DNA from: a virus
Virus record (IMG/VR): IMGVR_UViG_3300035698_014689
Coordinates: 30,887-94,886 of that record
DNA length: 64,000 nt
Reading direction: 5' to 3' (one strand)
Shown here piece after piece: positions 1 through 64,000 of the stretch. The position numbers and the translations under genes are program-made. The number at the start of each line of letters is the position of its first letter. Positions within the stretch are counted from its first letter, which is position 1. Below the pieces are notes generated by a model. The model did not search any database, had not been told where the DNA came from, and saw nothing but the letters and a program-made list of their open reading frames with translations.

Positions 1-235
1 TTGATCGTGCCTCCTGCATTTGCTGTTGAATACCAGCCCACGTGGATAAGCCCTTCTTAGCGATCAGTCCAAAGGTTCCAGCAATTGCGGCTCCCGCCAT
101 TGTGAATTGCATACCAGCGGAACGCATTGCGGCTCCAGCGGAAGCGACCTTTGCGGATAACGCACTAAGCTGTGTAACTGCCATCGTGGTATCAGCACGA
201 ACAGTTAAAATCGCTTCTCCTAGAGACTTAGACAT
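1..235 (-). CDS. Tail tape measure protein, N-terminus (runs off the window)
   Basis: Not in the ORF track. ATG at 235 reads MSKSLGEAILTVRADTTMAVTQLSALSAKVASAGAAMRSAG..., Ala/Gly-rich and open to base 1. It follows the frameshifted tail chaperone pair. Confidence 0.85.
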   Translation of the reverse strand, partial: MSKSLGEAILTVRADTTMAVTQLSALSAKVASAGAAMRSAGMQFTMAGAAIAGTFGLIAKKGLSTWAGIQQQMQEARS

Positions 236-946
236 TTTCCTCTCCTTTTACATCAAAACCGAGTGTACCCATTTGAGAAGCAGTATGGGGCTCAACCTCA
301 GATTCTCCATCCCCGTTCATCATGCCCACGTATCTATCAAACTCATTCTTATCTGCATGATACGCCATCCTGACTGACTGAGACAGAGCTAAAAGAAAAC
401 GTCCTTCCTTCTTCTGAGATTCCCGAATCAAGATTCGAAATTGACCTAATGTAAGTCTCCATACATGCTCCAACCTATAACTGGGACAGTCGTGTAAGAC
501 AGTAAAAATTTGTTCCGAGATAGTGACTTGAACTTGAGCCTCATCCGACAGCTCGTCTAGTTCGTCATCAGCATCTCCTTCAGATCGAAAAAAACGTTCT
601 TCAATTCCATGATGTCATTGACCTGTAAAAAGGCTTTGATAACCTTCATAACATCAACGATTGAGAACTGATCATAAAACGTCACTTCCTTATCTGTGAC
701 CTGAGCGAGAATCCTTTTGAAAGTCGGGATCATTACAGGACTCGAAAATAGTGCGATAATCGTCGCTGAATCATTTCCTTTCAAAGACTTGTCATCGACG
801 GCTCCGAAAATCGTTATGAATTCCGAAATCAGAATCTGAATATCCTCAAGAACCAACTCTCTAACAGAAATCTCGCCACGAGCGGTTGTAACCTCTTTTT
901 TACTAGCGAACAGGCTGTCCTGCTTCTTTGCTTTTTTCAGTGTCAT
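228..946 (-). CDS. Tail assembly chaperones (gpG 557-946; gpGT produced by -1 frameshift into the frame ending at 228)
   Basis: The 129-aa ORF ends ...KNVFFDLK. The -1 frame is open from the slippery site (FRSEGDADDELDE...RLEHVWRLTLGQF) to 228. Lies between the tail tube and tape measure genes. Confidence 0.85.
587..593 (-). promoter_or_regulatory. Programmed -1 ribosomal frameshift slippery site T TTT TTC
   Basis: In-frame GTT TTT TTC (V-F-F) fits the X XXY YYZ pattern and joins the two chaperone frames. Confidence 0.85.
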
Positions 947-964
947 AATCTGATATTCCTTTGC

Positions 965-1234
965 TTACTTTTTTTGACGAAGAGCTTCATGCAGAATGTT
1001 CCGAACATCCACGCCTGCTCTTGCGAAATCTTTCGGTTCTACGAGTGAGTTTCGATTGTAATAATCCTTACGGATCAGACTGATCTCCTCAGGCTTCAGC
1101 TTCGAGGAGAAAACAAAGAAAATTGTCACCCCACGAGTTCCTCTTTCCCTTGTCTCCACTTTCTCGAAATCGATCGCTTCCTGAACCCACAGGAAGGATG
1201 CCTCTTCAACGTCTTTCGTTTCTATCCGTACCAT
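965..1234 (-). CDS. Hypothetical protein (DUF5659-like)
   Basis: 89 aa with RBS; remembered resemblance only (ETKD..EASFL...DYYN....VEP). Confidence 0.45.
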   Translation of the reverse strand: MVRIETKDVEEASFLWVQEAIDFEKVETRERGTRGVTIFFVFSSKLKPEEISLIRKDYYNRNSLVEPKDFARAGVDVRNILHEALRQKK

Positions 1235-1281
1235 ACCTTACTCCTAACTTTTAGGAAATTAAACCATACTCATACCAGCTA

Positions 1282-1749
1282 TTAAGCGGCAGGAGTACTG
1301 ACGAGTGTTCCAAACTGACCAACAGAGTTCTTCAGGCATTCGAATTCGACTTCGAGTGCAACCTCCGCCTCACGACTCCACATGACTTCGGAGTTTCCGA
1401 TAGAGACGGCTCTATCAAAAGCGAAAGTGAGCGTTGCACCAGCAGGGCCCGGCCCCACTACCCCGACAGTGTGCTCATTGACCACATTTCCCCACCCCGC
1501 TCCTAAAGAGCCAAGAGGCAAATCCCACGACATATAAAGGTTCGCAAGCGAGGCCTCCAACAGCGTGGTCTTAACCAACATTTTTTCCATTGTCTTCGAC
1601 TTCTTGATCAAACCCACAAGCTGATCGCAAGCCACGTCCAAATACTCACGTTCACTGCGAACGGAAATTCCATCTTTGGTGAAACCGATGTCTACGCTAT
1701 CAACTGTGATGACAGCAGGCCCAACTACCACATTAGCTGTGTTACCCAT
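1282..1749 (-). CDS. Major tail tube protein
   Basis: 155 aa, beta-rich; NVVVGPA...DIGFTKDGI motif; synteny. Confidence 0.85.
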   Translation of the reverse strand: MGNTANVVVGPAVITVDSVDIGFTKDGISVRSEREYLDVACDQLVGLIKKSKTMEKMLVKTTLLEASLANLYMSWDLPLGSLGAGWGNVVNEHTVGVVGPGPAGATLTFAFDRAVSIGNSEVMWSREAEVALEVEFECLKNSVGQFGTLVSTPAA

Positions 1750-1760
1750 GATGCTACTCC

Positions 1761-2198
1761 TTATTTATACGACCACTTAACGGTGACGATCATCCTACAT
1801 TCCCACTTGTCTAGCTCATCATTGCGTACTATTTTGCCTACTTCGTCAATCTCTGACCACCTACAATACACCTGTGCGTTTGAAAAGTCAAGGAAAGCTT
1901 TGCTTTCATTTGCATTTTCGAACAAAGACTCAATCTGCCTGACCACATCCGCACAGTCTACTTGTGTACCTGAATGACAGAGAAAAAAGTATAGATCAGT
2001 CTCTCTCAATTTATTTGTATCCGAACCTCCTGTTTTAATAGTATAATTCTCTTCAAAGAATAAGCCCGTTTTATAAGGGGCGGTCTGCGAATCAGAACGT
2101 GTTATATTTATCTTACTTGTCGAATTATAACCAAGGAGAGTCGTCAACGTGGAATCCGCCACGAGCTTATCAGATATTGCTTTCCAAAAGTACTTCAT
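1761..2198 (-). CDS. Tail terminator/completion protein
   Basis: 145 aa; AI..KL.AD.TL..LLG N-terminus; directly upstream of the tail tube gene. Confidence 0.7.
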   Translation of the reverse strand: MKYFWKAISDKLVADSTLTTLLGYNSTSKINITRSDSQTAPYKTGLFFEENYTIKTGGSDTNKLRETDLYFFLCHSGTQVDCADVVRQIESLFENANESKAFLDFSNAQVYCRWSEIDEVGKIVRNDELDKWECRMIVTVKWSYK

Positions 2199-2200
2199 AA

Positions 2201-2692
2201 TTATGTTCCTAATCTAACCCTCATACGCAAAACAAAGTCATCGGCAAGACGGCCCTCCTCTGTATTAAACGCTTTCATTAAATATGGACGAGCCTCCACA
2301 CCTTTCTTCTCTATTGATTGAAAAATTCTGAAGGCGGTCAACCCTACGTGTTTCGGCTGTAACTTCCGTGCAACCCACGCTCTCAACTTAGCCAAGTCAG
2401 GAGAGTGAGGCCCACGTCCCTGCTCAACATCCAAACCGTAATCAACTCCAATCGAGCCCACATCAATCGCGGCGCTAAACACGGATGCAGAAAAACCAAT
2501 ACGTGTGCGGATATTTCTGAATAAGTTGCCTGAGTCCACAGACTTGTTCTCTCTTATGTTTCGTCTTATCTGAGGAACGAGAACAGCTTGAACAGACGTA
2601 TTGAGAATCGGTGCAACAGCGGGAGCTCCCAAAGCTGTGACTAAGGACTTTATATGAACCTTGGACGTATCAAATTTTACTGACATTATCAT
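2201..2692 (-). CDS. HK97 gp10-like neck/tail completion protein
   Basis: VDSGNL.RNI, YG.DVE.G and ARPYL..AF motifs. Confidence 0.8.
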   Translation of the reverse strand: MIMSVKFDTSKVHIKSLVTALGAPAVAPILNTSVQAVLVPQIRRNIRENKSVDSGNLFRNIRTRIGFSASVFSAAIDVGSIGVDYGLDVEQGRGPHSPDLAKLRAWVARKLQPKHVGLTAFRIFQSIEKKGVEARPYLMKAFNTEEGRLADDFVLRMRVRLGT

Positions 2693-3039
2693 ATCTGCTC
2701 CACATGAAGGGTAACGTGATGATACTCACCACTGGCATCCCTCTGCCTCTGTGCAAAGAGAACATCATATTTAAACGTGCCGTCATCCACCTTATACACT
2801 CTACCTCGTACGAACTTATCCGTATTCGTCGTTATAACTTGCCACATCTTCTCCGAATCTTTCCCAGCATAAGTTGTGAGCAGTTCGGCTTTCATTTTCG
2901 TAAAGCGACACAGAAGCGTCTCTTGAACGGTGCTTTCCGTAGGTATGACAGTACCGAAGCTGGAGTCAGCCTTTCCAATCTCAATCACATCTATCGTATC
3001 TGTTAGGCCACTGGTAAACATTTTTTGTACCTCGCGCAT
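2689..3039 (-). CDS. Head closure (stopper) protein
   Basis: About 110 aa, beta-rich, with C-terminal YHHVTL; upstream of the gp10-like gene. Confidence 0.65.
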   Translation of the reverse strand: MREVQKMFTSGLTDTIDVIEIGKADSSFGTVIPTESTVQETLLCRFTKMKAELLTTYAGKDSEKMWQVITTNTDKFVRGRVYKVDDGTFKYDVLFAQRQRDASGEYHHVTLHVEQI

Positions 3040-3449
3040 TCCTCCGATCCTTCAACAAAAGAATCCCACCCGTCATCCGTCTCAGTTCCAATATAATACT
3101 TGTTCGTTCTCAGGTATCTCAACGTCCGCATAAATTCGTTATTGCTTTGATAGCGCACTATCTGATTCATATTAAAAAGCAAGTGCAAATTAGCTATGTG
3201 ATATTCCCTTTTCGTTTTCTCGAAAAAGAAGCTTATATCATGTGGCAAAGAAGCCAGTGTGACATCTACACCGTAAACAGTCTTAGGTATATAATCATTC
3301 CACCAATCCCCCGTGGCTCCGATACCATTCCAAATCTCATACAATTCGTCGTTCGTTACGTGCATGAAGTACTCAGGCAAAAGAAAGTCATACCTCTGAC
3401 AGGCTAATTTCAAATCATACTCATGTCTATTATCATATCTGAAATTCAT
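3003..3449 (-). CDS. Conserved phage protein with NG.G...P...HD motif (DUF1353/PLA2-like)
   Basis: WNGIGA...IPKTVYGVDVTLASLPHD; start moved to the ATG at 3449, which has a GAGGGGG RBS. Confidence 0.5.
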   Translation of the reverse strand: MNFRYDNRHEYDLKLACQRYDFLLPEYFMHVTNDELYEIWNGIGATGDWWNDYIPKTVYGVDVTLASLPHDISFFFEKTKREYHIANLHLLFNMNQIVRYQSNNEFMRTLRYLRTNKYYIGTETDDGWDSFVEGSEECARYKKCLPVA

Positions 3450-3520
3450 TGAGTCCCCCTCACCTAAGTAAAAACACCTACGAACGTACGAGCGGAAGTG
3501 CAATCATGTGCACGCCACAC

Positions 3521-3937
3521 CTATTCAGGAACGAGCTTTTTCGGAAAAGGTTCACGCATCTTCGAGCCCGCACAGACCATCTTGACAAACTCAGCTATTA
3601 TCTTAACTGATTCTGCTGGTGACTCATTCGATCCTGCAATATATACTATGCAGACATTTCCAGCACTGAGATCACTAGAAAACATTCCCCACATTGACTT
3701 CCTTCTTGAGTAAGCGAACATGGCGGGAAATTTCTCCTCCTCCTTATACGGACGCTGAAACAGCAGAGCATTAGCACCCCCACCAGCGACAACCTCGGGA
3801 ATAAATTTATCTGTGAGCGTCACCTTAAAAGCATCCGATGAACCAGCGGCTCCCCACGATTTCTGACCAATTGAACAGCCAGTCAAAAAAATCAAAGCCA
3901 CACTGAATAGAAGCATGAATAAAAATCTCATAAACAC
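3521..3937 (-). CDS. Lipoprotein (possibly lysis/spanin-associated)
   Basis: Hydrophobic signal peptide ending in an LTGC lipobox. Confidence 0.6.
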   Translation of the reverse strand: MFMRFLFMLLFSVALIFLTGCSIGQKSWGAAGSSDAFKVTLTDKFIPEVVAGGGANALLFQRPYKEEEKFPAMFAYSRRKSMWGMFSSDLSAGNVCIVYIAGSNESPAESVKIIAEFVKMVCAGSKMREPFPKKLVPE

Positions 3938-3959
3938 TCCTTCTTTATTTACTTACTAT

Positions 3960-4046
3960 TTAGCGAGGGGGAGGACAACCACCACGTCCTCTACCCGTTC
4001 CTCTTCCACCACCGCCTCTTGGCCCCGTCCCATCTCTGTTCGGCAT
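3960..4046 (-). CDS. 28-aa Gly/Arg-rich microprotein (DUF5320-like)
   Basis: MPNRDGTGPRGGGGRGTGRGRGGCPPPR*, AAGGAG RBS; fills the gap between its neighbours; below the ORF-track cutoff. Confidence 0.7.
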   Translation of the reverse strand: MPNRDGTGPRGGGGRGTGRGRGGCPPPR

Positions 4047-4061
4047 CTCACACACTCCTTT

Positions 4062-4322
4062 TCACGCACAACCGTGATGTCTATCTATCATATCTCTTAT
4101 CAACGGAACACACTGCTCTTTATGCTGGGCGACTTTTAAGTCGAACGTATTATGGAGCTCTTGATCAGTCCTAACGTTCGTCAACTTCGACTTGATTTCC
4201 TCTATATCATCCTTGAGAGGTGTTATCATAAGTTTCACGATGAAAAACGTAGCACCCGAAATCGCTGAGACCAGCATAATTCCAAATGCACCGGCACTGA
4301 AAAACAGACTCCAATCCATCAC
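4062..4322 (-). CDS. Single-TM plus coiled-coil membrane protein (holin-like)
   Basis: N-terminal hydrophobic helix followed by a charged coiled coil. Confidence 0.5.
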   Translation of the reverse strand: MMDWSLFFSAGAFGIMLVSAISGATFFIVKLMITPLKDDIEEIKSKLTNVRTDQELHNTFDLKVAQHKEQCVPLIRDMIDRHHGCA

Positions 4323-4331
4323 GCCCTCCTT

Positions 4332-4679
4332 TTACTCAAAGTCACTCATTGACAACTGATTTCTCCAATAACCAACAGAGGTTATCGCTATCTTGACTCC
4401 TGACGCTACGAGAGCATCAAAATACTGAAGCGGATCATCCATTTCAGGTGTGATGGATTTCGCCGCTGTGATTAACGGCGCGAGTTCATCTAAAGTATAC
4501 ACCTTGTCTGAACCATTACCACCAAGCAAATCACATTCTTCTCCAGTAATCGCATAAGCATCAACAACTATCCGCATACCCTCCTGAGAACGGTGATACC
4601 AAAAATGGAATTCAAGTCGATTCTTGTCATCGGTTTGCAGACTTGTTGGAACCTCTTTCGTCGTTCTGAATTTCAACAT
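4332..4679 (-). CDS. Hypothetical protein (fibre module)
   Basis: 115-aa ORF, tightly packed with neighbours. Confidence 0.55.
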   Translation of the reverse strand: MLKFRTTKEVPTSLQTDDKNRLEFHFWYHRSQEGMRIVVDAYAITGEECDLLGGNGSDKVYTLDELAPLITAAKSITPEMDDPLQYFDALVASGVKIAITSVGYWRNQLSMSDFE

Positions 4680-4680
4680 A

Positions 4681-5148
4681 TCAAACTCCTTTTATTTTAC
4701 GTTTCACCGCATCTACATCCATATCTACAGCTTCGACTGCGGCTACGGTAAGCGGATGTTCCATGTCCAAATCTGTAGTAGCTACCCAGCGTTCAGCGAA
4801 TTTAGCATCTTGCATTAAGACGTCAAATTTAGCACGTTCCACAGGAAGCTCATCAAGTGCTTCAAGAATATCTAACTTGGATAACTTGATCATAGCGTCA
4901 AGTTTTTGCTGTATGGTCAAATGTGAGCCAGCTACTTCATCTATGACCCACTGAATAGATTCAGGATTACGAAATCCCTGTCCTTCATATACCACAAATG
5001 GAAAAGCTGTAGGAATAGGCTGATTAGACAATCTATACTGCAATTGTGCATTAGTATCACCATACCAATCAATTACAAGATTACCTTGACTGAACTGCTC
5101 AACAAAATCTCTGCTTACTGCGTCATATTTATTATGTAAAATTATCAT
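4681..5148 (-). CDS. Hypothetical protein, possible fibre assembly chaperone
   Basis: 155 aa; overlaps the stop of the fibre-like gene. Confidence 0.5.
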   Translation of the reverse strand: MIILHNKYDAVSRDFVEQFSQGNLVIDWYGDTNAQLQYRLSNQPIPTAFPFVVYEGQGFRNPESIQWVIDEVAGSHLTIQQKLDAMIKLSKLDILEALDELPVERAKFDVLMQDAKFAERWVATTDLDMEHPLTVAAVEAVDMDVDAVKRKIKGV

Positions 5149-7631
5149 AATTGTATATCCTGTATTGAACCTGCACCACCATCACCACCATCATGACTAG
5201 AAACAGATATTCCTGCTTCCCCACCATCTACATTCATAGTATTTTCATTCTTACCTTTATGAGCAACAACGACAGAACCACCACCACTTGCTCCACCTGT
5301 GCATTGAACCCAACCTGTAAAACCAGATGAATTACTACCTTTACTTGTTATAGTTCCATCACCTAAAATATCACTAGCACAGCATATAATAAGTAGTCCG
5401 CCAACTCCCCAACCGCCTCTAGTTGTAAGACTCCTGGACGGTGCATAATTACGTGATGGATTACCTACACCAGGAGATGGTCCTGTCTCACTGTTTCCTC
5501 CACCTATACCCCCATATGGTTCAGGTGGCGAAGAAACCCACCCCTGATTACCAGAACTAGAAGGCCCACCTGCAAAACAAGTACCTGCTATACCATCAAA
5601 TAAATAAATGTTATTACCATAACCCCACCCACCGCAACCACCGCCCCCAGTCTGACCAGTCATTCCTGCTACACCATCAACACCAGCCCCAATAGCTATT
5701 TGCTTAGTAGCACCTACGCCACCAATCCTAGGAATTGTCACAAGTTGACCATTACCACGTAAAGCAGGAAACAATCCTTGTATTAATTTCATCGCATTAC
5801 CGCATCCGTCAAATACAGCAGATTCCTGTACGTCAGTACCTACAACATTACGGAATGTAAATTGAATGCCATCTATGTCAACTGAATTTCCATCTGTAGG
5901 AGCTACAGGAGTTTCAATAGTATACAGGGTTGTGCTATTGCCAAAAAGCAAAAGTTGTGAAATAGCAAGTCGAGTCCCGTCATCTGCAACTATCTTCACC
6001 CTATAATACCGATATTCCCAATATGTACTCGCTGTAAATGTTTTTGTCAAACTATTACTAGCATCAACAAAAGTCTGTTCACTTAGGTCATTCATATCAG
6101 TTAAAAAATTATCATCAGAACCTTGAAGCGTTATAGTAATATTATAATACCCAACATATCCATAACCATGACCAGATGGGCCGACAGTCTGTGCTTTATA
6201 TATCTTTTTAGAAACACCGAAATCTACTCCAACATACATAGTAGCGTAGGGTTGTATATAAGTGCAAGAAGAGCCTGTTTTTACCAATGTGCCGTCAAAA
6301 GCGTTAGACAATGCGGATGTTGAAGTACCAATTAATGTATAACCATCAGTAGCAACATCTATCCAGCCACCTTTTTCAGGGCTAACAGGATTAGCATGAC
6401 AACCACGTGAGGTCATAGTAATATCACCATGATTAACCAATCCTGTTTTAGTATTAATGCCAATGGTCAGCCCACGACACCTATCAGACGTTGTGTATAA
6501 ATGACCTTCAGGAATTGTAACAGTAGAGAATTGTTTAACTACCATATCACCATCTTCAACACTGCTCGCAAGTACACCCTCAAAAAACTCGATTTCAGAT
6601 ATAATAAAATAATTAGGATTAACTGTCCCACTCATACGAATTGCATGATAAAGATAAGAATCTGACGAATCAGCACAAATTTCTACAATATCATCAAGAG
6701 TATAATCCGATTTAATAGTCTGACTGCCTAAATCTGTCCAGTCAGTACCATTATTTGAGCTCATTAATGTCAGTGTTAGCACCCCTGTATATAAAGCAGG
6801 ATAGGAAAATCCATAATCAGTAGAAGCATAACAAAGAACTCTCGATACAATCTTGGCATCCTGCCATTGTTTGCCTACATAAAAATCATTAGGACCATAA
6901 CATGATGCTGTTGATGTTGCTGTAGTACTTCCATTAAAAGCATTTAATTCTCTAGCTGTTGCTGTATCTATAACACTACCAACATAAGGAGGTAATTGCT
7001 GAACACCTACAGCATTTTCAACGGGTTCATAAAACTCCATCTCAACAATTTGCATTTGTCCTGCCACATCAACTACAAGCCTGACTCTATGATAAAGATA
7101 AGGTGTAATTGAAGAAGAATTAATTTCACAGCAGGTAATGCGAGCAAACGTGTAATCAGTATACGATTGAGAACCTAAAGAAACTTCTTCTCCTGCCCAT
7201 GCACCAGTATCACTCCCCTCTAAATAAAACGTCATCGAAGAATTTATACTATATTGAAATCCTCGGTCACTTGCGCCAAACAAAATAGCCCTGCTAATGA
7301 CTCTTTTAGTAGCCCACGCTTTCCCTAAATAACAAGTAAGACCTGACGTTGTATAAGATGTCAGCCCTCTAGTAGCGGTTCCAACATACACTCCATTCCA
7401 CGCAAGATAAGCGTCTATCATAGTTGCATTTGATATAACTGTACCATCAGATGCCGAAATAAATTGATTAAGAGTCTGTCTATCTCCATCGTCAGAACCA
7501 TCACCATACCAGTTTCTACCTTCAGGAGGGCGTCTACGCATCTTATATTCCCAAGCATTATTAGACCGTTTCCATTCATCGGAAACAGTCTCCTTCTTAG
7601 GAATAATTATAGCATGTGATTCATTAGACAT
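5145..7631 (-). CDS. Virion fibre/adhesin-like protein with three discoidin (F5/8C-like) repeats and a Gly-rich domain
   Basis: Three repeats of AF(N/D)G...Y(V/L)G...L.GS(N/D)...Y.Y(H/Y)R...E.EF; C-terminal GGGGCGG/GGASGGGS; locally AT-richer. Confidence 0.7.
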   Translation of the reverse strand: MSNESHAIIIPKKETVSDEWKRSNNAWEYKMRRRPPEGRNWYGDGSDDGDRQTLNQFISASDGTVISNATMIDAYLAWNGVYVGTATRGLTSYTTSGLTCYLGKAWATKRVISRAILFGASDRGFQYSINSSMTFYLEGSDTGAWAGEEVSLGSQSYTDYTFARITCCEINSSSITPYLYHRVRLVVDVAGQMQIVEMEFYEPVENAVGVQQLPPYVGSVIDTATARELNAFNGSTTATSTASCYGPNDFYVGKQWQDAKIVSRVLCYASTDYGFSYPALYTGVLTLTLMSSNNGTDWTDLGSQTIKSDYTLDDIVEICADSSDSYLYHAIRMSGTVNPNYFIISEIEFFEGVLASSVEDGDMVVKQFSTVTIPEGHLYTTSDRCRGLTIGINTKTGLVNHGDITMTSRGCHANPVSPEKGGWIDVATDGYTLIGTSTSALSNAFDGTLVKTGSSCTYIQPYATMYVGVDFGVSKKIYKAQTVGPSGHGYGYVGYYNITITLQGSDDNFLTDMNDLSEQTFVDASNSLTKTFTASTYWEYRYYRVKIVADDGTRLAISQLLLFGNSTTLYTIETPVAPTDGNSVDIDGIQFTFRNVVGTDVQESAVFDGCGNAMKLIQGLFPALRGNGQLVTIPRIGGVGATKQIAIGAGVDGVAGMTGQTGGGGCGGWGYGNNIYLFDGIAGTCFAGGPSSSGNQGWVSSPPEPYGGIGGGNSETGPSPGVGNPSRNYAPSRSLTTRGGWGVGGLLIICCASDILGDGTITSKGSNSSGFTGWVQCTGGASGGGSVVVAHKGKNENTMNVDGGEAGISVSSHDGGDGGAGSIQDIQL

Positions 7632-7632
7632 C

Positions 7633-8058
7633 TTAGAGATTTCCTCCAATAGCCGTAAGTGTTACAGTCTTTGCGGCTGTGACGGTTGCGACAGCCCCAA
7701 CTTGTATCTCTTCGCCTACGCCAAGAAGGATCGCACCATCATCACGCTTGTTAAGAAAAGGAAGGTCTACTACATTAAGCAGAGAAACTGCTGGTACAAC
7801 TCCATCAGTCCCTGACAGTGTAGGAACATTTACCGAACCTATCAGCCAAGCTGTCGCTCCATCATAAAAATACACCTGCAGGATAACCGCGGCAGTGTCG
7901 TCGGATACCGCAACGATGTCTTGAATAATTGTACCATCCGTTGCTCCTTCCACTACTGATTTCAAATCGGTAGTGTCAGCGGGTACTATTGTATTTCCTA
8001 CTTGCGTATTGTCCGCGACTGTTAAAGCACTCGTTATAAATTGCGGTGTTGCTGACAT
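7633..8058 (-). CDS. Virion structural protein (fibre-associated)
   Basis: 141 aa, Thr/Val/Ala-rich and beta-rich. Confidence 0.55.
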   Translation of the reverse strand: MSATPQFITSALTVADNTQVGNTIVPADTTDLKSVVEGATDGTIIQDIVAVSDDTAAVILQVYFYDGATAWLIGSVNVPTLSGTDGVVPAVSLLNVVDLPFLNKRDDGAILLGVGEEIQVGAVATVTAAKTVTLTAIGGNL

Positions 8059-8060
8059 GA

Positions 8061-8444
8061 TTAAAATCCTCCATAAAGATTTCTTGCTGTTAATAAATTG
8101 GCGGCCATTCCCCCACCACCACTCGATGTGGCTACCTCGTCGATAGCCGCTTGAACCTCATCGGCAGTTAATCCCGAAGTCGAATTATCATAACTTATAG
8201 CAGTGGCTGGATGACTATCTGAGTTCGTACGTCCAGTCAAACTATTATGATCAGGAGTCTCACTCCCACCACTTACTTCTCCCCACGCGCCATTCCCCCA
8301 CGCATACAAAGAGGGCGCTCCAGCGATATTCGCCACGAAAGCGAAATCTCCATCTGTCCCCACAGAAACCAAAGTAGTCAACTCCAGCAAAGTCGGGAAA
8401 GATCCACGATAAAATTTGAATTGAAAACCTTTTTCTGTTATCAC
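8061..8444 (-). CDS. Virion structural protein with fibre-type repeats
   Basis: DHNSLTGR..SDSHPATAISYDNSTSGLTA..VQAAIDE motifs, typical of phage fibres. Confidence 0.6.
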   Translation of the reverse strand: MITEKGFQFKFYRGSFPTLLELTTLVSVGTDGDFAFVANIAGAPSLYAWGNGAWGEVSGGSETPDHNSLTGRTNSDSHPATAISYDNSTSGLTADEVQAAIDEVATSSGGGGMAANLLTARNLYGGF

Positions 8445-8448
8445 AAGA

Positions 8449-8745
8449 CTACCTCTTATTTATAGAGAAAAATAAACTTACTTCTCTCGAACCCGACACC
8501 GAACGCAACATAAGAAGATTCGAAGCGGTATGAACGTCAAAATCAATCCCCAGTTCCAAACCACCACCAAGATTAACCCAGTCATCACTAGCATTAGCAC
8601 CACGCATCTCAACACTTGAAATAACCTGAGGCATGATCATAACAGCTAGAACATCCTCACCGTGTAAAATCTTCGTGACATCCAGCACTACGGGAGTCGT
8701 GGTAACTGTCTGTACTATCGTCCTCATTCCATTTGCTTGCAACAT
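8449..8745 (-). CDS. Hypothetical virion protein
   Basis: 98 aa with RBS, in the structural operon. Confidence 0.55.
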   Translation of the reverse strand: MLQANGMRTIVQTVTTTPVVLDVTKILHGEDVLAVMIMPQVISSVEMRGANASDDWVNLGGGLELGIDFDVHTASNLLMLRSVSGSREVSLFFSINKR

Positions 8746-8762
8746 GACATTCTCCTATATAA

Positions 8763-9485
8763 TTAAACAGCCATAAATAAATCCGCGTAATTGACAAAAC
8801 CCGAAAGGATGCGGTCAACTTCAACAAAGCCCGTGATCGTGACAACTCCATCATCTCTGCTCACGACACCAGAACCACCCTCTCCCCCAGCACTATAAGA
8901 AACTTGATAATCCGTCCACAATTCCTGAGTCTTATTCCCCTCTACCATATCTGAAAAGGACTTCTCTCCGATACCCGCTTTATCAGGGCCGAGAGAAAGG
9001 CAGATAGTCAAAAGAATCGTGGCTTTTTTGATCAGATCAGGGACGGTCGCTTCGCCGAACGTTCCAACTACTTTAATGTTTCGACGGCCTCTAGGCCAAA
9101 CGCCTGCGCCTGAACGTGAACGTATGTTATACGTGCCCGTGTTGATCAAAATAGAATGAACCTCGGAAACGTAATCAGTGGGTTGCAGATAAGTGTGCTC
9201 AACGGAGCCATCGAAATCAATCTCTTGAACGGAGACAAGGGAAACTATTCTGTAAGGATAACCACCATCTTGGGCGAGGAAAAGACTCTCCCCTCCATTT
9301 CCATTGACGATGACGGTATCTTCTTTCGGATAAAAAATGTCATTACAGCCACTCTCGATCTTAACCTCAGACTCGTCAATCAAGGCTTGCAGTTGCACAT
9401 CCGACCAACCAGTGAAATCGAGAACAGTGGAGCTCTCTGTAGGGCGATAATCCTTCACCTCTTGGACTGTGGCATAGTTACTCAT
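8763..9485 (-). CDS. Head-tail adaptor/connector
   Basis: YATVQEVK N-terminus and NIKV..TFG...VPDLIKKA motif. Confidence 0.85.
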   Translation of the reverse strand: MSNYATVQEVKDYRPTESSTVLDFTGWSDVQLQALIDESEVKIESGCNDIFYPKEDTVIVNGNGGESLFLAQDGGYPYRIVSLVSVQEIDFDGSVEHTYLQPTDYVSEVHSILINTGTYNIRSRSGAGVWPRGRRNIKVVGTFGEATVPDLIKKATILLTICLSLGPDKAGIGEKSFSDMVEGNKTQELWTDYQVSYSAGGEGGSGVVSRDDGVVTITGFVEVDRILSGFVNYADLFMAV

Positions 9486-9522
9486 TGTGAAACTCCGTTA
9501 ACGATAAGTGAAACGGGAAACA

Positions 9523-12486
9523 TCATCCCGTCAATGTCCTGAATGCTTTCAATACCGTATCCGTACTTAGTTTCTCCATGCACTCTACTTTACAGTCGCT
9601 CTTAACCAAGTCCTTTTTGACTGATCCCCAGCAGTGGCAATCGTGCTCTGACTCAACGTTCACCAGCGTGTCATAAGAGGACAACCACGCCTTACTGCTT
9701 CCCCCGAATAGTGCCACTGTGGGCTTATCCAAAGCGAAAGCCAGATGAATCGCTAAAGTGTCAACGCTAACAACATACTGCATAGACTCGATATTTTCAA
9801 CCAATTCTTTGAAGTTTTTTGATCTTTTATCCTTCAGACCCCGTATCAAAGGCGTTTTGGCTAATCCTAATTGATGACAGGTGAACCCGTCCGCTTTCAG
9901 TCTCCTCGCTAATTCCAGCCATTTGGACTTGGGCCACTCTTTTATTCGTCGATCAGCATCTTGGTTCATTTGCATGAAGAAGCCAACGCTTTTCTCCAAA
10001 GGCGTGGCGGAAATACGTTTTGGCAGATCAGAGATTGAACCACCCATTCCATTGACTATATGAACCTTCTGCTCCCAGCAACCGTTGTAATCCACTGGAA
10101 TCTCCAAAGAGTCCTGAAGCGGATCAACGGACACCGATACATTATCCAAGAACATCTTGACGATCTCAAAACAGCCTTCACGTGTTTGATAATTTATCTT
10201 GGCTAAAGGGAAAAATTCCTGTGTCTTTTTAACGAGGGCGAAGGACATATAAATATCTCCAGCTCCATACTCACGATGGAAGTTCACCCGCCCTTTTCGA
10301 TAAGCCTCGGGATAAGAATCACCAAGTGTTTTCCGTATCAATTGGCGATACTTCGGAATGACAGAATCAATCGTACATTCCGCCATAACTTTTCTTTGCA
10401 GTTTGATGCCGTCAGTCTTCCTTATACGTGTGATTTCACTCCGTAAGGAGTCCAAGACAGGCATCCCAGCTTGCGACTCCACAAACCTCATTTCCTTCTC
10501 GAAAAAGATGGGAAGCGCACCAACTTTTGTGGCGATGACAGGAACGCCAAAATATCCAGCCTCAAGACAGACCATAGGAAAGCCCTCTTCCCTTGACAAA
10601 ACAACGAGTGCGTCAATGCTTTTAAAGAACGTTCCAATATTGCGGCTTCTCGGCAGAAATTTAACTCTATCCGCATAACCTCCATCCTTGGCTATATTCT
10701 CAAGTAAAGTCAGGGAAATTTCATCGGTCTCCATTCCCTGCACGACAAGATTGCAATCAAGTGCACTCATGTTCTCTACAAGCCAACGGACGTTTTTATT
10801 GTAATCAAATCGTCCTAAGAAGCCTATCGTCGTGCCTTTCTCAAACATCTTTTTACTCTCGCCTGAAAAGGCCGTTACTGGCAGAGGATTCGGAATAAAG
10901 ATAGACTCGGGAATCTTCTCACTTATAACAGGGGACACACAGGTCGTGGAGTCGATAACGTCTCTCCACTTCTCAGTGAATTTCACGCCCTCCTCGTCAT
11001 AGTGAGTATGAACTACCCTGATTGATAAGGGTCTGAGATTTCTCATTGTCTTCAATGAGATGGGAATCGCTTCATTCATACCATACCACAGAACAGCATC
11101 CTGCTTCTCGAACTCATCAGTTGCCAGTTCAGAGCCACCTTTGAAGATAACGTTGTCAAAACGACTCAGGAGCTCCTCCTTGATTGACATCTGTTTTCTT
11201 GGTTCGATCGAATCAAAGGCGATCACGGTAACATCAAAGAACTTCTTCAGGCCCTCGGCGATCGTCATCATGCAGGTCTCCCCTCCACCTAGAACCATAT
11301 GAGGGAAAACGACAGCTATCTTCTGAACCCGCTTAATAAAATTCAAATCTCTTTGGCGACTACTCTTCAAAGGCTGGCCCTTACGATCTTGGAACCACTG
11401 AGACTCGTGCTCAATAGGCCCGACCGTTCCCTTAATGGCTTGAACCACATCCTGAGGACTTATCGACAGCATACAGGAGTAACCGTTATTGCAATCGGAA
11501 GGCCTCCTCCTTCGACAACCCACACAATCAAAGCTGGACTTCAGCGGATGAACAGTAGCGTACCTTCCAGCAACAGCATGAGGACTTGAAGGGCCAAACA
11601 AAGCAATCGTCTCCAGTCCGATCATTCCAGCAAGATGCAGAAAACAGCTATCAACGCAGACGAAATAATTGCAGACAAACATTAAACGAACCTGCTCAAG
11701 AACGCTGAAACCAGTGCAGTCCACAACACCCTCTAATCCGAGACTATCCTGACCGAAAACAAGCACTTCGAAATCACTCCTCTTAACAATCTCTATGAAC
11801 GCCCTCCAATTTTCCGCTGACCAGTCTCTGTGCAAAGCGGAGGATTTCGGATGTATTCCAATCACTTTTCTCTTTCCAAAATTGTGAGCTATCTCCAGCG
11901 TCTTGTCCAATGTTCTAGGCATGTTTATAGGAACCTTGGCGACTGGACAGTTATCAAGCCCTACCATCTGATACGCTCGTTCGTAATAATCGTGACCTGT
12001 GATTGTTTTATCCGTCTCAATCATAAAATCGGACAAGTCCAAAATCATATCAAACTGATCTTGGAAACGCACGTCGTTAGTTCGCTGTATGTCAACGAAT
12101 TCATCGACAAAGGGGAATAATGGGGTGAAGGGTATAAAACTCTCACAAACGGCTAATACGACTCTGCATTCGACCTTTTTCAGGTATCGTACAACAGAGG
12201 TCACAATCAGAGTGTCTCCAATCCCACCAGCATTCTTAACGAGGATCGTCATCTTATGCCAATTTTTTGGTAAGGTTCTAAACACGTCCATAGGAGGCTT
12301 CGAGAATCCCTCAAGAAGTGTTTCCCCTTCAGAGGCTGGCTCGATAACTTCAATGAATTTACCTGTGAGTAAAAGCTTTCTTCCCTCGGGGGAACTGACC
12401 TCAGTGGGCTCCGCATCGTCCAAACTGAGAACCTGCTTGGTGAAAGGCGTAGTATATCCTGATGCTCCAACTAGACGAATTAACAT
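9523..12486 (-). CDS. Triple-domain glycosyltransferase (GT9-GT4-GT9) with a short N-terminal YqbF-like domain
   Basis: GT9 #1: GGIGD, RDWSAENW, VDSCFLHLA, LFGPS. GT4: LGGGE, GFLGRF...KN, EEGFPMVCLEA. GT9 #2: GAGD, KEWP...W, VDTLAIHLA, LFGGS. Confidence 0.9.
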   Translation of the reverse strand: MLIRLVGASGYTTPFTKQVLSLDDAEPTEVSSPEGRKLLLTGKFIEVIEPASEGETLLEGFSKPPMDVFRTLPKNWHKMTILVKNAGGIGDTLIVTSVVRYLKKVECRVVLAVCESFIPFTPLFPFVDEFVDIQRTNDVRFQDQFDMILDLSDFMIETDKTITGHDYYERAYQMVGLDNCPVAKVPINMPRTLDKTLEIAHNFGKRKVIGIHPKSSALHRDWSAENWRAFIEIVKRSDFEVLVFGQDSLGLEGVVDCTGFSVLEQVRLMFVCNYFVCVDSCFLHLAGMIGLETIALFGPSSPHAVAGRYATVHPLKSSFDCVGCRRRRPSDCNNGYSCMLSISPQDVVQAIKGTVGPIEHESQWFQDRKGQPLKSSRQRDLNFIKRVQKIAVVFPHMVLGGGETCMMTIAEGLKKFFDVTVIAFDSIEPRKQMSIKEELLSRFDNVIFKGGSELATDEFEKQDAVLWYGMNEAIPISLKTMRNLRPLSIRVVHTHYDEEGVKFTEKWRDVIDSTTCVSPVISEKIPESIFIPNPLPVTAFSGESKKMFEKGTTIGFLGRFDYNKNVRWLVENMSALDCNLVVQGMETDEISLTLLENIAKDGGYADRVKFLPRSRNIGTFFKSIDALVVLSREEGFPMVCLEAGYFGVPVIATKVGALPIFFEKEMRFVESQAGMPVLDSLRSEITRIRKTDGIKLQRKVMAECTIDSVIPKYRQLIRKTLGDSYPEAYRKGRVNFHREYGAGDIYMSFALVKKTQEFFPLAKINYQTREGCFEIVKMFLDNVSVSVDPLQDSLEIPVDYNGCWEQKVHIVNGMGGSISDLPKRISATPLEKSVGFFMQMNQDADRRIKEWPKSKWLELARRLKADGFTCHQLGLAKTPLIRGLKDKRSKNFKELVENIESMQYVVSVDTLAIHLAFALDKPTVALFGGSSKAWLSSYDTLVNVESEHDCHCWGSVKKDLVKSDCKVECMEKLSTDTVLKAFRTLTG

Positions 12487-12557
12487 TTCAGTCTCCTATT
12501 TCATTATCCGTTACTTACCATTCATTAAGAATAACACACAACTTTTAAAATACAAAT

Positions 12558-12590
12558 AAAAAAGCCCCTCTTTCCGAAGAAAGAAGGGCT
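12558..12590 (-). terminator. Intrinsic terminator after the major capsid gene
   Basis: AGCCCTTCTTTC-TTCG-GAAAGAGGGGCT followed by a T run (cUUCGg loop). Confidence 0.9.
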
Positions 12591-12614
12591 GAACCAAGGT
12601 AGAGAGATTCACAC

Positions 12615-13610
12615 TTATCCAGCGTAGTCCGTTCCAGACTCGGAAACGTTATGCGCTATTACACACATATCTCTGTTCTCGACTTGGAAGTCCGCACGGA
12701 AGTGGATTGTAACTTCCCACATATCTTTACGAGGCTGACGATCCCACTCAATCGTGATGTCACGCTGAATGAAATAAATCAGGTTCTGCAAAGGTGTCAG
12801 GATTATCTTCGTTCCATCGGAGACAGATGTTCCGATCGAAAGGTCTTCAGGCATCAACGGAACGTCCACCATCGGAATTCCAAGAGGACTCCGATTAACG
12901 TTACCCTGAGTAGCTGTATCACCAGCTCCAGTCTCAACTTCCGATATGTCCCACATCCACTTGTCATACACTGACGTAGGAGTCAGGAAACGATAAGCGG
13001 GCTTCGCAACACGATAGCGTGATGGAATCTTGCGCTTCATGTCATAGAAGAGCTTCTTGGAGGAAGCTTTCCCACCAGCATTGATCTGCTGTGCGGCAGG
13101 CGTATTGTCGGTCAGTATCTTGACGATACCATCATTCGGGCCGAGAAGGTTATTCTCTTTCGATTGCAGATCACCAGTGGTGAGAGACTCATCACCTTCG
13201 ATAAACGCCATCTCACTGTCGATGGAGATACGCTTCGAGAACATTGTCAGGAGCGTGTCACGAATGCTACGCCCTTCCAAGTTGTCCTCAGTGAAGTCGG
13301 TGGTCAAATCAAACGCAGAACGGTACTTCTCAGTACTGTAATGAATCTTACTCTCAGACGGCACATTCGTCGTGACGGAAGTAGTGGTATCAGCACCCTC
13401 TGTCACGATGTTACCGAGATCAAGTTTATTTATGTCACCTTTCTGATGATTGATTCTGCGAGTACGAACCTTTTTGATAAGGGTCGAAGTATCGATAACG
13501 AGATCGATGAAACGGTTCGCTTGCTGGGTATTCAGAACGGAGTTGGGAAGGTTTGCTTCGTCAATCTCGCTCTTCGTCATCAACTTGTTCACATCTAGTT
13601 TGTCGCTCAT
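12615..13610 (-). CDS. Major capsid protein (HK97 fold, PBSX XkdG-like)
   Basis: 331 aa; LNTQQANRFID, EDNLEG, GIPMVDVPLMP and ILTP.QNL motifs. Confidence 0.92.
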   Translation of the reverse strand: MSDKLDVNKLMTKSEIDEANLPNSVLNTQQANRFIDLVIDTSTLIKKVRTRRINHQKGDINKLDLGNIVTEGADTTTSVTTNVPSESKIHYSTEKYRSAFDLTTDFTEDNLEGRSIRDTLLTMFSKRISIDSEMAFIEGDESLTTGDLQSKENNLLGPNDGIVKILTDNTPAAQQINAGGKASSKKLFYDMKRKIPSRYRVAKPAYRFLTPTSVYDKWMWDISEVETGAGDTATQGNVNRSPLGIPMVDVPLMPEDLSIGTSVSDGTKIILTPLQNLIYFIQRDITIEWDRQPRKDMWEVTIHFRADFQVENRDMCVIAHNVSESGTDYAG

Positions 13611-13668
13611 TTTTCAGTCCTCTTTTTCAAGTTTAAAATCACACATTCATTCGACGATCAGCCCTCTG

Positions 13669-15645
13669 TTAAAAAGGCCACGTATCCGAGAAGACATCAT
13701 TCTTGGATTTCGAAACGACTGGAGGAGTGTTATCCTCTTCCCGTGCGTCATCACCAACAACGGTTTTCTTCATCTCCTGCATCTCCTCAGTCACATCTTG
13801 CAGACCTTTAGAGAGCGTTGTCAACGCACCCAAGAAAGCCCCATGTTCTTGCCCTGCGGGAGTTCCCAGAGATTTCACCAACTCAGTCGCTGGCACATCC
13901 TCGGTCACTTCTTTCTTGGCATCCACTGATTTCGTCTCGGGCTCAGGGATAGGCTCAGTCTTCGTTTCCGTTTTCAATTTCGTATCTGTTTCCTTACTGA
14001 TGACTTCGGGAGTTTCCCCAGCTTCCTTCATCGCAGTCGTGTTAGAATCCCTTCCACCAGTATTAGCGGGGAGAGTCTGACCTGACGGAGCAGGAGCTGA
14101 CGGTTTCTCTTCTAAAAGGGCATCTTCCTTTTTAAGAGTCAAACTTTCATCCATAAGACCCGCTGAGTTCGCCATTTTAGCAATCTCGGGTTTTATGGCA
14201 TCAAGTACTTGAGCGGCGACTGTCTTACCCATTTCAGTAAGAACGGTTTGATGATCAGCGGCTTTGATCTGCGCCTGCTCTGTCGTTAGAATCACACAAA
14301 GCTCTTTCACGAGATTCTGAAGGTCAGGAACCTCATTTGGTGCATCCCAGACAGCCTCTTCAAAAGCACTGAAAGATTTGAAGATTTCTGCTACACGCGA
14401 CCACTTGGTGCTATTCATTATATCCAACTGCTCAGTCACGCCTTTCGCCACGGGCTCCTTAGCAGGTACGTCATCCGTTTTTTCCGCAGAACCCTCGGCC
14501 TCTTTTTTCTCGGACTCCTCAATGGGCTCTTTTTTTGGTTTTTCCGCATCCTTCGTTTCAGGAGAGGTTTTCGTCTCTTTTTTAGCCGCTGTTTCCTTGG
14601 CGGGAGTTGCCTCAGTTTCAGTCTCAGCGGATTTCGTTTCAGGAGTCGTTACTGCTTCTTTTACCGTCACAGAAGATTCCTGACCGTCCTTCGTCTTTTT
14701 GTTCGCCATTTCTTGACTCCTTTGTTCTAACATTTCCAAATCCTGTAAAAACTTAATCCTTTCGGAGAACTCTCCGTGGGATTTCATCATACCATCCGTG
14801 ATTTCTTTCCCTACTATTAACTGTACTCCCGTCGCCATTTGCATGGATAACAGAGGGCACTCCTCATCAAAACACTCTTTCTTCAAATTAGTGTGAACCA
14901 ATTCCCCGCCAGTTTTATCGACAGCGACGGACGAAGAAAAAGAATGATCAGCCAGCCATGTCTTCGCAGTTGCCTGCTCAAAAATAGTCGGCGAAAATCT
15001 GATCTGATGTATACTCAACAAGTCGATTGACGTTTGCTTCTCATATTTCATTAAGTCCGAACCGAACTGAACGCCCTTGGCAATTTCAAAAGTAGAGGCG
15101 AAATTGTCAGGAATATGAACTAGGGAACACTCCCACAGGTCAATCGTCTTAGTTACGAATTTTTCCACCCCTCCAATAACAACTTTGGCTATTGAAGCGA
15201 GCCCTCTCCATGAGAACGTATTCAGAGTACCATTCTCAACCTCTTTCCATACCTCGGGAATAGTAACTTGGGCTTTGACCCAAAGGCCCCGACTTCCCAC
15301 TACAACGTCAGGACTTATTTCTTTGGAAAAAGTATCAATCGGAGAGCCGTCTTCTAAAGATATTCCCCACACGTCATCGGAGTCAATATCAACTATCTTT
15401 GCGACGGACGCTTGAGTGACAAGGCCTATGTTCACGTCGTTACCATTTTCATCTATCCACTTCTTGTGATTTCTTTGCAGTTGCGGATTGACCATAAAGC
15501 GGTCTAATAGGAAAGATTCAGGAGCAATTAAGTCCTGAGAACGGTCTGCGTTATTCATAGAAGCAAATCCTTTGACGATGTTGTTTCCTTCATCATCAAC
15601 GGCTTTTTGCATGATCGCATGGAACGTGAACGGTTGTCTAATCAT
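13669..15645 (-). CDS. Prohead protease fused to a long acidic scaffold-like region
   Basis: VKGFAS...DRSQD, NH, TFSW and ECSLV HK97-type protease motifs, then E/K/T/P-rich low complexity. Confidence 0.88.
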   Translation of the reverse strand: MIRQPFTFHAIMQKAVDDEGNNIVKGFASMNNADRSQDLIAPESFLLDRFMVNPQLQRNHKKWIDENGNDVNIGLVTQASVAKIVDIDSDDVWGISLEDGSPIDTFSKEISPDVVVGSRGLWVKAQVTIPEVWKEVENGTLNTFSWRGLASIAKVVIGGVEKFVTKTIDLWECSLVHIPDNFASTFEIAKGVQFGSDLMKYEKQTSIDLLSIHQIRFSPTIFEQATAKTWLADHSFSSSVAVDKTGGELVHTNLKKECFDEECPLLSMQMATGVQLIVGKEITDGMMKSHGEFSERIKFLQDLEMLEQRSQEMANKKTKDGQESSVTVKEAVTTPETKSAETETEATPAKETAAKKETKTSPETKDAEKPKKEPIEESEKKEAEGSAEKTDDVPAKEPVAKGVTEQLDIMNSTKWSRVAEIFKSFSAFEEAVWDAPNEVPDLQNLVKELCVILTTEQAQIKAADHQTVLTEMGKTVAAQVLDAIKPEIAKMANSAGLMDESLTLKKEDALLEEKPSAPAPSGQTLPANTGGRDSNTTAMKEAGETPEVISKETDTKLKTETKTEPIPEPETKSVDAKKEVTEDVPATELVKSLGTPAGQEHGAFLGALTTLSKGLQDVTEEMQEMKKTVVGDDAREEDNTPPVVSKSKNDVFSDTWPF

Positions 15646-15671
15646 AGTCTCCCTCTAATTATAACACTTCA

Positions 15672-15700
15672 ATTATACCACCTCTTTGGAGAAAAACAAG
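15672..15700 (-). promoter_or_regulatory. Putative promoter for protease/capsid genes
   Basis: CTTGTT-17 nt-TATAAT with extended -10 TGn. Confidence 0.65.
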
Positions 15701-15829
15701 TCGCCTCAATAAAAATACTGTAATTGCACTTTGAACAAAAACAAGCGGAAAAATGAAAAAACCTTGAAATCAGTGCAACCAAGTGCACTTCTGGTATCAT
15801 GTCTAAAGTCAAAACAAAACCAAATTCTT

Positions 15830-16045
15830 TCACCTCTTTCCAAATAATGCGTGTCTTTTAGCGGTGACTTCCATATCAAAATCAATATAAGAAGTCAACG
15901 TCCAATAATCAAAAATAGCTCGCAATTCACTGACAATCTCTTTTATACTCAATTCATAATAAACACCTCGATACTCAGGAATCATTCTATGAACAAAAAA
16001 ATCTCTTTCCTCCCCTTTTTCAGGCTTTCTCCAATCATTTAACAT
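15830..16045 (-). CDS. Hypothetical protein
   Basis: 71 aa; overlaps the MuF stop codon. Confidence 0.55.
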   Translation of the reverse strand: MLNDWRKPEKGEERDFFVHRMIPEYRGVYYELSIKEIVSELRAIFDYWTLTSYIDFDMEVTAKRHALFGKR

Positions 16046-18740
16046 ATAAAACCTCCTTAACTACCCATTCTTTCTCTGGAAATGGGGTTGGAAATACTCG
16101 ATGGCTAATCAAAACATCATCTAGTTTGACCTCTACATTATATTTAAAAATCTTCTCCCCTTTCTGAGCTACTTTAGCCGCTTGAGTAGAACCACCACTA
16201 AATTCAGAGACTCCTATTCCTCCTACCTTCTTAACTACTAAACCTAAATGGCCCTCCGTATCTGCTCTACCAAGTATTCCAATATCTCCATACATCTGTG
16301 AAAATACTTTCTGCGATGTATCCTGCATCAACGATGCCGCTAATCTGAATTTCTCACCATGCGCACCATCAAGTGCCGCTTCAAAAATCTTCAAAGAACT
16401 ATGACTGGCATCATCACCAAAATAATTCTGCAAATTAAAACTCTTAGCATAATTCGTCGGATGAACCTTATACGCCAATCCTTCAGGAACCCACGAAGCT
16501 GTTACATTATAATCATTCCCATATACAGTCCACTCCCCTTTAAAACCTTCAATATAATCGTCCCATCCTTTCTGTTTCGCATAAGTAGACGCTTCAGCTC
16601 TTGTTGCAAAGGATTTCGATTGCAAATGAGGATATGAAACATTCTCCGCACGTACCATTTTATCTATATCAGCAGTCCCATTAAGCAAATCGAATTCAGT
16701 GCCTACACCCAATTTTGATGCCTCTTCTCTCATCCCTGTTCTAAGGGCCTGAGCCGCACTATAAGATTGCTCCTCTGTTTCAGCCAAAGCCGTCTTATCA
16801 ATCAATCCATCCAATGGCGAAACCACAGGAATCATAATTCCACCTGCTGGCCCACCAGTCCACGGCTGTAAAACAAGAGCCGGATCACTTAAATCAGGCT
16901 CTTCCACACATCTGCAATTATGACTTATTACACCATTAGCAATATAACTAAAATTATCTTCAACATGAAAGTTATAGAGGGACTGAACCCTAGATGTTTT
17001 CTTATATTCAATACTTTTAATAGGAACCTCAATAAACTCATAAGCTCCTTCATGGTTCAAAGATAATAAAGACTGCTCATCTGATTCAATAAATTCATTT
17101 TTCCTCCCATATAACCTATGTACAATCACATGGTCGGGGAATGCACTTAAAATCTCCACATCTCTTTTATGTTGCTTCTCTTTATCCTGATGCCAATACC
17201 ATCCATCTATCTCTATAAACCTCTTTTCGGATGGAACATAAAAATCTACAAATCTATTCCCTACAGAAAACTGTTCCTGAAAAACAACACCGCTCTTAAC
17301 CAAGGAGTCACGAAACAAAACCTCAATTTTCGTGGGGCCTTTCTTATTCCAACATGCGGGCTTACCTATTTTCCATAAATCAGAGGCTTTCATATAACCC
17401 CCTTCTCCATACTTCTCAACCAAACATTTGCGAGCACGTAAAGTTATACCATCAGCGTCTCTTACTCCTGAAGCATATTCACTCTTTAATTGCTCAGTCG
17501 TTTTCTTAGATGTATTCTTTCGATGCTCAGGGTCCTTCCATTGATTAGAAGATGAGACATGACTTGAACAACTACGAGAACAATACTTGCGATAGTAGGG
17601 CATTTTCTTTCCACATAAAGGGCATCTACTTGCTCTCACATAAAGGACATCCTCAAGAGTCAGATTCTCAGCATTAACCCATCCCCCAGAAGTCAAGAAT
17701 GGATGCTCCTCAGTAACAACTAAACTATTAGAAGCATACTTATTCTTCTCTCCAAATTTAATCCTCACAATTGGACGACCACTAGGAATCTTATACTTTC
17801 CTAAATAAGTCTCAAGAACCCTCTTATATTCTCCTGAATGAGTTAATACCAAATTTCCTACTTGAATATCCTTAATCTGCTTCTTCCCTTCTGAAGTCCA
17901 AATACCTACCTGAGGGTCAATGAAGCAATTTATTGCATCCGGTCCGTCTCCTACGTGCATCGCACCACTAGGATAAGATTCGGCAATTGGAATAAAACCC
18001 ACGCTCTCATTGGCCTCGTGAGCGGGTCTGACACGCAAATCTCCCACAGTGAACCAACGTTTTCTCTCCACTCCAGAACGTTTGAACATCTCATAACGAG
18101 CCGTTCCAATAGCTGTCTGCACCTCTGTCTGCACAATCTTATACGCCCTTGCTGGATCAATACCCATCACCTCGATGACTTTCATCGTATCATAAACAGT
18201 ATCACCGTTCTTAAAAATACCAGTGGCAATCTTCGCCTGAGCATTGTGAACCATTGTGTCAGTTGTGATCTTTGCCATCTCCAAAGCTCGTTGATCTAAT
18301 TGCAGAATCAGCTCCTCGTCGGTCAGATCGAAAACGTAGGTGACTGGATCAGCCTTGCGTAGAACCCTCAAAGACTCAAAGGAGGAATCAATGCCAAATT
18401 CGAAGGCTTCCTCGTTCATTTCTCTCAAGAACTCTTTTACAGGCGTTGTGTCGGGATAATCAAAGGTCTTAAAGATGTCCTCGGCAAATTTCAGCCCTGC
18501 CTGCCTACGACTGGTTGGATTACGTATAACAGTGGACTCTTTATACGCCTCAAAGAACGCACGCTGTATTTTCAGCTGAAGTAATTGATCTGTGATAGGT
18601 TTCCACCACGAGGCGTATGTCTTCATAGTGGGAGGAATATAAGACCGTTCAAGCGTCATCCTCTCACCGCCAGTAGCAACCTTACTCAGCAAATAAAAAT
18701 GAATCTGCCGACGTATCTCATATTTCTCGGTACTATTCAT
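16035..18740 (-). CDS. Head morphogenesis protein (MuF/SPP1 gp7 family) with an intein and a C-terminal extension
   Basis: IVQTE, KRWFTVGDLRVRPAH and IN|CRC after intein removal. Confidence 0.9.
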   Translation of the reverse strand: MNSTEKYEIRRQIHFYLLSKVATGGERMTLERSYIPPTMKTYASWWKPITDQLLQLKIQRAFFEAYKESTVIRNPTSRRQAGLKFAEDIFKTFDYPDTTPVKEFLREMNEEAFEFGIDSSFESLRVLRKADPVTYVFDLTDEELILQLDQRALEMAKITTDTMVHNAQAKIATGIFKNGDTVYDTMKVIEVMGIDPARAYKIVQTEVQTAIGTARYEMFKRSGVERKRWFTVGDLRVRPAHEANESVGFIPIAESYPSGAMHVGDGPDAINCFIDPQVGIWTSEGKKQIKDIQVGNLVLTHSGEYKRVLETYLGKYKIPSGRPIVRIKFGEKNKYASNSLVVTEEHPFLTSGGWVNAENLTLEDVLYVRASRCPLCGKKMPYYRKYCSRSCSSHVSSSNQWKDPEHRKNTSKKTTEQLKSEYASGVRDADGITLRARKCLVEKYGEGGYMKASDLWKIGKPACWNKKGPTKIEVLFRDSLVKSGVVFQEQFSVGNRFVDFYVPSEKRFIEIDGWYWHQDKEKQHKRDVEILSAFPDHVIVHRLYGRKNEFIESDEQSLLSLNHEGAYEFIEVPIKSIEYKKTSRVQSLYNFHVEDNFSYIANGVISHNCRCVEEPDLSDPALVLQPWTGGPAGGIMIPVVSPLDGLIDKTALAETEEQSYSAAQALRTGMREEASKLGVGTEFDLLNGTADIDKMVRAENVSYPHLQSKSFATRAEASTYAKQKGWDDYIEGFKGEWTVYGNDYNVTASWVPEGLAYKVHPTNYAKSFNLQNYFGDDASHSSLKIFEAALDGAHGEKFRLAASLMQDTSQKVFSQMYGDIGILGRADTEGHLGLVVKKVGGIGVSEFSGGSTQAAKVAQKGEKIFKYNVEVKLDDVLISHRVFPTPFPEKEWVVKEVLYVK
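16917..17927 (-). mobile_element. Intein (337 aa) in MuF carrying a DUF559/Vsr-like endonuclease
   Basis: Starts CFIDP; block B VTEEHPF; ends ANGVISHN followed by C; internal FVDFY...IEIDGWYWH. Confidence 0.9.
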
Positions 18741-18741
18741 T

Positions 18742-21528
18742 CTATCCTTCAGCCATCTTCTCGGCGATTTTATTCAATTTATCCCCAGCCAATTTCATCT
18801 CCGCTTCTGTTGGCATCGCTTGAATCTCATCAACGAATAAAGGAATACCGCCAGTGAGAATAAAAGGCTTGTCCCCACCTTTAACTGGAGGCCCTAATTG
18901 AGCTATGTCACGGATGTCATTTATACTGATCACACCCTTCTCCATGAACGCCAGCAGGTTCTCCCGCTGATTCGCTTTATCTGTGACATCCAAAGATTCG
19001 AAAACGATCTTAACTGAAGTCGTTCCAAGTCCGTAATGGAAAAGCCTAGAAAGCATCTTCTCCCATCTACGTTGAAGAGGATCGACAATACGGTTCTTAT
19101 AGTTGCTGGACTGTGCATCACCTTTACCAGAGCCAAGACTGGCTGAATCGGTCATCCCGACAATCGCGGCAGACATACCATGAGCAACCAAAATTGCTTC
19201 TTGATTATTCTTGCGTGTATCCTGAAAAGAACCCTCCTGCGTATCATCGGTCAACTTCTTAAATTCAACCTTGACATCCCCTCCAGCGGCTGGGATAGGA
19301 ATGACGAGTGTTTTATGCGCCTGCCCTTTTATATCCTGAGCGAAGTAACGCTGGATGACTTCCTTGACTTCGTTGGAAAGTTTCGCCCCAGTGATAATGA
19401 CTGCATACTGCGGAACTGCGTTATGATCGAAAAACTGCAAGAAAAAATCACGTATGTTGATATTCCCCATAATACTACCTATCGCAGGAATCACGTCGGG
19501 GACGCCATAATACATCGACTTCGGATGTGGCTTTGTCAGCATCATTACTTCCGTCGCTGAATCTTGAAGTCTCGATACATCACTATTCAAATCATCCTTA
19601 CCTTTCATGTTCCATTTTCCAGCACTGAATTTGCCGTCCTTAGCGGGGTCGAAAGGCAGAGGATTATTATTTATGTCGGTTCTGTTCGGACTCAAAAGTT
19701 TTCTTCCAAAAGGCAGGTAGTAACGATAAGTGCCACTCTTGCCCGAATTTGCTCCCCCCAGTTCCGCGAAACCCGTCCAACCTTTAAGGACGCGCATCCG
19801 AGCCACAGGAATATGATAGAGCCTTCGGATTTTCTTGTCCAGTGCTCGAACAACCTCTATAAAGCAATAACCCACAGACTCATAGTCAGTGGCGGCTTTT
19901 TCGAGCACACCCTCGAAGCGGTCGTTCTCATTGCAGTTCTCAATGAAATCCTCGACCTCAACACTCTGAGACGAGGATTCTGTGTCCTTCTCATCCTTAT
20001 TCTTTTTAGCGATGACATATTCACGACCAACGGCATCCATAACTTTCGTCTTCACGCAATTGTGAGTGACCAAGCCATTCGCTACAAAAGTGTGTGAACC
20101 CTCGACCTCAAGATTGTAAACAGAGCCAGAAAAAGATTTCTGTTCAGAACTGATGACTTTTCTCAAAAGAACCTCACCAATACCTAATAGTGAAGTAAAA
20201 CAATTTCTTTTCCGAGAATTAGTACATGACCCCACAGAATTGGAAAGGAAATCCTTAGCATCCTGACCTCTCAAATCAAGTCTATACACTCTTCTTTTTG
20301 AAATGGGCTGTTGCTCATAGACAGAAACATCATATCTCAAATAAGATAAAAGTGTGAATAACTGTTTAGATAATTCTTTGGAGGTAGTAACGAAAATACA
20401 ATCACCATTCTTATTGATATGGCCATCACCATCAAAATAAGAACGCAGAAGAATTAAAATCTGTCTCAACTCCAAACGAGCTAAGAAGTCTTTCTGAATT
20501 CTTTTTCCATAGCAAAACTTTCCACCCAAAAAGGTCATTAACTTATGAACATACGGTTTCGAACAAACAATCTTGCCTGTATTTTTCTCCTCATCAAAGT
20601 AAACCTTCGAAGTGGAGTCGAAACAATTACTTAATCCATTCATCACTCTTTGATGATAATCCTTCTCATCTTTGTGAAAAGTGAATACAGTCGAATAATT
20701 ACATTGATATAAATTACGTTTATTTATGAACTCATAATCAGAGCAACTTCCTTCCGCCAAATAAAACCCCAGTAATTCACAGAGCTCATCCGAGGCGACA
20801 ATCTTCTGTCCCTGAAAAACGAGTGCTGTTTCATCAACCATTTTCCATAAAGGCAGGGAACCAACGATAAAATCCCCCACAGCAATCTCGGATGCGTTTT
20901 TCCAAGAAAGTAATTCATTCGCCTTATCACTTAAAAGTACACCCTCTCCCGATAAGCCACTGACTCTTTTTTCTCTTGTTATCTTCGCTCTAAAATCAGC
21001 AAATGAACTGTCAACTACTAAATAAGGATGCTCTGATGTAGAACTTATTGTTCTCAATCCATGAACATCTAAAAGAACAAGCTCCTCCTCCACATCAAAT
21101 TTCATTACATCTGTTACTTCATAAAAATCATTGTTATGTGAAAGAACTCTTTCCCCCTTCTTAATAGAAGCAATAGAACGACTCTCTAAATCTTTCGTTA
21201 AAACAGTGACATCATCGGTAAAGCAACGATAATGAACCTCGTCAACATCCAAAAACTTCGCCATCGTCTCAGGATCAAAGGGAGGGTAAACAATATCTTG
21301 TGACGTGACCTCGTCATCCTCGTCCTTGGTGTCGGGCTGATTAGAACCTTCCATCTCCTTCTCGATCAACGTCTTGGCTTGCTGACCCTTCTTCATCAAA
21401 TCCTGTGCCGATATGACCTCTCCATCCGACATAATAAAAGCAGAGTCCACAATCGGCTCATCACTTACAGAACTTTTCGTCATTACCTTATCTCTTTTCC
21501 GACCTACGCGTCTGTGTAACTTTCTCAT
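18742..21528 (-). CDS. Portal protein (PBSX/XkdE-like) with an intein
   Basis: PPFDP, YYGVPD, FFDHNAVP and GVISINDIR motifs; downstream of TerL. Confidence 0.92.
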   Translation of the reverse strand: MRKLHRRVGRKRDKVMTKSSVSDEPIVDSAFIMSDGEVISAQDLMKKGQQAKTLIEKEMEGSNQPDTKDEDDEVTSQDIVYPPFDPETMAKFLDVDEVHYRCFTDDVTVLTKDLESRSIASIKKGERVLSHNNDFYEVTDVMKFDVEEELVLLDVHGLRTISSTSEHPYLVVDSSFADFRAKITREKRVSGLSGEGVLLSDKANELLSWKNASEIAVGDFIVGSLPLWKMVDETALVFQGQKIVASDELCELLGFYLAEGSCSDYEFINKRNLYQCNYSTVFTFHKDEKDYHQRVMNGLSNCFDSTSKVYFDEEKNTGKIVCSKPYVHKLMTFLGGKFCYGKRIQKDFLARLELRQILILLRSYFDGDGHINKNGDCIFVTTSKELSKQLFTLLSYLRYDVSVYEQQPISKRRVYRLDLRGQDAKDFLSNSVGSCTNSRKRNCFTSLLGIGEVLLRKVISSEQKSFSGSVYNLEVEGSHTFVANGLVTHNCVKTKVMDAVGREYVIAKKNKDEKDTESSSQSVEVEDFIENCNENDRFEGVLEKAATDYESVGYCFIEVVRALDKKIRRLYHIPVARMRVLKGWTGFAELGGANSGKSGTYRYYLPFGRKLLSPNRTDINNNPLPFDPAKDGKFSAGKWNMKGKDDLNSDVSRLQDSATEVMMLTKPHPKSMYYGVPDVIPAIGSIMGNINIRDFFLQFFDHNAVPQYAVIITGAKLSNEVKEVIQRYFAQDIKGQAHKTLVIPIPAAGGDVKVEFKKLTDDTQEGSFQDTRKNNQEAILVAHGMSAAIVGMTDSASLGSGKGDAQSSNYKNRIVDPLQRRWEKMLSRLFHYGLGTTSVKIVFESLDVTDKANQRENLLAFMEKGVISINDIRDIAQLGPPVKGGDKPFILTGGIPLFVDEIQAMPTEAEMKLAGDKLNKIAEKMAEG
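20059..21225 (-). mobile_element. Intein (389 aa) in portal carrying a LAGLIDADG endonuclease
   Basis: CFTDD...STSEHPY...LLGFYLAEG...SYFDGDG...ANGLVTHN followed by C. Confidence 0.92.
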
Positions 21529-21541
21529 AACTGACTCCCAT

Positions 21542-23224
21542 TTATCCTACTGAAATATCCGCTAAAGTGTCGATAGAATTTACCATCATTTGAGATGCAA
21601 TCAGATCATAATTGTCGGCATGACGTTGATGATCTTTCCGCTCCTTGCTCCAAATATACCGCACGTTACCACTTTTATCAACCTCTGATTGTCTTTTAGC
21701 AACCAACATCTCTTCAGTGTAATCCCCTCCCATGATAGCAGAGTAGTTCTCAGGCAGTACAACCTTCTGTTTTTTCATGGCAGAAAAAGAGCGGTCAAGA
21801 GAGGACGTTCGATCCACGGTAACAACACGAGCTTTCTTATCTTTCTTCAGTCTTGCGTCTTTACCCTCGCTTCCATATCGACACAACCACACAAAACAAG
21901 TAAACTCCTCCTGAATCTCCTGAACCAATTTTGCTTCGGGCATACTGTCGATAACCATGCACCCCACATTGTACATATTTGAGAGCTCAAACAGCTCGGA
22001 CTTATCTGTGACCTCACCAATGAAAGCGGCTATACGTGTTCCGTCATCCAAAACCCTTGATATTTTAACATCGAAATTCTTACCTACATCAACACCCATT
22101 GAACACGGCCCGATACTGCGGTTTCCTTCGACGTGAGCGCAACGACCATCCATCACGAATCGATACCCGTCCTCCTTTAAAGAATCAAGCAGTAAGGCCG
22201 AAAGGCACATCCCCGCTGGGCTGTAAGGAATACCTAAATCGGAATTGTGAAAATGCTGGTAAGCGGCATCATCCCCAAAAGAGTCCTCAAAGCGTTCAAA
22301 CATCTCCGAGATGGAGTTGAGACGAGAGTTCATCATCGTCATAAGCCAACCCTCAATTTTACTATCGGGATTCTGCTCCAACCACTCACCTCCCCCATAT
22401 CTGCTAAATGGATTGCCACAGTGACGACATACTGGACGAATCTCTTTCCCTGCTCTCCATGAATCATCCATAAGATCATAACCAGTTGGGAGACCTTCAA
22501 TATCGTATTTTATATCGACAATAGTACTGAACCAGTCCAACGAAACAAGTTCGTGGCAGGTGTCGCAAGCGACATGCCATTCCTGACGTGTTGACCGCAG
22601 GTAGTGCTTATTGATCCCGTAGCCTTCTGTAGAGGGGTTTCCTATCCATCTTTTAAACTGAAAACGTGATCCCCTGAGTCTGTCCTCACCGTACTCAAGA
22701 TTCAACTGGTCACACTGGTCAACCTCCTCCACGTAAATAGCATCTGCAGGGAACTCTTTAAAATCTGAAATAACATTAGAACCCACATACTTGATTGTTC
22801 CTTTCCCGAACGATTTCATAACCACGTTATCAACTGAGATCACCTCTGTCTTACGCTTCTGATATTCCTTGACCATTTGAAAACATTTATCAATACGATT
22901 CTGCACATAAGCACCACGGGACTCAAACTTAGGTAGAACGAAAAAAACTGACATGCCCGTAGCGGCGCACGCAAAATGGTCGATAACTACGAACTCGGAT
23001 TTCATGGATTGAACAGAGCCTTGAAGAACCATCTGCGGAGCCGTCGATTCATACAGGGGGAGCAAGTGAGGATTATCTTTAAAATTCATGCGCTGACCAT
23101 GCGTATTCAAGTGGTGATTTTTCGCAAAGTCAATACGCAACTCCTTCATCTTTAAAAGACGATCAACACGCTCAAGTGCCAACTCATCATCCATCTCATC
23201 GATAAAAGAGAATTCTTTAGACAT
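21542..23224 (-). CDS. terL: Terminase large subunit (lambda gpA-like)
   Basis: GSVQSMKSE Walker A-like, IYVEEVD Walker B, GNPS, CxxC pairs, MGVDVG nuclease motif and DH..HADNY. Confidence 0.9.
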   Translation of the reverse strand: MSKEFSFIDEMDDELALERVDRLLKMKELRIDFAKNHHLNTHGQRMNFKDNPHLLPLYESTAPQMVLQGSVQSMKSEFVVIDHFACAATGMSVFFVLPKFESRGAYVQNRIDKCFQMVKEYQKRKTEVISVDNVVMKSFGKGTIKYVGSNVISDFKEFPADAIYVEEVDQCDQLNLEYGEDRLRGSRFQFKRWIGNPSTEGYGINKHYLRSTRQEWHVACDTCHELVSLDWFSTIVDIKYDIEGLPTGYDLMDDSWRAGKEIRPVCRHCGNPFSRYGGGEWLEQNPDSKIEGWLMTMMNSRLNSISEMFERFEDSFGDDAAYQHFHNSDLGIPYSPAGMCLSALLLDSLKEDGYRFVMDGRCAHVEGNRSIGPCSMGVDVGKNFDVKISRVLDDGTRIAAFIGEVTDKSELFELSNMYNVGCMVIDSMPEAKLVQEIQEEFTCFVWLCRYGSEGKDARLKKDKKARVVTVDRTSSLDRSFSAMKKQKVVLPENYSAIMGGDYTEEMLVAKRQSEVDKSGNVRYIWSKERKDHQRHADNYDLIASQMMVNSIDTLADISVG

Positions 23225-23225
23225 A

Positions 23226-23798
23226 TTACATCCTTCTTCCGTGTTTCAGGAGGCGTTTAATCGAGGCCCTGATTTCGTCGGGTGTTCGCTGTTCATCAAG
23301 TAACTGTTGCTCGGTATCCTGATTCTGCTCAAGTGAGTCAAACAATTTCTCGGGAACATTCTTAGGTATTATACCAGTGTCCATCATAAGTTTGATCTTC
23401 ATATCACGAGCTTTCAACGCGGCTGAATGAAATTTACTTTTATTCGGATCAACAACCTCAACCTCAGTGACTACCCCAGTAGAAGGATCAACAACTTTTT
23501 GTATCTTCTTATTTGACGTTGCAATCTCATGTAAAGCGACAGTTTCCATTTCATCAAGCCAGTGCAAGTGATCCGCGATTAACGTGACAGGATCGGTTTT
23601 AATGATCTCCTCACGATACCTACGACCCAGTTCCTTGATGTCACGATAAATAGTGGCTGTGGAAACGCCTAACGATTTCGCTATTGCAGGAACGGACGCA
23701 CCGCGCATTCTAAGACTGGAAATCGTGTCCATCCTTTTCTCGCGTTCATCCTCCAGCAACTCCGTCTGAAGTGCAGGCATATTATTCGTCTCTTCCAT
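23226..23798 (-). CDS. terS: Terminase small subunit (N-terminal HTH)
   Basis: GASVPAIAKSLGVSTATIYRDI helix-turn-helix; directly upstream of TerL. Confidence 0.75.
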   Translation of the reverse strand: MEETNNMPALQTELLEDEREKRMDTISSLRMRGASVPAIAKSLGVSTATIYRDIKELGRRYREEIIKTDPVTLIADHLHWLDEMETVALHEIATSNKKIQKVVDPSTGVVTEVEVVDPNKSKFHSAALKARDMKIKLMMDTGIIPKNVPEKLFDSLEQNQDTEQQLLDEQRTPDEIRASIKRLLKHGRRM

Positions 23799-24558
23799 TT
23801 TTCAGCACCTCTAACAAGTAGTCATTTATGTTCAGATCATTCTCTTTGATTACTTTGACCATCCCCTCTACCTCAAGCTTCAGCTCCTCCTGCATCATAA
23901 CAAGCAGATGCGTTCTTCCCTTATAAGCGAAAAAGAGAAAATCACTTGGGACGGTCTCACCGTAATCCGCAAAGATATTATTCAGAACATCAGAAACCGC
24001 ATCAACGGCCTCGACCTCCTTCTTGCTATCCTTCATCAAAGTATCCATCCAGCTCTTATCTTTCTCCTCTTTATCCTGCAAGAGGTGCTTAGTGAATTCC
24101 TCCTCCGTATCAAAACCCATCAAAGAGGGCATATCCTCTATGTCAACGGAATCACTTAACGAATTAACGAGCTCGGTGAACTTACGGTCGTTCAAATCAC
24201 CTGTGAGCAGGTTTTTTCGGACTGTTTTCAGCTTCTGCTTTTCAACGTCATCCCACGGCTTGACAATAACAGGAATCTCCAACCAACCGAGAACACCAAG
24301 AACCTTCCATCTGTGCTCGCCTCCGATGATCATATAATGAGGGCCTTTTATTTCCGAACAGTTGCAGTTGACAACCTCAATCGCTCCGTCGAAGCCCTCC
24401 TCCTCGATCTCCTTGACGAGCTCGTTGAACTTTATGGCAGTCTGCTCATTCGGATTCCAAGGGTTCGGGTGAAGCTTGTCAACCGATACCATGATACTCT
24501 CATTGATTTTTCCGACTGCTGGGACAACGTCCGCCTTCTTCTTTTTTTCCTTATCCAT
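23782..24558 (-). CDS. ParB/Srx-like N-terminal domain protein
   Basis: LHPNPWNPN, IEEEGF and IIGGEHRW motifs. Confidence 0.88.
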   Translation of the reverse strand: MDKEKKKKADVVPAVGKINESIMVSVDKLHPNPWNPNEQTAIKFNELVKEIEEEGFDGAIEVVNCNCSEIKGPHYMIIGGEHRWKVLGVLGWLEIPVIVKPWDDVEKQKLKTVRKNLLTGDLNDRKFTELVNSLSDSVDIEDMPSLMGFDTEEEFTKHLLQDKEEKDKSWMDTLMKDSKKEVEAVDAVSDVLNNIFADYGETVPSDFLFFAYKGRTHLLVMMQEELKLEVEGMVKVIKENDLNINDYLLEVLKNGRDE

Positions 24559-24588
24559 CGCCTATCTCCTTTTTCTTACATGTATATA

Positions 24589-24807
24589 CTATAGCCTGCT
24601 TTTGATCATTTGCATCTGATTCTTTACAAAAATGTCCGCACTCTCACACATCTCCGACACTAACTGGGGAAAAGAGCATTCAGGCTCCCACCCCAACTCC
24701 TCCCGAACACCACTGCTATCACCGCATAAAACATCAATCTCAGCCTCACGAAAAAACTTGGCATTGATTGAAACAACGGAGCCATCTAAATCGAAGAAAG
24801 CCAGCCA
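24589..24807 (-). pseudogene. gmd: C-terminal remnant of GDP-mannose 4,6-dehydratase
   Basis: INAKFFREAEIDVLCGDSSGVREELGWEPECSFPQLVSEM matches the Gmd C-terminus; the Rossmann fold and catalytic core are absent. Confidence 0.75.
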
Positions 24808-25051
24808 ATAAATGAATCTGATGAACATCCGCACTGCCAAAATTCTTCCACAGAAGAAGTGCCTCTCCTTCGACACAAAGAAAATACTCTTTGAATTCAG
24901 GGTGAGAATGAAATCCTCTTTTCTTCCCTTTCGTAATATGAACAAGACTGAACTCTAAAACAGGCTCGTCGGGGAGCCATGTGAAAATACCTCCTCTGCC
25001 ATCAATAACGGTATTCTTATTACACGTAGAATAAATTATTTTAGTAGACAA
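24799..25051 (-). pseudogene. Truncated cupin (FdtA/QdtA-like sugar 3,4-ketoisomerase or epimerase)
   Basis: DGRG and RGFHSH..FKEYFLCVEG motifs; the second cupin motif is missing; TTG start after an AGGAGG RBS. Confidence 0.65.
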
Positions 25052-25052
25052 G

Positions 25053-26210
25053 TCACGCCCTCCTACATTCTGAAGCAAGTTCGAAGCAAGCACACCTGAC
25101 ATCATCTTCAGTCAATGATGGACTGCTTGGCAAGCAGACTATGTTTCTCCACAGAAAATCAGCCTCCCCAGTACACAAAACATGTCTCGCCTCTGTTGGA
25201 GCGAGTGTTTCAATCGGATAAAATCCGGGCCTACACTCTATTCCCTTCTCTATTAAAGCGAGTCCAATACTCTCAGCGGAACGTCCACCATCCTTCAAAA
25301 CAAAGCAGTTCAACCAAGCAACAGCATAAACGGAGTCATCACTTAAATAATCAGAGGGGGACTGGAAGTAACCAAACTCGGTTAACCCAATACTCTCAGC
25401 CTCTCTACGATAAAGCTCAGCAATACACCTACGTCTATGCAAATGCTTTTGAACATCCTCAACGGCGGCAAGAGCCACAGCTGACACTAAATTTGACAGC
25501 AACCAGTTGTTTCCCTCGACATTCGTGAAATACTTGTCCCACAGTCCCTTCGCCACACGTCCCCTGTCAGCGATAATATCAGCTTGTTTAATCAGCTCCT
25601 CATCAAAAGAGACAATCACCCCAGCTTCACAGCTTCCAACCAATTTTTCCGCCCTGCAAGAAAACGTGGCAACACCCCCTATACGTGCAATTGAGTGCAT
25701 CTCTCCCGATTTCCTTATTTTCGCCCCGTGAGCCTCCGAACAGTCATTCACTAAAAAGATGCTATTCCGATCACATAAGGAATCTATTGCAAGCGTGTCC
25801 TTTGCTGGCGTGCCATACAGGTGAACAAGGATCACAGCCGATATATCATATTCGAGGATTGCACGTTTCAAAAGACGCACATCCATACCAAACGTATCCC
25901 TCTCCACATCCACAACTACTGGTACGAGACCTGCACCCTTAACAGCCTGCCCTATTGCAGAGCACGTATAACTGGGAATAACCACCAACGATCCCTTTGG
26001 CAAGCCCCGAGTCATAAGAGCAATCTGCAAGGCGGCAGTCCCAGTATTCACGGCCTTGGCGAAGGGAACATCCACAAACTCAGCAAACGCCTTTTCAAAT
26101 CTCTTAGAGAAATCTCCTCGACAAGCTAACCAAGTGGTATCAAAAACCTCCGATACGTACGCACGCATTTTCAGCGTGACGGAGGGCTCATTCAGACGTA
26201 ACTTTTTCAT
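25053..26210 (-). CDS. DegT/DnrJ/EryC1/StrS PLP-dependent sugar aminotransferase (perosamine-synthase-like)
   Basis: NTGTAALQIAL, VHLYG, NDCSEAHGA, FS...K (PLP lysine), GIECRP and CLPSS motifs. Confidence 0.92.
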   Translation of the reverse strand: MKKLRLNEPSVTLKMRAYVSEVFDTTWLACRGDFSKRFEKAFAEFVDVPFAKAVNTGTAALQIALMTRGLPKGSLVVIPSYTCSAIGQAVKGAGLVPVVVDVERDTFGMDVRLLKRAILEYDISAVILVHLYGTPAKDTLAIDSLCDRNSIFLVNDCSEAHGAKIRKSGEMHSIARIGGVATFSCRAEKLVGSCEAGVIVSFDEELIKQADIIADRGRVAKGLWDKYFTNVEGNNWLLSNLVSAVALAAVEDVQKHLHRRRCIAELYRREAESIGLTEFGYFQSPSDYLSDDSVYAVAWLNCFVLKDGGRSAESIGLALIEKGIECRPGFYPIETLAPTEARHVLCTGEADFLWRNIVCLPSSPSLTEDDVRCACFELASECRRA

Positions 26211-27679
26211 CCTTCACTCCTTTTGCATCCAGCGCCTCTAAATCAAAAACGGGATACTCTTTTAAACATGTGTCTTTTGCGAATGCACAAAACTGCCTAT
26301 AGCAATTATTCCAAGACTCTTTCTTCATAGAGCCCGCTCCCATTTGATCAACATTCTTATACATCTCTTTCATCTCCCGCACAACCTCCTGAAGCTCAGG
26401 CCATTCGTTTGCACCTCTTTTTTCGCCTCTTTCAGTATTTTAGTGCACAGGTGAGTCACAAAGGGTTTCGACCTAAAATGACTCATATCCGCTTCGTAAT
26501 CCTCGTAAATCTTGTCGAACAGTGTTTTAATGCTGGCATCCAACGAATTATTCTCTTTTACCCACTGACCAAAGCCCTGAACCTTTTTGACTGCATCATC
26601 GTAGTTCATAATAGCGAAACGAAGCATCGCCCTCGCCTCATCCTCCGTGTCATAAAAGAATGGATATTCTGGAGGGAGCAACCCAGCATTATTCTTCCGA
26701 TTAACTATAACGATGAGACCAGCATAAATCTGCTCAAAAACGGCGCTAGGAAGCATACGCAGGGTCTGAGGAAAAATACTTATGTGAGACTGCACCATCA
26801 CATCCCACGCTTCCTCCTGAGACAGGTCTGTGAAAAACTCGACCTCCTTCGCCTTTTCCTTCACAGAGGCAACCTTCCCACTTTTTGAGGGAGTCGTAAC
26901 TTTGATCTCAACATCCTTGCCAGTTTTATATGCCAAGTCGTAACACTCCGTAGCGAAATCACCTCCCTTCGTAGCGGTGAAACGACCACCAAAATAAAGA
27001 GTCGTTTTTTCAAAGCGTTTTCCTTTCGTTCTTTTCACGGCCTCATCGATGCTTTGAGTATTCAGAGCACCATTGAGAATTATTATCTTTTCCTGCATGG
27101 CTTTGACTCTGTCTGGTGCAACAAAGAATTTTGCTGAGTCCACAGCCTGCTTCTTTGAATATGCAGTCGCCAAAACAGGGTAGTCTATAAGCGAGTACGA
27201 TAGGGAGTGCCATGCCATATTCGCATAATTCGCATTCGAGCATTCCGAGTCGTACATACTCTTCGTATTATAATCCCACAGAGCAACTCTAGGTGTGTGC
27301 CCCCACTGAGCTTGCCGAGCAACTCACACATCTTGCCAGCCTTCCCAGCGTTATTACTCAGAACCAAATCAAATGTCCCGTACTTGCCAACCCACGGATC
27401 AATCTGCTGAAAAAGCTCCTCCGAGAACATCCATTCATTTATATCTCTGTTGGAATAAAGCGGCACGAAGATTTTCTTTAAACGAGGCGCATCCCACTCG
27501 TCCTCAAATTTCCAATAGTGCAGAGGGGAAACTCCCTCAACTTGCGGAAGTACCCAGTAAAAAAAGATGTCGTCTCGATACCGTGAAATTGACTGAATCA
27601 AAGACCTCGTTAAAGTGAAGCTGGAGTCAGCGTTCAGATTAGGCGGATACTCATAAGTGTTCAAAATAAGAATTCTCAT
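26188..27679 (-). CDS. GT-B fold glycosyltransferase, broken by two 1-nt homopolymer frameshifts
   Basis: Three ORFs join into one protein of about 497 aa if C5 at 27300-27304 becomes C6 and T6 at 26418-26423 becomes T7. YFGGRF...K and FEQIYAG motifs; resembles the upstream GT. Confidence 0.75.
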
Positions 27680-27680
27680 A

Positions 27681-29141
27681 TTACTCCTTGATAAAGATAC
27701 TCTCGTCCTTACGTACCAGACAACCAGTGGCAAATAATGCTCTCTCAATTGAAATTCTATTCGATTTCAGGAATGCAGACATGAACTCCTCTTTCAGAGC
27801 CTTCTTACACGCCATGTCATAAAAAACAGGGAGAGTTACCTCCTTACCCGCATTCTCTTTCATAACCTCGCCAAAGACAACGTCAAGACGGGCCACAGCA
27901 CCCGACGCTCTGAATCTGTCTCCCTGTCGCACATAACACTCCTCTAAAACATCAGACCAAAAGTGACCTATGTTCTCTAACGAGAAACGCTCACGATACC
28001 CCTCCAACCACGTCTTAACCTGATCCTTAACTTTCTTCGGATTACGTGCACATAAATGCACTAACAAATCAAAGTCCTTATCAGATTGAGCGATCAACGG
28101 GTAATCAGGAAAACGACCCTTATTCCAAGGCTTCTCACGAATAACAGGAACCGCCCCAGAAAAAATAGCTTCAAACAGTGCGATGCCCGTTCCTTCGTAT
28201 TCAGTCCACATAAGATAGAAATCTATGTTCTTTAAATTCTCAATATAATCCGCTCTCTTCACATTTGTCAGGAAAGTCAGACGTTCCCCTAAGTTCTCCC
28301 TCATGCCACAAATAACGTCATGCGTTTCAGTGTCCAAATCTTGCTGAGTCATGCAATAAAAACCCACGTTCTTTTTCCCTACACAAGCGGACTTCACGGA
28401 CTTTGCTAAATCAGACCAGTGACGCTTCGACTCCATCGAACCAGCATGACCGAAAGTAGCTCTCTCCTCGGGTCTCTTATGGACTGGAACCTCATCCGAG
28501 GGCATACTAGGAATAAATGAACGTGCGTTCAACTGTTGCTGTTTAACTGGTGACAGATATTGCTTTGCCAGTTTCGTGAGCCAGCCTTGATCCGCTTCAG
28601 TAAAATTCAAAGTCAGGTCAGAGGCTAACGCACTCGTTATGGATTGTAACTCCCCTTCAGGTGAGCCAAGTTTCGGAAGGTTCTTATCCGCTCCAGACTC
28701 GCTCAGAAAATTCAAAATACTTGGCGAGATATGAGGAAATACGTATTTATTCCCCCCGAAATCGTGGGGCATCATCTGAGCGGCTAACTGCTGATTTGCA
28801 GTGTAATACCACGACACGAATAAATCCACCCTGCGGGAGTCCTTACTCGCAAGCCACTGTAACATCTCGGGATGAAATAACGGAGGTGCAACACCATTAA
28901 ATCCGTCCTGTCCTTTACGAGCCTCAGCACCGTGACAGGTGAAGGGAAGAAACTCTATATCCAGTCCATCGAAGAAGCCATCCACCTGAATCTCACTCTC
29001 CTCGTCGGGATGGAAAAATATCCAGTGGACATCAGACCTGACTTTATTGACGGACTGAATTATCGAGCGTGAAAAAACGCATTGACTTATTCCGTCCATT
29101 CGCTTCGCAGTATATCCCCACCATAAAAAACATACATTCAT
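27681..29141 (-). CDS. GT-B (GT4-like) glycosyltransferase
   Basis: FGHAGS...KRH and YEGTGIALFEAIFSGAVPV (EX7E); start moved to the ATG with a GAGGTG RBS. Confidence 0.85.
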   Translation of the reverse strand: MNVCFLWWGYTAKRMDGISQCVFSRSIIQSVNKVRSDVHWIFFHPDEESEIQVDGFFDGLDIEFLPFTCHGAEARKGQDGFNGVAPPLFHPEMLQWLASKDSRRVDLFVSWYYTANQQLAAQMMPHDFGGNKYVFPHISPSILNFLSESGADKNLPKLGSPEGELQSITSALASDLTLNFTEADQGWLTKLAKQYLSPVKQQQLNARSFIPSMPSDEVPVHKRPEERATFGHAGSMESKRHWSDLAKSVKSACVGKKNVGFYCMTQQDLDTETHDVICGMRENLGERLTFLTNVKRADYIENLKNIDFYLMWTEYEGTGIALFEAIFSGAVPVIREKPWNKGRFPDYPLIAQSDKDFDLLVHLCARNPKKVKDQVKTWLEGYRERFSLENIGHFWSDVLEECYVRQGDRFRASGAVARLDVVFGEVMKENAGKEVTLPVFYDMACKKALKEEFMSAFLKSNRISIERALFATGCLVRKDESIFIKE

Positions 29142-29151
29142 TTGAATCACC

Positions 29152-30114
29152 TCAGATAGATTGAATTTCCTTGATGACTTTACCAAGGCGCTTGTCAATA
29201 AACCACTCGACTAAAGAGCAGAAATCATCAGCAAAGGATAAGGTCTCGGCCTTCTTTTCGTCATACAGAAGAGGGCCACACTTTTCAACTACTTCAGGAT
29301 TGCATATATCGCTCAAAATCATAGGATATACGTTTGTCAAGTGTGAACAGATAACCATCCACCAACTATGACCGAATTCCTCCGCTGACTTGAAACCTGC
29401 TGACATCAATTTATCAGCCCTGTTTCTCCAGAAAATTTTCAGGATTTCTTTTCCCGCGAAAGTATGCTGATCGAGTGCTGTTATCATCATCCCGTCCTTC
29501 TTCTTATCACACACCTCAAATTGAATGGCATCCACTGGAGCCAGACATCCCTGACGTTCCGAGCACTCCAAGATGTAGGGAAGGAAAAGGGACTGCTTCT
29601 CATAATCCCACTTATTAAAACAACGTTCGCAAAAATCAACTAAATCAGCATCATACCCCAGCTCCCTATAAATACTGAAACTTCCCTCAAGCAAACCACG
29701 CTTCATAAGGTATTGCAACTCCTCGGGAAATTTCTTGGATAAAGCCGTTTCATTATTTGCATTATAAGCGAGGGAAGAGAGCTCACGGGACTTTGGAGCG
29801 CCACAGAGTGAAACGATCCACTGCTCTAATTCAGACCAGTTTTCTGAGTTGGGGTTCTTCTCCCATATTGGAGCGAATGTGGAGCAGACTCCAGCGCACT
29901 CCTCGAACATAATTGTCAACAGTCTGCGCCAAAGTGTGAAAGGATCATACAACCACACCATACGACCATATCGAACAGCGTCCTCAACGTTACCACGTCT
30001 AATCGCTTTTTGAACGGCGCTTTTGCAGGTATAAAGGGCGGACTTACTGGGTTTCTCAACATCCTTCCATTCAGGGAAGAGATAGGGCTGTACTTTTGTT
30101 TCTATCTTACTCAT
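29152..30114 (-). CDS. Protein with a MgsA/RarA C-terminal-like helical domain (no ATPase domain)
   Basis: KSAVQKAIRRG...LWRRL..I..EE and ALDQHT..G motifs. Confidence 0.65.
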   Translation of the reverse strand: MSKIETKVQPYLFPEWKDVEKPSKSALYTCKSAVQKAIRRGNVEDAVRYGRMVWLYDPFTLWRRLLTIMFEECAGVCSTFAPIWEKNPNSENWSELEQWIVSLCGAPKSRELSSLAYNANNETALSKKFPEELQYLMKRGLLEGSFSIYRELGYDADLVDFCERCFNKWDYEKQSLFLPYILECSERQGCLAPVDAIQFEVCDKKKDGMMITALDQHTFAGKEILKIFWRNRADKLMSAGFKSAEEFGHSWWMVICSHLTNVYPMILSDICNPEVVEKCGPLLYDEKKAETLSFADDFCSLVEWFIDKRLGKVIKEIQSI

Positions 30115-30149
30115 TTCATTCCTTACTTTATATGACGATCACACCAAAT

Positions 30150-30178
30150 AGGATAAACTCTGTACACTGAAATACAAG
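30150..30178 (-). promoter_or_regulatory. Putative promoter of the glycosylation-packaging operon
   Basis: CTTGTA-17 nt-TATCCT. Confidence 0.55.
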
Positions 30179-30937
30179 TCAGTCATCCGTTTTTGTTCTT
30201 GATATTGCGATGCTCTCTATTTTGCGTAATAGAAAGAACTGCTTGTCCGTGAGATAGCCTCTTTGCTCGAAGAAGTTAAGAAAATCAACAATGATTTTTC
30301 GTTCCTTCGTGTCCAACGCTTTACTCATAGAGTTAACAGCATCCAGCTTCTCCTTCACATCACTGCCAGCTTTTCGTAATGTGACAGGATCAATCAGCTC
30401 ATCACCCTCACGTTTCATCATAAGATATTTTCCGCACTTGTTATTAAATGCGGCGACTTGTTTGGTGGTTGGAGTCTGCCCCTCTTTAGCAATCTTTCTG
30501 TGGAGGTCGGACAAGAATGAATCCTCACTGCCGTTATCCAAAGTATATGAGCCATCGTTGAACTCACAGAGGTTCTTGAAAAACTCAGGTTCGGCCATTG
30601 ACAAGTCCTCAAGGAAAAACGCCAAGTCCTCCTCGGTGTCACCGTCTAATTTCGGTCTTCTTAATTTCTCATCCATCTCCTGACGAGCCTCCTCGGAGGA
30701 TAAGAACATAACATCCTTCAAAATCTGCTTGTATTGATCATCGGAAACAGTTTTCTCTAAACACTCCAAACAGAGCGTGACTGGAATCGCATCGTGGTCT
30801 GATTCATCTGAAACAAAATAGCAGGCGGCTGACAAGACAACTAGATCAAAACATGCCTCACATTTCAGTGACTTCTGTTTCACATTCATTTCAAGGACTT
30901 CGAGGCCCGTCAGAGCCTCAATCAATTCATTGCTCAT
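30179..30937 (-). CDS. Hypothetical protein with an N-terminal Zn-ribbon
   Basis: CEAC...CLEC motifs; strong RBS. Confidence 0.6.
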   Translation of the reverse strand: MSNELIEALTGLEVLEMNVKQKSLKCEACFDLVVLSAACYFVSDESDHDAIPVTLCLECLEKTVSDDQYKQILKDVMFLSSEEARQEMDEKLRRPKLDGDTEEDLAFFLEDLSMAEPEFFKNLCEFNDGSYTLDNGSEDSFLSDLHRKIAKEGQTPTTKQVAAFNNKCGKYLMMKREGDELIDPVTLRKAGSDVKEKLDAVNSMSKALDTKERKIIVDFLNFFEQRGYLTDKQFFLLRKIESIAISRTKTDD

Positions 30938-30954
30938 TTTCCAATTTCCTCCAA

Positions 30955-31335
30955 TTAAATAAAGTTTCTCCTGACTAACTGATCAGTCATCCAGATGATC
31001 TTCACTGGCTTATTCAACATAAAAACATGATCAATCATACCATCACGGGTAAGACGAATCTGCGTATAAAAACCATCAGTAGGAGCTTTTATCTCCGTGT
31101 GTAGAGCACCTATGGAATGATCCTCATCACGAAAGAATAAAAAACCCAGTCCGTGCAATCGAGTGCACTCGATCTTAGCCCTTTCCGCAAACTTCGGCCA
31201 CATCGCAATCTGTGACTCTGTTTTCGGAACGACTTTTTTTGGATAGGGATCAGCCAAAACTGCGAAATTCTCATCAACGGGTTTCGACGAATAAATCTGC
31301 ACACACTGACCATCTTTGTTCTTATATATTTTCAT
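30955..31335 (-). CDS. Hypothetical protein
   Basis: 126 aa with RBS. Confidence 0.55.
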   Translation of the reverse strand: MKIYKNKDGQCVQIYSSKPVDENFAVLADPYPKKVVPKTESQIAMWPKFAERAKIECTRLHGLGFLFFRDEDHSIGALHTEIKAPTDGFYTQIRLTRDGMIDHVFMLNKPVKIIWMTDQLVRRNFI

Positions 31336-31338
31336 TTT

Positions 31339-31794
31339 CTACTCCTCATACAAAACCTCACAAACCAAGCCCCTATTCGAAGAACTCGGACGTAAAACAC
31401 GAATATCTTTGACGAAACGTTCGCCATCAATCACCGTGACCTTTTCAAACGTTCTCAAAGTCAAAAGACAGATCAAACCAAAAGGGCGACTGTGCAGATA
31501 CCAGCCAGTTGCTCTATCATCTATTTTAGCATAACAGAACAGAGACTGGAATGGAGCACCATCACGTGTCTTCCAATCCTCGTAAACTTTAACGAGCTTC
31601 CCACCCTCGGAAAACAGTCTATCACCTTCAACTGGAAGGCGCTTACTCAGCTCCTCAAAAGAGACACCTGACTTTTTCAAACTCTCTCTGTCATTCGAAG
31701 AGGATATTCGATCAGTCTGTGACTCCACGAGCTTCGATTTCAACTCCTTTTCCGAAGTGATGCCAAGCTCCTCCATTACCTCTTCTTTTTTCAT
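31339..31794 (-). CDS. Hypothetical protein
   Basis: 151 aa; ATGA overlap with the upstream gene. Confidence 0.55.
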   Translation of the reverse strand: MKKEEVMEELGITSEKELKSKLVESQTDRISSSNDRESLKKSGVSFEELSKRLPVEGDRLFSEGGKLVKVYEDWKTRDGAPFQSLFCYAKIDDRATGWYLHSRPFGLICLLTLRTFEKVTVIDGERFVKDIRVLRPSSSNRGLVCEVLYEE

Positions 31795-32171
31795 CTTACC
31801 TCCAAATTCACAAATTTCAGATTCGGATCAAACCTAATGAACAAATCCTTAATATCCATGAGCAACAAATCCCTCCCCTTCAAGTCCCTGCCGTCATTCA
31901 CACTAGCGATCAGGAAAGTGATGCAGACATTATCTTCCTTGATGTCGGAGATAACTCCCAAGGGAGCCTGAGCCATATTCTCAATCCTCCAGCGGATTTT
32001 ATTTCCATTCGTCACTGTGAGCGGGAGAGGTAATTTGCATCTGCCGAAAAGATGTACCACGGATGGTATGTGCCTCGTATCAACAATGAAGACGTGAGTG
32101 TGAATTTCCCTCAACGCTGTGAACTCCTTCATCGATTTTATCTTGTCATCAATTGGTTTGAAATCATTCAT
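31791..32171 (-). CDS. Hypothetical protein
   Basis: 126 aa, coupled to its neighbours. Confidence 0.55.
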   Translation of the reverse strand: MNDFKPIDDKIKSMKEFTALREIHTHVFIVDTRHIPSVVHLFGRCKLPLPLTVTNGNKIRWRIENMAQAPLGVISDIKEDNVCITFLIASVNDGRDLKGRDLLLMDIKDLFIRFDPNLKFVNLEVR

Positions 32172-32391
32172 GGATACTTACCTTTATGTTGCGTTCCTCA
32201 TACTTTCTGAACTCCCACTGATAGCGTTTAAATAGTTCACACCCGCACCAAATAATAGTAACCCCATCTTTCGGCTTGGAAACAAAAGAGGAGTCGGGTT
32301 TTAACCCCTTCCTCTGACGTATCTGAATTTCGACATCTTTAATATCGAAATCCACGTCTTGCAACCAAAATGATGGAATCTCTTTTTTCAT
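32164..32391 (-). CDS. Hypothetical protein
   Basis: 75 aa, coupled to its neighbours. Confidence 0.5.
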   Translation of the reverse strand: MKKEIPSFWLQDVDFDIKDVEIQIRQRKGLKPDSSFVSKPKDGVTIIWCGCELFKRYQWEFRKYEERNIKVSIHE

Positions 32392-32771
32392 TTGATGTAC
32401 ACCACGAAATCTTTCCGTACACCAACGATCAGCATATCAGTGACAACCTTGGACTCGATTGTAACGGCTTCAACCCCTTCGGGGGGATCAGGAATCACAT
32501 CCTGCTCTAAAATCGCTGTCAGCTCTTTCATAACCTCAGATGCTACATCTTTAGAAGCACCAGTGCCCACGAAAGTTCCTGCAATCATTTTTTGATGCCT
32601 GCAATCATTACCTCTTGAAGAGTCGAACGGACAAGAGCAGTAGAGGTCGGAGCAGATGTACTTACGAGTTACTTTCTCGGCTTCCATCCTTGTCACGTCG
32701 CCTTTTTCAAAGATGTAGATTTCATCGAAGATTTCATACAGTTTTGAAATGTCAACCACTAACTTGCCCAT
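32388..32771 (-). CDS. SWIM zinc-finger protein
   Basis: CSCP......DCRH motif; start moved to the ATG with an AAGGAG RBS. Confidence 0.7.
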   Translation of the reverse strand: MGKLVVDISKLYEIFDEIYIFEKGDVTRMEAEKVTRKYICSDLYCSCPFDSSRGNDCRHQKMIAGTFVGTGASKDVASEVMKELTAILEQDVIPDPPEGVEAVTIESKVVTDMLIVGVRKDFVVYIK

Positions 32772-32805
32772 CTCGTTCTCCTTTGTTTGATTTGCCGTTA
32801 ATTGA

Positions 32806-33834
32806 TTACTTCTTCTCTTCAGCGAAGGCGGGGATGGTCTCAGCATCCGTTTTTTCGATCTTCAGCGTGATGCCAAAGGCCCGTTCGATGTTTTTAATAT
32901 GAAGGTCAGCCCTGTCAAGAAGCGCGTCCACAGGCTCTGCACCCTCTTTAACCAACGCCCCAGCAATGAAGTCAGTGGCAACGAGGTCTAACAAGTGGCA
33001 TGGCTTCTCACTCCCTGAAATCTTGGAAGCAAGTGCAAGAGCTGTTTCGATGTTCTTGTGTTGATCTTCGGTCAAGCTGAAAGTCATACGCTTGGTGAAA
33101 TCTGTGACAGGTGCTTTTCCCTGAGCGGCTTTTACCATCGCATTGATTTCTACAACAGTCTTGTCCTCAATCTTTTTGAGCCATGCTTCCCAGTTGTCGA
33201 TAGTCAGGACAGGCAGAAGCTCCTTGGCTTTCGACCATTCCAAATCCTTCAACACTTCAATCGGAAGTCCGAGCTCAACAACGAATTTTTCGTAAATCTG
33301 AATCAGATAATACGCCTTCCGTCTTTTGAACTCAAGCTCTTTTTCAATGTAATCGTTGAAGCAATCAAAGCCCCAGTCACGCCAGTAATTTCTTTTGGCG
33401 ATTTCATAGAGAAGCTCACCCTGAACCAATCCTAGTCGGTCGGTCATTACTTTTGATGTTATTGCGGCTTCCCTGACAGCTTGAGAGCGTTCGACCAAGC
33501 TCAGACCTTTATTCGGAATACCTGTGAGAGTCAAGGCATCGTTGTCCCACAGCTTACGAGCGACCACCGGAATCATAATATCGTCGAGGGCCTCCTCAGT
33601 TTTCGGAGGGGGAGTGTCAGCAGGGGGATTCTCTTTGGGAATCTCAGTGTCAACAGGATCAACGATTTCAGGCTCTATGGCCTTGGTTTCTTTTTTCGGA
33701 GCTGATTTTTTTGGAGCAACCTTTTTCACAACCTCTTTTTTCGCAGGTGCTTTTTTGGGAGCATCTTTTTTGACTGTCTCTTTTTTTGCGGTGGACTTCT
33801 TTGGAGTCACTTTCTTTTCTGTCTTGGTAGTCAT
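32806..33834 (-). CDS. DNA-binding protein: histone-H1-like Lys-rich tail plus DUF3102-like HTH
   Basis: KKxxxKK repeats; GELLYEI...W..WGF..F.DY...EL.....AY.LI motif. Confidence 0.65.
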   Translation of the reverse strand: MTTKTEKKVTPKKSTAKKETVKKDAPKKAPAKKEVVKKVAPKKSAPKKETKAIEPEIVDPVDTEIPKENPPADTPPPKTEEALDDIMIPVVARKLWDNDALTLTGIPNKGLSLVERSQAVREAAITSKVMTDRLGLVQGELLYEIAKRNYWRDWGFDCFNDYIEKELEFKRRKAYYLIQIYEKFVVELGLPIEVLKDLEWSKAKELLPVLTIDNWEAWLKKIEDKTVVEINAMVKAAQGKAPVTDFTKRMTFSLTEDQHKNIETALALASKISGSEKPCHLLDLVATDFIAGALVKEGAEPVDALLDRADLHIKNIERAFGITLKIEKTDAETIPAFAEEKK

Positions 33835-33884
33835 TCTGATTTCCTTCTCTTTGCTTTTAAATTACATACTTCCTAAAACGATAA

Positions 33885-33913
33885 ACCATACTACATAATC
33901 ACATTTTTTCAAG
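33885..33913 (-). promoter_or_regulatory. Putative promoter
   Basis: CTTGAA-17 nt-TATGGT. Confidence 0.55.
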
Positions 33914-34178
33914 GCTCTTTTTATCTTTCCTCCTATTTATTCGAGAAACTGTTTCCATCTAAAATTTCACATGCAGTTAATCGAGACCATATTCCTGAGC
34001 TTCAGATCAGAAAAAGAAATGAGCTTTTTGACTTCAGCCTTTTTCACTTCCTTCGAAGCCTCGGGATTCATCATGCAGAAATTACCAAACAACAAATTCA
34101 ACATTTCCTTCCTATTCATTTTCTATTTCCTCCAATTTAAAAAACATTTGAAAAGGAACCATTCCCCTTCACATCAAT

Positions 34179-34222
34179 AAAATAGACTTAATGGGGCGTA
34201 AGTCAAGTGCAATTGAGTGCAA
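34179..34222 (-). promoter_or_regulatory. Putative promoter abutted by a copy of the 16-bp motif
   Basis: CTTGAC-17 nt-TATTTT; the motif at 34207-34222 touches the -35 element. Confidence 0.6.
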
Positions 34223-34237
34223 TTATTCTTTTATTTT

Positions 34238-34780
34238 TCAAATCAAACTTAATTTGAGTGTGTGCTTCGTGTCAAAATTTGCGTATTTAGAACGAATTCT
34301 TCCTTTTTTACCGCAAAGACAGACTTGCGGAACGAAGGATTTCGAAAACAATTGATCAGGAACAACTTTATTTATATACAGTGAATAACGGTAATACATC
34401 ACCTTCTGAATATAAGCGAAGGAACGATCCCCGCCAAAGCGATTAAACGTCCCCTTGACATCCACAAAGATAAACTCATCAAAACGCAGGCCGTGGAATA
34501 GGCGGGAGAGTTTTTCTGTCGGGCAGAGAACAAAGTCAACCGTATAACGCCACGGCTGGAGAAGTGTTTTCTCAACTATTTTCACCTTGGTTTTCAACTG
34601 CTTCTCTTCAGTGAAAGTGGCACGGGGCGTAAGCTCAAACGGCTCAGGGTGATACTCAAACCACGCTAGTAGTTCAAGCTCCTGAGCCTCCTTACACCAG
34701 TGATAAAATTCAAGCTCCAAGTCGGAATCGAATTCAATATCATCAGCTATTACTTTGGGCTTCGACTGCTTCCCACTCAT
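34238..34780 (-). CDS. PD-(D/E)xK endonuclease (DUF1064/T7 endonuclease I-like)
   Basis: FDS.LE..FY, YTVDF and VDVKG motifs. Confidence 0.75.
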   Translation of the reverse strand: MSGKQSKPKVIADDIEFDSDLELEFYHWCKEAQELELLAWFEYHPEPFELTPRATFTEEKQLKTKVKIVEKTLLQPWRYTVDFVLCPTEKLSRLFHGLRFDEFIFVDVKGTFNRFGGDRSFAYIQKVMYYRYSLYINKVVPDQLFSKSFVPQVCLCGKKGRIRSKYANFDTKHTLKLSLI

Positions 34781-35333
34781 ATTTATATACCTCCACGTAA
34801 GTCGATGGCACTCCGTTCTCCAACACACCACTGATCTTATCTTTTTTGATCTCGTCCAGCTGAGTGAAATAATTCGAACAGCCCGCTCTACGAATATAGA
34901 GGCTGTTATCTAGGCAACCCTCAATCCAATTAACAAAACCCGCTCCATCTACTGGGAAAGATGCCATAACCTCCATTCTCGTATCGTGCAATTGTGCGTG
35001 CAATTGTTTGCACATCTCAACATTACCTATTCCCACTTCAACAGGATCTAATATATCCTGAAAACGTAACGCCACACGCTTCAAAACCAGATAACCAATT
35101 ATATCAAATTCAGTGTCTTCATTGCCGTAATCTCCCCCCTTTAAGATACGATTGAACTTATCATCCAGTCGCACATTGATCTGCTCCAACGCATCTGATT
35201 TAGCGAACATCCGCAACGGCTGAAGGGCGGAATTGCCATAACTCTTATTCTTCTCCAACAACATCTCTTTCACCCCGTCACATTCCTCAGCTATCAACGT
35301 CTGGGCGAGCTTCTGTTCATCTGGCTTATCCAT
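34743..35333 (-). CDS. DUF1599 / nucleotide-modification-associated domain 1 protein
   Basis: LLEKNKSYGNS...VRLDDKFNRI...EDT..DIIGY motif. Confidence 0.75.
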   Translation of the reverse strand: MDKPDEQKLAQTLIAEECDGVKEMLLEKNKSYGNSALQPLRMFAKSDALEQINVRLDDKFNRILKGGDYGNEDTEFDIIGYLVLKRVALRFQDILDPVEVGIGNVEMCKQLHAQLHDTRMEVMASFPVDGAGFVNWIEGCLDNSLYIRRAGCSNYFTQLDEIKKDKISGVLENGVPSTYVEVYKYEWEAVEAQSNS

Positions 35334-35611
35334 TTTTTGGACTCCTTATATTTGATTTCTCCATCCTCAATATACTCAAGAAAACAACGACTGTTTCTCC
35401 AACCAACTATCACTATTGAATCTTCAAAAACACCCGAATGCAATCCATTAGTACCCTCGATGAAAATCCTACTGTGGCAATTAGGACAAAGTTGTACACG
35501 ATTAAAACGTCTATTTGAGCCTCCGAATTCCACAGGAATAATGTGATGATTATGAATACTCTTCCTTACATCAGTCTCGTGAGAACACAGATAACAGTTA
35601 TACCTTTTCAT
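35294..35611 (-). CDS. HNH endonuclease
   Basis: CYLC...HHIIP...GG.N...N...LCPNCH. Confidence 0.85.
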   Translation of the reverse strand: MKRYNCYLCSHETDVRKSIHNHHIIPVEFGGSNRRFNRVQLCPNCHSRIFIEGTNGLHSGVFEDSIVIVGWRNSRCFLEYIEDGEIKYKESKKWISQMNRSSPRR

Positions 35612-36317
35612 GTTTTTTCTTCAGTGTGTTTGAAATTTTGAGTCTGTGTTCTGATATCTTCAATAACCTAGATCTACGTGGTTCATTCGCCTCTTTCAAT
35701 AATCTATTTATCACAGGCTGAGTAACACCGAAAACAGAACCTATCTCACCGATGGTCTTCTCCCCTTTCCTATATAAACAAAGGATTTTAAATGTGTCAA
35801 AATGAGTGAATTTAATCTTCCGTGCATCACCGTTCTTCTTTATGGCTTCCTCTGTATGAAGTGCTTTATATGCATCACGTTCAATACTTGCTTTGCCTAT
35901 CTTCTCTTTTGCTGCATTACTTACTGCGTGACCTAATGCAGAAAAACGCATTCTCTCTTTGGTAGTCTCGGAACAAGGTCTACCAATCAAAGAAGCAACT
36001 ACCTTCCTTCTCATATTAGATTGCTCTGATTTACTCAAAGAAGAAAACACATCGCCCCCCTCTCCACCCTCTGCTAAATTGTAATTACCGTATTTGCGTG
36101 AGGCCCTTAACTTCTTTATCCAAAATTTCTCTCTCTCATTCAAAGTCTCTACTGAAGAACAGCGCTCTAAAATAACCTTAACAAAAGAGGCTCTTCCGTA
36201 TTTTTTAAGGGCGCACAAAAAGATACGGCCTGAACCTAAATAATTCGGATTATCGTTCGTATCTTTTCCGACATAAAACTTTCCATTAAATGTATTGACT
36301 GTCTTATATATAACCAT
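35598..36317 (-). mobile_element. Free-standing GIY-YIG homing endonuclease (Seg-like, NUMOD3-like repeats)
   Basis: VIYKTVN..NGKFYVGK...YLGSG...YNLAEGGEGG; own GAGGTG RBS before the ATG at 36317. Confidence 0.85.
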
Positions 36318-36365
36318 CTGATTCACCTCTTTACATATAATACACTTGAAAACACTGGAAACAAA

Positions 36366-36497
36366 CGGACAGCAGAATAATCTGTTCCATGACTTATCAG
36401 AACCTCCCAGCTCAACTGGAATGATGTGATGATTTGCGACATACGATCTATGATCCGTCTCATAATCACAGTCTGGTATTTCACACTTAAATCTCAT
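36366..36497 (-). pseudogene. Orphan 5' half of an HNH gene, in frame with the GIY-YIG gene
   Basis: ...NHHIIPVELGGSDKSWNRLFCCP aligns with the first ~43 aa of the HNH at 35294-35611 and stops before NCH. Confidence 0.7.
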
Positions 36498-37398
36498 CGA
36501 ATTCCTTCCCCTCCATCAAGAAGCAACGATCACGAAAGAGGCAACCCTTGGCTCTCTCACACTCGATTGTTTCGCACTTGCGTTTCCCATAAAGTTTCGT
36601 TTCAGCAATGCCCTTCCATACATGACCAGCCTTCTCAGCAATCTCTAAAAGAATGTCCGATTCCATCTCGTAAAAGAATGATCCAATAGCGAAATACTGA
36701 CGATCAAGGTAAAGGAACCATGTCTTTGCATCCTTCTTGACAAGTCCCATTGCTTTCGCCATTTCCTGATACTTGGTAGCCTGCCAGCGATAATAAACAG
36801 GGAGCGATTTCGTCTTGACTACCTCGCTATATCCAGTCGTTCCTGTAGACTTCAATTCAAAAATAACAAGGTCTTCATCAAGTCCCTCAAGTGGCTCATC
36901 CTTCAGGAAAGCGGCAAGACGATTCAAACAGATAAGCCCGTCAATATGCCCTTTGATCCCCAGCTCTAGGTCTGTCACTATATACTCTATATAGTGAAAG
37001 TATTCAGTCTCCCCGCAACTGCATTTTTCGGGGAAATAACAGTCTTTGTGCATCTTCAAACAATTTAGACAGGCCCACGTTCCCTTGAGAATACGCATCG
37101 GCCCGAGAATCTTATCCTGCAAACACGTGTGCAAATCCGTGCCGTTATCCATGAACATAGTGGATTGAAAAGACCCCTTCACATCTATCGTCGTTTCCTC
37201 TTTATGCAGAACGTGCATGAATATCTGTTCACGTGGACACATATCACATAGTTGAGAAACCCTCAAGACCTTGGGAGCGACTATTACCTTCTTCTCAATC
37301 TTGTAGAATTTTTTGATTGCTTTCGCCAGTGTGCCCTCAACACCATCCGACTTTTTCCCACCAGCAGTGCTCCTCTTCAATAGCTTACTCATTTTCAT
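36487..37398 (-). CDS. Cas4/RecB-like PD-(D/E)xK exonuclease
   Basis: CPR, GT.LH, GHIDG, ELKS, Q..Y and C-terminal C...C.F...C motifs. Confidence 0.85.
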   Translation of the reverse strand: MKMSKLLKRSTAGGKKSDGVEGTLAKAIKKFYKIEKKVIVAPKVLRVSQLCDMCPREQIFMHVLHKEETTIDVKGSFQSTMFMDNGTDLHTCLQDKILGPMRILKGTWACLNCLKMHKDCYFPEKCSCGETEYFHYIEYIVTDLELGIKGHIDGLICLNRLAAFLKDEPLEGLDEDLVIFELKSTGTTGYSEVVKTKSLPVYYRWQATKYQEMAKAMGLVKKDAKTWFLYLDRQYFAIGSFFYEMESDILLEIAEKAGHVWKGIAETKLYGKRKCETIECERAKGCLFRDRCFLMEGKEFDEI

Positions 37399-38054
37399 AA
37401 TTGTTCACTCATCCCTTTTGCTTCTTCATACAAAATAATATCGAAGTTATTCAATCTCTCAGTTCGCATAAAACAACGAGCACCCTTAGAAGATAAGTCA
37501 TCATCATACCCGCCACAATTCTCATTGATAGTGACGGGAGTAACGACACTGAGCTCCTTTGCCCAACTCGAAAGGTACGTCTCAAGATTCTCACATATTC
37601 CAACACGATTAAATGTTTTTAATCTCTTGATAGCAAGCCTCAAATCAGAGAGATCAAGAGGCTCCTCGTCCAACTTCCCACAAATCCTACGAGTCTGTAT
37701 ATTGCCAAAACGCTCACCATACTTATCAAGGAATGCTGAGTAGTCCATATTGCCAAATTGCTTGAAGATAGGTGAACCCGCCCTTGAAGTGACATGTTTA
37801 TACTGGCTATAGAATCTATCAAGAGGGTTTCTCAGAACAGTCTCATACAAAGGCTCACAACCCAACTCACTGTGAACGCCATAAAAAACGTGTCCATGTG
37901 CGATCAAGTACTTATTCTGATAACGTTTCAACTCCAGCATACTACGATTCAGATCATGGCTTAATACCCTGAAATACATCCGTCCCAACGCCTTCTCAAA
38001 GAACCTCCGAACGGATGTTCCTCCAGCCTTTTCCATATGTAAGTTAATTATCAT
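37395..38054 (-). CDS. Sulfotransferase family protein
   Basis: LHMEKAGGTS (5'-PSB loop) and LRNPLDRFYSQY (3'-PB) motifs. Confidence 0.88.
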   Translation of the reverse strand: MIINLHMEKAGGTSVRRFFEKALGRMYFRVLSHDLNRSMLELKRYQNKYLIAHGHVFYGVHSELGCEPLYETVLRNPLDRFYSQYKHVTSRAGSPIFKQFGNMDYSAFLDKYGERFGNIQTRRICGKLDEEPLDLSDLRLAIKRLKTFNRVGICENLETYLSSWAKELSVVTPVTINENCGGYDDDLSSKGARCFMRTERLNNFDIILYEEAKGMSEQL

Positions 38055-38421
38055 AATGCTCCTTCATTTCCTCAAATAAATTCAGGGGGATCACCGCGTA
38101 CTCTTTCTCAATGTTTTTGACCTCATTAAACCTGAGAACAATGACAGGCTCTTTCCCCGCACCATTCGCTTCATTGAGGAGCTTCCGCAACATCGCCACG
38201 TCGATCTTAATAGAACAGGCATCGGTTGACTTGAGATCGTAGAGAAAATCTTTCGTTTTGAAATCCCCCTTATGACCTGCAATCGCACCCGAACACGGGG
38301 TCTGAATAGCAGAGCAAAGCTTCGCCACCCTCTTCTCATTCCTGTTCGCCTTACGCTTGATACTTGGTCTGTTGCTGAAGTCATAGTGATTCACAATTTC
38401 TCCTCTAGGACGTACTCCCAC
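38044..38421 (-). CDS. Holliday junction resolvase-like nuclease
   Basis: E..VAK...PCSGA....KGD......DLKST motif. Confidence 0.7.
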   Translation of the reverse strand: MGVRPRGEIVNHYDFSNRPSIKRKANRNEKRVAKLCSAIQTPCSGAIAGHKGDFKTKDFLYDLKSTDACSIKIDVAMLRKLLNEANGAGKEPVIVLRFNEVKNIEKEYAVIPLNLFEEMKEHYDN

Positions 38422-41400
38422 AGAGTATCGTGAATATCCTGATTCTCCATCAAGATTTTAACCAGCTCGTCCTTCCCTTTGGCTCTTATCTCATCGTCCC
38501 CATAAGAGAAAAACCACTCACCTTTTCCACACTTGATAAGGCCAAGCTGACGGCAGTATTTTATAATTGATTCAGCGTTATTCACATCGCCTTGCTCATA
38601 CCCGTCATATTCGCCCACGGACAGATGGAAGAGAAACTCCTCTTTGGCGGGGTACGTTTTATTCTTGGCGGTCGTTCCTGAAATCTCCACATATGCGTTC
38701 TTGCAAATCTTCGGAACATCGTGGTATTTGCCAGTTTTCATACGAAGTTCTATACTATTGGCAAAACGCTGTCCTTTCCCAGCGGGAAGAGTCATTGTAT
38801 CACCAAACATAACGCCTATCTTTTCTCTAGGCTGATTCAGACAAAATAAACTCGGGCCACGTCCTTTCAAGCCATTCAGAGCTGACTGCCATTTTCTGAA
38901 GGCACGATTCATCATCAACGCTTGCCGTCCTATCACGCCCTCTTCAGCCGATTTTTCTAGCTCCACAGTAGGAACAGCCATAGCAATTGAATCGAAAACA
39001 ATTGCGTCGAAAATGCCCTCGTTGATCGCAGTAGTGGTGACATCCACAGCCTGCTCCCCACACTCGGGCTTAAATACCATATTCAGAGTGGTGTCAAAAC
39101 CGAGCTTCTGCGCCCACTCCACATCAAATGTATTATGAGCAACAAAATCATTGACTACAAAATTATGAGTCTCGTTAATAGTTAAATCAAAAGTCTCTAC
39201 CAATCCTCCATCTTCTATTGAAACTATCCGATCAAAAACAAAATCTGTATCATTCTCGACTTTCTTTCTAACATCTTCGTCTGTAGGGAAAAAATGAACA
39301 CCCTGCGTTTGTTTAGGCAACCTCTTCTTAGCACCATCAAAATACTTACTATACCAACTCTCCAACAATCGTTGTTTCCTACCTAATAACCGAAATGTTT
39401 CATAAAACTTCAACAGTTCTATTCCATTGATAGAGATCAAACCCGTTTTATCATATCTCTCCAAATCAGGACGCTTCAAAGTACTATGAATACCAAAACG
39501 TCTTAAAAGCATCCGTAACTGCATTAATAATTCTAAGCTATTATTACTAAAGGAAAGGGACGCTCTACTCTTATTAACAGTACCATCAGTCATAAAAAGA
39601 GCTACTACCAATCCTTTTAAATTCTCTGTCTTTTGTTGCCAAACATCTATAGGAATATGCTTTCTTTCTTTTGTTACTCCTATTAAACCCTGCTCCTTTA
39701 CAAACGTTCGTAAAGCTAAAGGATGCCATCTATTAGCCTTCTCAATGCCTGAAATCCTATAATGTCTATCATCATTCAGAGTTAGTTTTGCACCAAATCT
39801 TCTGCAAATACGGGTCATCTCATCTAATACTTCTTTATCGATATTTGTAAAAGACATACAGGCTGAAGGGTCAAAATAACCATCACCTAACATATAACCA
39901 AGAAAAGAGATCAAATCTCTATCAATATCCGAACGTTCGAAATCAAGAAACAAATTTCGTGGACGAGTTAACCAATCTGAAGAAGACAATTCATCTGATC
40001 TTTTCCAAATAAGACACTTCGACTCCTTATCATAGATGAGCATTCTGTGATTCTCTGTCACACTAACAGATTCACCATTAGCAGTACTAATCTTCAAAAC
40101 TCTCTTTTCTCCATTCTCATACCAATTCTCAATTTTACTACAAAGAGCTTTCCCATCAAACTCTGATAAAACATCACTTTGGATTTTATTCTTAATCATC
40201 TCCTCAATCGGAACAAAAGTACCATACTCAGGAAGAAATATATGTTCTCCTTTCGCAACACACCCCTCTACGTCAATCACGCAGGCGACACCACGTTCAG
40301 CGTCACCAGTGCATTTGCAATACTCCATCTTCTGGTGGCAGTTTCTGCAATAACTATTGACGGAAGCACACGCCTTTGTCGCTATCATTGTTTTCCCGCA
40401 ATTATGAACGATAAAATTCGAGGCCACGTAATTGTTATATGGAGCAATACATTTTATGTCAAATAACTGTCTTCTTCCAATCGGTTCAATCTTATCTATG
40501 ACATCCTCAACTGCCACATAACGATAATACTGGTGGTTCTCAATCATGTGACCACTCAGATGTTCCCCTGCTTCCATCAGCTCCAAATTCTCAATAGAAT
40601 CATTCTTACTATTCCCATCTTTATGATGAATCGTATATCCTTTCGGCACATAAAAGAAGCCAAAACGTTCCTTAATATCATCACGATTCAGTATCTCTTT
40701 GTACTCTTCATAAGACAACCCGTTTTTATCTGCTTCAAAAACTAAGAAGGACTTGCGTATTCTATGATAATCACAGCCATTAACACGTTTCTTATACCCT
40801 CTAGGATGTGCAAATTTAACCGTTGTTTCTGTATAGCTGATTGCCTCATGCTTCTTTTTGAAGTGTGTATTATTATGGACATAAAGAATACTCCCTGCTT
40901 CCATCTCACTTAACTTTAAATACCTCCCTTCTCCCACATAAAACTTATGTTCAGCAGTGCATTCAATTGCATGTCCTCCAATAGTGGACACTCTAAAACA
41001 ATCGTTCCTTCCACAGTCAACGACATCAACCACAGGGGTTCTAAAGATTCTATCATCCTCATCAATCGAGGGAACAACAAAAGAAGAGCCCATTGTTTCA
41101 GGCCTTTGGTAAGAACCTTTTCCCTTTCTTTGTAAACCATGAAAACGATTATACAGATTCTCGATTGTTCCTCCCTTATGGTTCTGAACCTTCCCTTCTT
41201 TATCAATAACAGAATAAGGAATAAACGTGTCCTTTGATAAACAGGATTCGGGGCCGTATAACAGAAAAATTCTACTGCGAGGCCAGCCTCCACCAAGAGC
41301 TAAATCCAGCTCTAAACTTCCTGAAGAAAATCGTGTACTTGTTTTGAAAAGTGGATCGCAGGCAAAACTGGCGGATTCAGGTATGACCTTGTTGACCTTG

Positions 41401-41429
41401 TCGATAAATGCTTTGACTTTCAAACTCAT
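38391..41429 (-). CDS. recA: RecA/UvsX recombinase with two inteins (354-aa extein)
   Basis: SSGSLELDLALGGG, YGPES|CGKT, IDVEG|TFD, VFDSIA and NQPREKIG motifs. Confidence 0.95.
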   Translation of the reverse strand: MSLKVKAFIDKVNKVIPESASFACDPLFKTSTRFSSGSLELDLALGGGWPRSRIFLLYGPESCLSKDTFIPYSVIDKEGKVQNHKGGTIENLYNRFHGLQRKGKGSYQRPETMGSSFVVPSIDEDDRIFRTPVVDVVDCGRNDCFRVSTIGGHAIECTAEHKFYVGEGRYLKLSEMEAGSILYVHNNTHFKKKHEAISYTETTVKFAHPRGYKKRVNGCDYHRIRKSFLVFEADKNGLSYEEYKEILNRDDIKERFGFFYVPKGYTIHHKDGNSKNDSIENLELMEAGEHLSGHMIENHQYYRYVAVEDVIDKIEPIGRRQLFDIKCIAPYNNYVASNFIVHNCGKTMIATKACASVNSYCRNCHQKMEYCKCTGDAERGVACVIDVEGCVAKGEHIFLPEYGTFVPIEEMIKNKIQSDVLSEFDGKALCSKIENWYENGEKRVLKISTANGESVSVTENHRMLIYDKESKCLIWKRSDELSSSDWLTRPRNLFLDFERSDIDRDLISFLGYMLGDGYFDPSACMSFTNIDKEVLDEMTRICRRFGAKLTLNDDRHYRISGIEKANRWHPLALRTFVKEQGLIGVTKERKHIPIDVWQQKTENLKGLVVALFMTDGTVNKSRASLSFSNNSLELLMQLRMLLRRFGIHSTLKRPDLERYDKTGLISINGIELLKFYETFRLLGRKQRLLESWYSKYFDGAKKRLPKQTQGVHFFPTDEDVRKKVENDTDFVFDRIVSIEDGGLVETFDLTINETHNFVVNDFVAHNTFDVEWAQKLGFDTTLNMVFKPECGEQAVDVTTTAINEGIFDAIVFDSIAMAVPTVELEKSAEEGVIGRQALMMNRAFRKWQSALNGLKGRGPSLFCLNQPREKIGVMFGDTMTLPAGKGQRFANSIELRMKTGKYHDVPKICKNAYVEISGTTAKNKTYPAKEEFLFHLSVGEYDGYEQGDVNNAESIIKYCRQLGLIKCGKGEWFFSYGDDEIRAKGKDELVKILMENQDIHDTLWEYVLEEKL
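39132..40262 (-). mobile_element. RecA intein 2 (377 aa, LAGLIDADG)
   Basis: CVAKG...VTENHR...LGYMLGDG...LFMTDG...FVAHN followed by T. Confidence 0.92.
40401..41243 (-). mobile_element. RecA intein 1 (281 aa, HNH), inserted in the P-loop
   Basis: CLSKD...CTAEHKF...IHHKDGNSKNDSIENL...FIVHN followed by C. Confidence 0.92.
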
Positions 41430-41440
41430 TTTACACCTCT

Positions 41441-41513
41441 AAAAAGAGAGGACAGGCCAACCATCGACACCCATCGCCAAAAGACGAGAAAGTGGAGAAT
41501 GACCTGCCCTCCC
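41441..41513 (-). terminator. Long irregular hairpin plus U5 upstream of recA
   Basis: 14-bp stem GGGAGGGCAGGUCA/UGGCCUGUCCUCUC with G-U pairs, then UUUUU and the RBS. Confidence 0.6.
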
Positions 41514-41523
41514 AACACCCTAT

Positions 41524-42597
41524 TTACTCTTTGACCGAACGAATGTCCTCGACCTCTTTGTTCAACCTTTCAGTGATGAAAGTTTTCGCAAATTGGAATG
41601 CCTCGGGCATTTCCTCCACATAACAAGGAACAGTGCAATGGACATCAACCTTACAGGACTCGTAATTTCCCATATTCACAGTCATGCCCAGCATCACTGA
41701 AACAGACGCTGTGTCCGTCTCAAAAGCCTTCACATCAATGGACTCCTCCTCCGTTTCAGTATCAAGGATTTCCCCCGACTTCGAGAACTGCTTACTAACG
41801 TGAATTTTACCATTCTTCAAGCAACATCCAGCATCCTTTGTGGATGACCCGACTGAAGCGGTTGGAGAGACTTTATACCAGTGACGACCCTCGTGGCCTT
41901 TTGGCTTGGTGCACTGCCTTCCAGCACGATCCTTGTAATCACACTGATTTGGATCAATTACAGGAGCATCACCAGCCGATGCCTCCTCCTCAGCCTTAGC
42001 GACCAACTCCTCGGCAATGACAGCCTTCTCATGCTCCTCGGTCAGCTCGGCGATTTCCTTCTTCAATGTTGAAGCCATTTCGAATTCAGTGTCCTCAACA
42101 GCTTTCGCCATTTCGAGTCTCTTCTCTTCAATCGCCTGTGCAATGATTGCACTCTCAGGAGCTTCAGGAGCATCCTCGGGCTCCGTTGGAGAAGGCTTCT
42201 CGGGAGCATTCCCTTCCTCACCCTCAGCCAAAGTGGCCTTTTTCTCGGGAGCAGGCGTGCCTTTATCAGAGACAAAGGAAATATCATCATCGGAACTTCC
42301 CTTTTTCTCCGTCTTCTCCGTCTTCCCCGTTCCCTCTGTCTTTTCAGACTTCTCCAACTCGGCCAGTTTTTTGGCCTTTTCAGCAGGTTCAGATTTTCCA
42401 GCGTCCTTCTTAAAAGAAATATCATCACCAGCATCAACGGCCTCTTTTTTAGGGGCATCTTTTGCGGGGGCTTCTTTCTTCGTGGAAACCACAGTCTCCG
42501 CAGTTACTTTTTTCTCTTCAACAGGCGTGGCAGTTTCTCCAGCACCTCCAGCTTTATCAGCCAATTTCTTGGCGCGTAGTCGTTCTAATACACTCAT
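41524..42597 (-). CDS. Acidic low-complexity protein with a UVR motif and a conserved phage C-terminal domain
   Basis: MAKAVEDTEFEMASTLKKEI (UvrB/C-type motif), CTKPKGHEGRH and TVNMGNYESCKVDV. Confidence 0.65.
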   Translation of the reverse strand: MSVLERLRAKKLADKAGGAGETATPVEEKKVTAETVVSTKKEAPAKDAPKKEAVDAGDDISFKKDAGKSEPAEKAKKLAELEKSEKTEGTGKTEKTEKKGSSDDDISFVSDKGTPAPEKKATLAEGEEGNAPEKPSPTEPEDAPEAPESAIIAQAIEEKRLEMAKAVEDTEFEMASTLKKEIAELTEEHEKAVIAEELVAKAEEEASAGDAPVIDPNQCDYKDRAGRQCTKPKGHEGRHWYKVSPTASVGSSTKDAGCCLKNGKIHVSKQFSKSGEILDTETEEESIDVKAFETDTASVSVMLGMTVNMGNYESCKVDVHCTVPCYVEEMPEAFQFAKTFITERLNKEVEDIRSVKE

Positions 42598-42723
42598 GTA
42601 TCTCTCCTTTGATTCGGTTCCTTACTAACTATTTGAGAATTCTTTGTGGGACACTTTTTCATTTCATAATAATTTCCTCCTATTCCTTTTCCATCTGATC
42701 TTTACAATTTCATGTCAAAAAAT

Positions 42724-42752
42724 AACATAAACTCTTGAGCCTAAAATACAAG
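42724..42752 (-). promoter_or_regulatory. Putative promoter
   Basis: CTTGTA-17 nt-TATGTT. Confidence 0.6.
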
Positions 42753-42762
42753 GTCTTGTAAC

Positions 42763-43125
42763 TTATTTCCGATCAATTTTTTGTGCAATCAAAGTCACCT
42801 CACGGATCAGAGTATTGAACTGAATCTGATGACTGAAATCATCCTGTAGTTTTAAACGCTCCTCCCGTATCTTTTCAGCCAATTCCTTACTCTTTTCCAG
42901 TATCTCATCCTCCGCCTCGGAGATTTGTGCCAGTGCCTCAAAGTAAAGATCATGTGCAGACCAAACGCATTCCTCCGCTTCCTCCATATTTATCTCAGCA
43001 AAATAAGCATGTTTCGGATAGCCTAGATCAGCCTCCACTAAAAGGATTTGCGCTTTCCCCATTTTAATCTGTGCCTTTCCTAAGTGCTTCCTCGTACAAT
43101 CAAAACATCCATCTCTATCAAACAT
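42763..43125 (-). CDS. Hypothetical helical protein
   Basis: 120-aa ORF. Confidence 0.55.
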   Translation of the reverse strand: MFDRDGCFDCTRKHLGKAQIKMGKAQILLVEADLGYPKHAYFAEINMEEAEECVWSAHDLYFEALAQISEAEDEILEKSKELAEKIREERLKLQDDFSHQIQFNTLIREVTLIAQKIDRK

Positions 43126-43128
43126 AAT

Positions 43129-45705
43129 CTACGCCTTTATTGTGAAGCCTAATTCGGCTACTTGAAATTTACGCTTCTTAGCCATGTTACGACAGTGTGT
43201 CACATTATCCACATAGTCCACGACCACGGGTTCCTTCTTACCTTTATGTACTCTCTGAATTCGTCCTATAGGTTGCTCCACATCCGCTCTAGGTGTTGCG
43301 AGAAAACATGTGTCCATATCAGGAATATCAGTTCCCTCCGAATTGTGAACCACTACATCAGAAATACTATAACAATGGAAATCAGGAATTGAAATATCCC
43401 CTACTTCTTGTTCTCCTAATTCTTCAAAATCAAGTATTGGAATCCAACGTATATTTGGAAGCAACTGATTATCTAAATTAAAATGCGAAATCAACTCGGA
43501 TAACGCCAAATAACCACCATCTTTATTGCAATGTAAAAACTTGCTGGTATAACCACTCTTTTTAAGATGACCACATGCTTCAACGAATGAAATCGTCTTT
43601 TCTTTTAACGCCTCTTTAATTCTAATCACGTATTTTACTGGAACAATGTCTAATTTAGTGACACCATAATCCGTCAATCGTAAATTCTTTCTCTTTTTCT
43701 CTAAAACTAAAGGTATCTCATTTAGAAAGCGTTTTCCATAACAACGAGGGAGACGAAAATGCCAAACAGAGGAGCTAAAATAAACCTTGGAAGAAACAAA
43801 ACCAAGACGTGAGAAAAGCGTGACGCATTGATTAACCAATGCTTTATTTTTGCCACAAAACCCAACTAAGCCCTCTTTATCCACATGACCGTCTGTATCA
43901 ATCAAACCAGCTAATATAAAACGTATCTTCTCTTTAGGTAAAAACATGAATTCTTCAGGGATCGTCTTATTTTCACACTTATTCTTCATCCTATATTTTC
44001 GTAACACTGATTGAAGCCAAGAAAGATTCTTCTTAGAGTATTTCCCTCTATCCAAACAGCGGGATCGAAAATGCTGAGAACGGTTTTCTTTCAAATACAT
44101 ACCGTGGGTTCTCAAAATAAAATCACATCTTTCTACCAACTCCTTATCATCTGAAGTGAATTCTATGAAGCCTTTTTGAACCATACAACCGTCTCCAATC
44201 AAAGCTCCTAAAAGATACAAATCATACTTAGACAGTTCTTTAATATCCTTAGTTTCTACATCTATAACCCTAGGTGAAATCAAGAAATCGTGTGCAGTTA
44301 ATCGCACTGCTTCTTTCCATCCATCATCAGTTAATACTCGATGATCCTTAGAAGTGTCCAAATTACCCAACAAATGCTTAATTCTTATACAATCTTTTTT
44401 GCCTGCTTCCATAAATGAAGTGCCTTTATCTGTGAATTGATGTCTGTGACTACTAACATCATAAGATAATACACATTCTTCTGATTTCAAGTACTGAATC
44501 TGTTTTTCTTCGCCAGAAATATAATCCTTAAATAAGGTGGTTGACGGGATACACATCATCTGATAAGAAGCAATGATAATAGACATCTGACTTGACCTTT
44601 TCAACTCATCCTTTTTCATTCCTCCAAGATACAATCCAACGGATGCAAAACCACCCGCCTTCAATAAACGATCCCTTAACTCCTTTTGCAGAAAAAACGC
44701 ATGTTCACGACGGTCGGTCAACACCAAAACCTTCCTGTCAGCATTCAACGCTTTCAGAACCTCTCCCATCAAATGATTGTTTCGATTAGGCTCCTGAGTG
44801 ATCAGAGTGATCAACTTGGCGGAGTTCACACTTCTTCCCCTTTTCGGGACGGTGAACAAAGGATTATACGGCACTTGGAAATACGTGCCAGTGACACGCT
44901 CCCCCTTCATACGTGTGAGTAGAGGGCCTATATGCCAGTGAAACAGAAACTCAAGGCCGTCATTCCGTCGAAATGTTGCAGATAACCCGAGACGTACTCT
45001 CGCTTCAAATTGCCTAACCACGGCCTCAAAAGTGCTGGCTGGTGTATGATGTGCCTCATCAATGATCACCAGCCCAAAATGACCAAATGCTCCTGCCTCC
45101 CTCAAACTCTCAATTTGACTTGTGATAGTGGCGAACATTCCGATAGTGATATGCTTCCCCTCAAAGTCACGTCTCTTCTGCTGAATCCGTCCAACCCTGC
45201 AATGAGGAAGAAACTCATGGATACGCTCTTCCCACTGCTCCAACAAATCGTTTTTATGAACAAGCACCAATGTGGGAACTTTCAGAATAGAAGCTATGTA
45301 GAGGGCGGCCACAGTCTTACCAACGCCACACTCAGCTTCAATCAAACCCCCGTATCTGCCACGCATGGTTTTCAGACTCTCAAAAATATCATTCACGGCA
45401 CTCGTCTGACCTACTCGAAGATCACCCGAGAAGTCAGGAAAGTCAAGGGAGGCTGGAAACTTCGTCCCGTCATATATTCGAAAAGCATGACCGTCCTTCT
45501 CATAGAATCTTTTGAGAAAGTATTGCCGTGGTATTCCAATAATCTGACCCTCCCCCTCAAACACTTTCATACTAATATGTCTGCCGTACTTTTCATCCTT
45601 GACAAAGATGGAAAGATCACGACTCAACATATTCTGAAGCGTTGGCAGTGGAAATATCTTTTTATCAAACCACACTAATCTATCTAATATGACATGATGA
45701 CTCAT
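43129..45705 (-). CDS. SF2 DEAH helicase (UvsW/XPB-like) with an intein
   Basis: CGVGKT, DEAHH, LSAT, SEGTDIP and QPIGRIQR motifs. Confidence 0.93.
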   Translation of the reverse strand: MSHHVILDRLVWFDKKIFPLPTLQNMLSRDLSIFVKDEKYGRHISMKVFEGEGQIIGIPRQYFLKRFYEKDGHAFRIYDGTKFPASLDFPDFSGDLRVGQTSAVNDIFESLKTMRGRYGGLIEAECGVGKTVAALYIASILKVPTLVLVHKNDLLEQWEERIHEFLPHCRVGRIQQKRRDFEGKHITIGMFATITSQIESLREAGAFGHFGLVIIDEAHHTPASTFEAVVRQFEARVRLGLSATFRRNDGLEFLFHWHIGPLLTRMKGERVTGTYFQVPYNPLFTVPKRGRSVNSAKLITLITQEPNRNNHLMGEVLKALNADRKVLVLTDRREHAFFLQKELRDRLLKAGGFASVGLYLGGMKKDELKRSSQMSIIIASYQMMCIPSTTLFKDYISGEEKQIQYLKSEECVLSYDVSSHRHQFTDKGTSFMEAGKKDCIRIKHLLGNLDTSKDHRVLTDDGWKEAVRLTAHDFLISPRVIDVETKDIKELSKYDLYLLGALIGDGCMVQKGFIEFTSDDKELVERCDFILRTHGMYLKENRSQHFRSRCLDRGKYSKKNLSWLQSVLRKYRMKNKCENKTIPEEFMFLPKEKIRFILAGLIDTDGHVDKEGLVGFCGKNKALVNQCVTLFSRLGFVSSKVYFSSSVWHFRLPRCYGKRFLNEIPLVLEKKRKNLRLTDYGVTKLDIVPVKYVIRIKEALKEKTISFVEACGHLKKSGYTSKFLHCNKDGGYLALSELISHFNLDNQLLPNIRWIPILDFEELGEQEVGDISIPDFHCYSISDVVVHNSEGTDIPDMDTCFLATPRADVEQPIGRIQRVHKGKKEPVVVDYVDNVTHCRNMAKKRKFQVAELGFTIKA
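43342..44553 (-). mobile_element. Helicase intein (404 aa, LAGLIDADG)
   Basis: CIPST...TSKDHR...LGALIGDG...LAGLIDTDG...VVVHN followed by S. Confidence 0.92.
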
Positions 45706-45920
45706 TATTTGGGCTCCCCTGTTATCATATCCTCAATCCAATTCTTCCTACAGTCTAAATCTATTTGAATTTTCCCCATAGTCAGGGTAAACATCCTACC
45801 ACTCCAATACGTCCCAAAAGTCCAAGGATCAGTCCATTTAAAACAAGCGAACTTGCCATACCCGCCCCAATACTTAAAACTCAACTTTTCTCCTAAAATC
45901 CTTTTGATGCCTATTTGCAT
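45705..45920 (-). CDS. Hypothetical protein
   Basis: 71 aa with AAGGAG RBS. Confidence 0.5.
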   Translation of the reverse strand: MQIGIKRILGEKLSFKYWGGYGKFACFKWTDPWTFGTYWSGRMFTLTMGKIQIDLDCRKNWIEDMITGEPK

Positions 45921-45943
45921 AACTTCTCCTTTATCTTACTTGA

Positions 45944-47815
45944 CTACTTAGCTCCTCCCCAGTTATCGCAGACCGTCAAATCGGCATTTATCGGAACCGA
46001 TAAGTCTGGAGTTGTATAACGCATCTTCTCCAACAGAATCTCGGACACTTCGGGAGTGAACTCCTTCCTACATTCTATGATGACCTCATCGTGTACTTCA
46101 TTGCTAGGCCAAACACCATCAAGCCAAACACCCGCTGAAACCATGTCATCTCTAAATGCCTTTTCAGCAAGCATCAAATAGTGTGAACCAGCCGACTGAA
46201 TCGGAAAGTTCACGAACATATTCAGAGAATGCTTTTTACTCATCCTGATCGACTTGCTTGGGATACGTCTGATCCTTCCAAAAATATCAGAGACTTGACC
46301 AGCTGAATACATCAAATCCTCCATCTTAATATGCCAGCGTTTCACGCCTTGATATTTTCTGAAAAATTTATTGAGAATATCCTCCCACTCGTCCTCCGTA
46401 TACGTCCCGAACTGTTGCTTCATTTTCCAAGCGGTAGCGAGATATATAGCGGCAAAGTTCACATTCTTGGCGGCGGCATCCACACCAGCAGAAGGACTAC
46501 GGGGCATTCCCGTAACATCTGCTGTCATTTGGTGAATATCCTTACCATGCCAAAACCCCTTGAATTCGGGGTCTTTAATTACCTGTTCATTTCCCTCCTC
46601 CCCGCAATTAGGACAGTGTGTGAGGTAAACAGTATTATCGCCTTTAGAATCGCATACATGGCATTCCCAACTGGTGTACGCTGATCTCATCTCCGCATCC
46701 TGAGAGACGTGAGCCATCAACCGCAACTCCATCTGTGAAAGGTCAACAACTATCAAATCCATTCCTTTCGGTGCTTCCACACAACTTCTGATATTCAATT
46801 CAGGGTCTTTGATCACAGGCTGATTCTGAAAATTTGGTTCTCTCTGACGTTTCCTTCCAGTAACACTTGTCAAATAAACAGAGGGATGAATACGACTTTC
46901 CATACTTTCACGAGCCCTCAAAGTATTCGGCTCCAAATAAGTGCCAATCATCTTCGCGGCATTTCGATAATTGATCAAATTACCTATCTCGGGGTATTTG
47001 ACGGCAAGCACCTCGACCACTTCTTTATTCAATTGAAATTGTTTTGTCTTTTCAGTGCGTGGAACTCCTGACGAATCCCAACGCATATCCTCGAACATAC
47101 GTTTTCCTAATTGCTTATTAGAATTGAGATTTATATCATCTCCTAAAATCAACTGGAGTTTTGTCTTAGCATCCTCCCTGAAAACCTTGTACTTTTCAAT
47201 CAATTCCTCAGACCTTGGAACAGACCACAGGCAACCACGCTCTTCCTGTTCGCAAGCATATCTCAAACCGTGCATGTAAATCTTATAAAAGATTTCTTCC
47301 AAGTTGTCCTTGATCATACGTGGCTGAAGCCAGTCCAGCCAGTAACGAAGAGTCCAAAAACAGTCCTCTTTTCCATAGTCAAAAAACTCTTTGCTGTGAC
47401 GACCAAAGGCTGACGTTTCTTTGTATGTAGCCATTTGATGATTAAAAACGTCTTTTATACGAGCCTTCAAACCAATACGACTTTCAATTATATTCTCATC
47501 AACGAGATTAGTGGCAACCATCGTATCGGCTAAGTTGACGGGATATTTATCAATCAGTTTTTCCTTCCGCAATCCACGTAAATCAAACTTGATGTTATGG
47601 CCGACAATTCTACGATCATCTATCAGAATGCAATCAAGTGCACAACGTATCTCATCTCGATCCTCAGTGTAGGAGGAAAGAATCTTGGAGTCTTTTGGGT
47701 TTTTCGCGGCAAATCCACATCCCCAAAACTCCCAGTCATCTTGATGAATATGCGGATGATTGCTTTCTATATCTAAAACAATGTCGCCCTGTATATTGAG
47801 TATCTTTTCCAGCAT
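45944..47815 (-). CDS. polA: Family A DNA polymerase with 3'-5' exonuclease
   Basis: DIES, GHNIKFD, DLSQMELR (motif A), KNVNF...Y (motif B) and VHDE (motif C). Confidence 0.95.
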   Translation of the reverse strand: MLEKILNIQGDIVLDIESNHPHIHQDDWEFWGCGFAAKNPKDSKILSSYTEDRDEIRCALDCILIDDRRIVGHNIKFDLRGLRKEKLIDKYPVNLADTMVATNLVDENIIESRIGLKARIKDVFNHQMATYKETSAFGRHSKEFFDYGKEDCFWTLRYWLDWLQPRMIKDNLEEIFYKIYMHGLRYACEQEERGCLWSVPRSEELIEKYKVFREDAKTKLQLILGDDINLNSNKQLGKRMFEDMRWDSSGVPRTEKTKQFQLNKEVVEVLAVKYPEIGNLINYRNAAKMIGTYLEPNTLRARESMESRIHPSVYLTSVTGRKRQREPNFQNQPVIKDPELNIRSCVEAPKGMDLIVVDLSQMELRLMAHVSQDAEMRSAYTSWECHVCDSKGDNTVYLTHCPNCGEEGNEQVIKDPEFKGFWHGKDIHQMTADVTGMPRSPSAGVDAAAKNVNFAAIYLATAWKMKQQFGTYTEDEWEDILNKFFRKYQGVKRWHIKMEDLMYSAGQVSDIFGRIRRIPSKSIRMSKKHSLNMFVNFPIQSAGSHYLMLAEKAFRDDMVSAGVWLDGVWPSNEVHDEVIIECRKEFTPEVSEILLEKMRYTTPDLSVPINADLTVCDNWGGAK

Positions 47816-47831
47816 CGTATTTTCTCCAATT

Positions 47832-47896
47832 AAAAAGAGGAGAGGCTCAAGGCACATCCACCTAATAAAAGATGATTTATACCCTGCCCCTCTCCC
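47832..47896 (-). terminator. Long irregular hairpin plus U5 between SSB and polA
   Basis: GGGAGAGG..CAGGGUAUA pairs with UGUGCCUUG..CCUCUCCU, then UUUUU. Confidence 0.6.
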
Positions 47897-47907
47897 AAAA
47901 TCAAAAC

Positions 47908-48567
47908 CTAGTAACGGGGTTTCTCGGCCTCGCCACCAATAGTGCCCTGAGCTTTCAATTTCCGCACATACTGCTCAACCAAATCAGGGTTTGGCTTCAA
48001 GAGCTCCGCGTAATCAAACTCATCAAGGCAAGGGAATTTACTCATCGTCCCCTCATCAACCATTCCCTCGAATTCAAACGTGTCGCCAACAGAGGGTGAC
48101 TTGGAGTCCGCACCACGAAAAACAGAGTAGCAAGCACCCTTCAGGCTCTCACCTTTATCAACACGTTTCTTGTGTTGACGTACCAGTTTTTCCCACGTGG
48201 CGTTCTTGGCTATGAGAAGTCGCCTCTCATTCTTGTGCTCTTTCCCCGCTTTGTCGGTGTACTTGTTCGTATCAATCACCGTGAAAACAGCGGCCTGATA
48301 ACGTCCTACACCCAGATCACAGAGAGGGCAGGGCTTTCCAAGATGTGAGAGACAAGTCGCGTAGTTTCGATATGAACTGCCGATTTTCATCGAGTGCTCA
48401 AACATAATAACTTCGGGCTCACCTGTCAGGAAAATAATTCTGCGTTCTGTCTCTTTAGGCATCCAGTAGCGGATACCCGCGGACTCGTTTCTTACGGGCT
48501 TGTCAAATTCGGTGTCAAAACCTTTGCCACCTGCATACCAATCGCCTTTCTTGCTTTCTTCACTCAT
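47908..48567 (-). CDS. Single-stranded DNA-binding protein (gp32-like, Zn-binding)
   Basis: EH...TC......CPLC motif, acidic tail, located in the replication cluster. Confidence 0.75.
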   Translation of the reverse strand: MSEESKKGDWYAGGKGFDTEFDKPVRNESAGIRYWMPKETERRIIFLTGEPEVIMFEHSMKIGSSYRNYATCLSHLGKPCPLCDLGVGRYQAAVFTVIDTNKYTDKAGKEHKNERRLLIAKNATWEKLVRQHKKRVDKGESLKGACYSVFRGADSKSPSVGDTFEFEGMVDEGTMSKFPCLDEFDYAELLKPNPDLVEQYVRKLKAQGTIGGEAEKPRY

Positions 48568-49556
48568 TTGAGTTCTCCTAGCTTTTGTTTTAAGTTTCTC
48601 TCGCTTGTGTCACCTGCGTCTGTTCCTTCTGTGGGACGCATTCTTGTGATCCGTGGTATCTTTCCTTTTAACTTCTTTTGCACCTCCTTCCATTCGGAAT
48701 TTCCAGCTATGTCAATGTCATAAAAACAGACAACCGTTTTGCCTATCTCCTCCAACATGTCACATTGCTGTTTTGATAGATTCGCTGTGAACGTACAGAC
48801 GACTTCATATACTCCAAGCAAATCCAGTGATACTAAATTGCAGAAAGTTCGAAATAAATCAAACGGGCCCTCAACTAATATCACCCTTAAACAATCATGG
48901 TTAAAATTCTTACGCATTCCTAATGTTCGAGTGAATCGAGAACTCCAATAATTCTTGTAGGGCTTCTCAGACATTCCAGTGATGTCACGTCCGACCAAAC
49001 CTATGAAATTCTCAAAATCGTAAACTCGCCAACAGATTCTCTTCTCAATTTCATCCCATTTTAGATCAAAATTCTCACTCAATAATATAGGGTCTAGTTG
49101 CCTATTTTTCAAGTAGTCAATCGCATTTTTCGGCAAGTTTTTTTCTAGTTCAGCAGACCAAAAGTCAAGGGCGCTCATATCAATCTCGATAGGGTCTCCC
49201 CCAGTCCAGTCATCATAAGACTCAACAGCCCTCTTCAGGCGGGTTCCAACGTCTCCATTGTCCTCCTCCAGTATTTCCCAGCCAACCTTCGTCATCTCTT
49301 TATTCCCAGTGAGCCCTCCGATCTTCATCGGCAACATCCAAAATTCTCCGTACTCTTTGCAGGAGAAACAGCGGTAATTACTGACTCCATGATCATTGAC
49401 CCATATTCCGAAAGAAGGATGTCTATCCGTACCGTGTTCATGCGTCCAAGGGGCGAAGGGACAACAGGTCATAACCGACCTCTGTGAAATCGCATCATAT
49501 TCAGCGTCCCACAAACCCGCTTTGTTCAAATAATGGAATATCGCTTTTCTATTCAT
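48564..49556 (-). CDS. DNA primase (Zn finger plus TOPRIM)
   Basis: CPF...H..D.HPSF...CFSC, LVEGPFD and YDID motifs. Confidence 0.9.
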   Translation of the reverse strand: MNRKAIFHYLNKAGLWDAEYDAISQRSVMTCCPFAPWTHEHGTDRHPSFGIWVNDHGVSNYRCFSCKEYGEFWMLPMKIGGLTGNKEMTKVGWEILEEDNGDVGTRLKRAVESYDDWTGGDPIEIDMSALDFWSAELEKNLPKNAIDYLKNRQLDPILLSENFDLKWDEIEKRICWRVYDFENFIGLVGRDITGMSEKPYKNYWSSRFTRTLGMRKNFNHDCLRVILVEGPFDLFRTFCNLVSLDLLGVYEVVCTFTANLSKQQCDMLEEIGKTVVCFYDIDIAGNSEWKEVQKKLKGKIPRITRMRPTEGTDAGDTSERNLKQKLGELK

Positions 49557-49669
49557 GTCTCCTCGCCTTTTCTATGTCTTCCTTTGTAAATGGTAAACGA
49601 ATCGATAAATCAACATACTCTTTATCTCGTGGAGTCTTCAATGTTTCTCCAGTCGGAAGAGTCTCTTCC

Positions 49670-50020
49670 TCATAGTCCCCGTCTACAGCCCATTTCTTCA
49701 ATGAAAAGTTTCTTCAAAGACAAAGGCTTTTTCACCGAAGAAGCTGTGGTTTCCTCGTTCAACCTCATTCTCAATGTCCTATTTTTAGCTTCTAATGTTA
49801 AATTTCTCTCTCTCAACCACTCTTGCTTAGTTTCTGACTGCGTATTCTTATCCAGCAACAAAAGAAGAACTTCCTTAGTGAGCACGCTGACCTGATTTGA
49901 TTTCTTGTCAGTAGTAGTGAGTGGGATCACCTCATCTAATCCTTCAATTAAAAGTGACAACTCCTTGCCTGAGATATACTGCTCGGCAATCTCTTTTATT
50001 TTTTTCTTCCCTTTACTCAT
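49670..50020 (-). CDS. Hypothetical protein
   Basis: 116 aa; ATGA overlap with the helicase stop. Confidence 0.5.
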   Translation of the reverse strand: MSKGKKKIKEIAEQYISGKELSLLIEGLDEVIPLTTTDKKSNQVSVLTKEVLLLLLDKNTQSETKQEWLRERNLTLEAKNRTLRMRLNEETTASSVKKPLSLKKLFIEEMGCRRGL

Positions 50021-51312
50021 GCGTAACTCACCTTTGTTTCCTCGGCCTTGCCAGTGGCAGGGTCTTCAGTAACCGCTTCCGTATAATCCATGATGTCTTT
50101 ATTCCAGTTGATCAAGATATTCTTTTTCGGCCCGTCACCGTCACGAAACTTCAACATATCCAAACCCATAACATCTATCAGAGCCATATCGTCGTCCTGT
50201 TGCATTCCTATGACTATGTCAGGAGAGATAATCCACTCCTTCGCATATCTGACATTCCATCTATTTATCTTCTTTTTATCCAGCCCCTTTCCAGTCTCAG
50301 ACGCATCCCCCAATTGCGAAGTCACAATCCAAGGTATATTAGTGAAAGCCGTGGCCTCCTGCAAATCCTCAATTACTTTCACCTGTCCTCCCCAGTCCCC
50401 TCCCATCCCCGACTCTAAACGATAACCACCATCAATAATCACCATTCTAGGATTCAACTCCTCAACTAATATCAAAATGTCCTGCACCGTTCTCGCTTGA
50501 GCTTTTCCTACTAGAATGATGTCACCGTAATCAACTTTGTCATCTAGCGCCTTCTCAGTATCCTCATACCATTTTTCCTCACTGACGGAATCTAAATCAC
50601 CATCCCGCACACCTGACAATTTCAACTTGTATTTCACGCAGTCAATTCTTCGACCAATTCTCACTGGACTCATCTCAGTGGAGACAACCAAGATGCACTC
50701 ATCCTTACCAATTTGCATTGAAGCGTAATCCGCAATAATAGACAACAACCAACTTTTTCCGATTGACGTGAAACCTACTATCGTATGCAGAATACCTCCA
50801 ACCCACCCGCCTATCAAATCATTCAGACTGGGCCAAGGTGTAGCAATTCCCACCAGCCCTCCCATCGCCTTTGCTTTTTCATATGCCTCAATCCTTTCAA
50901 GCCCATCCTTCTTGTAACTATGTGGTTTCTCGACCACACGCTCCAAAAGATTCTTGTAGGTCAAAGCAAGTTTCAACTCGGTCAAAGCCGTCAGAGGCTC
51001 TTTAGACTCCAAGTATTTCAACGAGGACTCAATCAGAGGTGAGACTTTATGTGTTACGTACCTTTCCTTCATCAATGATGACAGATATTCCGTGTCTTCT
51101 GGATCGGTGTCATCTTTCAACGTGATCCCAAACCTCTCCTCTAATTCCTTTTGACTTGGATACCTCCCAGCACTCACCTCCTTTTTCAAATGATTATATG
51201 CTTTTCTTGCATCACCGAGAAAACAGTACTCATCCACACCGCAACGCTTAAAATCATTCAGACATTTGTTTCTAAGAGTATGCCCGATAACTCTCGCACC
51301 AAGTAGACTCAT
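50017..51312 (-). CDS. DnaB-like replicative helicase
   Basis: GIATPWPSLN, GFTSIGKS, STEMS, IIDG, SQL and KFRDG motifs. Confidence 0.9.
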   Translation of the reverse strand: MSLLGARVIGHTLRNKCLNDFKRCGVDEYCFLGDARKAYNHLKKEVSAGRYPSQKELEERFGITLKDDTDPEDTEYLSSLMKERYVTHKVSPLIESSLKYLESKEPLTALTELKLALTYKNLLERVVEKPHSYKKDGLERIEAYEKAKAMGGLVGIATPWPSLNDLIGGWVGGILHTIVGFTSIGKSWLLSIIADYASMQIGKDECILVVSTEMSPVRIGRRIDCVKYKLKLSGVRDGDLDSVSEEKWYEDTEKALDDKVDYGDIILVGKAQARTVQDILILVEELNPRMVIIDGGYRLESGMGGDWGGQVKVIEDLQEATAFTNIPWIVTSQLGDASETGKGLDKKKINRWNVRYAKEWIISPDIVIGMQQDDDMALIDVMGLDMLKFRDGDGPKKNILINWNKDIMDYTEAVTEDPATGKAEETKVSYA

Positions 51313-51896
51313 AAAAACCTCTTTTTATTTGCTTCTTTAATATCAGAGCGAAAATTGTGACCAATACACTTAACGGGTAAGATCGACTCCTGCACCAACT
51401 CGAATAAATTTGGGCTCTCCAACTTCATATCCTTCGTGGATATATTTGAAGTCAGGATAGTAGCCTTTCGATCATATCCGCGTTTCCGTATAACAGTCTC
51501 AACTATCATTTCCCTCTGTGAATCTTTTCCAGTGAATATGACTTCATCAATCACCAACAAATCAACAGATAACAAACGACTGTAATACGTGGTATTCAAG
51601 TCGAATAGTTTCTTATCAAAAATCATGTCAGGAATATCAGAACCCATAACGAATAAACCGAATTTCTTCAGTGGAATCAAGTCTCTTAATAAAAGAGTTG
51701 AAAGAGCCGTTTTTCCTGTGGAACGATCACCCCAAAGATACAACCCAACGCCATCCTCAACAGCCTCTTCAATCTTGTTCCGATATGCCGTGATATGCTC
51801 CATGTGGCAACACGTTTTCGGGATTATGTCATAAGAGCACTCCCAGTATAACTCAGGAATCTCCATCCTTTGTAGATACGTTTTTTCTTTTCTCAT
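51309..51896 (-). CDS. DnaC/IstB-like AAA+ helicase loader
   Basis: GLYLWGDRSTGKT, LLVIDE and TILTSN motifs. Confidence 0.9.
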   Translation of the reverse strand: MRKEKTYLQRMEIPELYWECSYDIIPKTCCHMEHITAYRNKIEEAVEDGVGLYLWGDRSTGKTALSTLLLRDLIPLKKFGLFVMGSDIPDMIFDKKLFDLNTTYYSRLLSVDLLVIDEVIFTGKDSQREMIVETVIRKRGYDRKATILTSNISTKDMKLESPNLFELVQESILPVKCIGHNFRSDIKEANKKRFL

Positions 51897-51973
51897 CTTT
51901 ATTCCTTTCTATGGCGGGGAACAGCGTTAAGCCATGCACCCGCAAAAACTTCCTCAGGTCTTCTTTCCTGACC

Positions 51974-52225
51974 TTATATTTTATTTTGGGAATCTTCGAC
52001 ATTTCTTGGCCTTTTCATTTTCTCGTCAAAGGGCTCTAAACTTATCATCAAATCATCCTCGTATCTCCCAGCATGTTTCTTGACACGAGCGAACATTTTT
52101 TTCGTGTCAATTTTCAGGACATGTTTCAAGTAAAGCTTGTCACGTGTGTCCTCGGCGATGATTTGAATTTCCGTCTCTTCGAAGAATGTCACGATCATAA
52201 TAGCTCCTGAAAATTTGTACCCCAT
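51974..52225 (-). CDS. Hypothetical protein
   Basis: 83-aa ORF. Confidence 0.45.
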   Translation of the reverse strand: MGYKFSGAIMIVTFFEETEIQIIAEDTRDKLYLKHVLKIDTKKMFARVKKHAGRYEDDLMISLEPFDEKMKRPRNVEDSQNKI

Positions 52226-52434
52226 TCACACGTCTTGCAACCGTTCCCTTCCCCCGTTCCTGAAACACAACCATTACAGGCTAAACCTCCGACCCGCAAA
52301 TTGGACATTTTTCAAGACTCTCCCTCATCTCAAAATTGTGACCGCATTCAGCACAATCATTTTCAGAGGGAAACGTTAATCCCACCCTCAGCGATTTCCT
52401 ACCCTTTCTCTTGTCAGGCATTTTTCCTCCTATC

Positions 52435-52975
52435 TTATCTGTTATCACCACTCCCTTTCAGAACTCCTCGTTCCTTTCGGGAGAACAACTTCTCAATATT
52501 CAACTCGGCTACGGTTATCAAAGCATAATTGCGATATTCCGCATATCTCTTCATAATCATAGCAATGTAACAAAGATGGACTTGGAGAACAACCTGCTTC
52601 GGATATTCAATTTCTCCTCCACTGTCACGCATGATTTTCTTAGTCGTTTCAGCGATCATGGCCACACTATGGAAAAGCCTCGCTGAAAGTTCCGTATACT
52701 TATAATTCAAAATTTCCTGCTCAATCACGAAAATTCCAAAAAGCTCACTCATATCCAATGATATTTCAGAGCAGACATTCGAGACATACCAAAGAACGTC
52801 GCCTATCTCTTTGGCTACTTCCTCCCTGTCCACTTCTCCGTTAATCTTTTCCACCACTTCTCCCGATTCTCCCACCAAACCCGGCACCGGATAGTACAAA
52901 GTTCTCTCCTATGTCAGGGTACATGGCAGTACTTCTCGCCTTCACTTGATAATCATGCCAGTCGATCAACTTCAT
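52435..52975 (-). CDS. MazG-like NTP pyrophosphohydrolase (1-nt frameshift near 52898)
   Basis: GESGEV.EK, KEIGDVLWY and N..KL.SR..RG.L.GSGDNR motifs. The real N-terminus (MKLIDWHDYQVKARSTAMYP, with RBS) is in another frame. Confidence 0.85.
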
Positions 52976-52983
52976 AAATCCTC

Positions 52984-53349
52984 CTATGTTGTCAATTTTA
53001 TATTATACCTGCCTTCCCCGTCTACGTCAACAACCATGTGAGACAAATCAGCGCAAACACCTGTCAAGTCACCTCCACTCTCTGCAACATCATAAATATA
53101 ACGCAGGCAAAGAAGCAACGCAGAGCTAATAAGCTCCTTAGAGAGGTCAGATGTCAATTGAGTGGTTATTGTGCCATCAGCTTGCTTTAACCACCGTTTC
53201 CCTTTCTTTTTATGAACAGTCAGTTCAAGCAATTTATCATCACACTCATCTTTCGGATCATACTTCCCCTCATAACCATTCCCAGCAAAAGCAAGCTTGA
53301 TCTTCACATTGTCTTGAATAACGTCCATTATTTTATCTCCGTTTCCCAC
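52984..53349 (-). CDS. Hypothetical protein
   Basis: 121-aa ORF. Confidence 0.55.
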   Translation of the reverse strand: MGNGDKIMDVIQDNVKIKLAFAGNGYEGKYDPKDECDDKLLELTVHKKKGKRWLKQADGTITTQLTSDLSKELISSALLLCLRYIYDVAESGGDLTGVCADLSHMVVDVDGEGRYNIKLTT

Positions 53350-53642
53350 GTGAGAATATCCATTTTCATTTTCAAACGAAGCTTGCCACTACTGGCCAAA
53401 ACCTCGGAATTCAGAGCCTCCAAAATAACTTCATCCTGCCCCTTCCTGAATTTAGCAAAAACAACAAGCAAATCAGCCTTATCCTTTGGTGCGTTCGGAT
53501 GATCAATGAACCAGTTTTTCTGAAACTGATTCAGAGCGGCTATACTCGGAGGAGCCATCATCTTAGCCACTTTCTCCATCCAGCCGTTTCGTTTCTTCTC
53601 AGACATGCCATTCAGTTTTTCTTTGAACTCTCCTAACGTCAT
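53328..53642 (-). CDS. Hypothetical protein
   Basis: 104 aa with RBS. Confidence 0.55.
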   Translation of the reverse strand: MTLGEFKEKLNGMSEKKRNGWMEKVAKMMAPPSIAALNQFQKNWFIDHPNAPKDKADLLVVFAKFRKGQDEVILEALNSEVLASSGKLRLKMKMDILTWETEIK

Positions 53643-53645
53643 CTT

Positions 53646-54149
53646 TCAACCCTCCTTATTTTCAACGGGAATTTTCCCGCCCATACTAACGATATCTCCC
53701 TTCACTTCCAAAAAGTATCTGTTATCCAAAAGATTATCAACATCCTTGATTTCATACGTATGACCTTTTTGCTTATCCCACGCCTCCTTGTAACCATCCA
53801 AACGGGGAATGCCCTCGTGGAACTGTCTGCTCAGATCACCAAGCATCACAGGACTCCCCTGCTTTTCCTCCATCAACCAAAGCGTATACGCCCACATAAC
53901 AGCATGAGAGGGGTTCTTACATAATAGAGCCGTGAAAATAGCGGTATGTCTCTTAATTGTGACAGAGTGATTTTCGAGCCTTTTCAGGAGCACCTGATAA
54001 AGAAATCCATCTGTTCCTCCCATAAGCTCGTCATGGACTTTGACAATCTTCTCATCATCCAGTGACCACAGCAAATCAAAAAGTCTTTTCTCCTCTCCTG
54101 TGAGAAGCCTGCATTCCACATCCAATAAACCTTGATACTGCATAATCAT
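53646..54149 (-). CDS. Hypothetical protein
   Basis: 167 aa with RBS. Confidence 0.55.
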   Translation of the reverse strand: MIMQYQGLLDVECRLLTGEEKRLFDLLWSLDDEKIVKVHDELMGGTDGFLYQVLLKRLENHSVTIKRHTAIFTALLCKNPSHAVMWAYTLWLMEEKQGSPVMLGDLSRQFHEGIPRLDGYKEAWDKQKGHTYEIKDVDNLLDNRYFLEVKGDIVSMGGKIPVENKEG

Positions 54150-54158
54150 TTACTCCTT

Positions 54159-54416
54159 TTATATCCATTCCTCCGTACAGGGACAGTTCATTTTATCCCC
54201 GTCTCGAATATCAATTTCTCCCGAACCCTCACAATCAGGACACTCATCCCACGGATCACATTCTCTACAAATATATTCAACGGGAGACTTCATCGTTGAC
54301 ATAGCAATCGCACTTATTATCATACCAAAGGTTAAAACCAACGCTCCAACTATCAAAAGAGCCAACGCAATCAACTCTAAATCTATCCCACTTAAATCAG
54401 TCATTCTTCTCCTCAT
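54159..54416 (-). CDS. Membrane protein with a C-terminal DnaJ-like Zn-finger motif
   Basis: TM helix and CPDCEGSG. Confidence 0.55.
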   Translation of the reverse strand: MRRRMTDLSGIDLELIALALLIVGALVLTFGMIISAIAMSTMKSPVEYICRECDPWDECPDCEGSGEIDIRDGDKMNCPCTEEWI

Positions 54417-54597
54417 ATAATGTTATGAACCATTCCTTGAACTCCTCAACATTTCGTGAGTCAAAAAGACAATTCTTGCAACCCTTCTCTATCTTCATAC
54501 AATTTTCCGATTGCGCCCCACCGCAGAAGTGCAAATTCATCAACTCAATCTCCACTTCATTCAACTCAGGTATTTTCTTTCCTTTATATTTGATCAT
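54397..54597 (-). CDS. Small Cys-rich hypothetical protein
   Basis: Probable start MIKYKGKK after an AGGAGG RBS. Confidence 0.5.
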   Translation of the reverse strand: MIKYKGKKIPELNEVEIELMNLHFCGGAQSENCMKIEKGCKNCLFDSRNVEEFKEWFITLYEEKND

Positions 54598-54598
54598 T

Positions 54599-56666
54599 CT
54601 ATACCTCCTGAAACGTGCATTCATGTGCACTCTTATCAGTGCGGAATTCTATGAAATCAGGAAACCTGAATTTCTTCCCATCCCACCCGTAATGCTTGAA
54701 CTCCACGACTCTTCCAAGCAACGCATCTTTTCTCACCTCATCGTCCATCTTACAACGAAAACCTTCAGGAAGCCCCACCCAGCAGACAGTGACGCTTCTT
54801 TTCTCTTGGAGTTGAACCAGTTTCACAGTGCCAACCCTCCCTGTTTTCGTGACTTTTCCCAGCTTGTGCTTCTTCTCCTCGTGAAAATCAGCAATGAAAG
54901 CATCACCTGTGTCCTCTAGTTTGATCTTCCAACCGAGCATACCACTATATTTCGTATCACCCAGTTTCAGAACATAGCCCTCCTTCGTAACGCCCTCCAA
55001 GCTCTTTAAAATCGCATTCAAGTCCTCAAGTGTGAACACCTCCACAGTGTCATAACTTTCAACGCACTCCAATTTCAGCATTCCCTCGTCCCTGAATTCA
55101 CGGATCATGTCAGTATATAACGCCTTTCTGTCCAATAGGTCAAAGTAACGAATATCCTCCCCGTTGAACATGAGCACATCATACACCACGAATTTCTTCG
55201 GAGTGTCCGACCTTGTGACATCTGAAGACGTGGAGTCGTCACAGTCAGCGCAAAGCTCCCCATCGTAAACGATTGACTCATCAGGATATAAATTGAGATA
55301 CCACTGCTGGTATTCTACCATCCAAGGCTCGGGAGTTCGTACCACGAATTGCTTATCTTTACTGGCTTCAACCCCTTTGGTTTTTCCCTCCTTGGAACGG
55401 GAAACCAACATCAAGCCATAGACTCCTAATTGCAGGGAGTAACGACAATTATGAACCAGTGCATTATTGGCGAAAAAGCACTCTGTTTTCTTCACAGAAA
55501 TATTCCACCTTCTTTCTATCCTAGTTAATCTTTCTATCTTTACAACTTCACCGTATTTAATACTTGAGGCTTTAAAAATCACAAGTGCTTTTCGTTTCTT
55601 TAACCAATAGTGAATAGCAGACTTACTCACACCATATTTTCTGCCCAATTCCGACATTACCATCCATTTCCCTTCGGATAAAAGTCTCTCATAATCTAAA
55701 ATCATTTGATTAACATCAAAATCAATTTTTCTGTGACTTGTCGCTAACCTTTTAAGATACGCCTCTCTTCCCTCAATCTGTGCACTTCTTAAATACTCCT
55801 GAACCAAAGTCTCCTTCTTTCTATGACAACTTGGACAAAGAGATTCCAAATTCTCAAGACTATTATCTTGAGATATACCAAAAGGCGTTTTATGATGCAC
55901 CACTAATAAACAATCCGAAGCAAAAACAATCAACACACTTGTTTCCATCTCTGTCCAAAGCTCTTCCACGTTGAACAAGCCAATCCACACCTCTATAATC
56001 TAAACGCCCACCCCTCCACATCGAGTTCTTTTTTCCTGAAAATTTTGCACGTCTTACTCTCGTATTATGCCCCTCTTTAACTGTTCTAGTGCGGATTTTG
56101 TATCTGCTTAGGGCATTAACAACAGCCTGACGACTGCAACCAATTAACGTTGCCACATCATCTAAAGACTCTTGCTTTCTGATGTAATGAGCAACCAAAA
56201 ATGCCTCGTTTAAACGAGGATATTTTTTCCTTCTTGTTGACTCTTTAATCGGGTCTAATAAAACAGGTCTATTCAACATTTCCTCAGCCTCAATCCATTT
56301 TCCTTCACTATAAAAGGGGTGTTGAGGTGTGCAAATTATTTTTGACACCTCTCCCTCCGACTCAATTGTCAACTCGATCCATTCAGAAGAAAGGCCGTTG
56401 TCAAACACCTTTGCTACTTGAGCATTTACTAATCTCCTCCTTTTCTTGTCAAATGATTTGATCCAGTCACCCTCCTGAATATCACGTATACTTTTATGTG
56501 TACAATTAGACATTAAGATAGGCGTATCCTCTACAAAACAACCATCCTCTTTCCTCTCCCTGACTACTTCCCCTTTGATAGGGCCTTTCTCCAACAGAGC
56601 GATCAAGTGGTCAGTGGGACGTAATCTACCCAGTGTTATTTGATTTTTATTCCTCCAGTCCATCAT
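54599..56666 (-). CDS. ATP-dependent DNA ligase with an intein (1-nt frameshift inside the intein)
   Basis: ERKEDG|CR (motif I), YDGEL, YDVL, EGYVLK and KIK motifs; two ORFs join at the A5 run at 55922-55926. Confidence 0.9.
55448..56540 (-). mobile_element. Ligase intein (about 364 aa, HNH) inserted directly after KxDG
   Basis: CFVED...CTPQHPF...CVDC/VHHK...NLESLCPSCH...ALVHN followed by C; length 1093 nt = 3n+1. Confidence 0.88.
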
Positions 56667-56878
56667 GCTTCCTCCTCAGTCTTCTCGCCCCAGTCTGACA
56701 TAAATTTCGAACGCATCTTAAAGAGCTCCTCCATGACCGATCTCAAAGAGAAAGTCAAAAAGCCTAGAACCACCGTCACAGCAGAGAACGCTGTAAAAAG
56801 AGGAAAAAACAACATCCACAAAATAAACGTGATCAAAATGCCTATCACGTACCCAAAAAATGAATCTCTTATTTTCAT
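56663..56878 (-). CDS. Small membrane protein
   Basis: Two hydrophobic segments. Confidence 0.55.
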   Translation of the reverse strand: MKIRDSFFGYVIGILITFILWMLFFPLFTAFSAVTVVLGFLTFSLRSVMEELFKMRSKFMSDWGEKTEEEA

Positions 56879-56879
56879 C

Positions 56880-57383
56880 CTACTCCTTCTTTGTTTCAGG
56901 AACCAACAACAAACCAGCGACTCTTCTCAGAGTATCAGCCAACGAATCGGGAACATGACTGATCATACAGAGAACCCCATCATCGGAAATCATAGGAACA
57001 AACGGCTCACTCTTCCCGAAAGGCACATTTCCCAAAATAGGAACAAAGCACTCGTTTACGAAGTGCACGTATTTATCAGAAGCATACGCCCTGAACGCAT
57101 CATTTGAAGAGTCGTCCATAATACTGAATGGCGTGACCTTGAATTGCACATCATTATCCAATGCGTCCTCTATCACCTTCTTCTCATGTCCAATCAAAGG
57201 GGTCTCAGGCAAAAACTCTGAGTCAGAACTTCCCCTTCGGCGAATCCATTCGATTGTGTCCCCATCCAAAATCTCCTTTGGAATCTGAAACAAGCGAGTG
57301 CCAATAAAATCGGAGAACTCCTTCACCATCACCTTTTTTGGCAATGCTTGTCTAACTAAATTTAATCCTAATGTCATTTTCAC
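56880..57383 (-). CDS. Hypothetical protein
   Basis: 167-aa ORF. Confidence 0.55.
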   Translation of the reverse strand: MKMTLGLNLVRQALPKKVMVKEFSDFIGTRLFQIPKEILDGDTIEWIRRRGSSDSEFLPETPLIGHEKKVIEDALDNDVQFKVTPFSIMDDSSNDAFRAYASDKYVHFVNECFVPILGNVPFGKSEPFVPMISDDGVLCMISHVPDSLADTLRRVAGLLLVPETKKE

Positions 57384-57387
57384 CTCC

Positions 57388-57837
57388 TCAGAAGTATTTG
57401 GAGAGTATTTGATATTCGAGCTCGGTCAATTCCACAGAGGACTCCAAAACATATGTTCGATCCTCAATATCAACTATAACAGTTTCAAAAGACCTGTTCA
57501 CAACACCACCACCCCACTTCTCCATCCAAATATCCTCAACCCTCTTCCTGTCAGGTGCAGTGATCAATTGAGTATCACCATACTCAAACCCATTATTATT
57601 GATCGTCTCACGAACAAGCCAGCGTTTCAGTTCACCTTCAGCGACCACGACCTGCTTCTGTGGCCTACGTTTTTCCAGCAGGGAAATCAGGGACATTTCC
57701 AGTAGCCCTGTCTTCTGCTGTGCGGGATTGAGGTTTTTTCCGAAAGCCAGCGCCTTATCAGAGACCTCCTTCGGAACACGAACATTCCAAAATTCAAACT
57801 CACCTTCAGCCTTCTTCCTTCCTAATTTCTTCGTCAT
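57388..57837 (-). CDS. Hypothetical protein (possible RHH-like N-terminus)
   Basis: 149 aa; NVRVPKEV. Confidence 0.5.
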   Translation of the reverse strand: MTKKLGRKKAEGEFEFWNVRVPKEVSDKALAFGKNLNPAQQKTGLLEMSLISLLEKRRPQKQVVVAEGELKRWLVRETINNNGFEYGDTQLITAPDRKRVEDIWMEKWGGGVVNRSFETVIVDIEDRTYVLESSVELTELEYQILSKYF

Positions 57838-57932
57838 TTCACGCTCCTTTTTTTAGTTGTTAAACCGCAATCTCTTCTCTTTCTTCATCAACTACTTTAT
57901 AACAATCATAACCATACGTCTGATCCCAACCG

Positions 57933-58487
57933 TTAAACACGTCTCCAATCTTCGGGGGAGTCGTCACAACCACAGGCATAAACATCTCCGTTCGGATGAA
58001 CCATCATCATATCACAGGCGCAACCCTCTTTCCCTATATCACATCTGCCTGAATTTATCAAATCTTCCCCAACATTTCGTATCTCTCTAAGATCACCCTC
58101 AGCAACAGGGGAAAAACCACGATGATTTTCTATCTTGCCTTGGGTGAAAGCCTCTATCACTTCAGGATCAATTGGATCGTGAAAATCATCCTGCGACAAC
58201 ACCACTCCTAAAATGCCCGACCTCGCCATATTCGCCAAAACAATACTGGTCTCAGTCATCGAACCATTAGTGGCAAGCCAAACAAACTCACAGAAGCTCT
58301 GGCCAAGCGATAGAAACAACATTTTCTCGAAGTTGGGGTTCAAGGTTGGTTCTCCTCCTCCGAGACTTATACTCTCAGGTTCGTGTGATAGACACGCCTT
58401 AAAGGTTTCCAAGGACATATCCTCACCCTCTTCCGTGGCACTCATACAGCAGTGAGCACACGACATATTACATCTTTCCGTAAGCAT
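57933..58487 (-). CDS. Radical SAM protein with a SPASM/twitch-like C-terminus
   Basis: CNMSCAHC (CX3CX2C), GGGEP, TNGS and V.PNGDVYAC motifs. Confidence 0.9.
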   Translation of the reverse strand: MLTERCNMSCAHCCMSATEEGEDMSLETFKACLSHEPESISLGGGEPTLNPNFEKMLFLSLGQSFCEFVWLATNGSMTETSIVLANMARSGILGVVLSQDDFHDPIDPEVIEAFTQGKIENHRGFSPVAEGDLREIRNVGEDLINSGRCDIGKEGCACDMMMVHPNGDVYACGCDDSPEDWRRV

Positions 58488-58497
58488 GATATAGATA

Positions 58498-59018
58498 CTA
58501 CACCTCCAACTTTTTGATTTTCGATTTTATCTCCTCTGCCTCAACTATCTCACTATGAAAAGCAGAGTGGCAATTTCTACAAAGAATCAGACACTTTCTC
58601 AACTCCTTTTCAATATCCTCAAATTTCCAGTTATTACTTATCATATTTCCAATCGAATGATCTTTCTTACTTGGGTCTTTGTGATGAAAGTCAAACTGGG
58701 AAGGTATCTCACTAGAAAATCCACAGCAAGGACAAAGAGGGCCACCTAAAAAATAAAGGCATTTTCTTTTTAACTTACTCCTTCTGACGGTCATCAATTC
58801 ATTAGTTCTTGCTCTATTCCTTTCTCTATAATCACGTTCATATTCAAGAGAAGAATCAAGATTATTCTCCCTTCTTTCCTTCCGTTTGCTGGCCAGTTTC
58901 ACTTTATTCTCCTCTACATACTCACGAGCCTTTTCATTTAATTTTTTCCTGTTTGCACCCCTATATTTTTTGTGCTGTTCATATCTAGTCTGTTTTTCAG
59001 GCCTTCTAAAAGTGACAT
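58498..59018 (-). mobile_element. Free-standing HNH homing endonuclease (1-nt frameshift at T5 58993-58997)
   Basis: CPCC...FDFHHKDP...KC..LCRNCH; ATG at 59018 with AGGAGG RBS and its own TTGACT-17-TATGTT promoter. Confidence 0.8.
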
Positions 59019-59144
59019 TTGAACCTCCTGTGTATAATGAAACATACCACGTTCAACTTTTTCAGTCAAATACCCAAAACTGAATAGACTTATACCAATT
59101 GTCAACACTATATACATACTTTCTCCGTGCAATTATGTGCACTT

Positions 59145-59366
59145 TTATGCTAAAATCATTCCCTCTTCAACAACAAAGTCATCTGGCATTGCCTCAAGTG
59201 CTTTAAGGTGTTTGCAACGTCTGTCTTCAGGCTTCACATTCTTCTGAAATCTCCATGCAGGGCAAGAGCAGTAAACAGGCTTTCTATCGTTCTTGGGAAC
59301 CACCAGTTCATAATCCCTTCCACTACTACTCACGAATCCAATCCTTCTTTGACTATCCCTTTCCAT
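59145..59366 (-). CDS. SWIM zinc-finger protein
   Basis: CSCPAWRFQ...CKHL. Confidence 0.75.
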   Translation of the reverse strand: MERDSQRRIGFVSSSGRDYELVVPKNDRKPVYCSCPAWRFQKNVKPEDRRCKHLKALEAMPDDFVVEEGMILA

Positions 59367-59400
59367 GCCAGTTTCCTCCTATTTAAAAACACTATTTTTC

Positions 59401-59739
59401 TCAGACATTGCAGGATTGCAGGTATGCCCTTTCTAATTTTCCCCTGTCGGAGACTGCTAGAATCTGTGACCAGTATTTCGTGATTTTCTTTTTCAAAAAC
59501 AGAATCTGCTTGGAAGAGAGATAACCACGATCCAAATACTGGGAAGCCAACGAAGATAAAAATTCAGCGTCGAAAGCTGTGAAACCCATTTCATTATGTT
59601 CAACAGTTGTCTCGGAGGTTTTCTCAACATCCGTCTGAAAAGAATATATCACCAGCAGAGCCCTCAGAGCCCACTTCTCATTTTCAGCCAGCATGTTCCT
59701 AACAAATCCCTTCAAAGCCTTTTTTGTGATCTTAGCCAT
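59401..59739 (-). CDS. Conserved phage hypothetical protein
   Basis: QT..EK....T.EHN..GF...DAEFL motif; strong RBS. Confidence 0.65.
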   Translation of the reverse strand: MAKITKKALKGFVRNMLAENEKWALRALLVIYSFQTDVEKTSETTVEHNEMGFTAFDAEFLSSLASQYLDRGYLSSKQILFLKKKITKYWSQILAVSDRGKLERAYLQSCNV

Positions 59740-59752
59740 AACCTATTTTCTC

Positions 59753-59902
59753 CTATTTAGTGACAACAACAAAAAGCCTGCCAGTCTCATGGGAAACAAC
59801 CATCAATGTACCTGTTCTTTCACTCAAAGTTTCAGTGACCTCAAGTCTTCCGTCTTTGAGTGCCTTTTCAAAATCTTCTTGGTTTTCAATTCTAATCCCC
59901 AT
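59753..59902 (-). CDS. 49-aa hypothetical early protein
   Basis: MGIRIENQEDFEKALKDG...; AGGAGG RBS; below the ORF-track cutoff. Confidence 0.55.
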   Translation of the reverse strand: MGIRIENQEDFEKALKDGRLEVTETLSERTGTLMVVSHETGRLFVVVTK

Positions 59903-59949
59903 TTCAATTTCCTCCTATTTAAAACACATTTCACATTCAACATGGATAG

Positions 59950-59978
59950 AACATACAGGCATGGACGTATATTACAAG
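59950..59978 (-). promoter_or_regulatory. Putative promoter
   Basis: CTTGTA-17 nt-TATGTT. Confidence 0.6.
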
Positions 59979-60088
59979 TACTTAAACAAAGAAAAATCGG
60001 AGTTTTTTTCAAGACTTGCTAAAACGGGTTGCAATGCTATCTTATTACTCGTTCGTGTATTAGAGAGAAGGGAAACAACAACGGAGGC

Positions 60089-60670
60089 ATGATGATGGAC
60101 TACTATCACAGCATCGGCAAAAACATCGGAGAAGGTTGGAATCTCGTGATTCTCGGGCTTCTAAAACAGTCGGCAGTATTGAAATTCAAAGGAGCGAGCA
60201 TACTCGACCTCGGCTGTGCGGAAGGGGGCTATTGCAAAGAGGCCCTTGAGAAAGGTGCGAAAACCGTCATCGGCTACGAGCAAAATCCAGTTATGATTGA
60301 TCGAATGAATGACTGGCTCCTCCGCAAAAGCAAAAGCAATAAGAGAAAAATGGACTTGCGACAAGAGAATCTCAATGATTCGAAGGTCAGAGAGTCTCTT
60401 CCTGATGCGGACATTGTTTTCTTTCTGAATCTGCATCACCATTTGGAAGCACCAATCGAGATGCTTGAGATTCTCTGCGACAAGTGCGAAGGTGTTCTCG
60501 TGACGAATGGTTATCAGATTGAATCACAAACCGCACCCGCTCCCACCAAAGGCCGTCAAAAGCTGGGAACGAATTACGTGATTGAGATTCTACATAACAA
60601 GGGACTTGATGTGATCAACCTTGGACAATACCGTGAAGGTCGTGACTTAATCGTCGGGTACAAGAAATAA
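60089..60670 (+). CDS. Class I SAM-dependent methyltransferase
   Basis: ILDLGCAEG (motif I) and DIVFFLNLHHHL; GGAGG RBS. Confidence 0.85.
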   Translation: MMMDYYHSIGKNIGEGWNLVILGLLKQSAVLKFKGASILDLGCAEGGYCKEALEKGAKTVIGYEQNPVMIDRMNDWLLRKSKSNKRKMDLRQENLNDSKVRESLPDADIVFFLNLHHHLEAPIEMLEILCDKCEGVLVTNGYQIESQTAPAPTKGRQKLGTNYVIEILHNKGLDVINLGQYREGRDLIVGYKK

Positions 60671-61299
60671 TGAGCTACTTCGTACTAGGTCTAACAAGTA
60701 CTGGTAAAAGCACCTTGGCAGAAAACATGTCGGGGTGCTTTTATTTTCCCTCCGAAATTTTATATCTGCTGACAACCAAACAAACAGAACTCTTTCCGCG
60801 CATCCTCCAGATCGTCACAGAAAAGCCCGAGAATTTTCGACCCTTGGCGTACTTCTGCAAAAGACCACTGAGGAAATACTTCAAAGAGCTCAGGAAACTG
60901 CCTGACCGCTCGGTGATCGAATGGGATAGGTTTCAGGAAATGCTGGACGAAATAAACAGTATGCTCTCCCCAGTGATACTAGAGGGCGAGATTCTATCAC
61001 ATGGGAAAATCTTCGCTACCATACAAAAGAGCGTCGAAAATAAATGCTTCCTGCTTGAGTTGCCTTTAGAAGTGATTTGGCAGAGATACCAAGAGCGCTA
61101 TCCTGCAATGGAAAAATATCCCAACTCCCACGAAATGACGTTGGCTAAAAACCACCTTGCGAATATCTGTCAGGAAAAGAACATTCCCAGCGGTGACTAT
61201 AAAAGAATCAAGTATCTGATCCAGTCATCCATAAACAAATTCACGAAACTGGAAACGGCCGCCACGAAGCTCCTTCAGGAATTACAAGAGTGCAATTGA
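60670..61299 (+). CDS. P-loop kinase-like protein
   Basis: N-terminal VLGLTSTGKST, VILEG and R...R lid; TAATG-coupled to the methyltransferase. Confidence 0.7.
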   Translation: MSYFVLGLTSTGKSTLAENMSGCFYFPSEILYLLTTKQTELFPRILQIVTEKPENFRPLAYFCKRPLRKYFKELRKLPDRSVIEWDRFQEMLDEINSMLSPVILEGEILSHGKIFATIQKSVENKCFLLELPLEVIWQRYQERYPAMEKYPNSHEMTLAKNHLANICQEKNIPSGDYKRIKYLIQSSINKFTKLETAATKLLQELQECN

Positions 61300-61341
61300 A
61301 TGCACGCTCTCTTCACACCCCCTCCACTAATATCGAAGCCC

Positions 61342-61733
61342 TTTTGTATATTAACAATTTTTTAAAAGACAAAGTACCAAAAAGAAAACATAAGTTTATT
61401 TCATAAACTTAACATTATATATATCTTTTCTTTCTTTAATATAATACTTATATATAATTAAGATACGCAGTTGTATGTTAATATACAAAACGGATTTTAC
61501 GTTTTTTAAGTCATAAGTCTTTGGTTTTTAAAGAATAAAAATGTTAACATACAAAATCAAAAGGTATGTTAATATACAAAATCGAAAATATGTTAATATA
61601 CAAAATGAAAAGTGCTGTTTTTCGGGTCATAAGTCTTTGGTAGTCAACAAAAATAGTATGTTAATATACAAAATGGCTGTTTTTTCCAAAACATACTAAT
61701 AAACACACTAATAAAGTATGTTAATATACAAAA
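61342..61733. repeat. Iteron-like repeat region; candidate replication origin
   Basis: TATGTTAATATACAAAA at 61474, 61541 (variant), 61565, 61589, 61657 and 61717; inverted copy at 61342; very AT-rich segment at 61380-61460. Confidence 0.75.
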
Positions 61734-61745
61734 TGAAAACGGCAT

Positions 61746-61776
61746 AAAAAAGGGCTCCCATATTTCAGGAAGCCCT
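61746..61776 (-). terminator. Intrinsic terminator
   Basis: AGGGCTTCC-8 nt-GGGAGCCCT followed by TTTTT. Confidence 0.75.
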
Positions 61777-61796
61777 ATATAACACTAGGTCTTTTT

Positions 61797-62036
61797 TTAT
61801 TCTGCGATCTTACCATCTTGCAGGTCTTTGAAATACTGATCGGCTTGTTCCTCAGTGTGATATTCCCCAGCATTCCAGCCTGCTTTCTCAGTGCAACAAA
61901 GAAACGAGAGTATGAGAAAAAGTAGAGCTGTGAGAAAAGCGATCCAACTGAGGATCAGTTTTATTTTTATCATCCTCTTCAAACGATTTAGTGCTACCTC
62001 GAATTCAGCACTGTGATTTGGCTTCTTGTCTGTCAT
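61797..62036 (-). CDS. Small membrane protein
   Basis: One TM helix; AGGAGG RBS. Confidence 0.6.
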   Translation of the reverse strand: MTDKKPNHSAEFEVALNRLKRMIKIKLILSWIAFLTALLFLILSFLCCTEKAGWNAGEYHTEEQADQYFKDLQDGKIAE

Positions 62037-62101
62037 ATTCCCTCCTATTTGAGATTTGACTACACTTTACAATTGCACTCGAACAGCTATTTGTCAAGTT
62101 T

Positions 62102-62548
62102 TTATTTAAAAAATTTGGGGGAGACGTGCATTGCTTTGGCTTTGGTTCGTATGGAAACATCAAAAAACTCACTCACGAGTATCTGTTTTATTGCGAGAAA
62201 ATTGCCAATGTGATCAAATCCCAATCTGTCGGATTCCTTCTTAATAGATAACAGAAAACGAAAGAGCATTTTCTTGTCGTTGTAAAACATTTCACTCTGA
62301 TACTTCTCGGTGTTAAAATTGATCAGGTAACTCAGGAACTCGTCTGCGAGCTTCTTTTTCCCCGAAACAATGATTTTATATTTGAACTTAATATAATCAG
62401 ACTTGGAATAATCATCATGGATGCGTCCTTTGACGATGTTTTGCGGAAAACAATTTTGCATAGCACAGACGAAATCGTACAGGCAATACGATTGATCCAA
62501 CCTGTACGACCACTTGAAATCAAACTCCGTTTGTAATTCACCTTTCAT
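62102..62548 (-). CDS. Hypothetical protein
   Basis: 148 aa; ATGA overlap. Confidence 0.55.
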   Translation of the reverse strand: MKGELQTEFDFKWSYRLDQSYCLYDFVCAMQNCFPQNIVKGRIHDDYSKSDYIKFKYKIIVSGKKKLADEFLSYLINFNTEKYQSEMFYNDKKMLFRFLLSIKKESDRLGFDHIGNFLAIKQILVSEFFDVSIRTKAKAMHVSPKFFK

Positions 62549-63012
62549 CTGAATTTCCCCCCATCTTTATTGCAGGTTGGACAGGCGCGCATGTGCATGA
62601 CCGCACACCAGCGATGACCGTCAGGACAGTCTATTGGAATAAACCCCCTCCTGTGGCTCCCAGCACATTCAGGACAGTCCTCTAAACGATAACCTCCGTC
62701 AAGGCAGGGGTATTTCTGTTCAACCTCACCTAAGACCACGGGACAATCAAGGTCTCCATACTTACACCCGTGCTCTTTAGAACAGTGGGCTATATGAACT
62801 CCTTGCTTGTCTGGGTGATCCACACACTTCGTCAAAGTCGCTTCCTTGATGACAGGCAAGTCAACATATTTCACATTCTCTTTGGCGAAGCACGAGGTGT
62901 ATCCCTTACTAAGCCTTTTGACTGGAACCCCGTCACTTCTGGCACTTCCCTTATAATCATGGTCGATCAACCCCAACTCATCTCCTCCGACAATTACTAG
63001 ATCACATTTCAT
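62545..63012 (-). CDS. Cys/His-rich hypothetical protein
   Basis: HC...HGCKYGD.DCPV and CxxC motifs. Confidence 0.55.
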   Translation of the reverse strand: MKCDLVIVGGDELGLIDHDYKGSARSDGVPVKRLSKGYTSCFAKENVKYVDLPVIKEATLTKCVDHPDKQGVHIAHCSKEHGCKYGDLDCPVVLGEVEQKYPCLDGGYRLEDCPECAGSHRRGFIPIDCPDGHRWCAVMHMRACPTCNKDGGKFR

Positions 63013-63377
63013 CTTTTCCTTCCCTTCTTTGTGAATGGATGCAGAATATCATTCCCGAAATTATACATGACCGCCCATATATCCATATATGCGTCATGCC
63101 TTACGTTGTCCTTGATAGAACTCTTAAAGTTGTCATATTGTAGGTCTTCAATCTTTCGTGCCATGACAACTTTGAAAACCTCCTCAGGGATCAATACACG
63201 ATACTTGTAATCAGACTTTTTCATTTCAGTCAGGTGAAAATTCAAAACACTCAGCTCTTCAGCCAATTTAATGACTTCAACAACATCCTCTTTGACTCTT
63301 CCTCTAATCAACAGCAAAGACTTCTTCTCACGATGCCTCACAACAGAGACAAATCCTTTTTCACTAAAAATCCACAT
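63009..63377 (-). CDS. Conserved phage hypothetical protein
   Basis: MWIF...GFVSVV...IRGR...DYKYR...YDNFK motif pattern. Confidence 0.65.
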   Translation of the reverse strand: MWIFSEKGFVSVVRHREKKSLLLIRGRVKEDVVEVIKLAEELSVLNFHLTEMKKSDYKYRVLIPEEVFKVVMARKIEDLQYDNFKSSIKDNVRHDAYMDIWAVMYNFGNDILHPFTKKGRKR

Positions 63378-63389
63378 TTCTCTTTTTCC

Positions 63390-63927
<538 letters not shown>

Positions 63928-64000
63928 TAAACCAACAAGTGAATGTGAATCTGAGCTACTGTTACCGTTTGCAATTTGAGCGACAGAACCTGAAAAGGCC

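Follow-up and report, generated by a model that had tools for sequence, protein, structure and literature searches.

The array and its sequence

The window analysed here is a 64,000-nucleotide stretch of viral DNA (positions 30,887 to 94,886 of IMG/VR record IMGVR_UViG_3300035698_014689). It carries 13 copies of TGCA-N6-TGCA, every one of them at the position assigned to it in an earlier note made from the sequence alone. Six copies lie at gene junctions and seven within genes, which agrees with the roughly equal division described in that note.

3498-3513: site 1, GTGCAATCATGTGCAC (plus strand), 25.0 bits; junction of ORF 3003-3503 and ORF 3521-3937
10751-10766: site 2, codon phase 1, within the gene for a 987-aa triple glycosyltransferase
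15773-15788: site 3, intergenic, between ORF 13669-15645 and ORF 15830-16045
25685-25700: site 4, phase 0, within a 385-aa gene
28046-28061: site 5, phase 0, within a 505-aa gene; sole copy in the opposite orientation
31153-31168: site 6, phase 2, within a 126-aa ORF
34207-34222: site 7, in the 400-bp intergenic region 5' of the candidate-binder operon, adjoining a sigma-70-like -35 hexamer
34998-35013: site 8, phase 2, within a 196-aa ORF, followed by an extra half-site repeat (GCACAATTGCAC)
40957-40972: site 9, phase 1, within the intein-bearing RecA gene
44292-44307: possible degenerate copy, weak (GTGCGATTAACTGCAC; one core mismatch, 15.7 bits)
47628-47643: site 10, phase 1, within the family-A DNA polymerase gene
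54615-54630: site 11, in the final 32 nt of a 463-aa gene, 5 nt 5' of the SD of the next gene
59127-59142: site 12, intergenic, with GGAG and ATG directly after it
61290-61305: site 13, 3' end of plus-strand ORF 60670-61299

One hundred dinucleotide-preserving shuffles of the window gave 0.96 copies on average and never more than 3, in line with the earlier estimate of about one site by chance. When the distance between the two TGCA words was varied from 0 to 20 nucleotides, a single peak appeared at six, with 13 copies compared with 0–3 elsewhere. Shuffling synonymous codons in all called genes reduced the count from 13 to 5.5 ± 1.2 (maximum 9, n = 300); intergenic DNA was left unshuffled, and the leftover copies were mostly those at junctions. 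Both of these tests had been proposed in the earlier note, which had predicted the single spike. The seven clearly intragenic copies represent all three codon phases, and a weight-matrix scan was bimodal, with 13 sites scoring at least 22 bits and the next best scoring 15.7 bits. Because the excess is confined to N6, intragenic copies are lost in synonymous shuffles, all three phases occur and the scores are bimodal, we conclude that the enrichment is real and that the copies are under selection at the DNA level. The whole 94,886-bp record contains 21 copies, about one per 4.6 kb.

The sites are sharply defined 16-mers with the near-palindromic coding-strand consensus GTGCA(C/A)-TYRA-TTGCAC. 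The central step is pyrimidine–purine in nearly every copy of every genome examined, and uncompensated substitutions occur at the outer pair (positions 1 and 16) as well as at positions 6 and 11. The spacer WTYRWG, previously described as conserved, is exact in 8 of 13 copies and deviates in the other 5. The strand bias reported with it is real in this genome, where 15 of the 19 asymmetric sites have their better half-site on one and the same side, but it is specific to the lineage. Among the relatives examined only the fragment G002 shares it (14 of 17), and orientation was unbiased in G011 (28:35), G006 (26:19) and W01 (5:3). The 15:4 bias of this genome is not accounted for by a symmetric dimer.

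Copies recur at a mean distance of 4.8 kb in the window (CV 0.53), close to the 5 kb noted earlier. Over the whole record the spacing was marginally more even than random (CV 0.69, P = 0.07), and evenness beyond random was found in W01 (CV 0.40), W02 (0.48) and G011 (0.56; each P < 2e-4).

Distribution of the array and changes of specificity

The same word is repeated in phages of Vibrio (V-YDF132, 33 copies), Stenotrophomonas (DLP3, 35), Rhodobacter (RcZahn, 28) and Rhizobium (RHph_TM16, 18) and on many IMG/VR contigs, and the carriers span 43–63% GC. Carrier genomes held 10–55 copies, with a spike at N6 only, compared with 0–2 copies in controls. Unrelated contigs retrieved by a single exact match (G005, G007–G010) held 1–2 copies each. 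The window is syntenic with V-YDF132, DLP3, RcZahn and three IMG/VR genomes (G006, G004 and G003) in the replication module, capsid and portal, with protein identities of 20–52%. RHph_TM16 has in common with it a 342-aa protein, described below, and the RecA-to-RuvC neighbourhood of that protein. The array is thus a hallmark of a deep clade of 80–100 kb siphophages. We found no paper describing it, cultured relatives included.

Two relatives use different words. G011 contains 94 copies of TCCA-N6-TGGA and 4 of the TGCA type, a genome-wide switch, and G013 contains 8 copies of TTGAACC-YR-GGTTCAA. Specificity has therefore changed genome-wide at least twice in the clade. These substitutions point firmly to a reader encoded by the phage, and comparative sequence evidence lends good support to the earlier proposal that the sites bind a phage protein.

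A candidate reader with a predicted ParB/Noc-like domain

Two genes of the window encode candidate partners of the sites, listed here with two features next to the second:

23782-24558, minus strand: ParB N-domain protein of 258 aa containing GGEHRW, its gene overlapping terS; a second candidate, as partner or as binder, and the weaker of the two
32806-33834, minus strand: 342-aa candidate binder (phrog_17202, without a Pfam family)
33967-34119, minus strand: putative short ORF of 50 codons, preceded by an SD, between the promoter-like element and the binder gene
34179-34206, minus strand: TTGACT-16 nt-TATTTT, promoter-like by consensus match alone, adjoining site 7 on its downstream side

The 342-aa protein is the best candidate reader, on account of its predicted fold, an altered helix in G011 and a site at its own promoter. 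In the AF2 model, residues 109–240 adopt the fold of the ParB/Spo0J/Noc HTH DNA-binding domain, matching Spo0J–parS (4umk; VIA Z 10.3, rmsd 3.5, 115 aligned), ParB–parS (6t1f; Z 9.4) and Noc–NBS (6y93; Z 8.9). The top 15 rows of the comparison were chromosomal ParB and Noc proteins and the Raf1 alpha-domain, and the next row had a Z of 3.9. Residues 1–100 were modelled with low confidence and no secondary structure, and C-terminal helices follow the domain. Searches of PDB sequences with phmmer and with a profile of 28 homologs returned no ParB match; the predicted relationship is at the level of the fold only, and for a helical domain a Z of about 10 falls short of overwhelming. The protein has no Pfam match and lacks the N-terminal ParB/Srx CTPase domain (GERRxRA box), and therefore would not form a sliding clamp by itself.

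Homologs of this protein were present in every motif-bearing genome tested for one: in all six relatives whose ORFs were compared, in G011 and, by tblastn, in RHph_TM16. Among the cultured phages the ortholog is UOX39973.1 in V-YDF132, gp062 in DLP3 and gp66 in RcZahn. In a further 22 IMG/VR loci with a homolog, totalling 349 kb, 76 sites were counted, a frequency roughly 15-fold that of other spacings. The predicted recognition helix carries an otherwise invariant RRKAYY, which is replaced by KSMAHY in G011 only. Because G013 retains RKAYY although its motif differs, this correlation amounts to one clear case. The link between protein and array is also not absolute, as homologs occur in G014 and G012, where the array is weak or missing (2 sites per 48 kb and 6 per 132 kb, respectively).

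In 11 of 25 genomes or loci, the 400 nt upstream of the gene for the 342-aa protein include a site. A promoter-like sequence was readable there in seven lineages, with the site ending 5–8 nt before the -35 hexamer, and in the window this distance is 0 nt. Site 7 is the only copy in the window at such a sequence. A strong -35/-10 pair begins 6–9 nt after the end of 11 of 33 sites in V-YDF132 (at 6–7 nt for 10 sites), and 9 of 55 sites in G006 are positioned likewise, these promoters being consensus matches rather than mapped starts. Because site 7 adjoins the sigma-70-like promoter of the operon encoding it, the 342-aa protein probably regulates its own synthesis.

Proposed function and alternatives

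We favour, with moderate confidence, an explanation in which a dimer of the 342-aa ParB/Noc-type HTH protein of the phage docks at each 16-bp palindrome, and the protein would combine autoregulation with a chromosome-level task. A single monomer would recognise each half-site, (G/T)TGCA(A/C), with a flexible central pyrimidine–purine step between the two. Through the site at its operon promoter the protein would control its own synthesis. The remaining copies, at kilobase intervals along the chromosome, would probably serve a chromosome-level task rather than gene-by-gene control, and might mark, organise or tether phage DNA or silence it globally. We propose such a task because the copies occur chromosome-wide, in junctions and genes and in any reading frame. 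The mode of working would resemble that of KorB with the OB operators of RK2 or of Noc with NBS sites. We infer binding by the 342-aa protein, autoregulation and the purpose of the array. A more speculative and rather unlikely extension is a split ParB, in which the 342-aa protein, as a domain-only reader, barcodes the chromosome at regular intervals and recruits the terminase-linked ParB N-domain protein, a CTPase or nuclease. The virus might in this way tell its own DNA from that of the host when packaging, protecting or compartmenting it, and barcode and reader would evolve together and change from lineage to lineage (TGCA, TCCA, GAAC).

The parS-like role is the closest of the three that the earlier note had offered, but its reader is likely to be the 342-aa protein, listed there as an HTH protein, and not the ParB protein named for it. 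That 258-aa protein does have a true ParB/Srx N-domain, with Foldseek matches to Noc, KorB and ParB (E ~5e-8 over ~140 columns), and it is conserved in G006, G011, W01, W02 and W03. A spacing of a few kilobases would also suit spreading from many parS-like loading sites, whether the 258-aa protein acted by itself or supplied the CTPase half of a pair with the 342-aa protein. We nevertheless consider such loading unlikely, as a profile search found no match to the 258-aa protein in G003 or in G004, the latter a complete genome with terminal repeats in which the motif is present. The conserved segment after its N-domain is unchanged in G011 despite the different motif there, and a full ParB DNA-binding domain is not evident. 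TerS, also suggested as a reader, is an unlikely one, since it is not conserved across the clade that retains the motif. We give a similarly low probability to binding by another phage protein, for instance a small HTH protein whose divergence keeps it from being traced, with the 342-aa gene merely adjoining a site. Most small ORFs of the window had no family match, scans against Pfam or PHROGs covered ~30 of ~128 ORFs, and G012 and G014 pair a homolog of the 342-aa protein with hardly any array, all of which leaves room for such a binder. Against it, no further unexplained protein turned up in all of the relatives compared, and the 342-aa protein is favoured by its fold, by the change of its helix in G011 and by the site beside its promoter.

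Stoperator-like roadblocks, at which a repressor bound to oriented sites would halt RNA polymerase along a single transcribed strand, were another role offered earlier and fit poorly. Nearly all genes lie on one strand, several sites are just 5' of ribosome-binding sites, and the better half-site favours one side here and in G002, but that bias is missing in G011, G006 and W01. The sites are palindromic and stoperators asymmetric, a contrast discussed in PMC4351075, and 7 of 13 copies lie within genes, polymerase and RecA among them. No repressor, integrase or lysogeny gene was recognised among the ~30 ORFs scanned, and we regard roadblocks as quite improbable. A hairpin in RNA or single-stranded DNA, acting in processing, stability or priming, could have a stem of 5–6 bp and a loop of 4–6 nt; many copies lie between genes, and the G011 switch is formally compensatory. 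We hold this to be very unlikely, as stem energies are low (-2.5 to -6.5 kcal/mol), variation at positions 1/16 and 6/11 is uncompensated, conservation extends to the sequence and not just to pairing, and many copies in V-YDF132 and G006 lie 5' of the -35 hexamer, outside the transcript that they accompany. Equally little credence can be given to reading by a host factor or to targets of restriction–modification or DNA modification. The word, with its 6-bp spacer, resembles a bipartite type I site, and the resistance of DLP3 DNA to 15 restriction enzymes suggests modified DNA in the clade (PMC7326821). Yet phages avoid restriction targets, and here there is 13-fold enrichment with a conserved spacer and YR centre. 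One word serves phages of Vibrio, Stenotrophomonas, Rhodobacter and Rhizobium at 43–63% GC, and sites of close architecture in other letters are found in G011 and G013, a pattern that suits a co-evolving phage protein rather than a common host factor. None of our findings supported the suggested mark for modification or packaging.

Comparison with known systems

Dispersed palindromes with ParB-family readers are already known from plasmid RK2 (KorB) and the Bacillus chromosome (Noc). KorB and its 12 OB operators (TTTAGCSGCTAAA) on the IncP plasmid RK2 share with the proposed system a ParB-family domain and a short palindrome found replicon-wide (PMC11790492, PMC13584720, PMC13768133). In both, the regulator's own operon would be among the targets. 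Among the OB operators, some stand immediately 5' of a -35 hexamer and others at a distance from any promoter. Unlike KorB, the candidate lacks an N-terminal CTPase domain and on its own would not be expected to slide as a clamp. A KorA/TrbA-like or ParA/IncC partner was not recognised, and no ParA-type Walker ATPase was found among the ~30 window ORFs scanned. The phages carry 21–94 sites, many in coding sequence, compared with 12 on RK2, and the replicon is a phage in whose scanned ORFs no lysogeny gene was recognised. Noc of Bacillus subtilis (6y93, 7ol9, 7nfu; PMC7383237) likewise pairs a ParB-derived HTH with a dispersed palindrome of ~14–16 bp and a chromosome-level task, and a few residues in or near its recognition helix can change specificity. 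By contrast, Noc has a CTPase domain and a membrane-targeting helix, neither of which was found in the 342-aa protein, and its sites are far less dense.

The stoperators of Cluster A mycobacteriophages are also many copies of a short operator along a phage genome, but each is asymmetric and follows the direction of transcription, most lie between genes, and the protein that binds them is the immunity repressor of a temperate phage (PMC4351075). Closer in form are the 17-bp dyad repeats (TGTTCGGNNNCCGAACA) of Cluster O phages such as Corndog (PMC4351075, PMC6439249), in which a siphophage that is not evidently temperate carries more than 30 palindrome copies, about one-third of them in genes and most off promoters (PMC4351075). 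The array described here belongs to the same descriptive class, with tens of dyad-symmetric copies, intergenic and intragenic and mostly off promoters. The sequence and the host phylum differ, and tblastn of the 342-aa protein against a phage collection returned no Mycobacterium phage. The Cluster O authors predicted a dimeric DNA-binding protein, and binder and function were not given there (PMC4351075). Phage-wide dyad repeats have lacked an explanation since that 2015 paper, and here an array is tied to a named candidate protein, the pair being conserved across a large clade of 80–100 kb siphophages, with those of Vibrio, Stenotrophomonas, Rhodobacter and Rhizobium among them. Function can be tested directly in the cultured members V-YDF132, DLP3 and RcZahn. 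Should the array serve to organise, mark or silence the chromosome of the phage, it would represent a widespread and undescribed layer of phage biology, and a natural system in which a DNA-binding protein and scores of its sites change specificity together.

Organization of the palindromic array in the window

An earlier note on this DNA had claimed 13 TGCA-N6-TGCA copies of a 16-bp operator-like motif, against about one expected by chance. We found all 13 at the exact coordinates claimed, and dinucleotide-preserving shuffles (n = 100) yielded a mean of 0.96 copies and a maximum of 3. Enrichment was confined to the predicted spacing: when TGCA-Nk-TGCA was counted for k = 0–20, k = 6 gave 13 copies and every other spacing gave 0–3. 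The tetramer TGCA alone occurs at its expected frequency (229 versus 228). The whole 94,886-bp record, which IMG/VR classes as linear and about 79% complete, contains 21 copies. The coding-strand consensus of the sites is GTGCA(C/A)-TYRA-TTGCAC, and information content falls to background directly beyond its 16 bases. Nearly all copies, in all genomes, have a YR step at the central dinucleotide. In a weight-matrix scan the 13 sites scored at least 22 bits, and the best other position (44292) scored 15.7.

Gene junctions account for six of the 13 copies, and a Shine-Dalgarno sequence follows several of them at a distance of 5–20 nt. The remaining seven are intragenic and occupy all three codon phases; the genes that contain them include a polymerase, an intein-bearing RecA and a triple glycosyltransferase. 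When synonymous codons were shuffled inside genes, a check suggested by the same note, the total fell from 13 to 5.5 ± 1.2; essentially only the junction copies, which this shuffling leaves intact, remained. The use of all three phases and the loss of copies on synonymous shuffling indicate that it is the DNA word, and not an encoded peptide motif, that is maintained.

Features of the window
16035–18740: MuF-like head protein gene with intein-like insertion
18742–21528: portal gene with intein-like insertion
23226–24558: ParB N-domain gene (23782–24558, minus strand, 258 aa), overlapping a 190-aa ORF with an N-terminal HTH (probable small terminase), directly upstream of TerL
32806–33834, minus strand: gene for a 342-aa protein, candidate binder
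34998–35025: site 8 and, directly after it, a partial extra copy (GCACAATTGCAC), giving three consecutive TGCAC half-sites
35294–36497: GIY-YIG homing-endonuclease-like gene and HNH gene, between Cas4-like nuclease and resolvase-like genes
38391–41429: RecA gene with intein-like insertion
43129–45705: SNF2 helicase gene with intein-like insertion

The intein-like insertions in these four large genes carry LAGLIDADG or HNH endonuclease domains. This intein load is unusually high, with virion-assembly genes among the carriers, and the GIY-YIG-like and HNH genes are additional mobile nucleases of the replication module. Nearly all genes (81 of the 87 called) are on the minus strand, and a strong GC skew extends uniformly across the window (plus strand G 16.7%, C 26.0%). 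The half-site asymmetry of the motif, with C at position 6 on a C-poor coding strand, runs contrary to this composition.

Conservation of the array in related phages

To find relatives, we scanned IMG/VR for the exact consensus and counted the pattern in the matched records; cultured relatives were reached by tblastn with the 342-aa protein.

TGCA-N6-TGCA copies in related genomes
G006 (85 kb, complete, 63% GC): 55
G002 (16-kb fragment): 22
G001: 16
G003: 10
G004 (100 kb, complete): 10
Vibrio phage V-YDF132: 33, most of them TTGCAATTAATTGCAA
Stenotrophomonas phage DLP3: 35
Rhodobacter phage RcZahn: 28
Rhizobium phage RHph_TM16: 18

The five motif-dense IMG/VR relatives again showed a peak at N6 only, and the chance-matched contigs G005 and G007–G010 had one or two copies each. 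A further 22 IMG/VR loci with a homologue of the 342-aa protein together held 76 copies in 349 kb, about 15 times the rate of neighbouring spacings. All-ORF BLAST of the IMG/VR relatives revealed that they have in common with the window the capsid, the portal, the 342-aa protein and a syntenic replication and recombination module (DnaB, loader, primase, a 219-aa protein, PolA, SNF2 helicase, RecA, Cas4-like nuclease and RuvC), and the records of the four cultured phages have the same gene order. Megablast of 10 kb of the window against cultured phages and a TerL peptide scan of IMG/VR returned no close relative, and no cultured phage has a TerL more than 24% identical to that of the window. 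The nearest relatives have 57% identity. In V-YDF132 (CV 0.40), DLP3 (0.48), G011 (0.56) and others, the sites are spaced significantly more evenly than chance predicts; in the window's genome this holds only marginally (CV 0.69, P = 0.07). The array is a real, selected, clade-wide feature. Separately, the assigned 'direct terminal repeats' of G002 (7–20 and 16437–16450), a record estimated at 28% complete, may simply be two copies of the palindrome at its ends.

Switches of motif specificity

Two relatives carry the same architecture with different letters. In G011 (102,290 bp, 42% GC), TCCA-N6-TGGA occurs 94 times, with the peak once more at N6 alone, and TGCA-type copies number only four. 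Its consensus, CTCCAAT-YR-ATTGGAG, replaces the TGCA word and, at about one per 1.1 kb, forms the densest array among the genomes compared. G013 (33% GC) has a third specificity, with eight copies of TTGAACC-YR-GGTTCAA (for example, at 59458) in an unchanged 16-bp architecture; one copy lies 5 nt ahead of a TTGACA hexamer. De novo palindrome scans found no alternative array in G012 and G014, which encode homologues of the 342-aa protein and have weak or no TGCA arrays. A constant architecture with changing letters is the pattern predicted by a co-evolving, phage-encoded reader. A common host factor as the reader was already unlikely from the range of hosts and GC contents, and is further excluded by the two switches. 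Conservation across hosts and GC contents, together with these switches, supports the earlier proposal that the copies are binding sites for a phage protein, and the array very probably provides the docking sites of such a protein.

Among the roles offered for such sites were transcriptional roadblocks resembling mycobacteriophage stoperators. These fit in part: the gene layout on one strand agrees, as does a half-site bias of 15:4 in the window's genome and 14:3 in G002, but the sites here are palindromic and the bias is absent elsewhere in the clade, both of which count against this role. A hairpin function is improbable, given stems of only −2.5 to −6.5 kcal/mol and uncompensated variation at the outer positions. 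A rival reading, that the motif is a restriction or modification target, would lead one to expect avoidance, not enrichment, and no conservation of the spacer, yet the spacer is conserved. DLP3 DNA resists 15 restriction enzymes (PMC7326821).

A candidate reader of the array

The putative docking sites are probably read by the ParB-DBD-like product of 32806–33834. Its orthologues in cultured phages are UOX39973.1 (V-YDF132), gp062 (DLP3) and gp66 (RcZahn). This 342-aa protein was present in every motif-bearing genome with testable ORFs (six BLAST relatives, G011 and RHph_TM16; the count leaves out the fragment G002). It belongs to no Pfam family, and neither phmmer nor profile searches linked its sequence to solved ParB structures. 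An AlphaFold2 model was confident at residues 110–290, and residues 109–240 of the model aligned to the DNA-binding domains of Spo0J–parS (Z 10.3), Caulobacter ParB–parS (9.4) and Noc–NBS (8.9). Foldseek alone gave only E ~0.2; the clear ranking came from a second look with VIA, in which the best 15 rows were all chromosomal ParB or Noc proteins except for the Raf1 alpha-domain, and the next row had Z 3.9. The predicted recognition helix begins with the protein's most conserved stretch, RRKAYY, which is KSMAHY in G011 alone; the G013 change (WSKAK to WTSLR) falls in the second conserved segment. Additionally, of 25 genomes or loci, 11 have a site at most 400 nt upstream of the 342-aa gene, and in seven lineages this site ends 5–8 nt ahead of a −35-like hexamer. 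In the window, site 7 directly adjoins TTGACT-16 nt-TATTTT, which is followed by a 50-codon ORF and then the 342-aa gene. Its presence, its ParB/Noc-like predicted fold and top structural matches, its altered conserved segments and the site at its own gene make this protein the best candidate.

The earlier note had listed this HTH protein as a possible binder alongside the ParB protein (23782–24558) and TerS, which we now favour less. The former has a true ParB N-domain with a GGEHRW motif and matches Noc and KorB by Foldseek (E ~5e-8). A profile search recovered it from neither G003 nor the complete genome G004, and in G011, despite the different motif there, the part that follows the N-domain has not changed. 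In RcZahn its orthologue occupies bases 1–933, the very beginning of the record. Complex prediction for the 342-aa and ParB N-domain proteins returned 'no answer' with a null score, which counts neither way. TerS has an HTH and lacks BLAST-detectable orthologues across the clade, and was rejected as the binder.

Promoter coupling and proposed role of the array

Promoter function was rejected as a general role in the window's genome, where only one site has a −35/−10 match above background; because the motif directly adjoins ribosome-binding sites there, a downstream promoter has no room. In V-YDF132, 11 of 33 sites end 6–9 nt ahead of a near-consensus −35/−10 pair (10 of them at 6–7 nt), and G006 likewise shows strong coupling (9 of 55 sites). 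It is absent, the binder's own promoter excepted, from the window's genome, DLP3, RcZahn and G011. About 12 of the V-YDF132 sites (ON075462.1; for example, 14937, 41559 and 79474) sit in a longer repeated cassette, in which about 20 bp of conserved sequence precede the palindrome and a near-consensus sigma-70 promoter follows it. These cassettes resemble a group of early promoters under common control.

All members share a dense, fairly even array that spans the chromosome without regard to gene boundaries, together with a site at the binder gene itself. The array may therefore serve both autoregulation of the binder and a chromosome-level task. The 342-aa protein has no CTPase domain and so may act as a static dimer; alternatively, it may work with the separately encoded ParB N-domain protein.

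An exact-sequence literature search for the motif returned no relevant paper, and neither the DLP3 nor the RcZahn genome paper mentions it. Among published phage features, the closest counterpart is the 17-bp dyad repeat of Cluster O mycobacteriophages, which has more than 30 copies, one-third of them intragenic, and no assigned function (PMC4351075). In its possible combination of autoregulation with a chromosome-level role, the array can be likened to KorB and its OB operators in RK2, and to Noc and its NBS sites.

Follow-up and report, generated by a model that had tools for sequence, protein, structure and literature searches.

A GT9-GT4-GT9 fusion protein encoded next to the capsid gene of an uncultured phage: a candidate enzyme for virion glycosylation

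A phage encodes, between the genes for its HK97-type major capsid protein and its head-tail adaptor, a 987-aa protein with three glycosyltransferase domains. This protein may be an enzyme that is made late and in few copies and assembles a glycan on a protein of the virion. We give this reading a probability of about 0.5. The polypeptide runs from an N-terminal domain of 47 aa through a flexible linker to a GT9, a GT4 and a second GT9 domain. The gene lies in a window of 64,000 nucleotides (positions 30,887 to 94,886 of the IMG/VR record IMGVR_UViG_3300035698_014689), from whose first nucleotide all coordinates given here are counted. The source genome is that of an uncultured phage and is about 95 kb long.

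The gene is a single open reading frame on the minus strand (9523..12486), which starts with ATG and has no internal stop; a Shine-Dalgarno sequence, AGGAG (12493..12497, minus strand), was read directly from the sequence 6 nt 5' of the ATG at 12486. On its upstream side lies the gene of the 331-aa major capsid protein with an HK97 fold (12615..13610, minus strand; PF05065, 27.5 bits; phrog_1623, E 1e-64), and on its downstream side that of the 240-aa head-tail adaptor (8763..9485, minus strand; phrog_442, E 1e-12), which is 33% identical to the syntenic gene in L002. Adaptor homologues in relatives are found 1.0-5.6 kb after the capsid gene. The original prediction had placed the reading frame directly between capsid and adaptor genes, which was borne out by the ORF check and by the PF05065, phrog_1623 and phrog_442 matches, and the N-terminal sequence that it quoted agrees with our translation. 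Extra domains are found in the neighbouring MuF head protein. Between the capsid and glycosyltransferase genes, an intrinsic-terminator-like hairpin (12563..12590, minus strand) combines a 12-bp stem, 6 bp of which are G-C, with a TTCG loop and is followed by a T-run, TTTTTATTTG. The strong terminator that had been described behind the capsid gene is indeed present, and a hairpin with a T-run, of different sequence, also stands 3' of the capsid stop in most relatives (about 23 of 33 distinct ones). Read-through past this terminator would supply the glycosyltransferase late and in few copies.

The predicted architecture of two GT9 domains around a GT4 domain, with three sets of GT-B motifs, was confirmed by Pfam (PF01075 and PF00534) and by conserved catalytic motifs. 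On the whole protein, PF01075 (GT9) scores 88.5 bits in two stretches, which reach 46.4 and 43.7 bits in a six-frame genome search, with a cut-off of 22. The first GT9 domain (residues ~70-360; 11407..12279, minus strand) was modelled with a pLDDT of about 90 (89 to >90) and a GT-B fold, for which Foldseek returned 3tov (1.6e-14), RfaF (1psw, 2.6e-13), TibC (4rap, 3.5e-13) and WaaC (2gt1, 7e-12). As modelled, its fold is closest to solved GT9 structures; this comparison covered the first of the two GT9 domains alone. A PDB profile search with the GT9 domain found RfaF and 3tov but not TibC. The Foldseek E-values of TibC and RfaF are equal within error. Its invariant positions are GGxGD (87-91), H212, W222, D279, S280 and H284, with D91, D279, S280 and H284 invariant in 16 to 44 homologues, and its profile aligns with the RfaF motifs, namely the N-terminal G-D with the catalytic aspartate and the C-terminal nucleotide-sugar motif DSG..H.A.

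The GT4 domain (residues ~385-725; 10312..11334, minus strand) matches PF00534 with 67.1 bits over residues 547-659 and PF13692 with 64 bits (cut-offs 26.4 and 27), and its residues 388-652 align to WlaC/PglH (6eji); GGGE (400-403), G558, R559, K564 and an E634-x7-E642 motif are invariant. The second GT9 domain (residues ~730-987; 9526..10299, minus strand), the PF01075 stretch of 43.7 bits, also matches TIGR02193 over residues 844-933 and is collinear with the C-terminal half of a GT9-GT9 protein, P0002. Here G741, G743, D744, Y800, W804, C952, C965 and C969 are invariant, H914 and K849 nearly so, and the D position of the donor motif varies between D, E and N. Scores for the LPS heptosyltransferase equivalogs stay well below their cut-offs (TIGR02193, 61.2 against 134.6 bits; TIGR02195, 52.6 against 185.3; TIGR02201, 40.9 against 170.2). 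Judged by the catalytic motifs kept in all three domains, the protein appears to comprise three intact sugar-transferring enzymes.

Among 1.84 billion cluster representatives, 15 full-length homologues of 972-1019 aa were found (E 1e-100 to 1e-221). They are 27-42% identical to the phage protein, and the catalytic and donor-binding motifs of all three domains are invariant in them; single-GT9 relatives show the same invariance of catalytic and donor-binding motifs. Since 15 end-to-end homologues exist, the three-transferase architecture is not that of a chance reading frame. Tblastn with the 987-aa protein found no match in 50,697 cultured phage records, and all capsid matches in these records are at most 28% identical, so that no cultured relative is apparent. 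IMG/VR loci were not found with the single proteins P0001 and P0002 as queries, but profile queries did find them. In 185,579 species genomes we found no close cellular homologue; the best matches, at 24-26% identity, are single GT9 genes without phage neighbours. When GTDB genomes were scanned with the capsid profile, a single contig of 2.7 kb came up, in the bin of a Gemmatimonadaceae MAG. The 1322-aa protein P0022, considered as a capsid-glycosyltransferase fusion, proved to be another multi-glycosyltransferase protein and was rejected.

Capsid homologues with 42-66% identity were found in 49 IMG/VR loci, and our survey of the capsid-adaptor slot, anchored on the capsid and blind to glycosyltransferases, covered 42 related loci. 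In 37 of these 42, the capsid gene is followed first by a GT9-type gene, which lies within 700 nt of the capsid stop. The original prediction was to be refuted if relatives did not keep the gene in this slot, and on this point it was upheld. In most relatives the enzyme is a single GT9, and the triple fusion is found in one capsid clade and a smaller group. The presence of the gene tracks the capsid tree, and with capsids only 42-66% identical it has been kept through deep divergence. In this pattern the gene behaves as a core gene rather than as a moron. Relatives have GT2, GT8, sulfotransferase-like and Methyltransf_24 genes in this interval as well, which could point to a diversifying glycan. 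Lipase, peptidase, thioredoxin and lectin-like genes occur there too in some relatives, and the interval is therefore a general cargo hot spot. We found no capsid Ser/Thr columns that are lost specifically in the three relatives without a glycosyltransferase gene (L073 and L074 among them). Elsewhere in the genome under study, the tail module encodes a second large glycosyltransferase-bearing protein (GT2 and sialyltransferase-like), so that both head and tail modules carry glycosyltransferase genes, and a DegT aminotransferase gene and a GMD remnant are present as well.

The N-terminal segment (residues 1-47; 12346..12486, minus strand) is predicted to be an independent, confidently folded beta-beta-beta-alpha-beta domain (pLDDT 84-95 in two models) with a YqbF-N-like fold, joined to the first GT9 domain by a flexible linker (residues 48-69; 12280..12345, minus strand; pLDDT 51-68), which varies in length and is rich in indels (alignments A1 and A4). 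E34 is invariant, and P14 and F44 nearly so, in 28 homologues. In two independent fold searches the best PDB match was the N-domain of Bacillus subtilis YqbF (2hjq, residues 2-50): it ranked first of 350,542 chains in Foldseek (TM 0.68, probability 0.84, E 0.64) and first in the wide VIA-align search with an rmsd of 2.1 over 49 of 53 residues and a Z of 6.5, which falls in the range below 8 that can mean a common small fold. The C-domain of lambda gpFI (2lsm) matches at Z 4.7. At the sequence level, the YqbF family PF14553 gave no match at E<=10, either for residues 1-76 and 1-50 or in a six-frame search of the genome, and phmmer of the domain against PDB gave none. The predicted resemblance to YqbF was thus recovered as the top match in both fold searches but not by the sequence profile, and the models place it at the level of fold only. 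Structural neighbours of the domain in the ESM Atlas are small Uroviricota proteins, one cluster of which carries Rho_N; in the ESM Atlas feature search all scores were below 0.8. The single-GT9 relatives, which are the majority, lack the domain; it is therefore not needed for the enzyme of this slot, and docking by this domain cannot be how such enzymes work in general. A search of these relatives for stand-alone copies of the domain found none except a weak candidate in the sister phage L076, an N-domain-like ORF of 78 aa directly after the capsid gene. The ORF orf6.5 of phage D3 was also considered as a relative of the domain and was rejected, as no HMM similarity was detectable. We know of no demonstrated capsid-binding function, or indeed of any established function, for YqbF.

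The virion glycosylation that we propose would be a phage-specific glycan assembly on a single polypeptide, in which two GT9-type domains (inverting, heptosyltransferase-like) flank a GT4-type domain (retaining) and a virion protein receives a short oligosaccharide whose sugars are joined by as many as three kinds of linkage. As acceptor, the major capsid protein would be the most likely, modified while the head is being assembled or earlier, and the YqbF-like N-domain, on its flexible linker of about 20 residues, might dock the enzyme to subunits of the capsid or procapsid. We infer the virion-protein acceptor, the donor sugars, the docking by the N-domain and a benefit in shielding, adhesion or stability; the tethering to the head, the virion glycan and the LPS mimicry that had been suggested for this gene may be regarded in the same way. 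The reading is supported by the conservation of glycosyltransferase genes alongside structural genes, as seen in the 37 of 42 relatives, the extra GT2 and GT8 genes and the glycosyltransferase protein of the tail module. Against it counts that the GT9 enzymes characterised so far act mostly on LPS cores. A precedent for a protein acceptor is the protein O-heptosyltransferase TibC, to which the modelled fold comes about as near, by Foldseek E-value, as it does to the enzymes of LPS. In a bolder form, which we consider doubtful, the YqbF-like domain would be a general capsid-docking adaptor that delivers modifying enzymes to the assembling head and that was fused in this clade, from a stand-alone post-capsid gene like that of L076, onto a three-enzyme line, so that the major capsid protein would be heptosylated and hexosylated in a widespread group of uncultured phages of about 100 kb.

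The main rival to virion glycosylation is a modification of the host envelope, in which the enzyme adds heptose-type and hexose-type sugars to the LPS inner core, or to another lipid-linked glycan at the inner membrane, and thereby masks the receptor, either to exclude superinfection or to prevent new particles from adhering to the debris of cells. GT9 is the family of the LPS heptosyltransferases; in sequence and profile searches the protein matches best RfaF and the heptosyltransferases I, II and III, and in relatives the slot between capsid and adaptor genes is a hot spot for cargo. Moreover, we did not find GmhA of the ADP-heptose pathway in the phage genome, and a phage without it would depend on heptose that its host produces for LPS. 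However, the scores remain far below the LPS equivalog cut-offs, the gene, as part of the late head operon and downstream of the capsid terminator, comes late for LPS remodelling, and seroconversion morons typically do not keep a fixed position as this gene does in 37 of 42 relatives. The N-terminal domain, whose type occurs in small proteins of phages, and the lack of a close cellular homologue in the 185,579 species genomes also speak against an envelope target, which we hold to be rather unlikely.

Fixation of the 110-kDa enzyme to or inside the head by its N-domain, as a virion component that acts beyond the cell in which it was made, for instance on the surface of the next host or on environmental glycans, would fit the N-domain and flexible linker, the fold neighbours YqbF and gpFI-C, which are encoded beside capsid genes, and the extra domains of the MuF head protein. 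It appears improbable, as GT-B enzymes need cytoplasmic nucleotide sugars, which makes extracellular activity implausible, as low-copy expression behind a terminator argues against stoichiometric decoration, and as single-GT9 relatives lack the N-domain. We likewise see little probability in another cytoplasmic target, be it a host protein, a non-virion phage protein or a small molecule: the interval is an insertion hot spot, so that the post-capsid position could be a historical accident, but position and presence are conserved through the 42-66% divergence of the capsids, and further glycosyltransferase genes co-occur in the same interval. Very unlikely, finally, is a role in DNA glycosylation, with the GT-B domains adding sugars to hypermodified phage bases around packaging to evade restriction. 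Phage GT-B enzymes can put hexose, heptose and Kdo on 5hmC DNA (bioRxiv 10.1101/2023.12.21.572611), and a ParB-domain gene and sugar-nucleotide genes adjoin the terminase gene. Yet a search of the 94.9-kb genome (CheckV 79%) with PF00303, PF12851 and PF00145 gave no match to a thymidylate-synthase-type hydroxymethylase, a Tet/JBP dioxygenase or a C5 methyltransferase, the best fold matches are GT9 enzymes and not T4 beta-glucosyltransferase, and the position of the gene is tied to the capsid gene and not to replication or modification genes.

In a deep clade of uncultured phages, the GT9-type enzyme after the capsid gene is close to a core gene, and one lineage elaborates it into a three-domain assembly line with a proposed docking domain of head-gene type. 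To our knowledge, phage particles have been proved to be glycosylated only in a few mycobacteriophages, whose virions are protected by the glycan against antibodies, and GT9 protein glycosylation is so far known to us only from the heptosylation of bacterial adhesins. If the capsid is the acceptor, virion glycosylation would rest on GT9 protein glycosylation and would be widespread, and also evolvable, as relatives carry variable extra glycosyltransferase and methyltransferase genes. If the bolder form described above holds, virion glycosylation would extend well beyond actinophages, and the post-capsid domains of YqbF/gpFI-C type would gain a first function. The family offers clonable test objects, and for the orphan domain of YqbF type it suggests a function that can be tested.

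Mycobacteriophages are an established case of virion glycosylation by phage glycosyltransferases (Freeman 2023, cited in PMC12619734 and PMC11256854). In Che8, Corndog and Myrna, several phage-encoded transferases act together, and glycans made by them have been proposed or shown on capsid and tail proteins (PMC12619734, PMC11256854). The phage described here resembles them in having glycosyltransferase genes in its head module as well as in its tail module. In cluster F1 mycobacteriophages, the glycosyltransferase genes encode separate proteins and are located towards the 3' end of the genome (PMC11256854), whereas here GT9, GT4 and GT9 are fused, together with a small N-terminal domain, and follow the capsid gene; unlike the mycobacteriophage hosts, the host of this phage shows no evidence of being an actinobacterium. 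TibC/AAH (PDB 4rap/4rb4) transfers heptose onto protein serines with a GT9-type GT-B fold, which the first GT9 domain matches at E 3.5e-13, but TibC is only 14-16% identical to it and is a single-domain bacterial enzyme, with an iron-finger and a dodecameric assembly, that acts on adhesins. With WaaC and WaaF (2gt1, 1psw) the phage protein shares PF01075, the GD catalytic motif and the aligned donor-site motif DSG..H.A; it differs from them in being phage-encoded, triple-fused, located in a head operon, equipped with a phage-type N-terminal domain and below the equivalog cut-offs.

The YqbF N-domain and the gpFI C-domain share the small beta-beta-beta-alpha-beta fold with our N-domain, but no sequence-level similarity. 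We take B. subtilis yqbF to lie directly after yqbE, an HK97-type capsid gene, and the 987-aa protein is, like YqbF, encoded directly after an HK97-type capsid gene. In lambda, the gene of gpFI likewise has its place between those of the capsid protein and the adaptor. YqbF and gpFI, the latter of which bridges the capsid and the terminase-DNA complex (PMC13595911), are small stand-alone proteins and not enzyme fusions. Cultured Pseudomonas phage D3 has, between its capsid and adaptor genes, a 95-aa ORF and a sialyltransferase-like gene (orf6.5-orf7, NC_002484); its glycosyltransferase family differs, but it shares the logic of the slot, in which a small protein is followed by a transferase. 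A064R of the chlorovirus PBCV-1, one viral polypeptide with three sugar-tailoring domains, builds the glycan of the capsid protein. It belongs to a eukaryotic giant virus and, with GT-A-type rhamnosyltransferases and a methyltransferase, is unrelated in sequence, yet it resembles the phage protein in joining three such domains in a single viral chain.

The triple glycosyltransferase (GT) is encoded by an uninterrupted reading frame of 987 codons (9523..12486, minus strand) with a ribosome-binding site, AGGAG, 6 nt 5' of its ATG. Upstream lies the gene for an HK97-type major capsid protein (12615..13610, minus strand; PF05065; phrog_1623, E 1e-64) and downstream the head-tail adaptor gene (8763..9485, minus strand; phrog_442 match), and between capsid stop and GT start stands a G+C-rich hairpin with a 12-bp stem and a T-run behind it. 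Pfam places the best GT9 stretch (PF01075) at residues 195-322, GT4 (PF00534, PF13692) at residues 547-659 and a second GT9 stretch (PF01075) near the C-terminus; the two GT9 stretches reached 46.4 and 43.7 bits in a six-frame search, both above cut-off. Reading frame, GT domains, neighbours and hairpin were all found where the original prediction had placed them.

A GT9-type gene is a near-constant companion of this capsid gene. A GT profile scan of IMG/VR yielded 31 loci, and a capsid profile scan, blind to the GT, yielded 49, with capsids 42-66% identical to that of the window. HMMs for four parts of the triple GT were run against every ORF of the capsid-anchored loci, and the 42 loci with at least 1.3 kb beyond the capsid stop were counted: a GT9-type gene starts at most 700 nt past the capsid stop in 37, lies 2.9 or 5.1 kb further on in two and is absent from three. 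The majority form in this slot is a single GT9 of 360-410 aa that lacks the 47-aa N-terminal domain (N-domain) of the triple GT. The triple fusion with N-domain occurs in the window and the related loci L004/L049, L005/L042, L046, L051 and L006, and again in another group, made up of L008/L043 and L063/L064; in L002 it has decayed to the N-domain and a GT9 C-half. On the capsid tree, N-domain-bearing forms fall mostly within one clade. In L076, the sister of that clade, a free-standing ORF of 78 aa directly follows the capsid gene; it has an N-domain-like sequence pattern, a basic tail, a weak match to the N-domain HMM (5.5 bits) and a DUF7302 match below threshold. The adaptor gene follows 1.0-5.6 kb beyond the capsid gene in relatives, and the interval includes GT2, GT8 and sulfotransferase-like genes, in one relative a Methyltransf_24 class I methyltransferase between capsid and triple GT genes (L046:7081-7602, E 7e-18), and unrelated cargo such as a lipase, peptidases, thioredoxin and lectin-like proteins. 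Hairpins with T-runs, differing in sequence, follow the capsid stop in about 23 of 33 distinct relatives.

Single-GT9 relatives encode a conserved protein of ~95 aa between GT9 gene and adaptor (L009:7476-7763, L021:7454-7741, L033:7063-7359, L017:7669-7959, L055:7098-7388, L065:7066-7359, L019:7052-7360), with the pattern ...GCTEF.V.....S...AL.N..GLH...EF......GE...F.L...GI..V.VKGDGG.A...GVV and no match in Pfam; it is possibly a small accessory protein of the head. Several relatives also have, within the capsid-adaptor interval, short ORFs (L009:7151-7462, L021:7189-7452, L033:7403-7693, L017:7090-7458) whose products begin with a hydrophobic, membrane-like stretch and have a coiled-coil-like tail, which is unexpected in a head module. 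On one 5.3-kb contig (L007/L069) the triple GT gene is seemingly broken, with N-domain and GT9 on one strand and GT9 end and GT4 on the other, its middle part being reversed either by inversion or by an assembly artefact. In the relative L003 (9618-11483), a 255-aa LAGLIDADG endonuclease ORF splits the major capsid gene into parts of 227 aa and 126 aa, an intron- or intein-like invasion.

An exhaustive HMMER search over 1.84 billion cluster representatives returned 15 full-length homologues (972-1019 aa, 27-42% identity, E 1e-100 to 1e-221), which align from residue ~1-14 through to the C-terminal end. In their alignment, GGxGD (87-91), H212, W222, D279, S280, H284 and G287 are invariant in the first GT9, GGGE (400-403), G558, R559, K564, S631, E634, P637 and E642 in GT4, where E634 and E642 form the E-x7-E signature, and G741, G743, D744, Y800, W804 and three cysteines in the second GT9. 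Against E. coli RfaF, the GD, 'H..AS.P.RRW' and 'DSGFAH.AG' motifs of the first-GT9 profile each line up. With these catalytic motifs invariant, all three domains appear to be functional enzymes maintained by purifying selection. Among shorter relatives are a GT9-GT9 form of ~650 aa (P0002) with GT4 reduced to an N-half stub, and proteins that consist of GT4 or of one GT9 alone. The triple GT scores far under the cut-offs of the NCBI LPS heptosyltransferase I, II and III equivalogs, so that, judged by sequence, its domains are GT9 members and not orthologues of LPS-core enzymes. No close homologue was found in 185,579 prokaryotic species genomes, where the best matches are single GT9 genes, 24-26% identical and without phage neighbours.

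The original prediction had likened the N-terminus to YqbF. In an AlphaFold2 model of residues 1-375 (44-sequence alignment), residues 1-47 form a beta-beta-beta-alpha-beta unit (pLDDT 88-95), followed by a low-confidence linker (residues ~50-68) and a GT-B domain at pLDDT >90; modelled alone (53 residues, 28 sequences), the N-domain kept its secondary structure at pLDDT 85. Foldseek over 350,542 PDB chains ranked B. subtilis YqbF (2hjq) first (TM 0.68, prob 0.84, E 0.64), ahead of ribosomal L9 N-domains. VIA-align over 48,161 representatives also put YqbF first (residues 2-50, rmsd 2.1 A over 49 residues), at a Z of 6.5 that, being below 8, can mean a common small fold; GINS B-domains (Z 5.0-5.4) and the C-domain of lambda gpFI (Z 4.7), a protein described as a bridge between capsid and terminase-DNA complex (PMC13595911), came next. 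In the ESM Atlas, the structural neighbours come from Uroviricota and are small (62-150 aa); one of their clusters has a Rho_N domain, like YqbF-type proteins. The likeness thus holds as a fold, top-ranked in two independent searches and recurrent in small phage proteins, but no link to YqbF was found by sequence and homology is unproven.

We consider it about an even bet (roughly 0.5) that the triple GT glycosylates a virion protein. This reading is favoured by near-core conservation of the gene, whose position after the capsid gene stayed fixed while the capsids diverged deeply, by the proposed late, attenuated expression, by the further sugar-tailoring genes gathered in the capsid-adaptor interval and by the fusion of a small phage-type domain via a flexible tether. 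It is also favoured by a second GT-bearing protein of the same genome (1219 aa; G000:C1:17607-21266 of the virus record, = L036:2607-6266, minus strand, before the window), which combines a GT2 domain (E 3e-9) with a sialyltransferase-like region (phrog_4603) and whose gene sits with those of the distal tail, six ORFs downstream of the gene for the 1335-aa tape measure protein. It is weakened by the interval being a general cargo hot spot as well, by the absence of the N-domain from most relatives, and by a comparison of capsid Ser/Thr columns with GT-less relatives, which singled out no candidate acceptor site.

That the enzyme instead modifies the host envelope is the main rival reading and seems less likely. 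The modelled fold does not separate a lipid-linked from a protein acceptor, because the first GT9 matches a Veillonella GT9, RfaF, WaaC and the protein O-heptosyltransferase TibC about equally (E 1e-14 to 1e-11). Glycosylation of DNA, which is real for phage GT-B enzymes (bioRxiv 10.1101/2023.12.21.572611), shares with other rivals the probability left by these two readings; however, the linear, 94,886-bp IMG/VR record to which the window belongs (CheckV completeness 79%) contains no hydroxymethylase, Tet/JBP dioxygenase or C5 methyltransferase.

Elsewhere in this genome, a sugar-nucleotide cluster (24589-29198, minus strand) adjoins ParB-domain and terminase genes. It encodes an aminotransferase of the DegT/EryC1 type (E 7e-61) and a 118-aa remnant whose match to GDP-mannose 4,6-dehydratase is confined to the C-terminal end of that enzyme, along with two ORFs that weakly resemble GT-B enzymes. 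A MuF-like head protein (901 aa; 16035-18740, minus strand) has Hint/intein and DUF559 endonuclease matches, and the portal (928 aa; 18742-21528, minus strand) has a long N-terminal extension ahead of its core that weakly matches phrog_36001, the same phrog as the MuF-like protein; both virion-assembly genes probably carry inteins. Before the window (G000:C1:11105-14908, L035, minus strand), a MoxR-type AAA+ ATPase gene (464 aa) adjoins a gene whose 786-aa product ends in a CobT-like VWA region.

A GT system of this kind is not new in phages. In mycobacteriophages, virion glycosylation by phage-encoded GTs is established, according to papers that cite the work (PMC12619734, PMC11256854) and place the GT genes of cluster F1 near the genome 3' end. 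In the cultured Pseudomonas phage D3, GenBank annotation shows a 95-aa ORF and then a sialyltransferase-like gene between the capsid and adaptor genes, with no relationship detectable between that ORF and the N-domain, and no triple-GT homologue was found in cultured phages. What is new is that GT9, GT4 and GT9 are joined in frame into one assembly line, that this line is fused to a YqbF-like domain, and that a GT9 gene is shown to accompany the capsid gene, almost as a core gene, in this clade of ~100-kb uncultured phages.

Follow-up and report, generated by a model that had tools for sequence, protein, structure and literature searches.

What does a set of sugar genes do at the head of a phage packaging operon, and to which acceptor would its sugar be attached? 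The question is raised by an uncultured phage of ~95 kb, represented by an IMG/VR record (IMGVR_UViG_3300035698_014689) that CheckV estimates to be 79% complete, in which we analysed a window of 64,000 nucleotides (positions 30,887 to 94,886 of the record). At the head of its packaging operon lies a genuine glycosylation module, linked to ParB and terminase; copies of this accessory module recur as a conserved feature of a large clade of siphoviruses of ~60-100 kb. From the first gene of the module to the portal gene at the downstream end of the packaging block, the features are:

29152..30114, minus strand: X, a helical protein of 320 aa whose N-terminal domain is MgsA_C-like (profile of five orthologues against the PDB)
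27681..29141, minus strand: GT-a, a 486-aa phage-specific GT4-type glycosyltransferase (GT-B, EX7E) with a winged-helix-like C-terminal domain, apparently intact
26370..27679, minus strand: GT-b, a second GT4-family paralogue, frameshifted (phrog_30253 glycosyltransferase, E 2e-24)
26188..26382, minus strand: a 64-aa ORF that overlaps both the end of GT-b and the beginning of the aminotransferase gene, with no Pfam or PHROGs family
25053..26210, minus strand: DegT/DnrJ/EryC1-family PLP sugar aminotransferase, intact (PF01041, 206.9 bits; cut-off 19.8)
24746..25105, minus strand: truncated FdtA/WxcM-like cupin with an RG-H-x-H motif (weak PF05523 and PF14667 matches)
24640..24780, minus strand: remnant of a Gmd-type NDP-sugar 4,6-dehydratase, its last ~45 residues (PF16363, TIGR01472)
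23782..24558, minus strand: ParB/Srx-domain protein, N-terminal ParB plus a clade-specific C-terminal domain (PF02195, 32.9 bits; cut-off 26.3)
23226..23798, minus strand: HTH protein in the small-terminase position (TerS-like; N-terminal HTH matches)
21542..23224, minus strand: large terminase subunit TerL (GpA_ATPase, E 6e-15, 56 bits; cut-off 25.6)
18742..21528, minus strand: portal protein with a LAGLIDADG intein (Phage_portal, E 1e-22; Intein_splicing; LAGLIDADG_3)

Every gene of the string named in a preliminary description of this DNA is present on the minus strand and abuts its neighbours: the spacing runs from -73 to +64 bp, the exception being 187 bp of remnant DNA before ParB, and the ParB gene does overlap the HTH/TerS-like gene, by 17 nt. 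The promoter that the same description placed at 30150-30178 falls in the largest intergenic gap (64 bp), but no sigma-70-like site scores there, and such sites occur across the region at chance level.

The link between the module and the packaging genes is conserved. The ParB protein matches phrog_26387 over its full length (E 2e-36) and has 205 relatives in IMG/VR as well as homologues in cultured phages; its ParB box reads GGEHRWKA, so that the canonical GERRxRA arginine patch is present only in part. TerL is matched by tblastn to the annotated TerL of Vibrio and Bacillus phages and is 47% identical to that of relative L005, and in L005 and L011-L018 a TerS-like orthologue separates ParB from TerL. 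Among 80 ParB-homologue loci, 26 have an X-GT-(sugar genes)-GT module adjoining ParB, with a median gap of about 200 bp and with stop and start overlapping in several of them. The conserved core consists of X, one or two of the phage-specific winged-helix-tailed GT4-type enzymes, and a variable complement of NDP-sugar tailoring genes. ParB is itself a core gene of the clade, present without the module in 29 well-flanked loci, and the adjacency could therefore reflect a hot spot at the module boundary. However, ParB may follow the module, precede it or lie within it (ParB-X-GT in L049 and L052, X-ParB-GT in L063, ParB-GT-ParB in L066), which suggests that more is involved than insertion at a fixed site. 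The arrangement recurs in the cultured phages Stenotrophomonas DLP3, Rhodobacter RcZahn, Arthrobacter Kitkat and Vibrio V-YDF132; thus, the terminase linkage, whose loss in relatives had been named beforehand as counter-evidence, is kept in both distant relatives and cultured phages.

The glycosyltransferases (GTs) form a divergent subfamily of the retaining GT4 type. The true start of GT-a is M20 rather than the TTG at 29198, and its AF2 model (pLDDT 88) places residues 18-425 in a two-Rossmann GT-B fold, with VIA Z scores of 20-25 to BshA, SenB, MshA, PimA, WaaG and PglA and with TarM also among the best matches, whereas residues 428-505 match winged-helix-containing models. The EX7E motif takes the form Y-E-G-T-G-x-A-x-x-E, with E343 invariant over 44 family members. 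The Glycos_transf_1 model of Pfam recovers 21 of these 44 at E<=0.01, and GT-a (19.6 bits) and GT-b (17.4 bits) fall below its cut-off of 26.4 bits; the subfamily behaves as GT4, but the Pfam score of this copy would not place it there. In structure, GT-a is closest to GT4 enzymes that act on small molecules, lipids and teichoic acids. Of the two references proposed for structural comparison, its best folds are of the GT4 type, and the T4 alpha- and beta-glucosyltransferases (GT63/GT72) do not appear among the best 50 matches listed by Foldseek or by VIA; this speaks against a DNA acceptor, although a family outside such a list may still be related. The T4 enzymes, too, are GT-B fold phage enzymes using NDP-sugars. 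With 61 representatives among 1.8 billion proteins, the family was recovered in phage contexts only, and a pattern scan found it almost absent from 185,579 cellular genomes. The earlier claim of two GT-B proteins of ~490 aa holds for GT-a but not for GT-b, a real paralogue of GT-a, at weak similarity, with no single ORF: a frameshift at the C5 run 27300-27304 splits it into ORFs 27185-27748 and 26370-27257, and residues 18-138 and 243-416 of the GT-b of relative L003 align to it in two different frames.

The partner of the GTs, X, carries a conserved D-x-H-T-x-x-G-K motif. Searched alone against Pfam it has no match at E<=0.01, the MgsA/RarA C-terminal domain (PF12002) included; the five-orthologue profile retrieves 3bge from the PDB (E 6e-5) and, more weakly, RarA 3pvs (0.13), and its matches among Atlas structures are RarA/MgsA_C, at a TM of about 0.33 by query. 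An X orthologue occurs in 18 of the 26 module loci, precedes GT-a in L001, L003, L004, L005 and L007, and is found in cultured phages as RcZahn gp141 and DLP3 gp78.

The sugar genes of this copy are eroded: a single deletion has reduced the cupin to two thirds and Gmd to some 45 residues. Cupin homology ends at about 24836, the rest of the ORF being an out-of-frame tail; of the L003 cupin (170 aa) only residues 40-116 align, and of the L005 cupin (151 aa) only residues 3-68; the Gmd remnant spans positions 289-332 of 332 in PF16363 and 291-337 of 342 in TIGR01472 and matches residues 293-326 of L003 Gmd. The aminotransferase retains its PLP lysine, aligned with the FFGNK lysine of the perosamine synthase 3bn1, its best PDB match (E 3e-38). 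This match and the adjoining Gmd-type remnant recall the GDP-perosamine pathway that the preliminary description had proposed. However, the enzyme is ~30% identical to perosamine synthases, its nearest homologues are 30-32% identical (32% being the maximum to any protein found), and it scores below every NCBIfam equivalog cut-off (the top model is LegC-like, 177 bits against 420); further, relatives combine the aminotransferase with UDP-GlcNAc-type enzymes, e.g., PIG-L and Epimerase_2. The erosion of Gmd and cupin puts GDP-perosamine beyond the reach of the phage alone, contrary to the suggestion that it makes its own NDP-amino-deoxysugar, and a host NDP-4-keto-6-deoxyhexose would be needed. 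The modules of relatives add SDR dehydratases, cupins, methyltransferases, PIG-L deacetylases, UDP-GlcNAc 2-epimerase, a nucleotidyltransferase and radical-SAM enzymes.

We infer the sugar, timing and acceptor of the module as follows. Late in infection, the aminotransferase would convert a host-made NDP-keto-deoxyhexose into an NDP-amino-deoxyhexose, and the GTs would pass this sugar to a phage-borne acceptor, most likely the phage DNA, which ParB and the winged helix of the GT would make accessible ahead of packaging or in its course. We regard the acceptor as probably phage-borne, since the module phages infect both Gram-positive and Gram-negative hosts (Actinomycetota, Alpha- and Gammaproteobacteria); the near absence of the GT family from cellular genomes points the same way. 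That it is DNA is a reading we favour tentatively, at somewhat less than even confidence, because of the ParB contiguity and the published restriction resistance of DLP3 and DLP5 DNA. It is also consistent with the winged-helix-like domain of GT-a and with the MgsA_C-like domain of X, which is otherwise known from the replication/recombination protein RarA. DLP3 DNA withstood all 15 restriction enzymes that were tried on it, and resistance is reported for DLP5 DNA as well (PMC7326821, PMC8228603); no recognised DNA-modification gene was seen in the DLP3 annotation. As the unrelated phage DLP4 shares such resistance (PMC8228603), this evidence is non-specific.

The closest precedents are the sugar-hypermodification clusters of phage DNA (Pyle et al. 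2023, bioRxiv 10.1101/2023.12.21.572611; O'Toole et al. 2026, PMC13229309), in which GT-A/GT-B enzymes, likewise resembling host LPS, teichoic-acid and small-molecule GTs, stand with epimerases and tailoring genes, often beside ParB-like proteins and terminases. According to these papers, DNA-glycosylation clusters co-occur with GTs (31%), ParB (27%), terminases (19%) and sugar epimerases, and a ParB activates a DNA dioxygenase on dsDNA. The module has the same neighbourhood of GT, ParB-like, terminase and sugar-tailoring genes. In contrast, a winged-helix tail and an obligatory partner of MgsA_C-like type are peculiar to its GT family. Further, the acceptor in the published clusters is created by their defining enzyme, a 5mYOX (TET/JBP) or a ThyA-type hydroxymethylase; neither was found in this phage or linked to the module in relatives.

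The absence of TET/JBP and hydroxymethylase genes, first noted for the window, holds for the whole record where checked (79% complete). TET/JBP (PF12851) is absent from it, from four first relatives and from 23 records that carry the module (one is 100% complete), though divergent 5mYOX can escape PF12851 (PMC13229309). ThyA-type enzymes (PF00303) are lacking in the record and in all four first relatives and present in 3 of the 23 module-bearing relatives; ThyX is not associated with the module (4/13 with it, 7/19 without). No C5-methyltransferase was found in the record or linked to the module in relatives. T4 requires dCMP hydroxymethylase for its 5-hydroxymethylcytosine, and this record has no counterpart. 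That no enzyme was found to create a hydroxyl acceptor on DNA counts against a DNA acceptor. Elsewhere in the window, the reported MazG is confirmed, whereas DUF1599 (Nmad1) has no match at E<=1.

The main rival to the DNA reading, somewhat unlikely in our estimate, is that the module provides an amino-sugar donor and extra transferases for capsid or tail, alongside the multi-domain GTs of the head and tail operons. A 987-aa GT9-GT4-GT9 protein is encoded directly after the HK97-type capsid gene; such capsid-linked enzymes point to virion glycosylation and away from DNA. The late-operon position of the module and the resemblance of its variable sugar genes to surface-glycan diversification fit as well, and GT9 genes, found in none of 19 records that lack the module, are present in the four closest relatives that carry it. 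Yet GT9 is absent from 9 of 13 sizeable module-bearing records, and the module thus exists apart from capsid-linked enzymes. Virion glycosylation also leaves the constant ParB contiguity, X and the winged-helix tail unexplained, and phages of Arthrobacter, Vibrio, Rhodobacter and Stenotrophomonas retain the GT family while their capsid and tail proteins are very divergent. As precedent, GTs of the mycobacteriophages Che8, Corndog and Myrna reportedly decorate capsid and tail; our phage, too, has capsid-linked GTs. To our knowledge, the mycobacteriophage enzymes have no link to ParB or terminase, nor has a partner resembling X been described for them.

We consider it improbable that the GT4, which many relatives pair with a PIG-L deacetylase, glycosylates a lipid carrier, envelope polymer or metabolite for, e.g., superinfection exclusion or host takeover, by the logic of the thiol-cofactor pathways BshA/BshB or MshA/MshB. 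The best structural matches of GT-a and the recurrent GT4 and PIG-L pair (L004, L033, DLP3, RcZahn, V-YDF132) favour it, as does the LPS modification that the DLP3 authors proposed for gp102 (PMC7326821). Against this, sequence identity to those enzymes is only about 10%, a ligase/cysteine step is lacking and the context is a phage packaging operon; moreover, this GT family and X are used by phages of Gram-positive Arthrobacter as well as of Gram-negative hosts, between whose envelopes few acceptors are common, none of our searches indicated a membrane-linked step, and the ParB linkage would go unexplained. Least probable of all, in our view, is that the module of this phage is a decaying relic without current function: three of its seven genes are damaged (GT-b, cupin and Gmd), but X, GT-a, the aminotransferase and ParB are intact and closely packed, the GT-b frameshift, located in a homopolymer of five bases, may have arisen in assembly, RcZahn and DLP3 have single-GT modules, and cupin-less modules are common.

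This phage thus carries a partly eroded copy of a module that related phages, including laboratory-grown ones, keep at the same spot, and the target of this conserved sugar-attaching gene set is most likely the phage's own DNA or particle.

The window covers the right-hand 64 kb of one viral contig of 94,886 bp ('linear' in IMG/VR, 79% complete by CheckV), and nearly all of its genes lie on the minus strand. From 30114 to 21542 run eleven abutting or overlapping minus-strand reading frames, which join an MgsA_C-like protein (X), two GT4-type paralogues (GT-a and GT-b) and sugar-tailoring genes to ParB and the terminase, with the portal gene downstream:

29152-30114, minus strand: X, 320 aa
27681-29141, minus strand: GT-a, start set at M20 of the listed ORF by 11 aligned homologues
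26370-27679, minus strand: GT-b, frameshifted
minus strand: a 64-aa ORF, also among the eleven frames
25053-26210, minus strand: DegT aminotransferase, intact
minus strand: cupin fragment, partial
minus strand: Gmd remnant, partial
23782-24558, minus strand: ParB
23226-23798, minus strand: HTH protein in the TerS position
21542-23224, minus strand: TerL
18742-21528, minus strand: portal gene with an intein, downstream of TerL

The preliminary description of this string and its tie to ParB and the terminase was largely right, the linkage being real and conserved in relatives and cultured phages. No sigma-70-like site scores at 30150-30178, where it had placed a promoter, and of the nucleotide-modification genes that it listed elsewhere in the window, MazG is present and DUF1599 was not found. 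For the ten ORFs upstream of X (30179-37398), no informative family match was obtained. The MuF gene (16035-18740, minus strand) also carries an intein. The sole plus-strand gene pair of the window (60029-61299), a class-I SAM methyltransferase and a 209-aa ORF, has a GC skew near zero and looks like an inserted island.

This copy of the module is eroded. The apparent frameshift in GT-b falls within a stretch of five C (27300-27304, plus strand); residues 18-138 of its intact 501-aa orthologue in L003, a related phage locus, align in one frame and residues 243-416 in another. Of the 170-aa L003 cupin, only residues 40-116 have a counterpart in the cupin fragment, and the Gmd-like stretch is confined to profile positions ~289-332 of 332; the simplest reading is that one deletion of about 1 kb fused the two. 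The aminotransferase is intact, its PLP lysine aligning with that of the perosamine synthase 3bn1. Among 5.8 billion proteins none exceeds 32% identity to it (nearest homologues anywhere, 30-32%), and it scores below every NCBIfam cut-off; it is therefore neither a recent host capture nor safely assigned as a perosamine synthase. The self-sufficient GDP-perosamine synthesis once proposed for this phage is thus wrong for a copy with a Gmd remnant, a cupin fragment and such an aminotransferase. That the module of this particular phage is altogether a non-functional relic, with its aminotransferase intact, strikes us as quite improbable.

GT-based searches of IMG/VR and metagenomes recovered related loci with the following gene orders:

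L001: X-GT-GT-ParB
L003: ParB-X-GT-methyltransferase-GT-cupin-GFO oxidoreductase-aminotransferase-Gmd
L004: X-GT-GT, then PIG-L, GT10, ATP-grasp and GT2 genes
L005/L008: X ... cupin-GT-SDR-aminotransferase-GT-ParB-TerS-TerL (TerL 47% identical to that of the window)
L007: X-GT-aminotransferase-SDR-GT-ParB

A ParB-based scan (205 relatives, 80 loci kept), in which purpose-built HMMs were used to find GT-family genes around ParB, found one no more than 6 kb from ParB in 26 of the 80 loci and no more than 250 bp away in 14 of these, with overlapping stop and start codons in several; 29 loci flanked on each side by 6 kb or more have none near ParB. Hence, ParB is a core gene directly upstream of TerS-TerL, whereas the module is accessory. 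Its usual place is between a Lys-rich core protein (32806-33834 in the window) and ParB; it follows ParB in L049 and L052, and straddles it in L063 (X-ParB-GT) and L066 (ParB-GT-ParB), the latter a single GT flanked by two ParB copies. The core protein (342 aa, minus strand), which immediately precedes ParB or the module in about 32 related loci, combines a Lys/Ala/Pro-rich histone-like N-terminus with a conserved Y-W..W-G domain that matches no Pfam family. Tailoring genes vary widely, including SDR dehydratases, DegT, cupin, GFO/IDH/MocA, class-I methyltransferases, radical SAM, nucleotidyltransferase, UDP-GlcNAc 2-epimerase, GDSL hydrolase and PIG-L. The radical-SAM genes inside the L011 and L038 modules encode 425-462 aa; a 184-aa radical-SAM protein of the window (57933-58487, minus strand) occupies an unrelated position. 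The L065 ParB has 715 aa, and the L011 TerL has 920 aa against 560 aa in the window, suggesting an insertion such as an intein. A TerL pattern scan of IMG/VR found no match, the metagenome scan yielded only 3 loci, and a pattern scan of 185,579 cellular genomes gave a single weak partial match; two broad alignments proved too divergent to scan for loci.

Neither tblastn with GT-a nor a 10-kb megablast matched cultured phages. Structure matches in BFVD led to Arthrobacter phage glycosyltransferases, and tblastn, annotation and our own HMMs then identified four cultured phages that carry the module:

Arthrobacter phage Kitkat: gp80 X, gp88 and gp93 GT, gp95 ParB, at the genome end adjoining the terminase end
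Rhodobacter phage RcZahn: X is gp141, labelled 'AAA-ATPase'; a deacetylase, an SDR, an aminotransferase, a methyltransferase and a GT come next, and across the permuted end lie ParB (gp1) and the terminase (gp3)
Stenotrophomonas phage DLP3: gp78 X, gp96-99, gp102 GT, gp104 ParB, gp106 TerL
Vibrio phage V-YDF132: the fourth carrier

Cultured relatives also have a pyruvate-phosphate-dikinase-like gene and PTP-type phosphatases in a block after the terminase (RcZahn genes 6, 9 and 11; DLP3 gp135, gp139 and gp141, many genes downstream; also V-YDF132); none was recognised in the scanned parts of the window. DLP3 gp141 (35757-36533 of locus L097), a 'thymidylate synthase' in GenBank, bears the C-x5-R-T phosphatase signature and is a tyrosine phosphatase in the DLP3 paper.

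At 50% identity, a set of 1.8 billion proteins contains only 61 representatives of the GT-a family, which are mostly about 480 aa long; genomic context was examined for a minority of them. The family has an EX7E motif with an invariant glutamate. The AlphaFold model of GT-a from a 44-sequence alignment (pLDDT 88, against 34 for a single-sequence AF2 model) predicts a GT-B fold for residues 18-425, closest to the retaining GT4 enzymes BshA, SenB, MshA, PimA, WaaG, TarM and PglA (Z 20-25). The T4 glucosyltransferases AGT and BGT, earlier raised as a comparison, are not among the structural matches listed for GT-a. Residues 428-505 are predicted to form a helix-strand-helix-helix-strand-strand unit that superposes on winged-helix-bearing proteins in the Atlas (RecQ, Mrr, WHD_BLACT); since this match is short, it offers no more than a lead to a winged-helix identity of the tail. 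X resembles the MgsA/RarA C-terminal domain in a profile search with five of its orthologues (3bge, E 6e-5) and has a second invariant motif, D-x-H-T-x-x-G-K. The pI values of the GTs and X were uninformative.

We tentatively favour phage DNA as the acceptor of the module, at somewhat less than an even chance. The persistence of ParB contiguity in several arrangements counts for it, as do the putative winged-helix tail of GT-a and the RarA-like domain of X. So do published reports that phage DNA-glycosylation clusters occur together with ParB and terminases and that one ParB activates a DNA dioxygenase (PMC13229309; bioRxiv 10.1101/2023.12.21.572611). DLP3 DNA was cut by none of 15 restriction enzymes tested (PMC7326821), and DLP5 is likewise resistant (PMC8228603); this too counts for DNA, though the unrelated DLP4 also resists (PMC8228603). 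The GT family and X are common to phages of Gram-positive and Gram-negative hosts, which favours a phage-borne acceptor; a host or small-molecule target appears improbable. Virion proteins, a phage-borne alternative, are a less likely acceptor than DNA but a serious one: a 987-aa GT9-GT4-GT9 protein (9523-12486, minus strand) is encoded directly after the capsid gene of this phage, and the closest kin with the module have GT9 genes as well, yet 9 of 13 larger module-bearing records have no GT9.

To our knowledge, every known DNA-glycosylation route is defined by enzymes that the module lacks. TET/JBP genes occur neither in this record nor in those of 27 relatives (one complete). This record likewise has no ThyA-family gene, and relatives have one only sporadically; ThyX shows no association with the module, and no C5-methyltransferase was found. 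Two candidates were rejected. The 342-aa neighbour, considered as a hidden dioxygenase, lacks an HxD motif and is the core protein rich in Lys, Ala and Pro; the cupin, considered as a TET-like enzyme, is found in only about 5 modules and has just 150-170 aa in relatives and an RG-H-x-H motif of the sugar-ketoisomerase type. Divergent ThyA-like proteins with PPCL and RSWD motifs (L040, 1010-1954; L051, 11725-12609; 20-31 bits to PF00303) are encoded no more than about 3.5 kb from the module in two lineages and could be dNMP hydroxymethylases; near the module, divergent ThyS-like genes were seen in the L040 and L050/L051 lineages alone and not in this genome. It is a distant prospect that X, the GT4 with its putative winged helix and ParB glycosylate phage DNA without a TET/JBP dioxygenase or ThyA-type hydroxymethylase, by an acceptor chemistry not known before or by means of a novel enzyme, perhaps X itself, that makes the acceptor.

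Glycosylation of DNA or particles by phages shapes restriction evasion, escape from defence systems and immune recognition of phages. The module is widespread: roughly one in three members of a large siphovirus clade carries it, and we know of no target ever assigned to it. Its cultured carriers, which include candidate therapeutic Stenotrophomonas phages, make the acceptor question directly testable. A virion target, if true, would extend phage particle glycosylation far beyond mycobacteriophages. As the module lacks the enzymes that define the known routes, a DNA target would reveal new chemistry. A TET/JBP- and ThyA-free route would mean that amino-deoxy-sugars decorate the DNA of phages across a widespread clade, including DLP3, DLP5, RcZahn, Kelleziovirus and SHOU24-like Vibrio phages, and would account for their unexplained restriction resistance.
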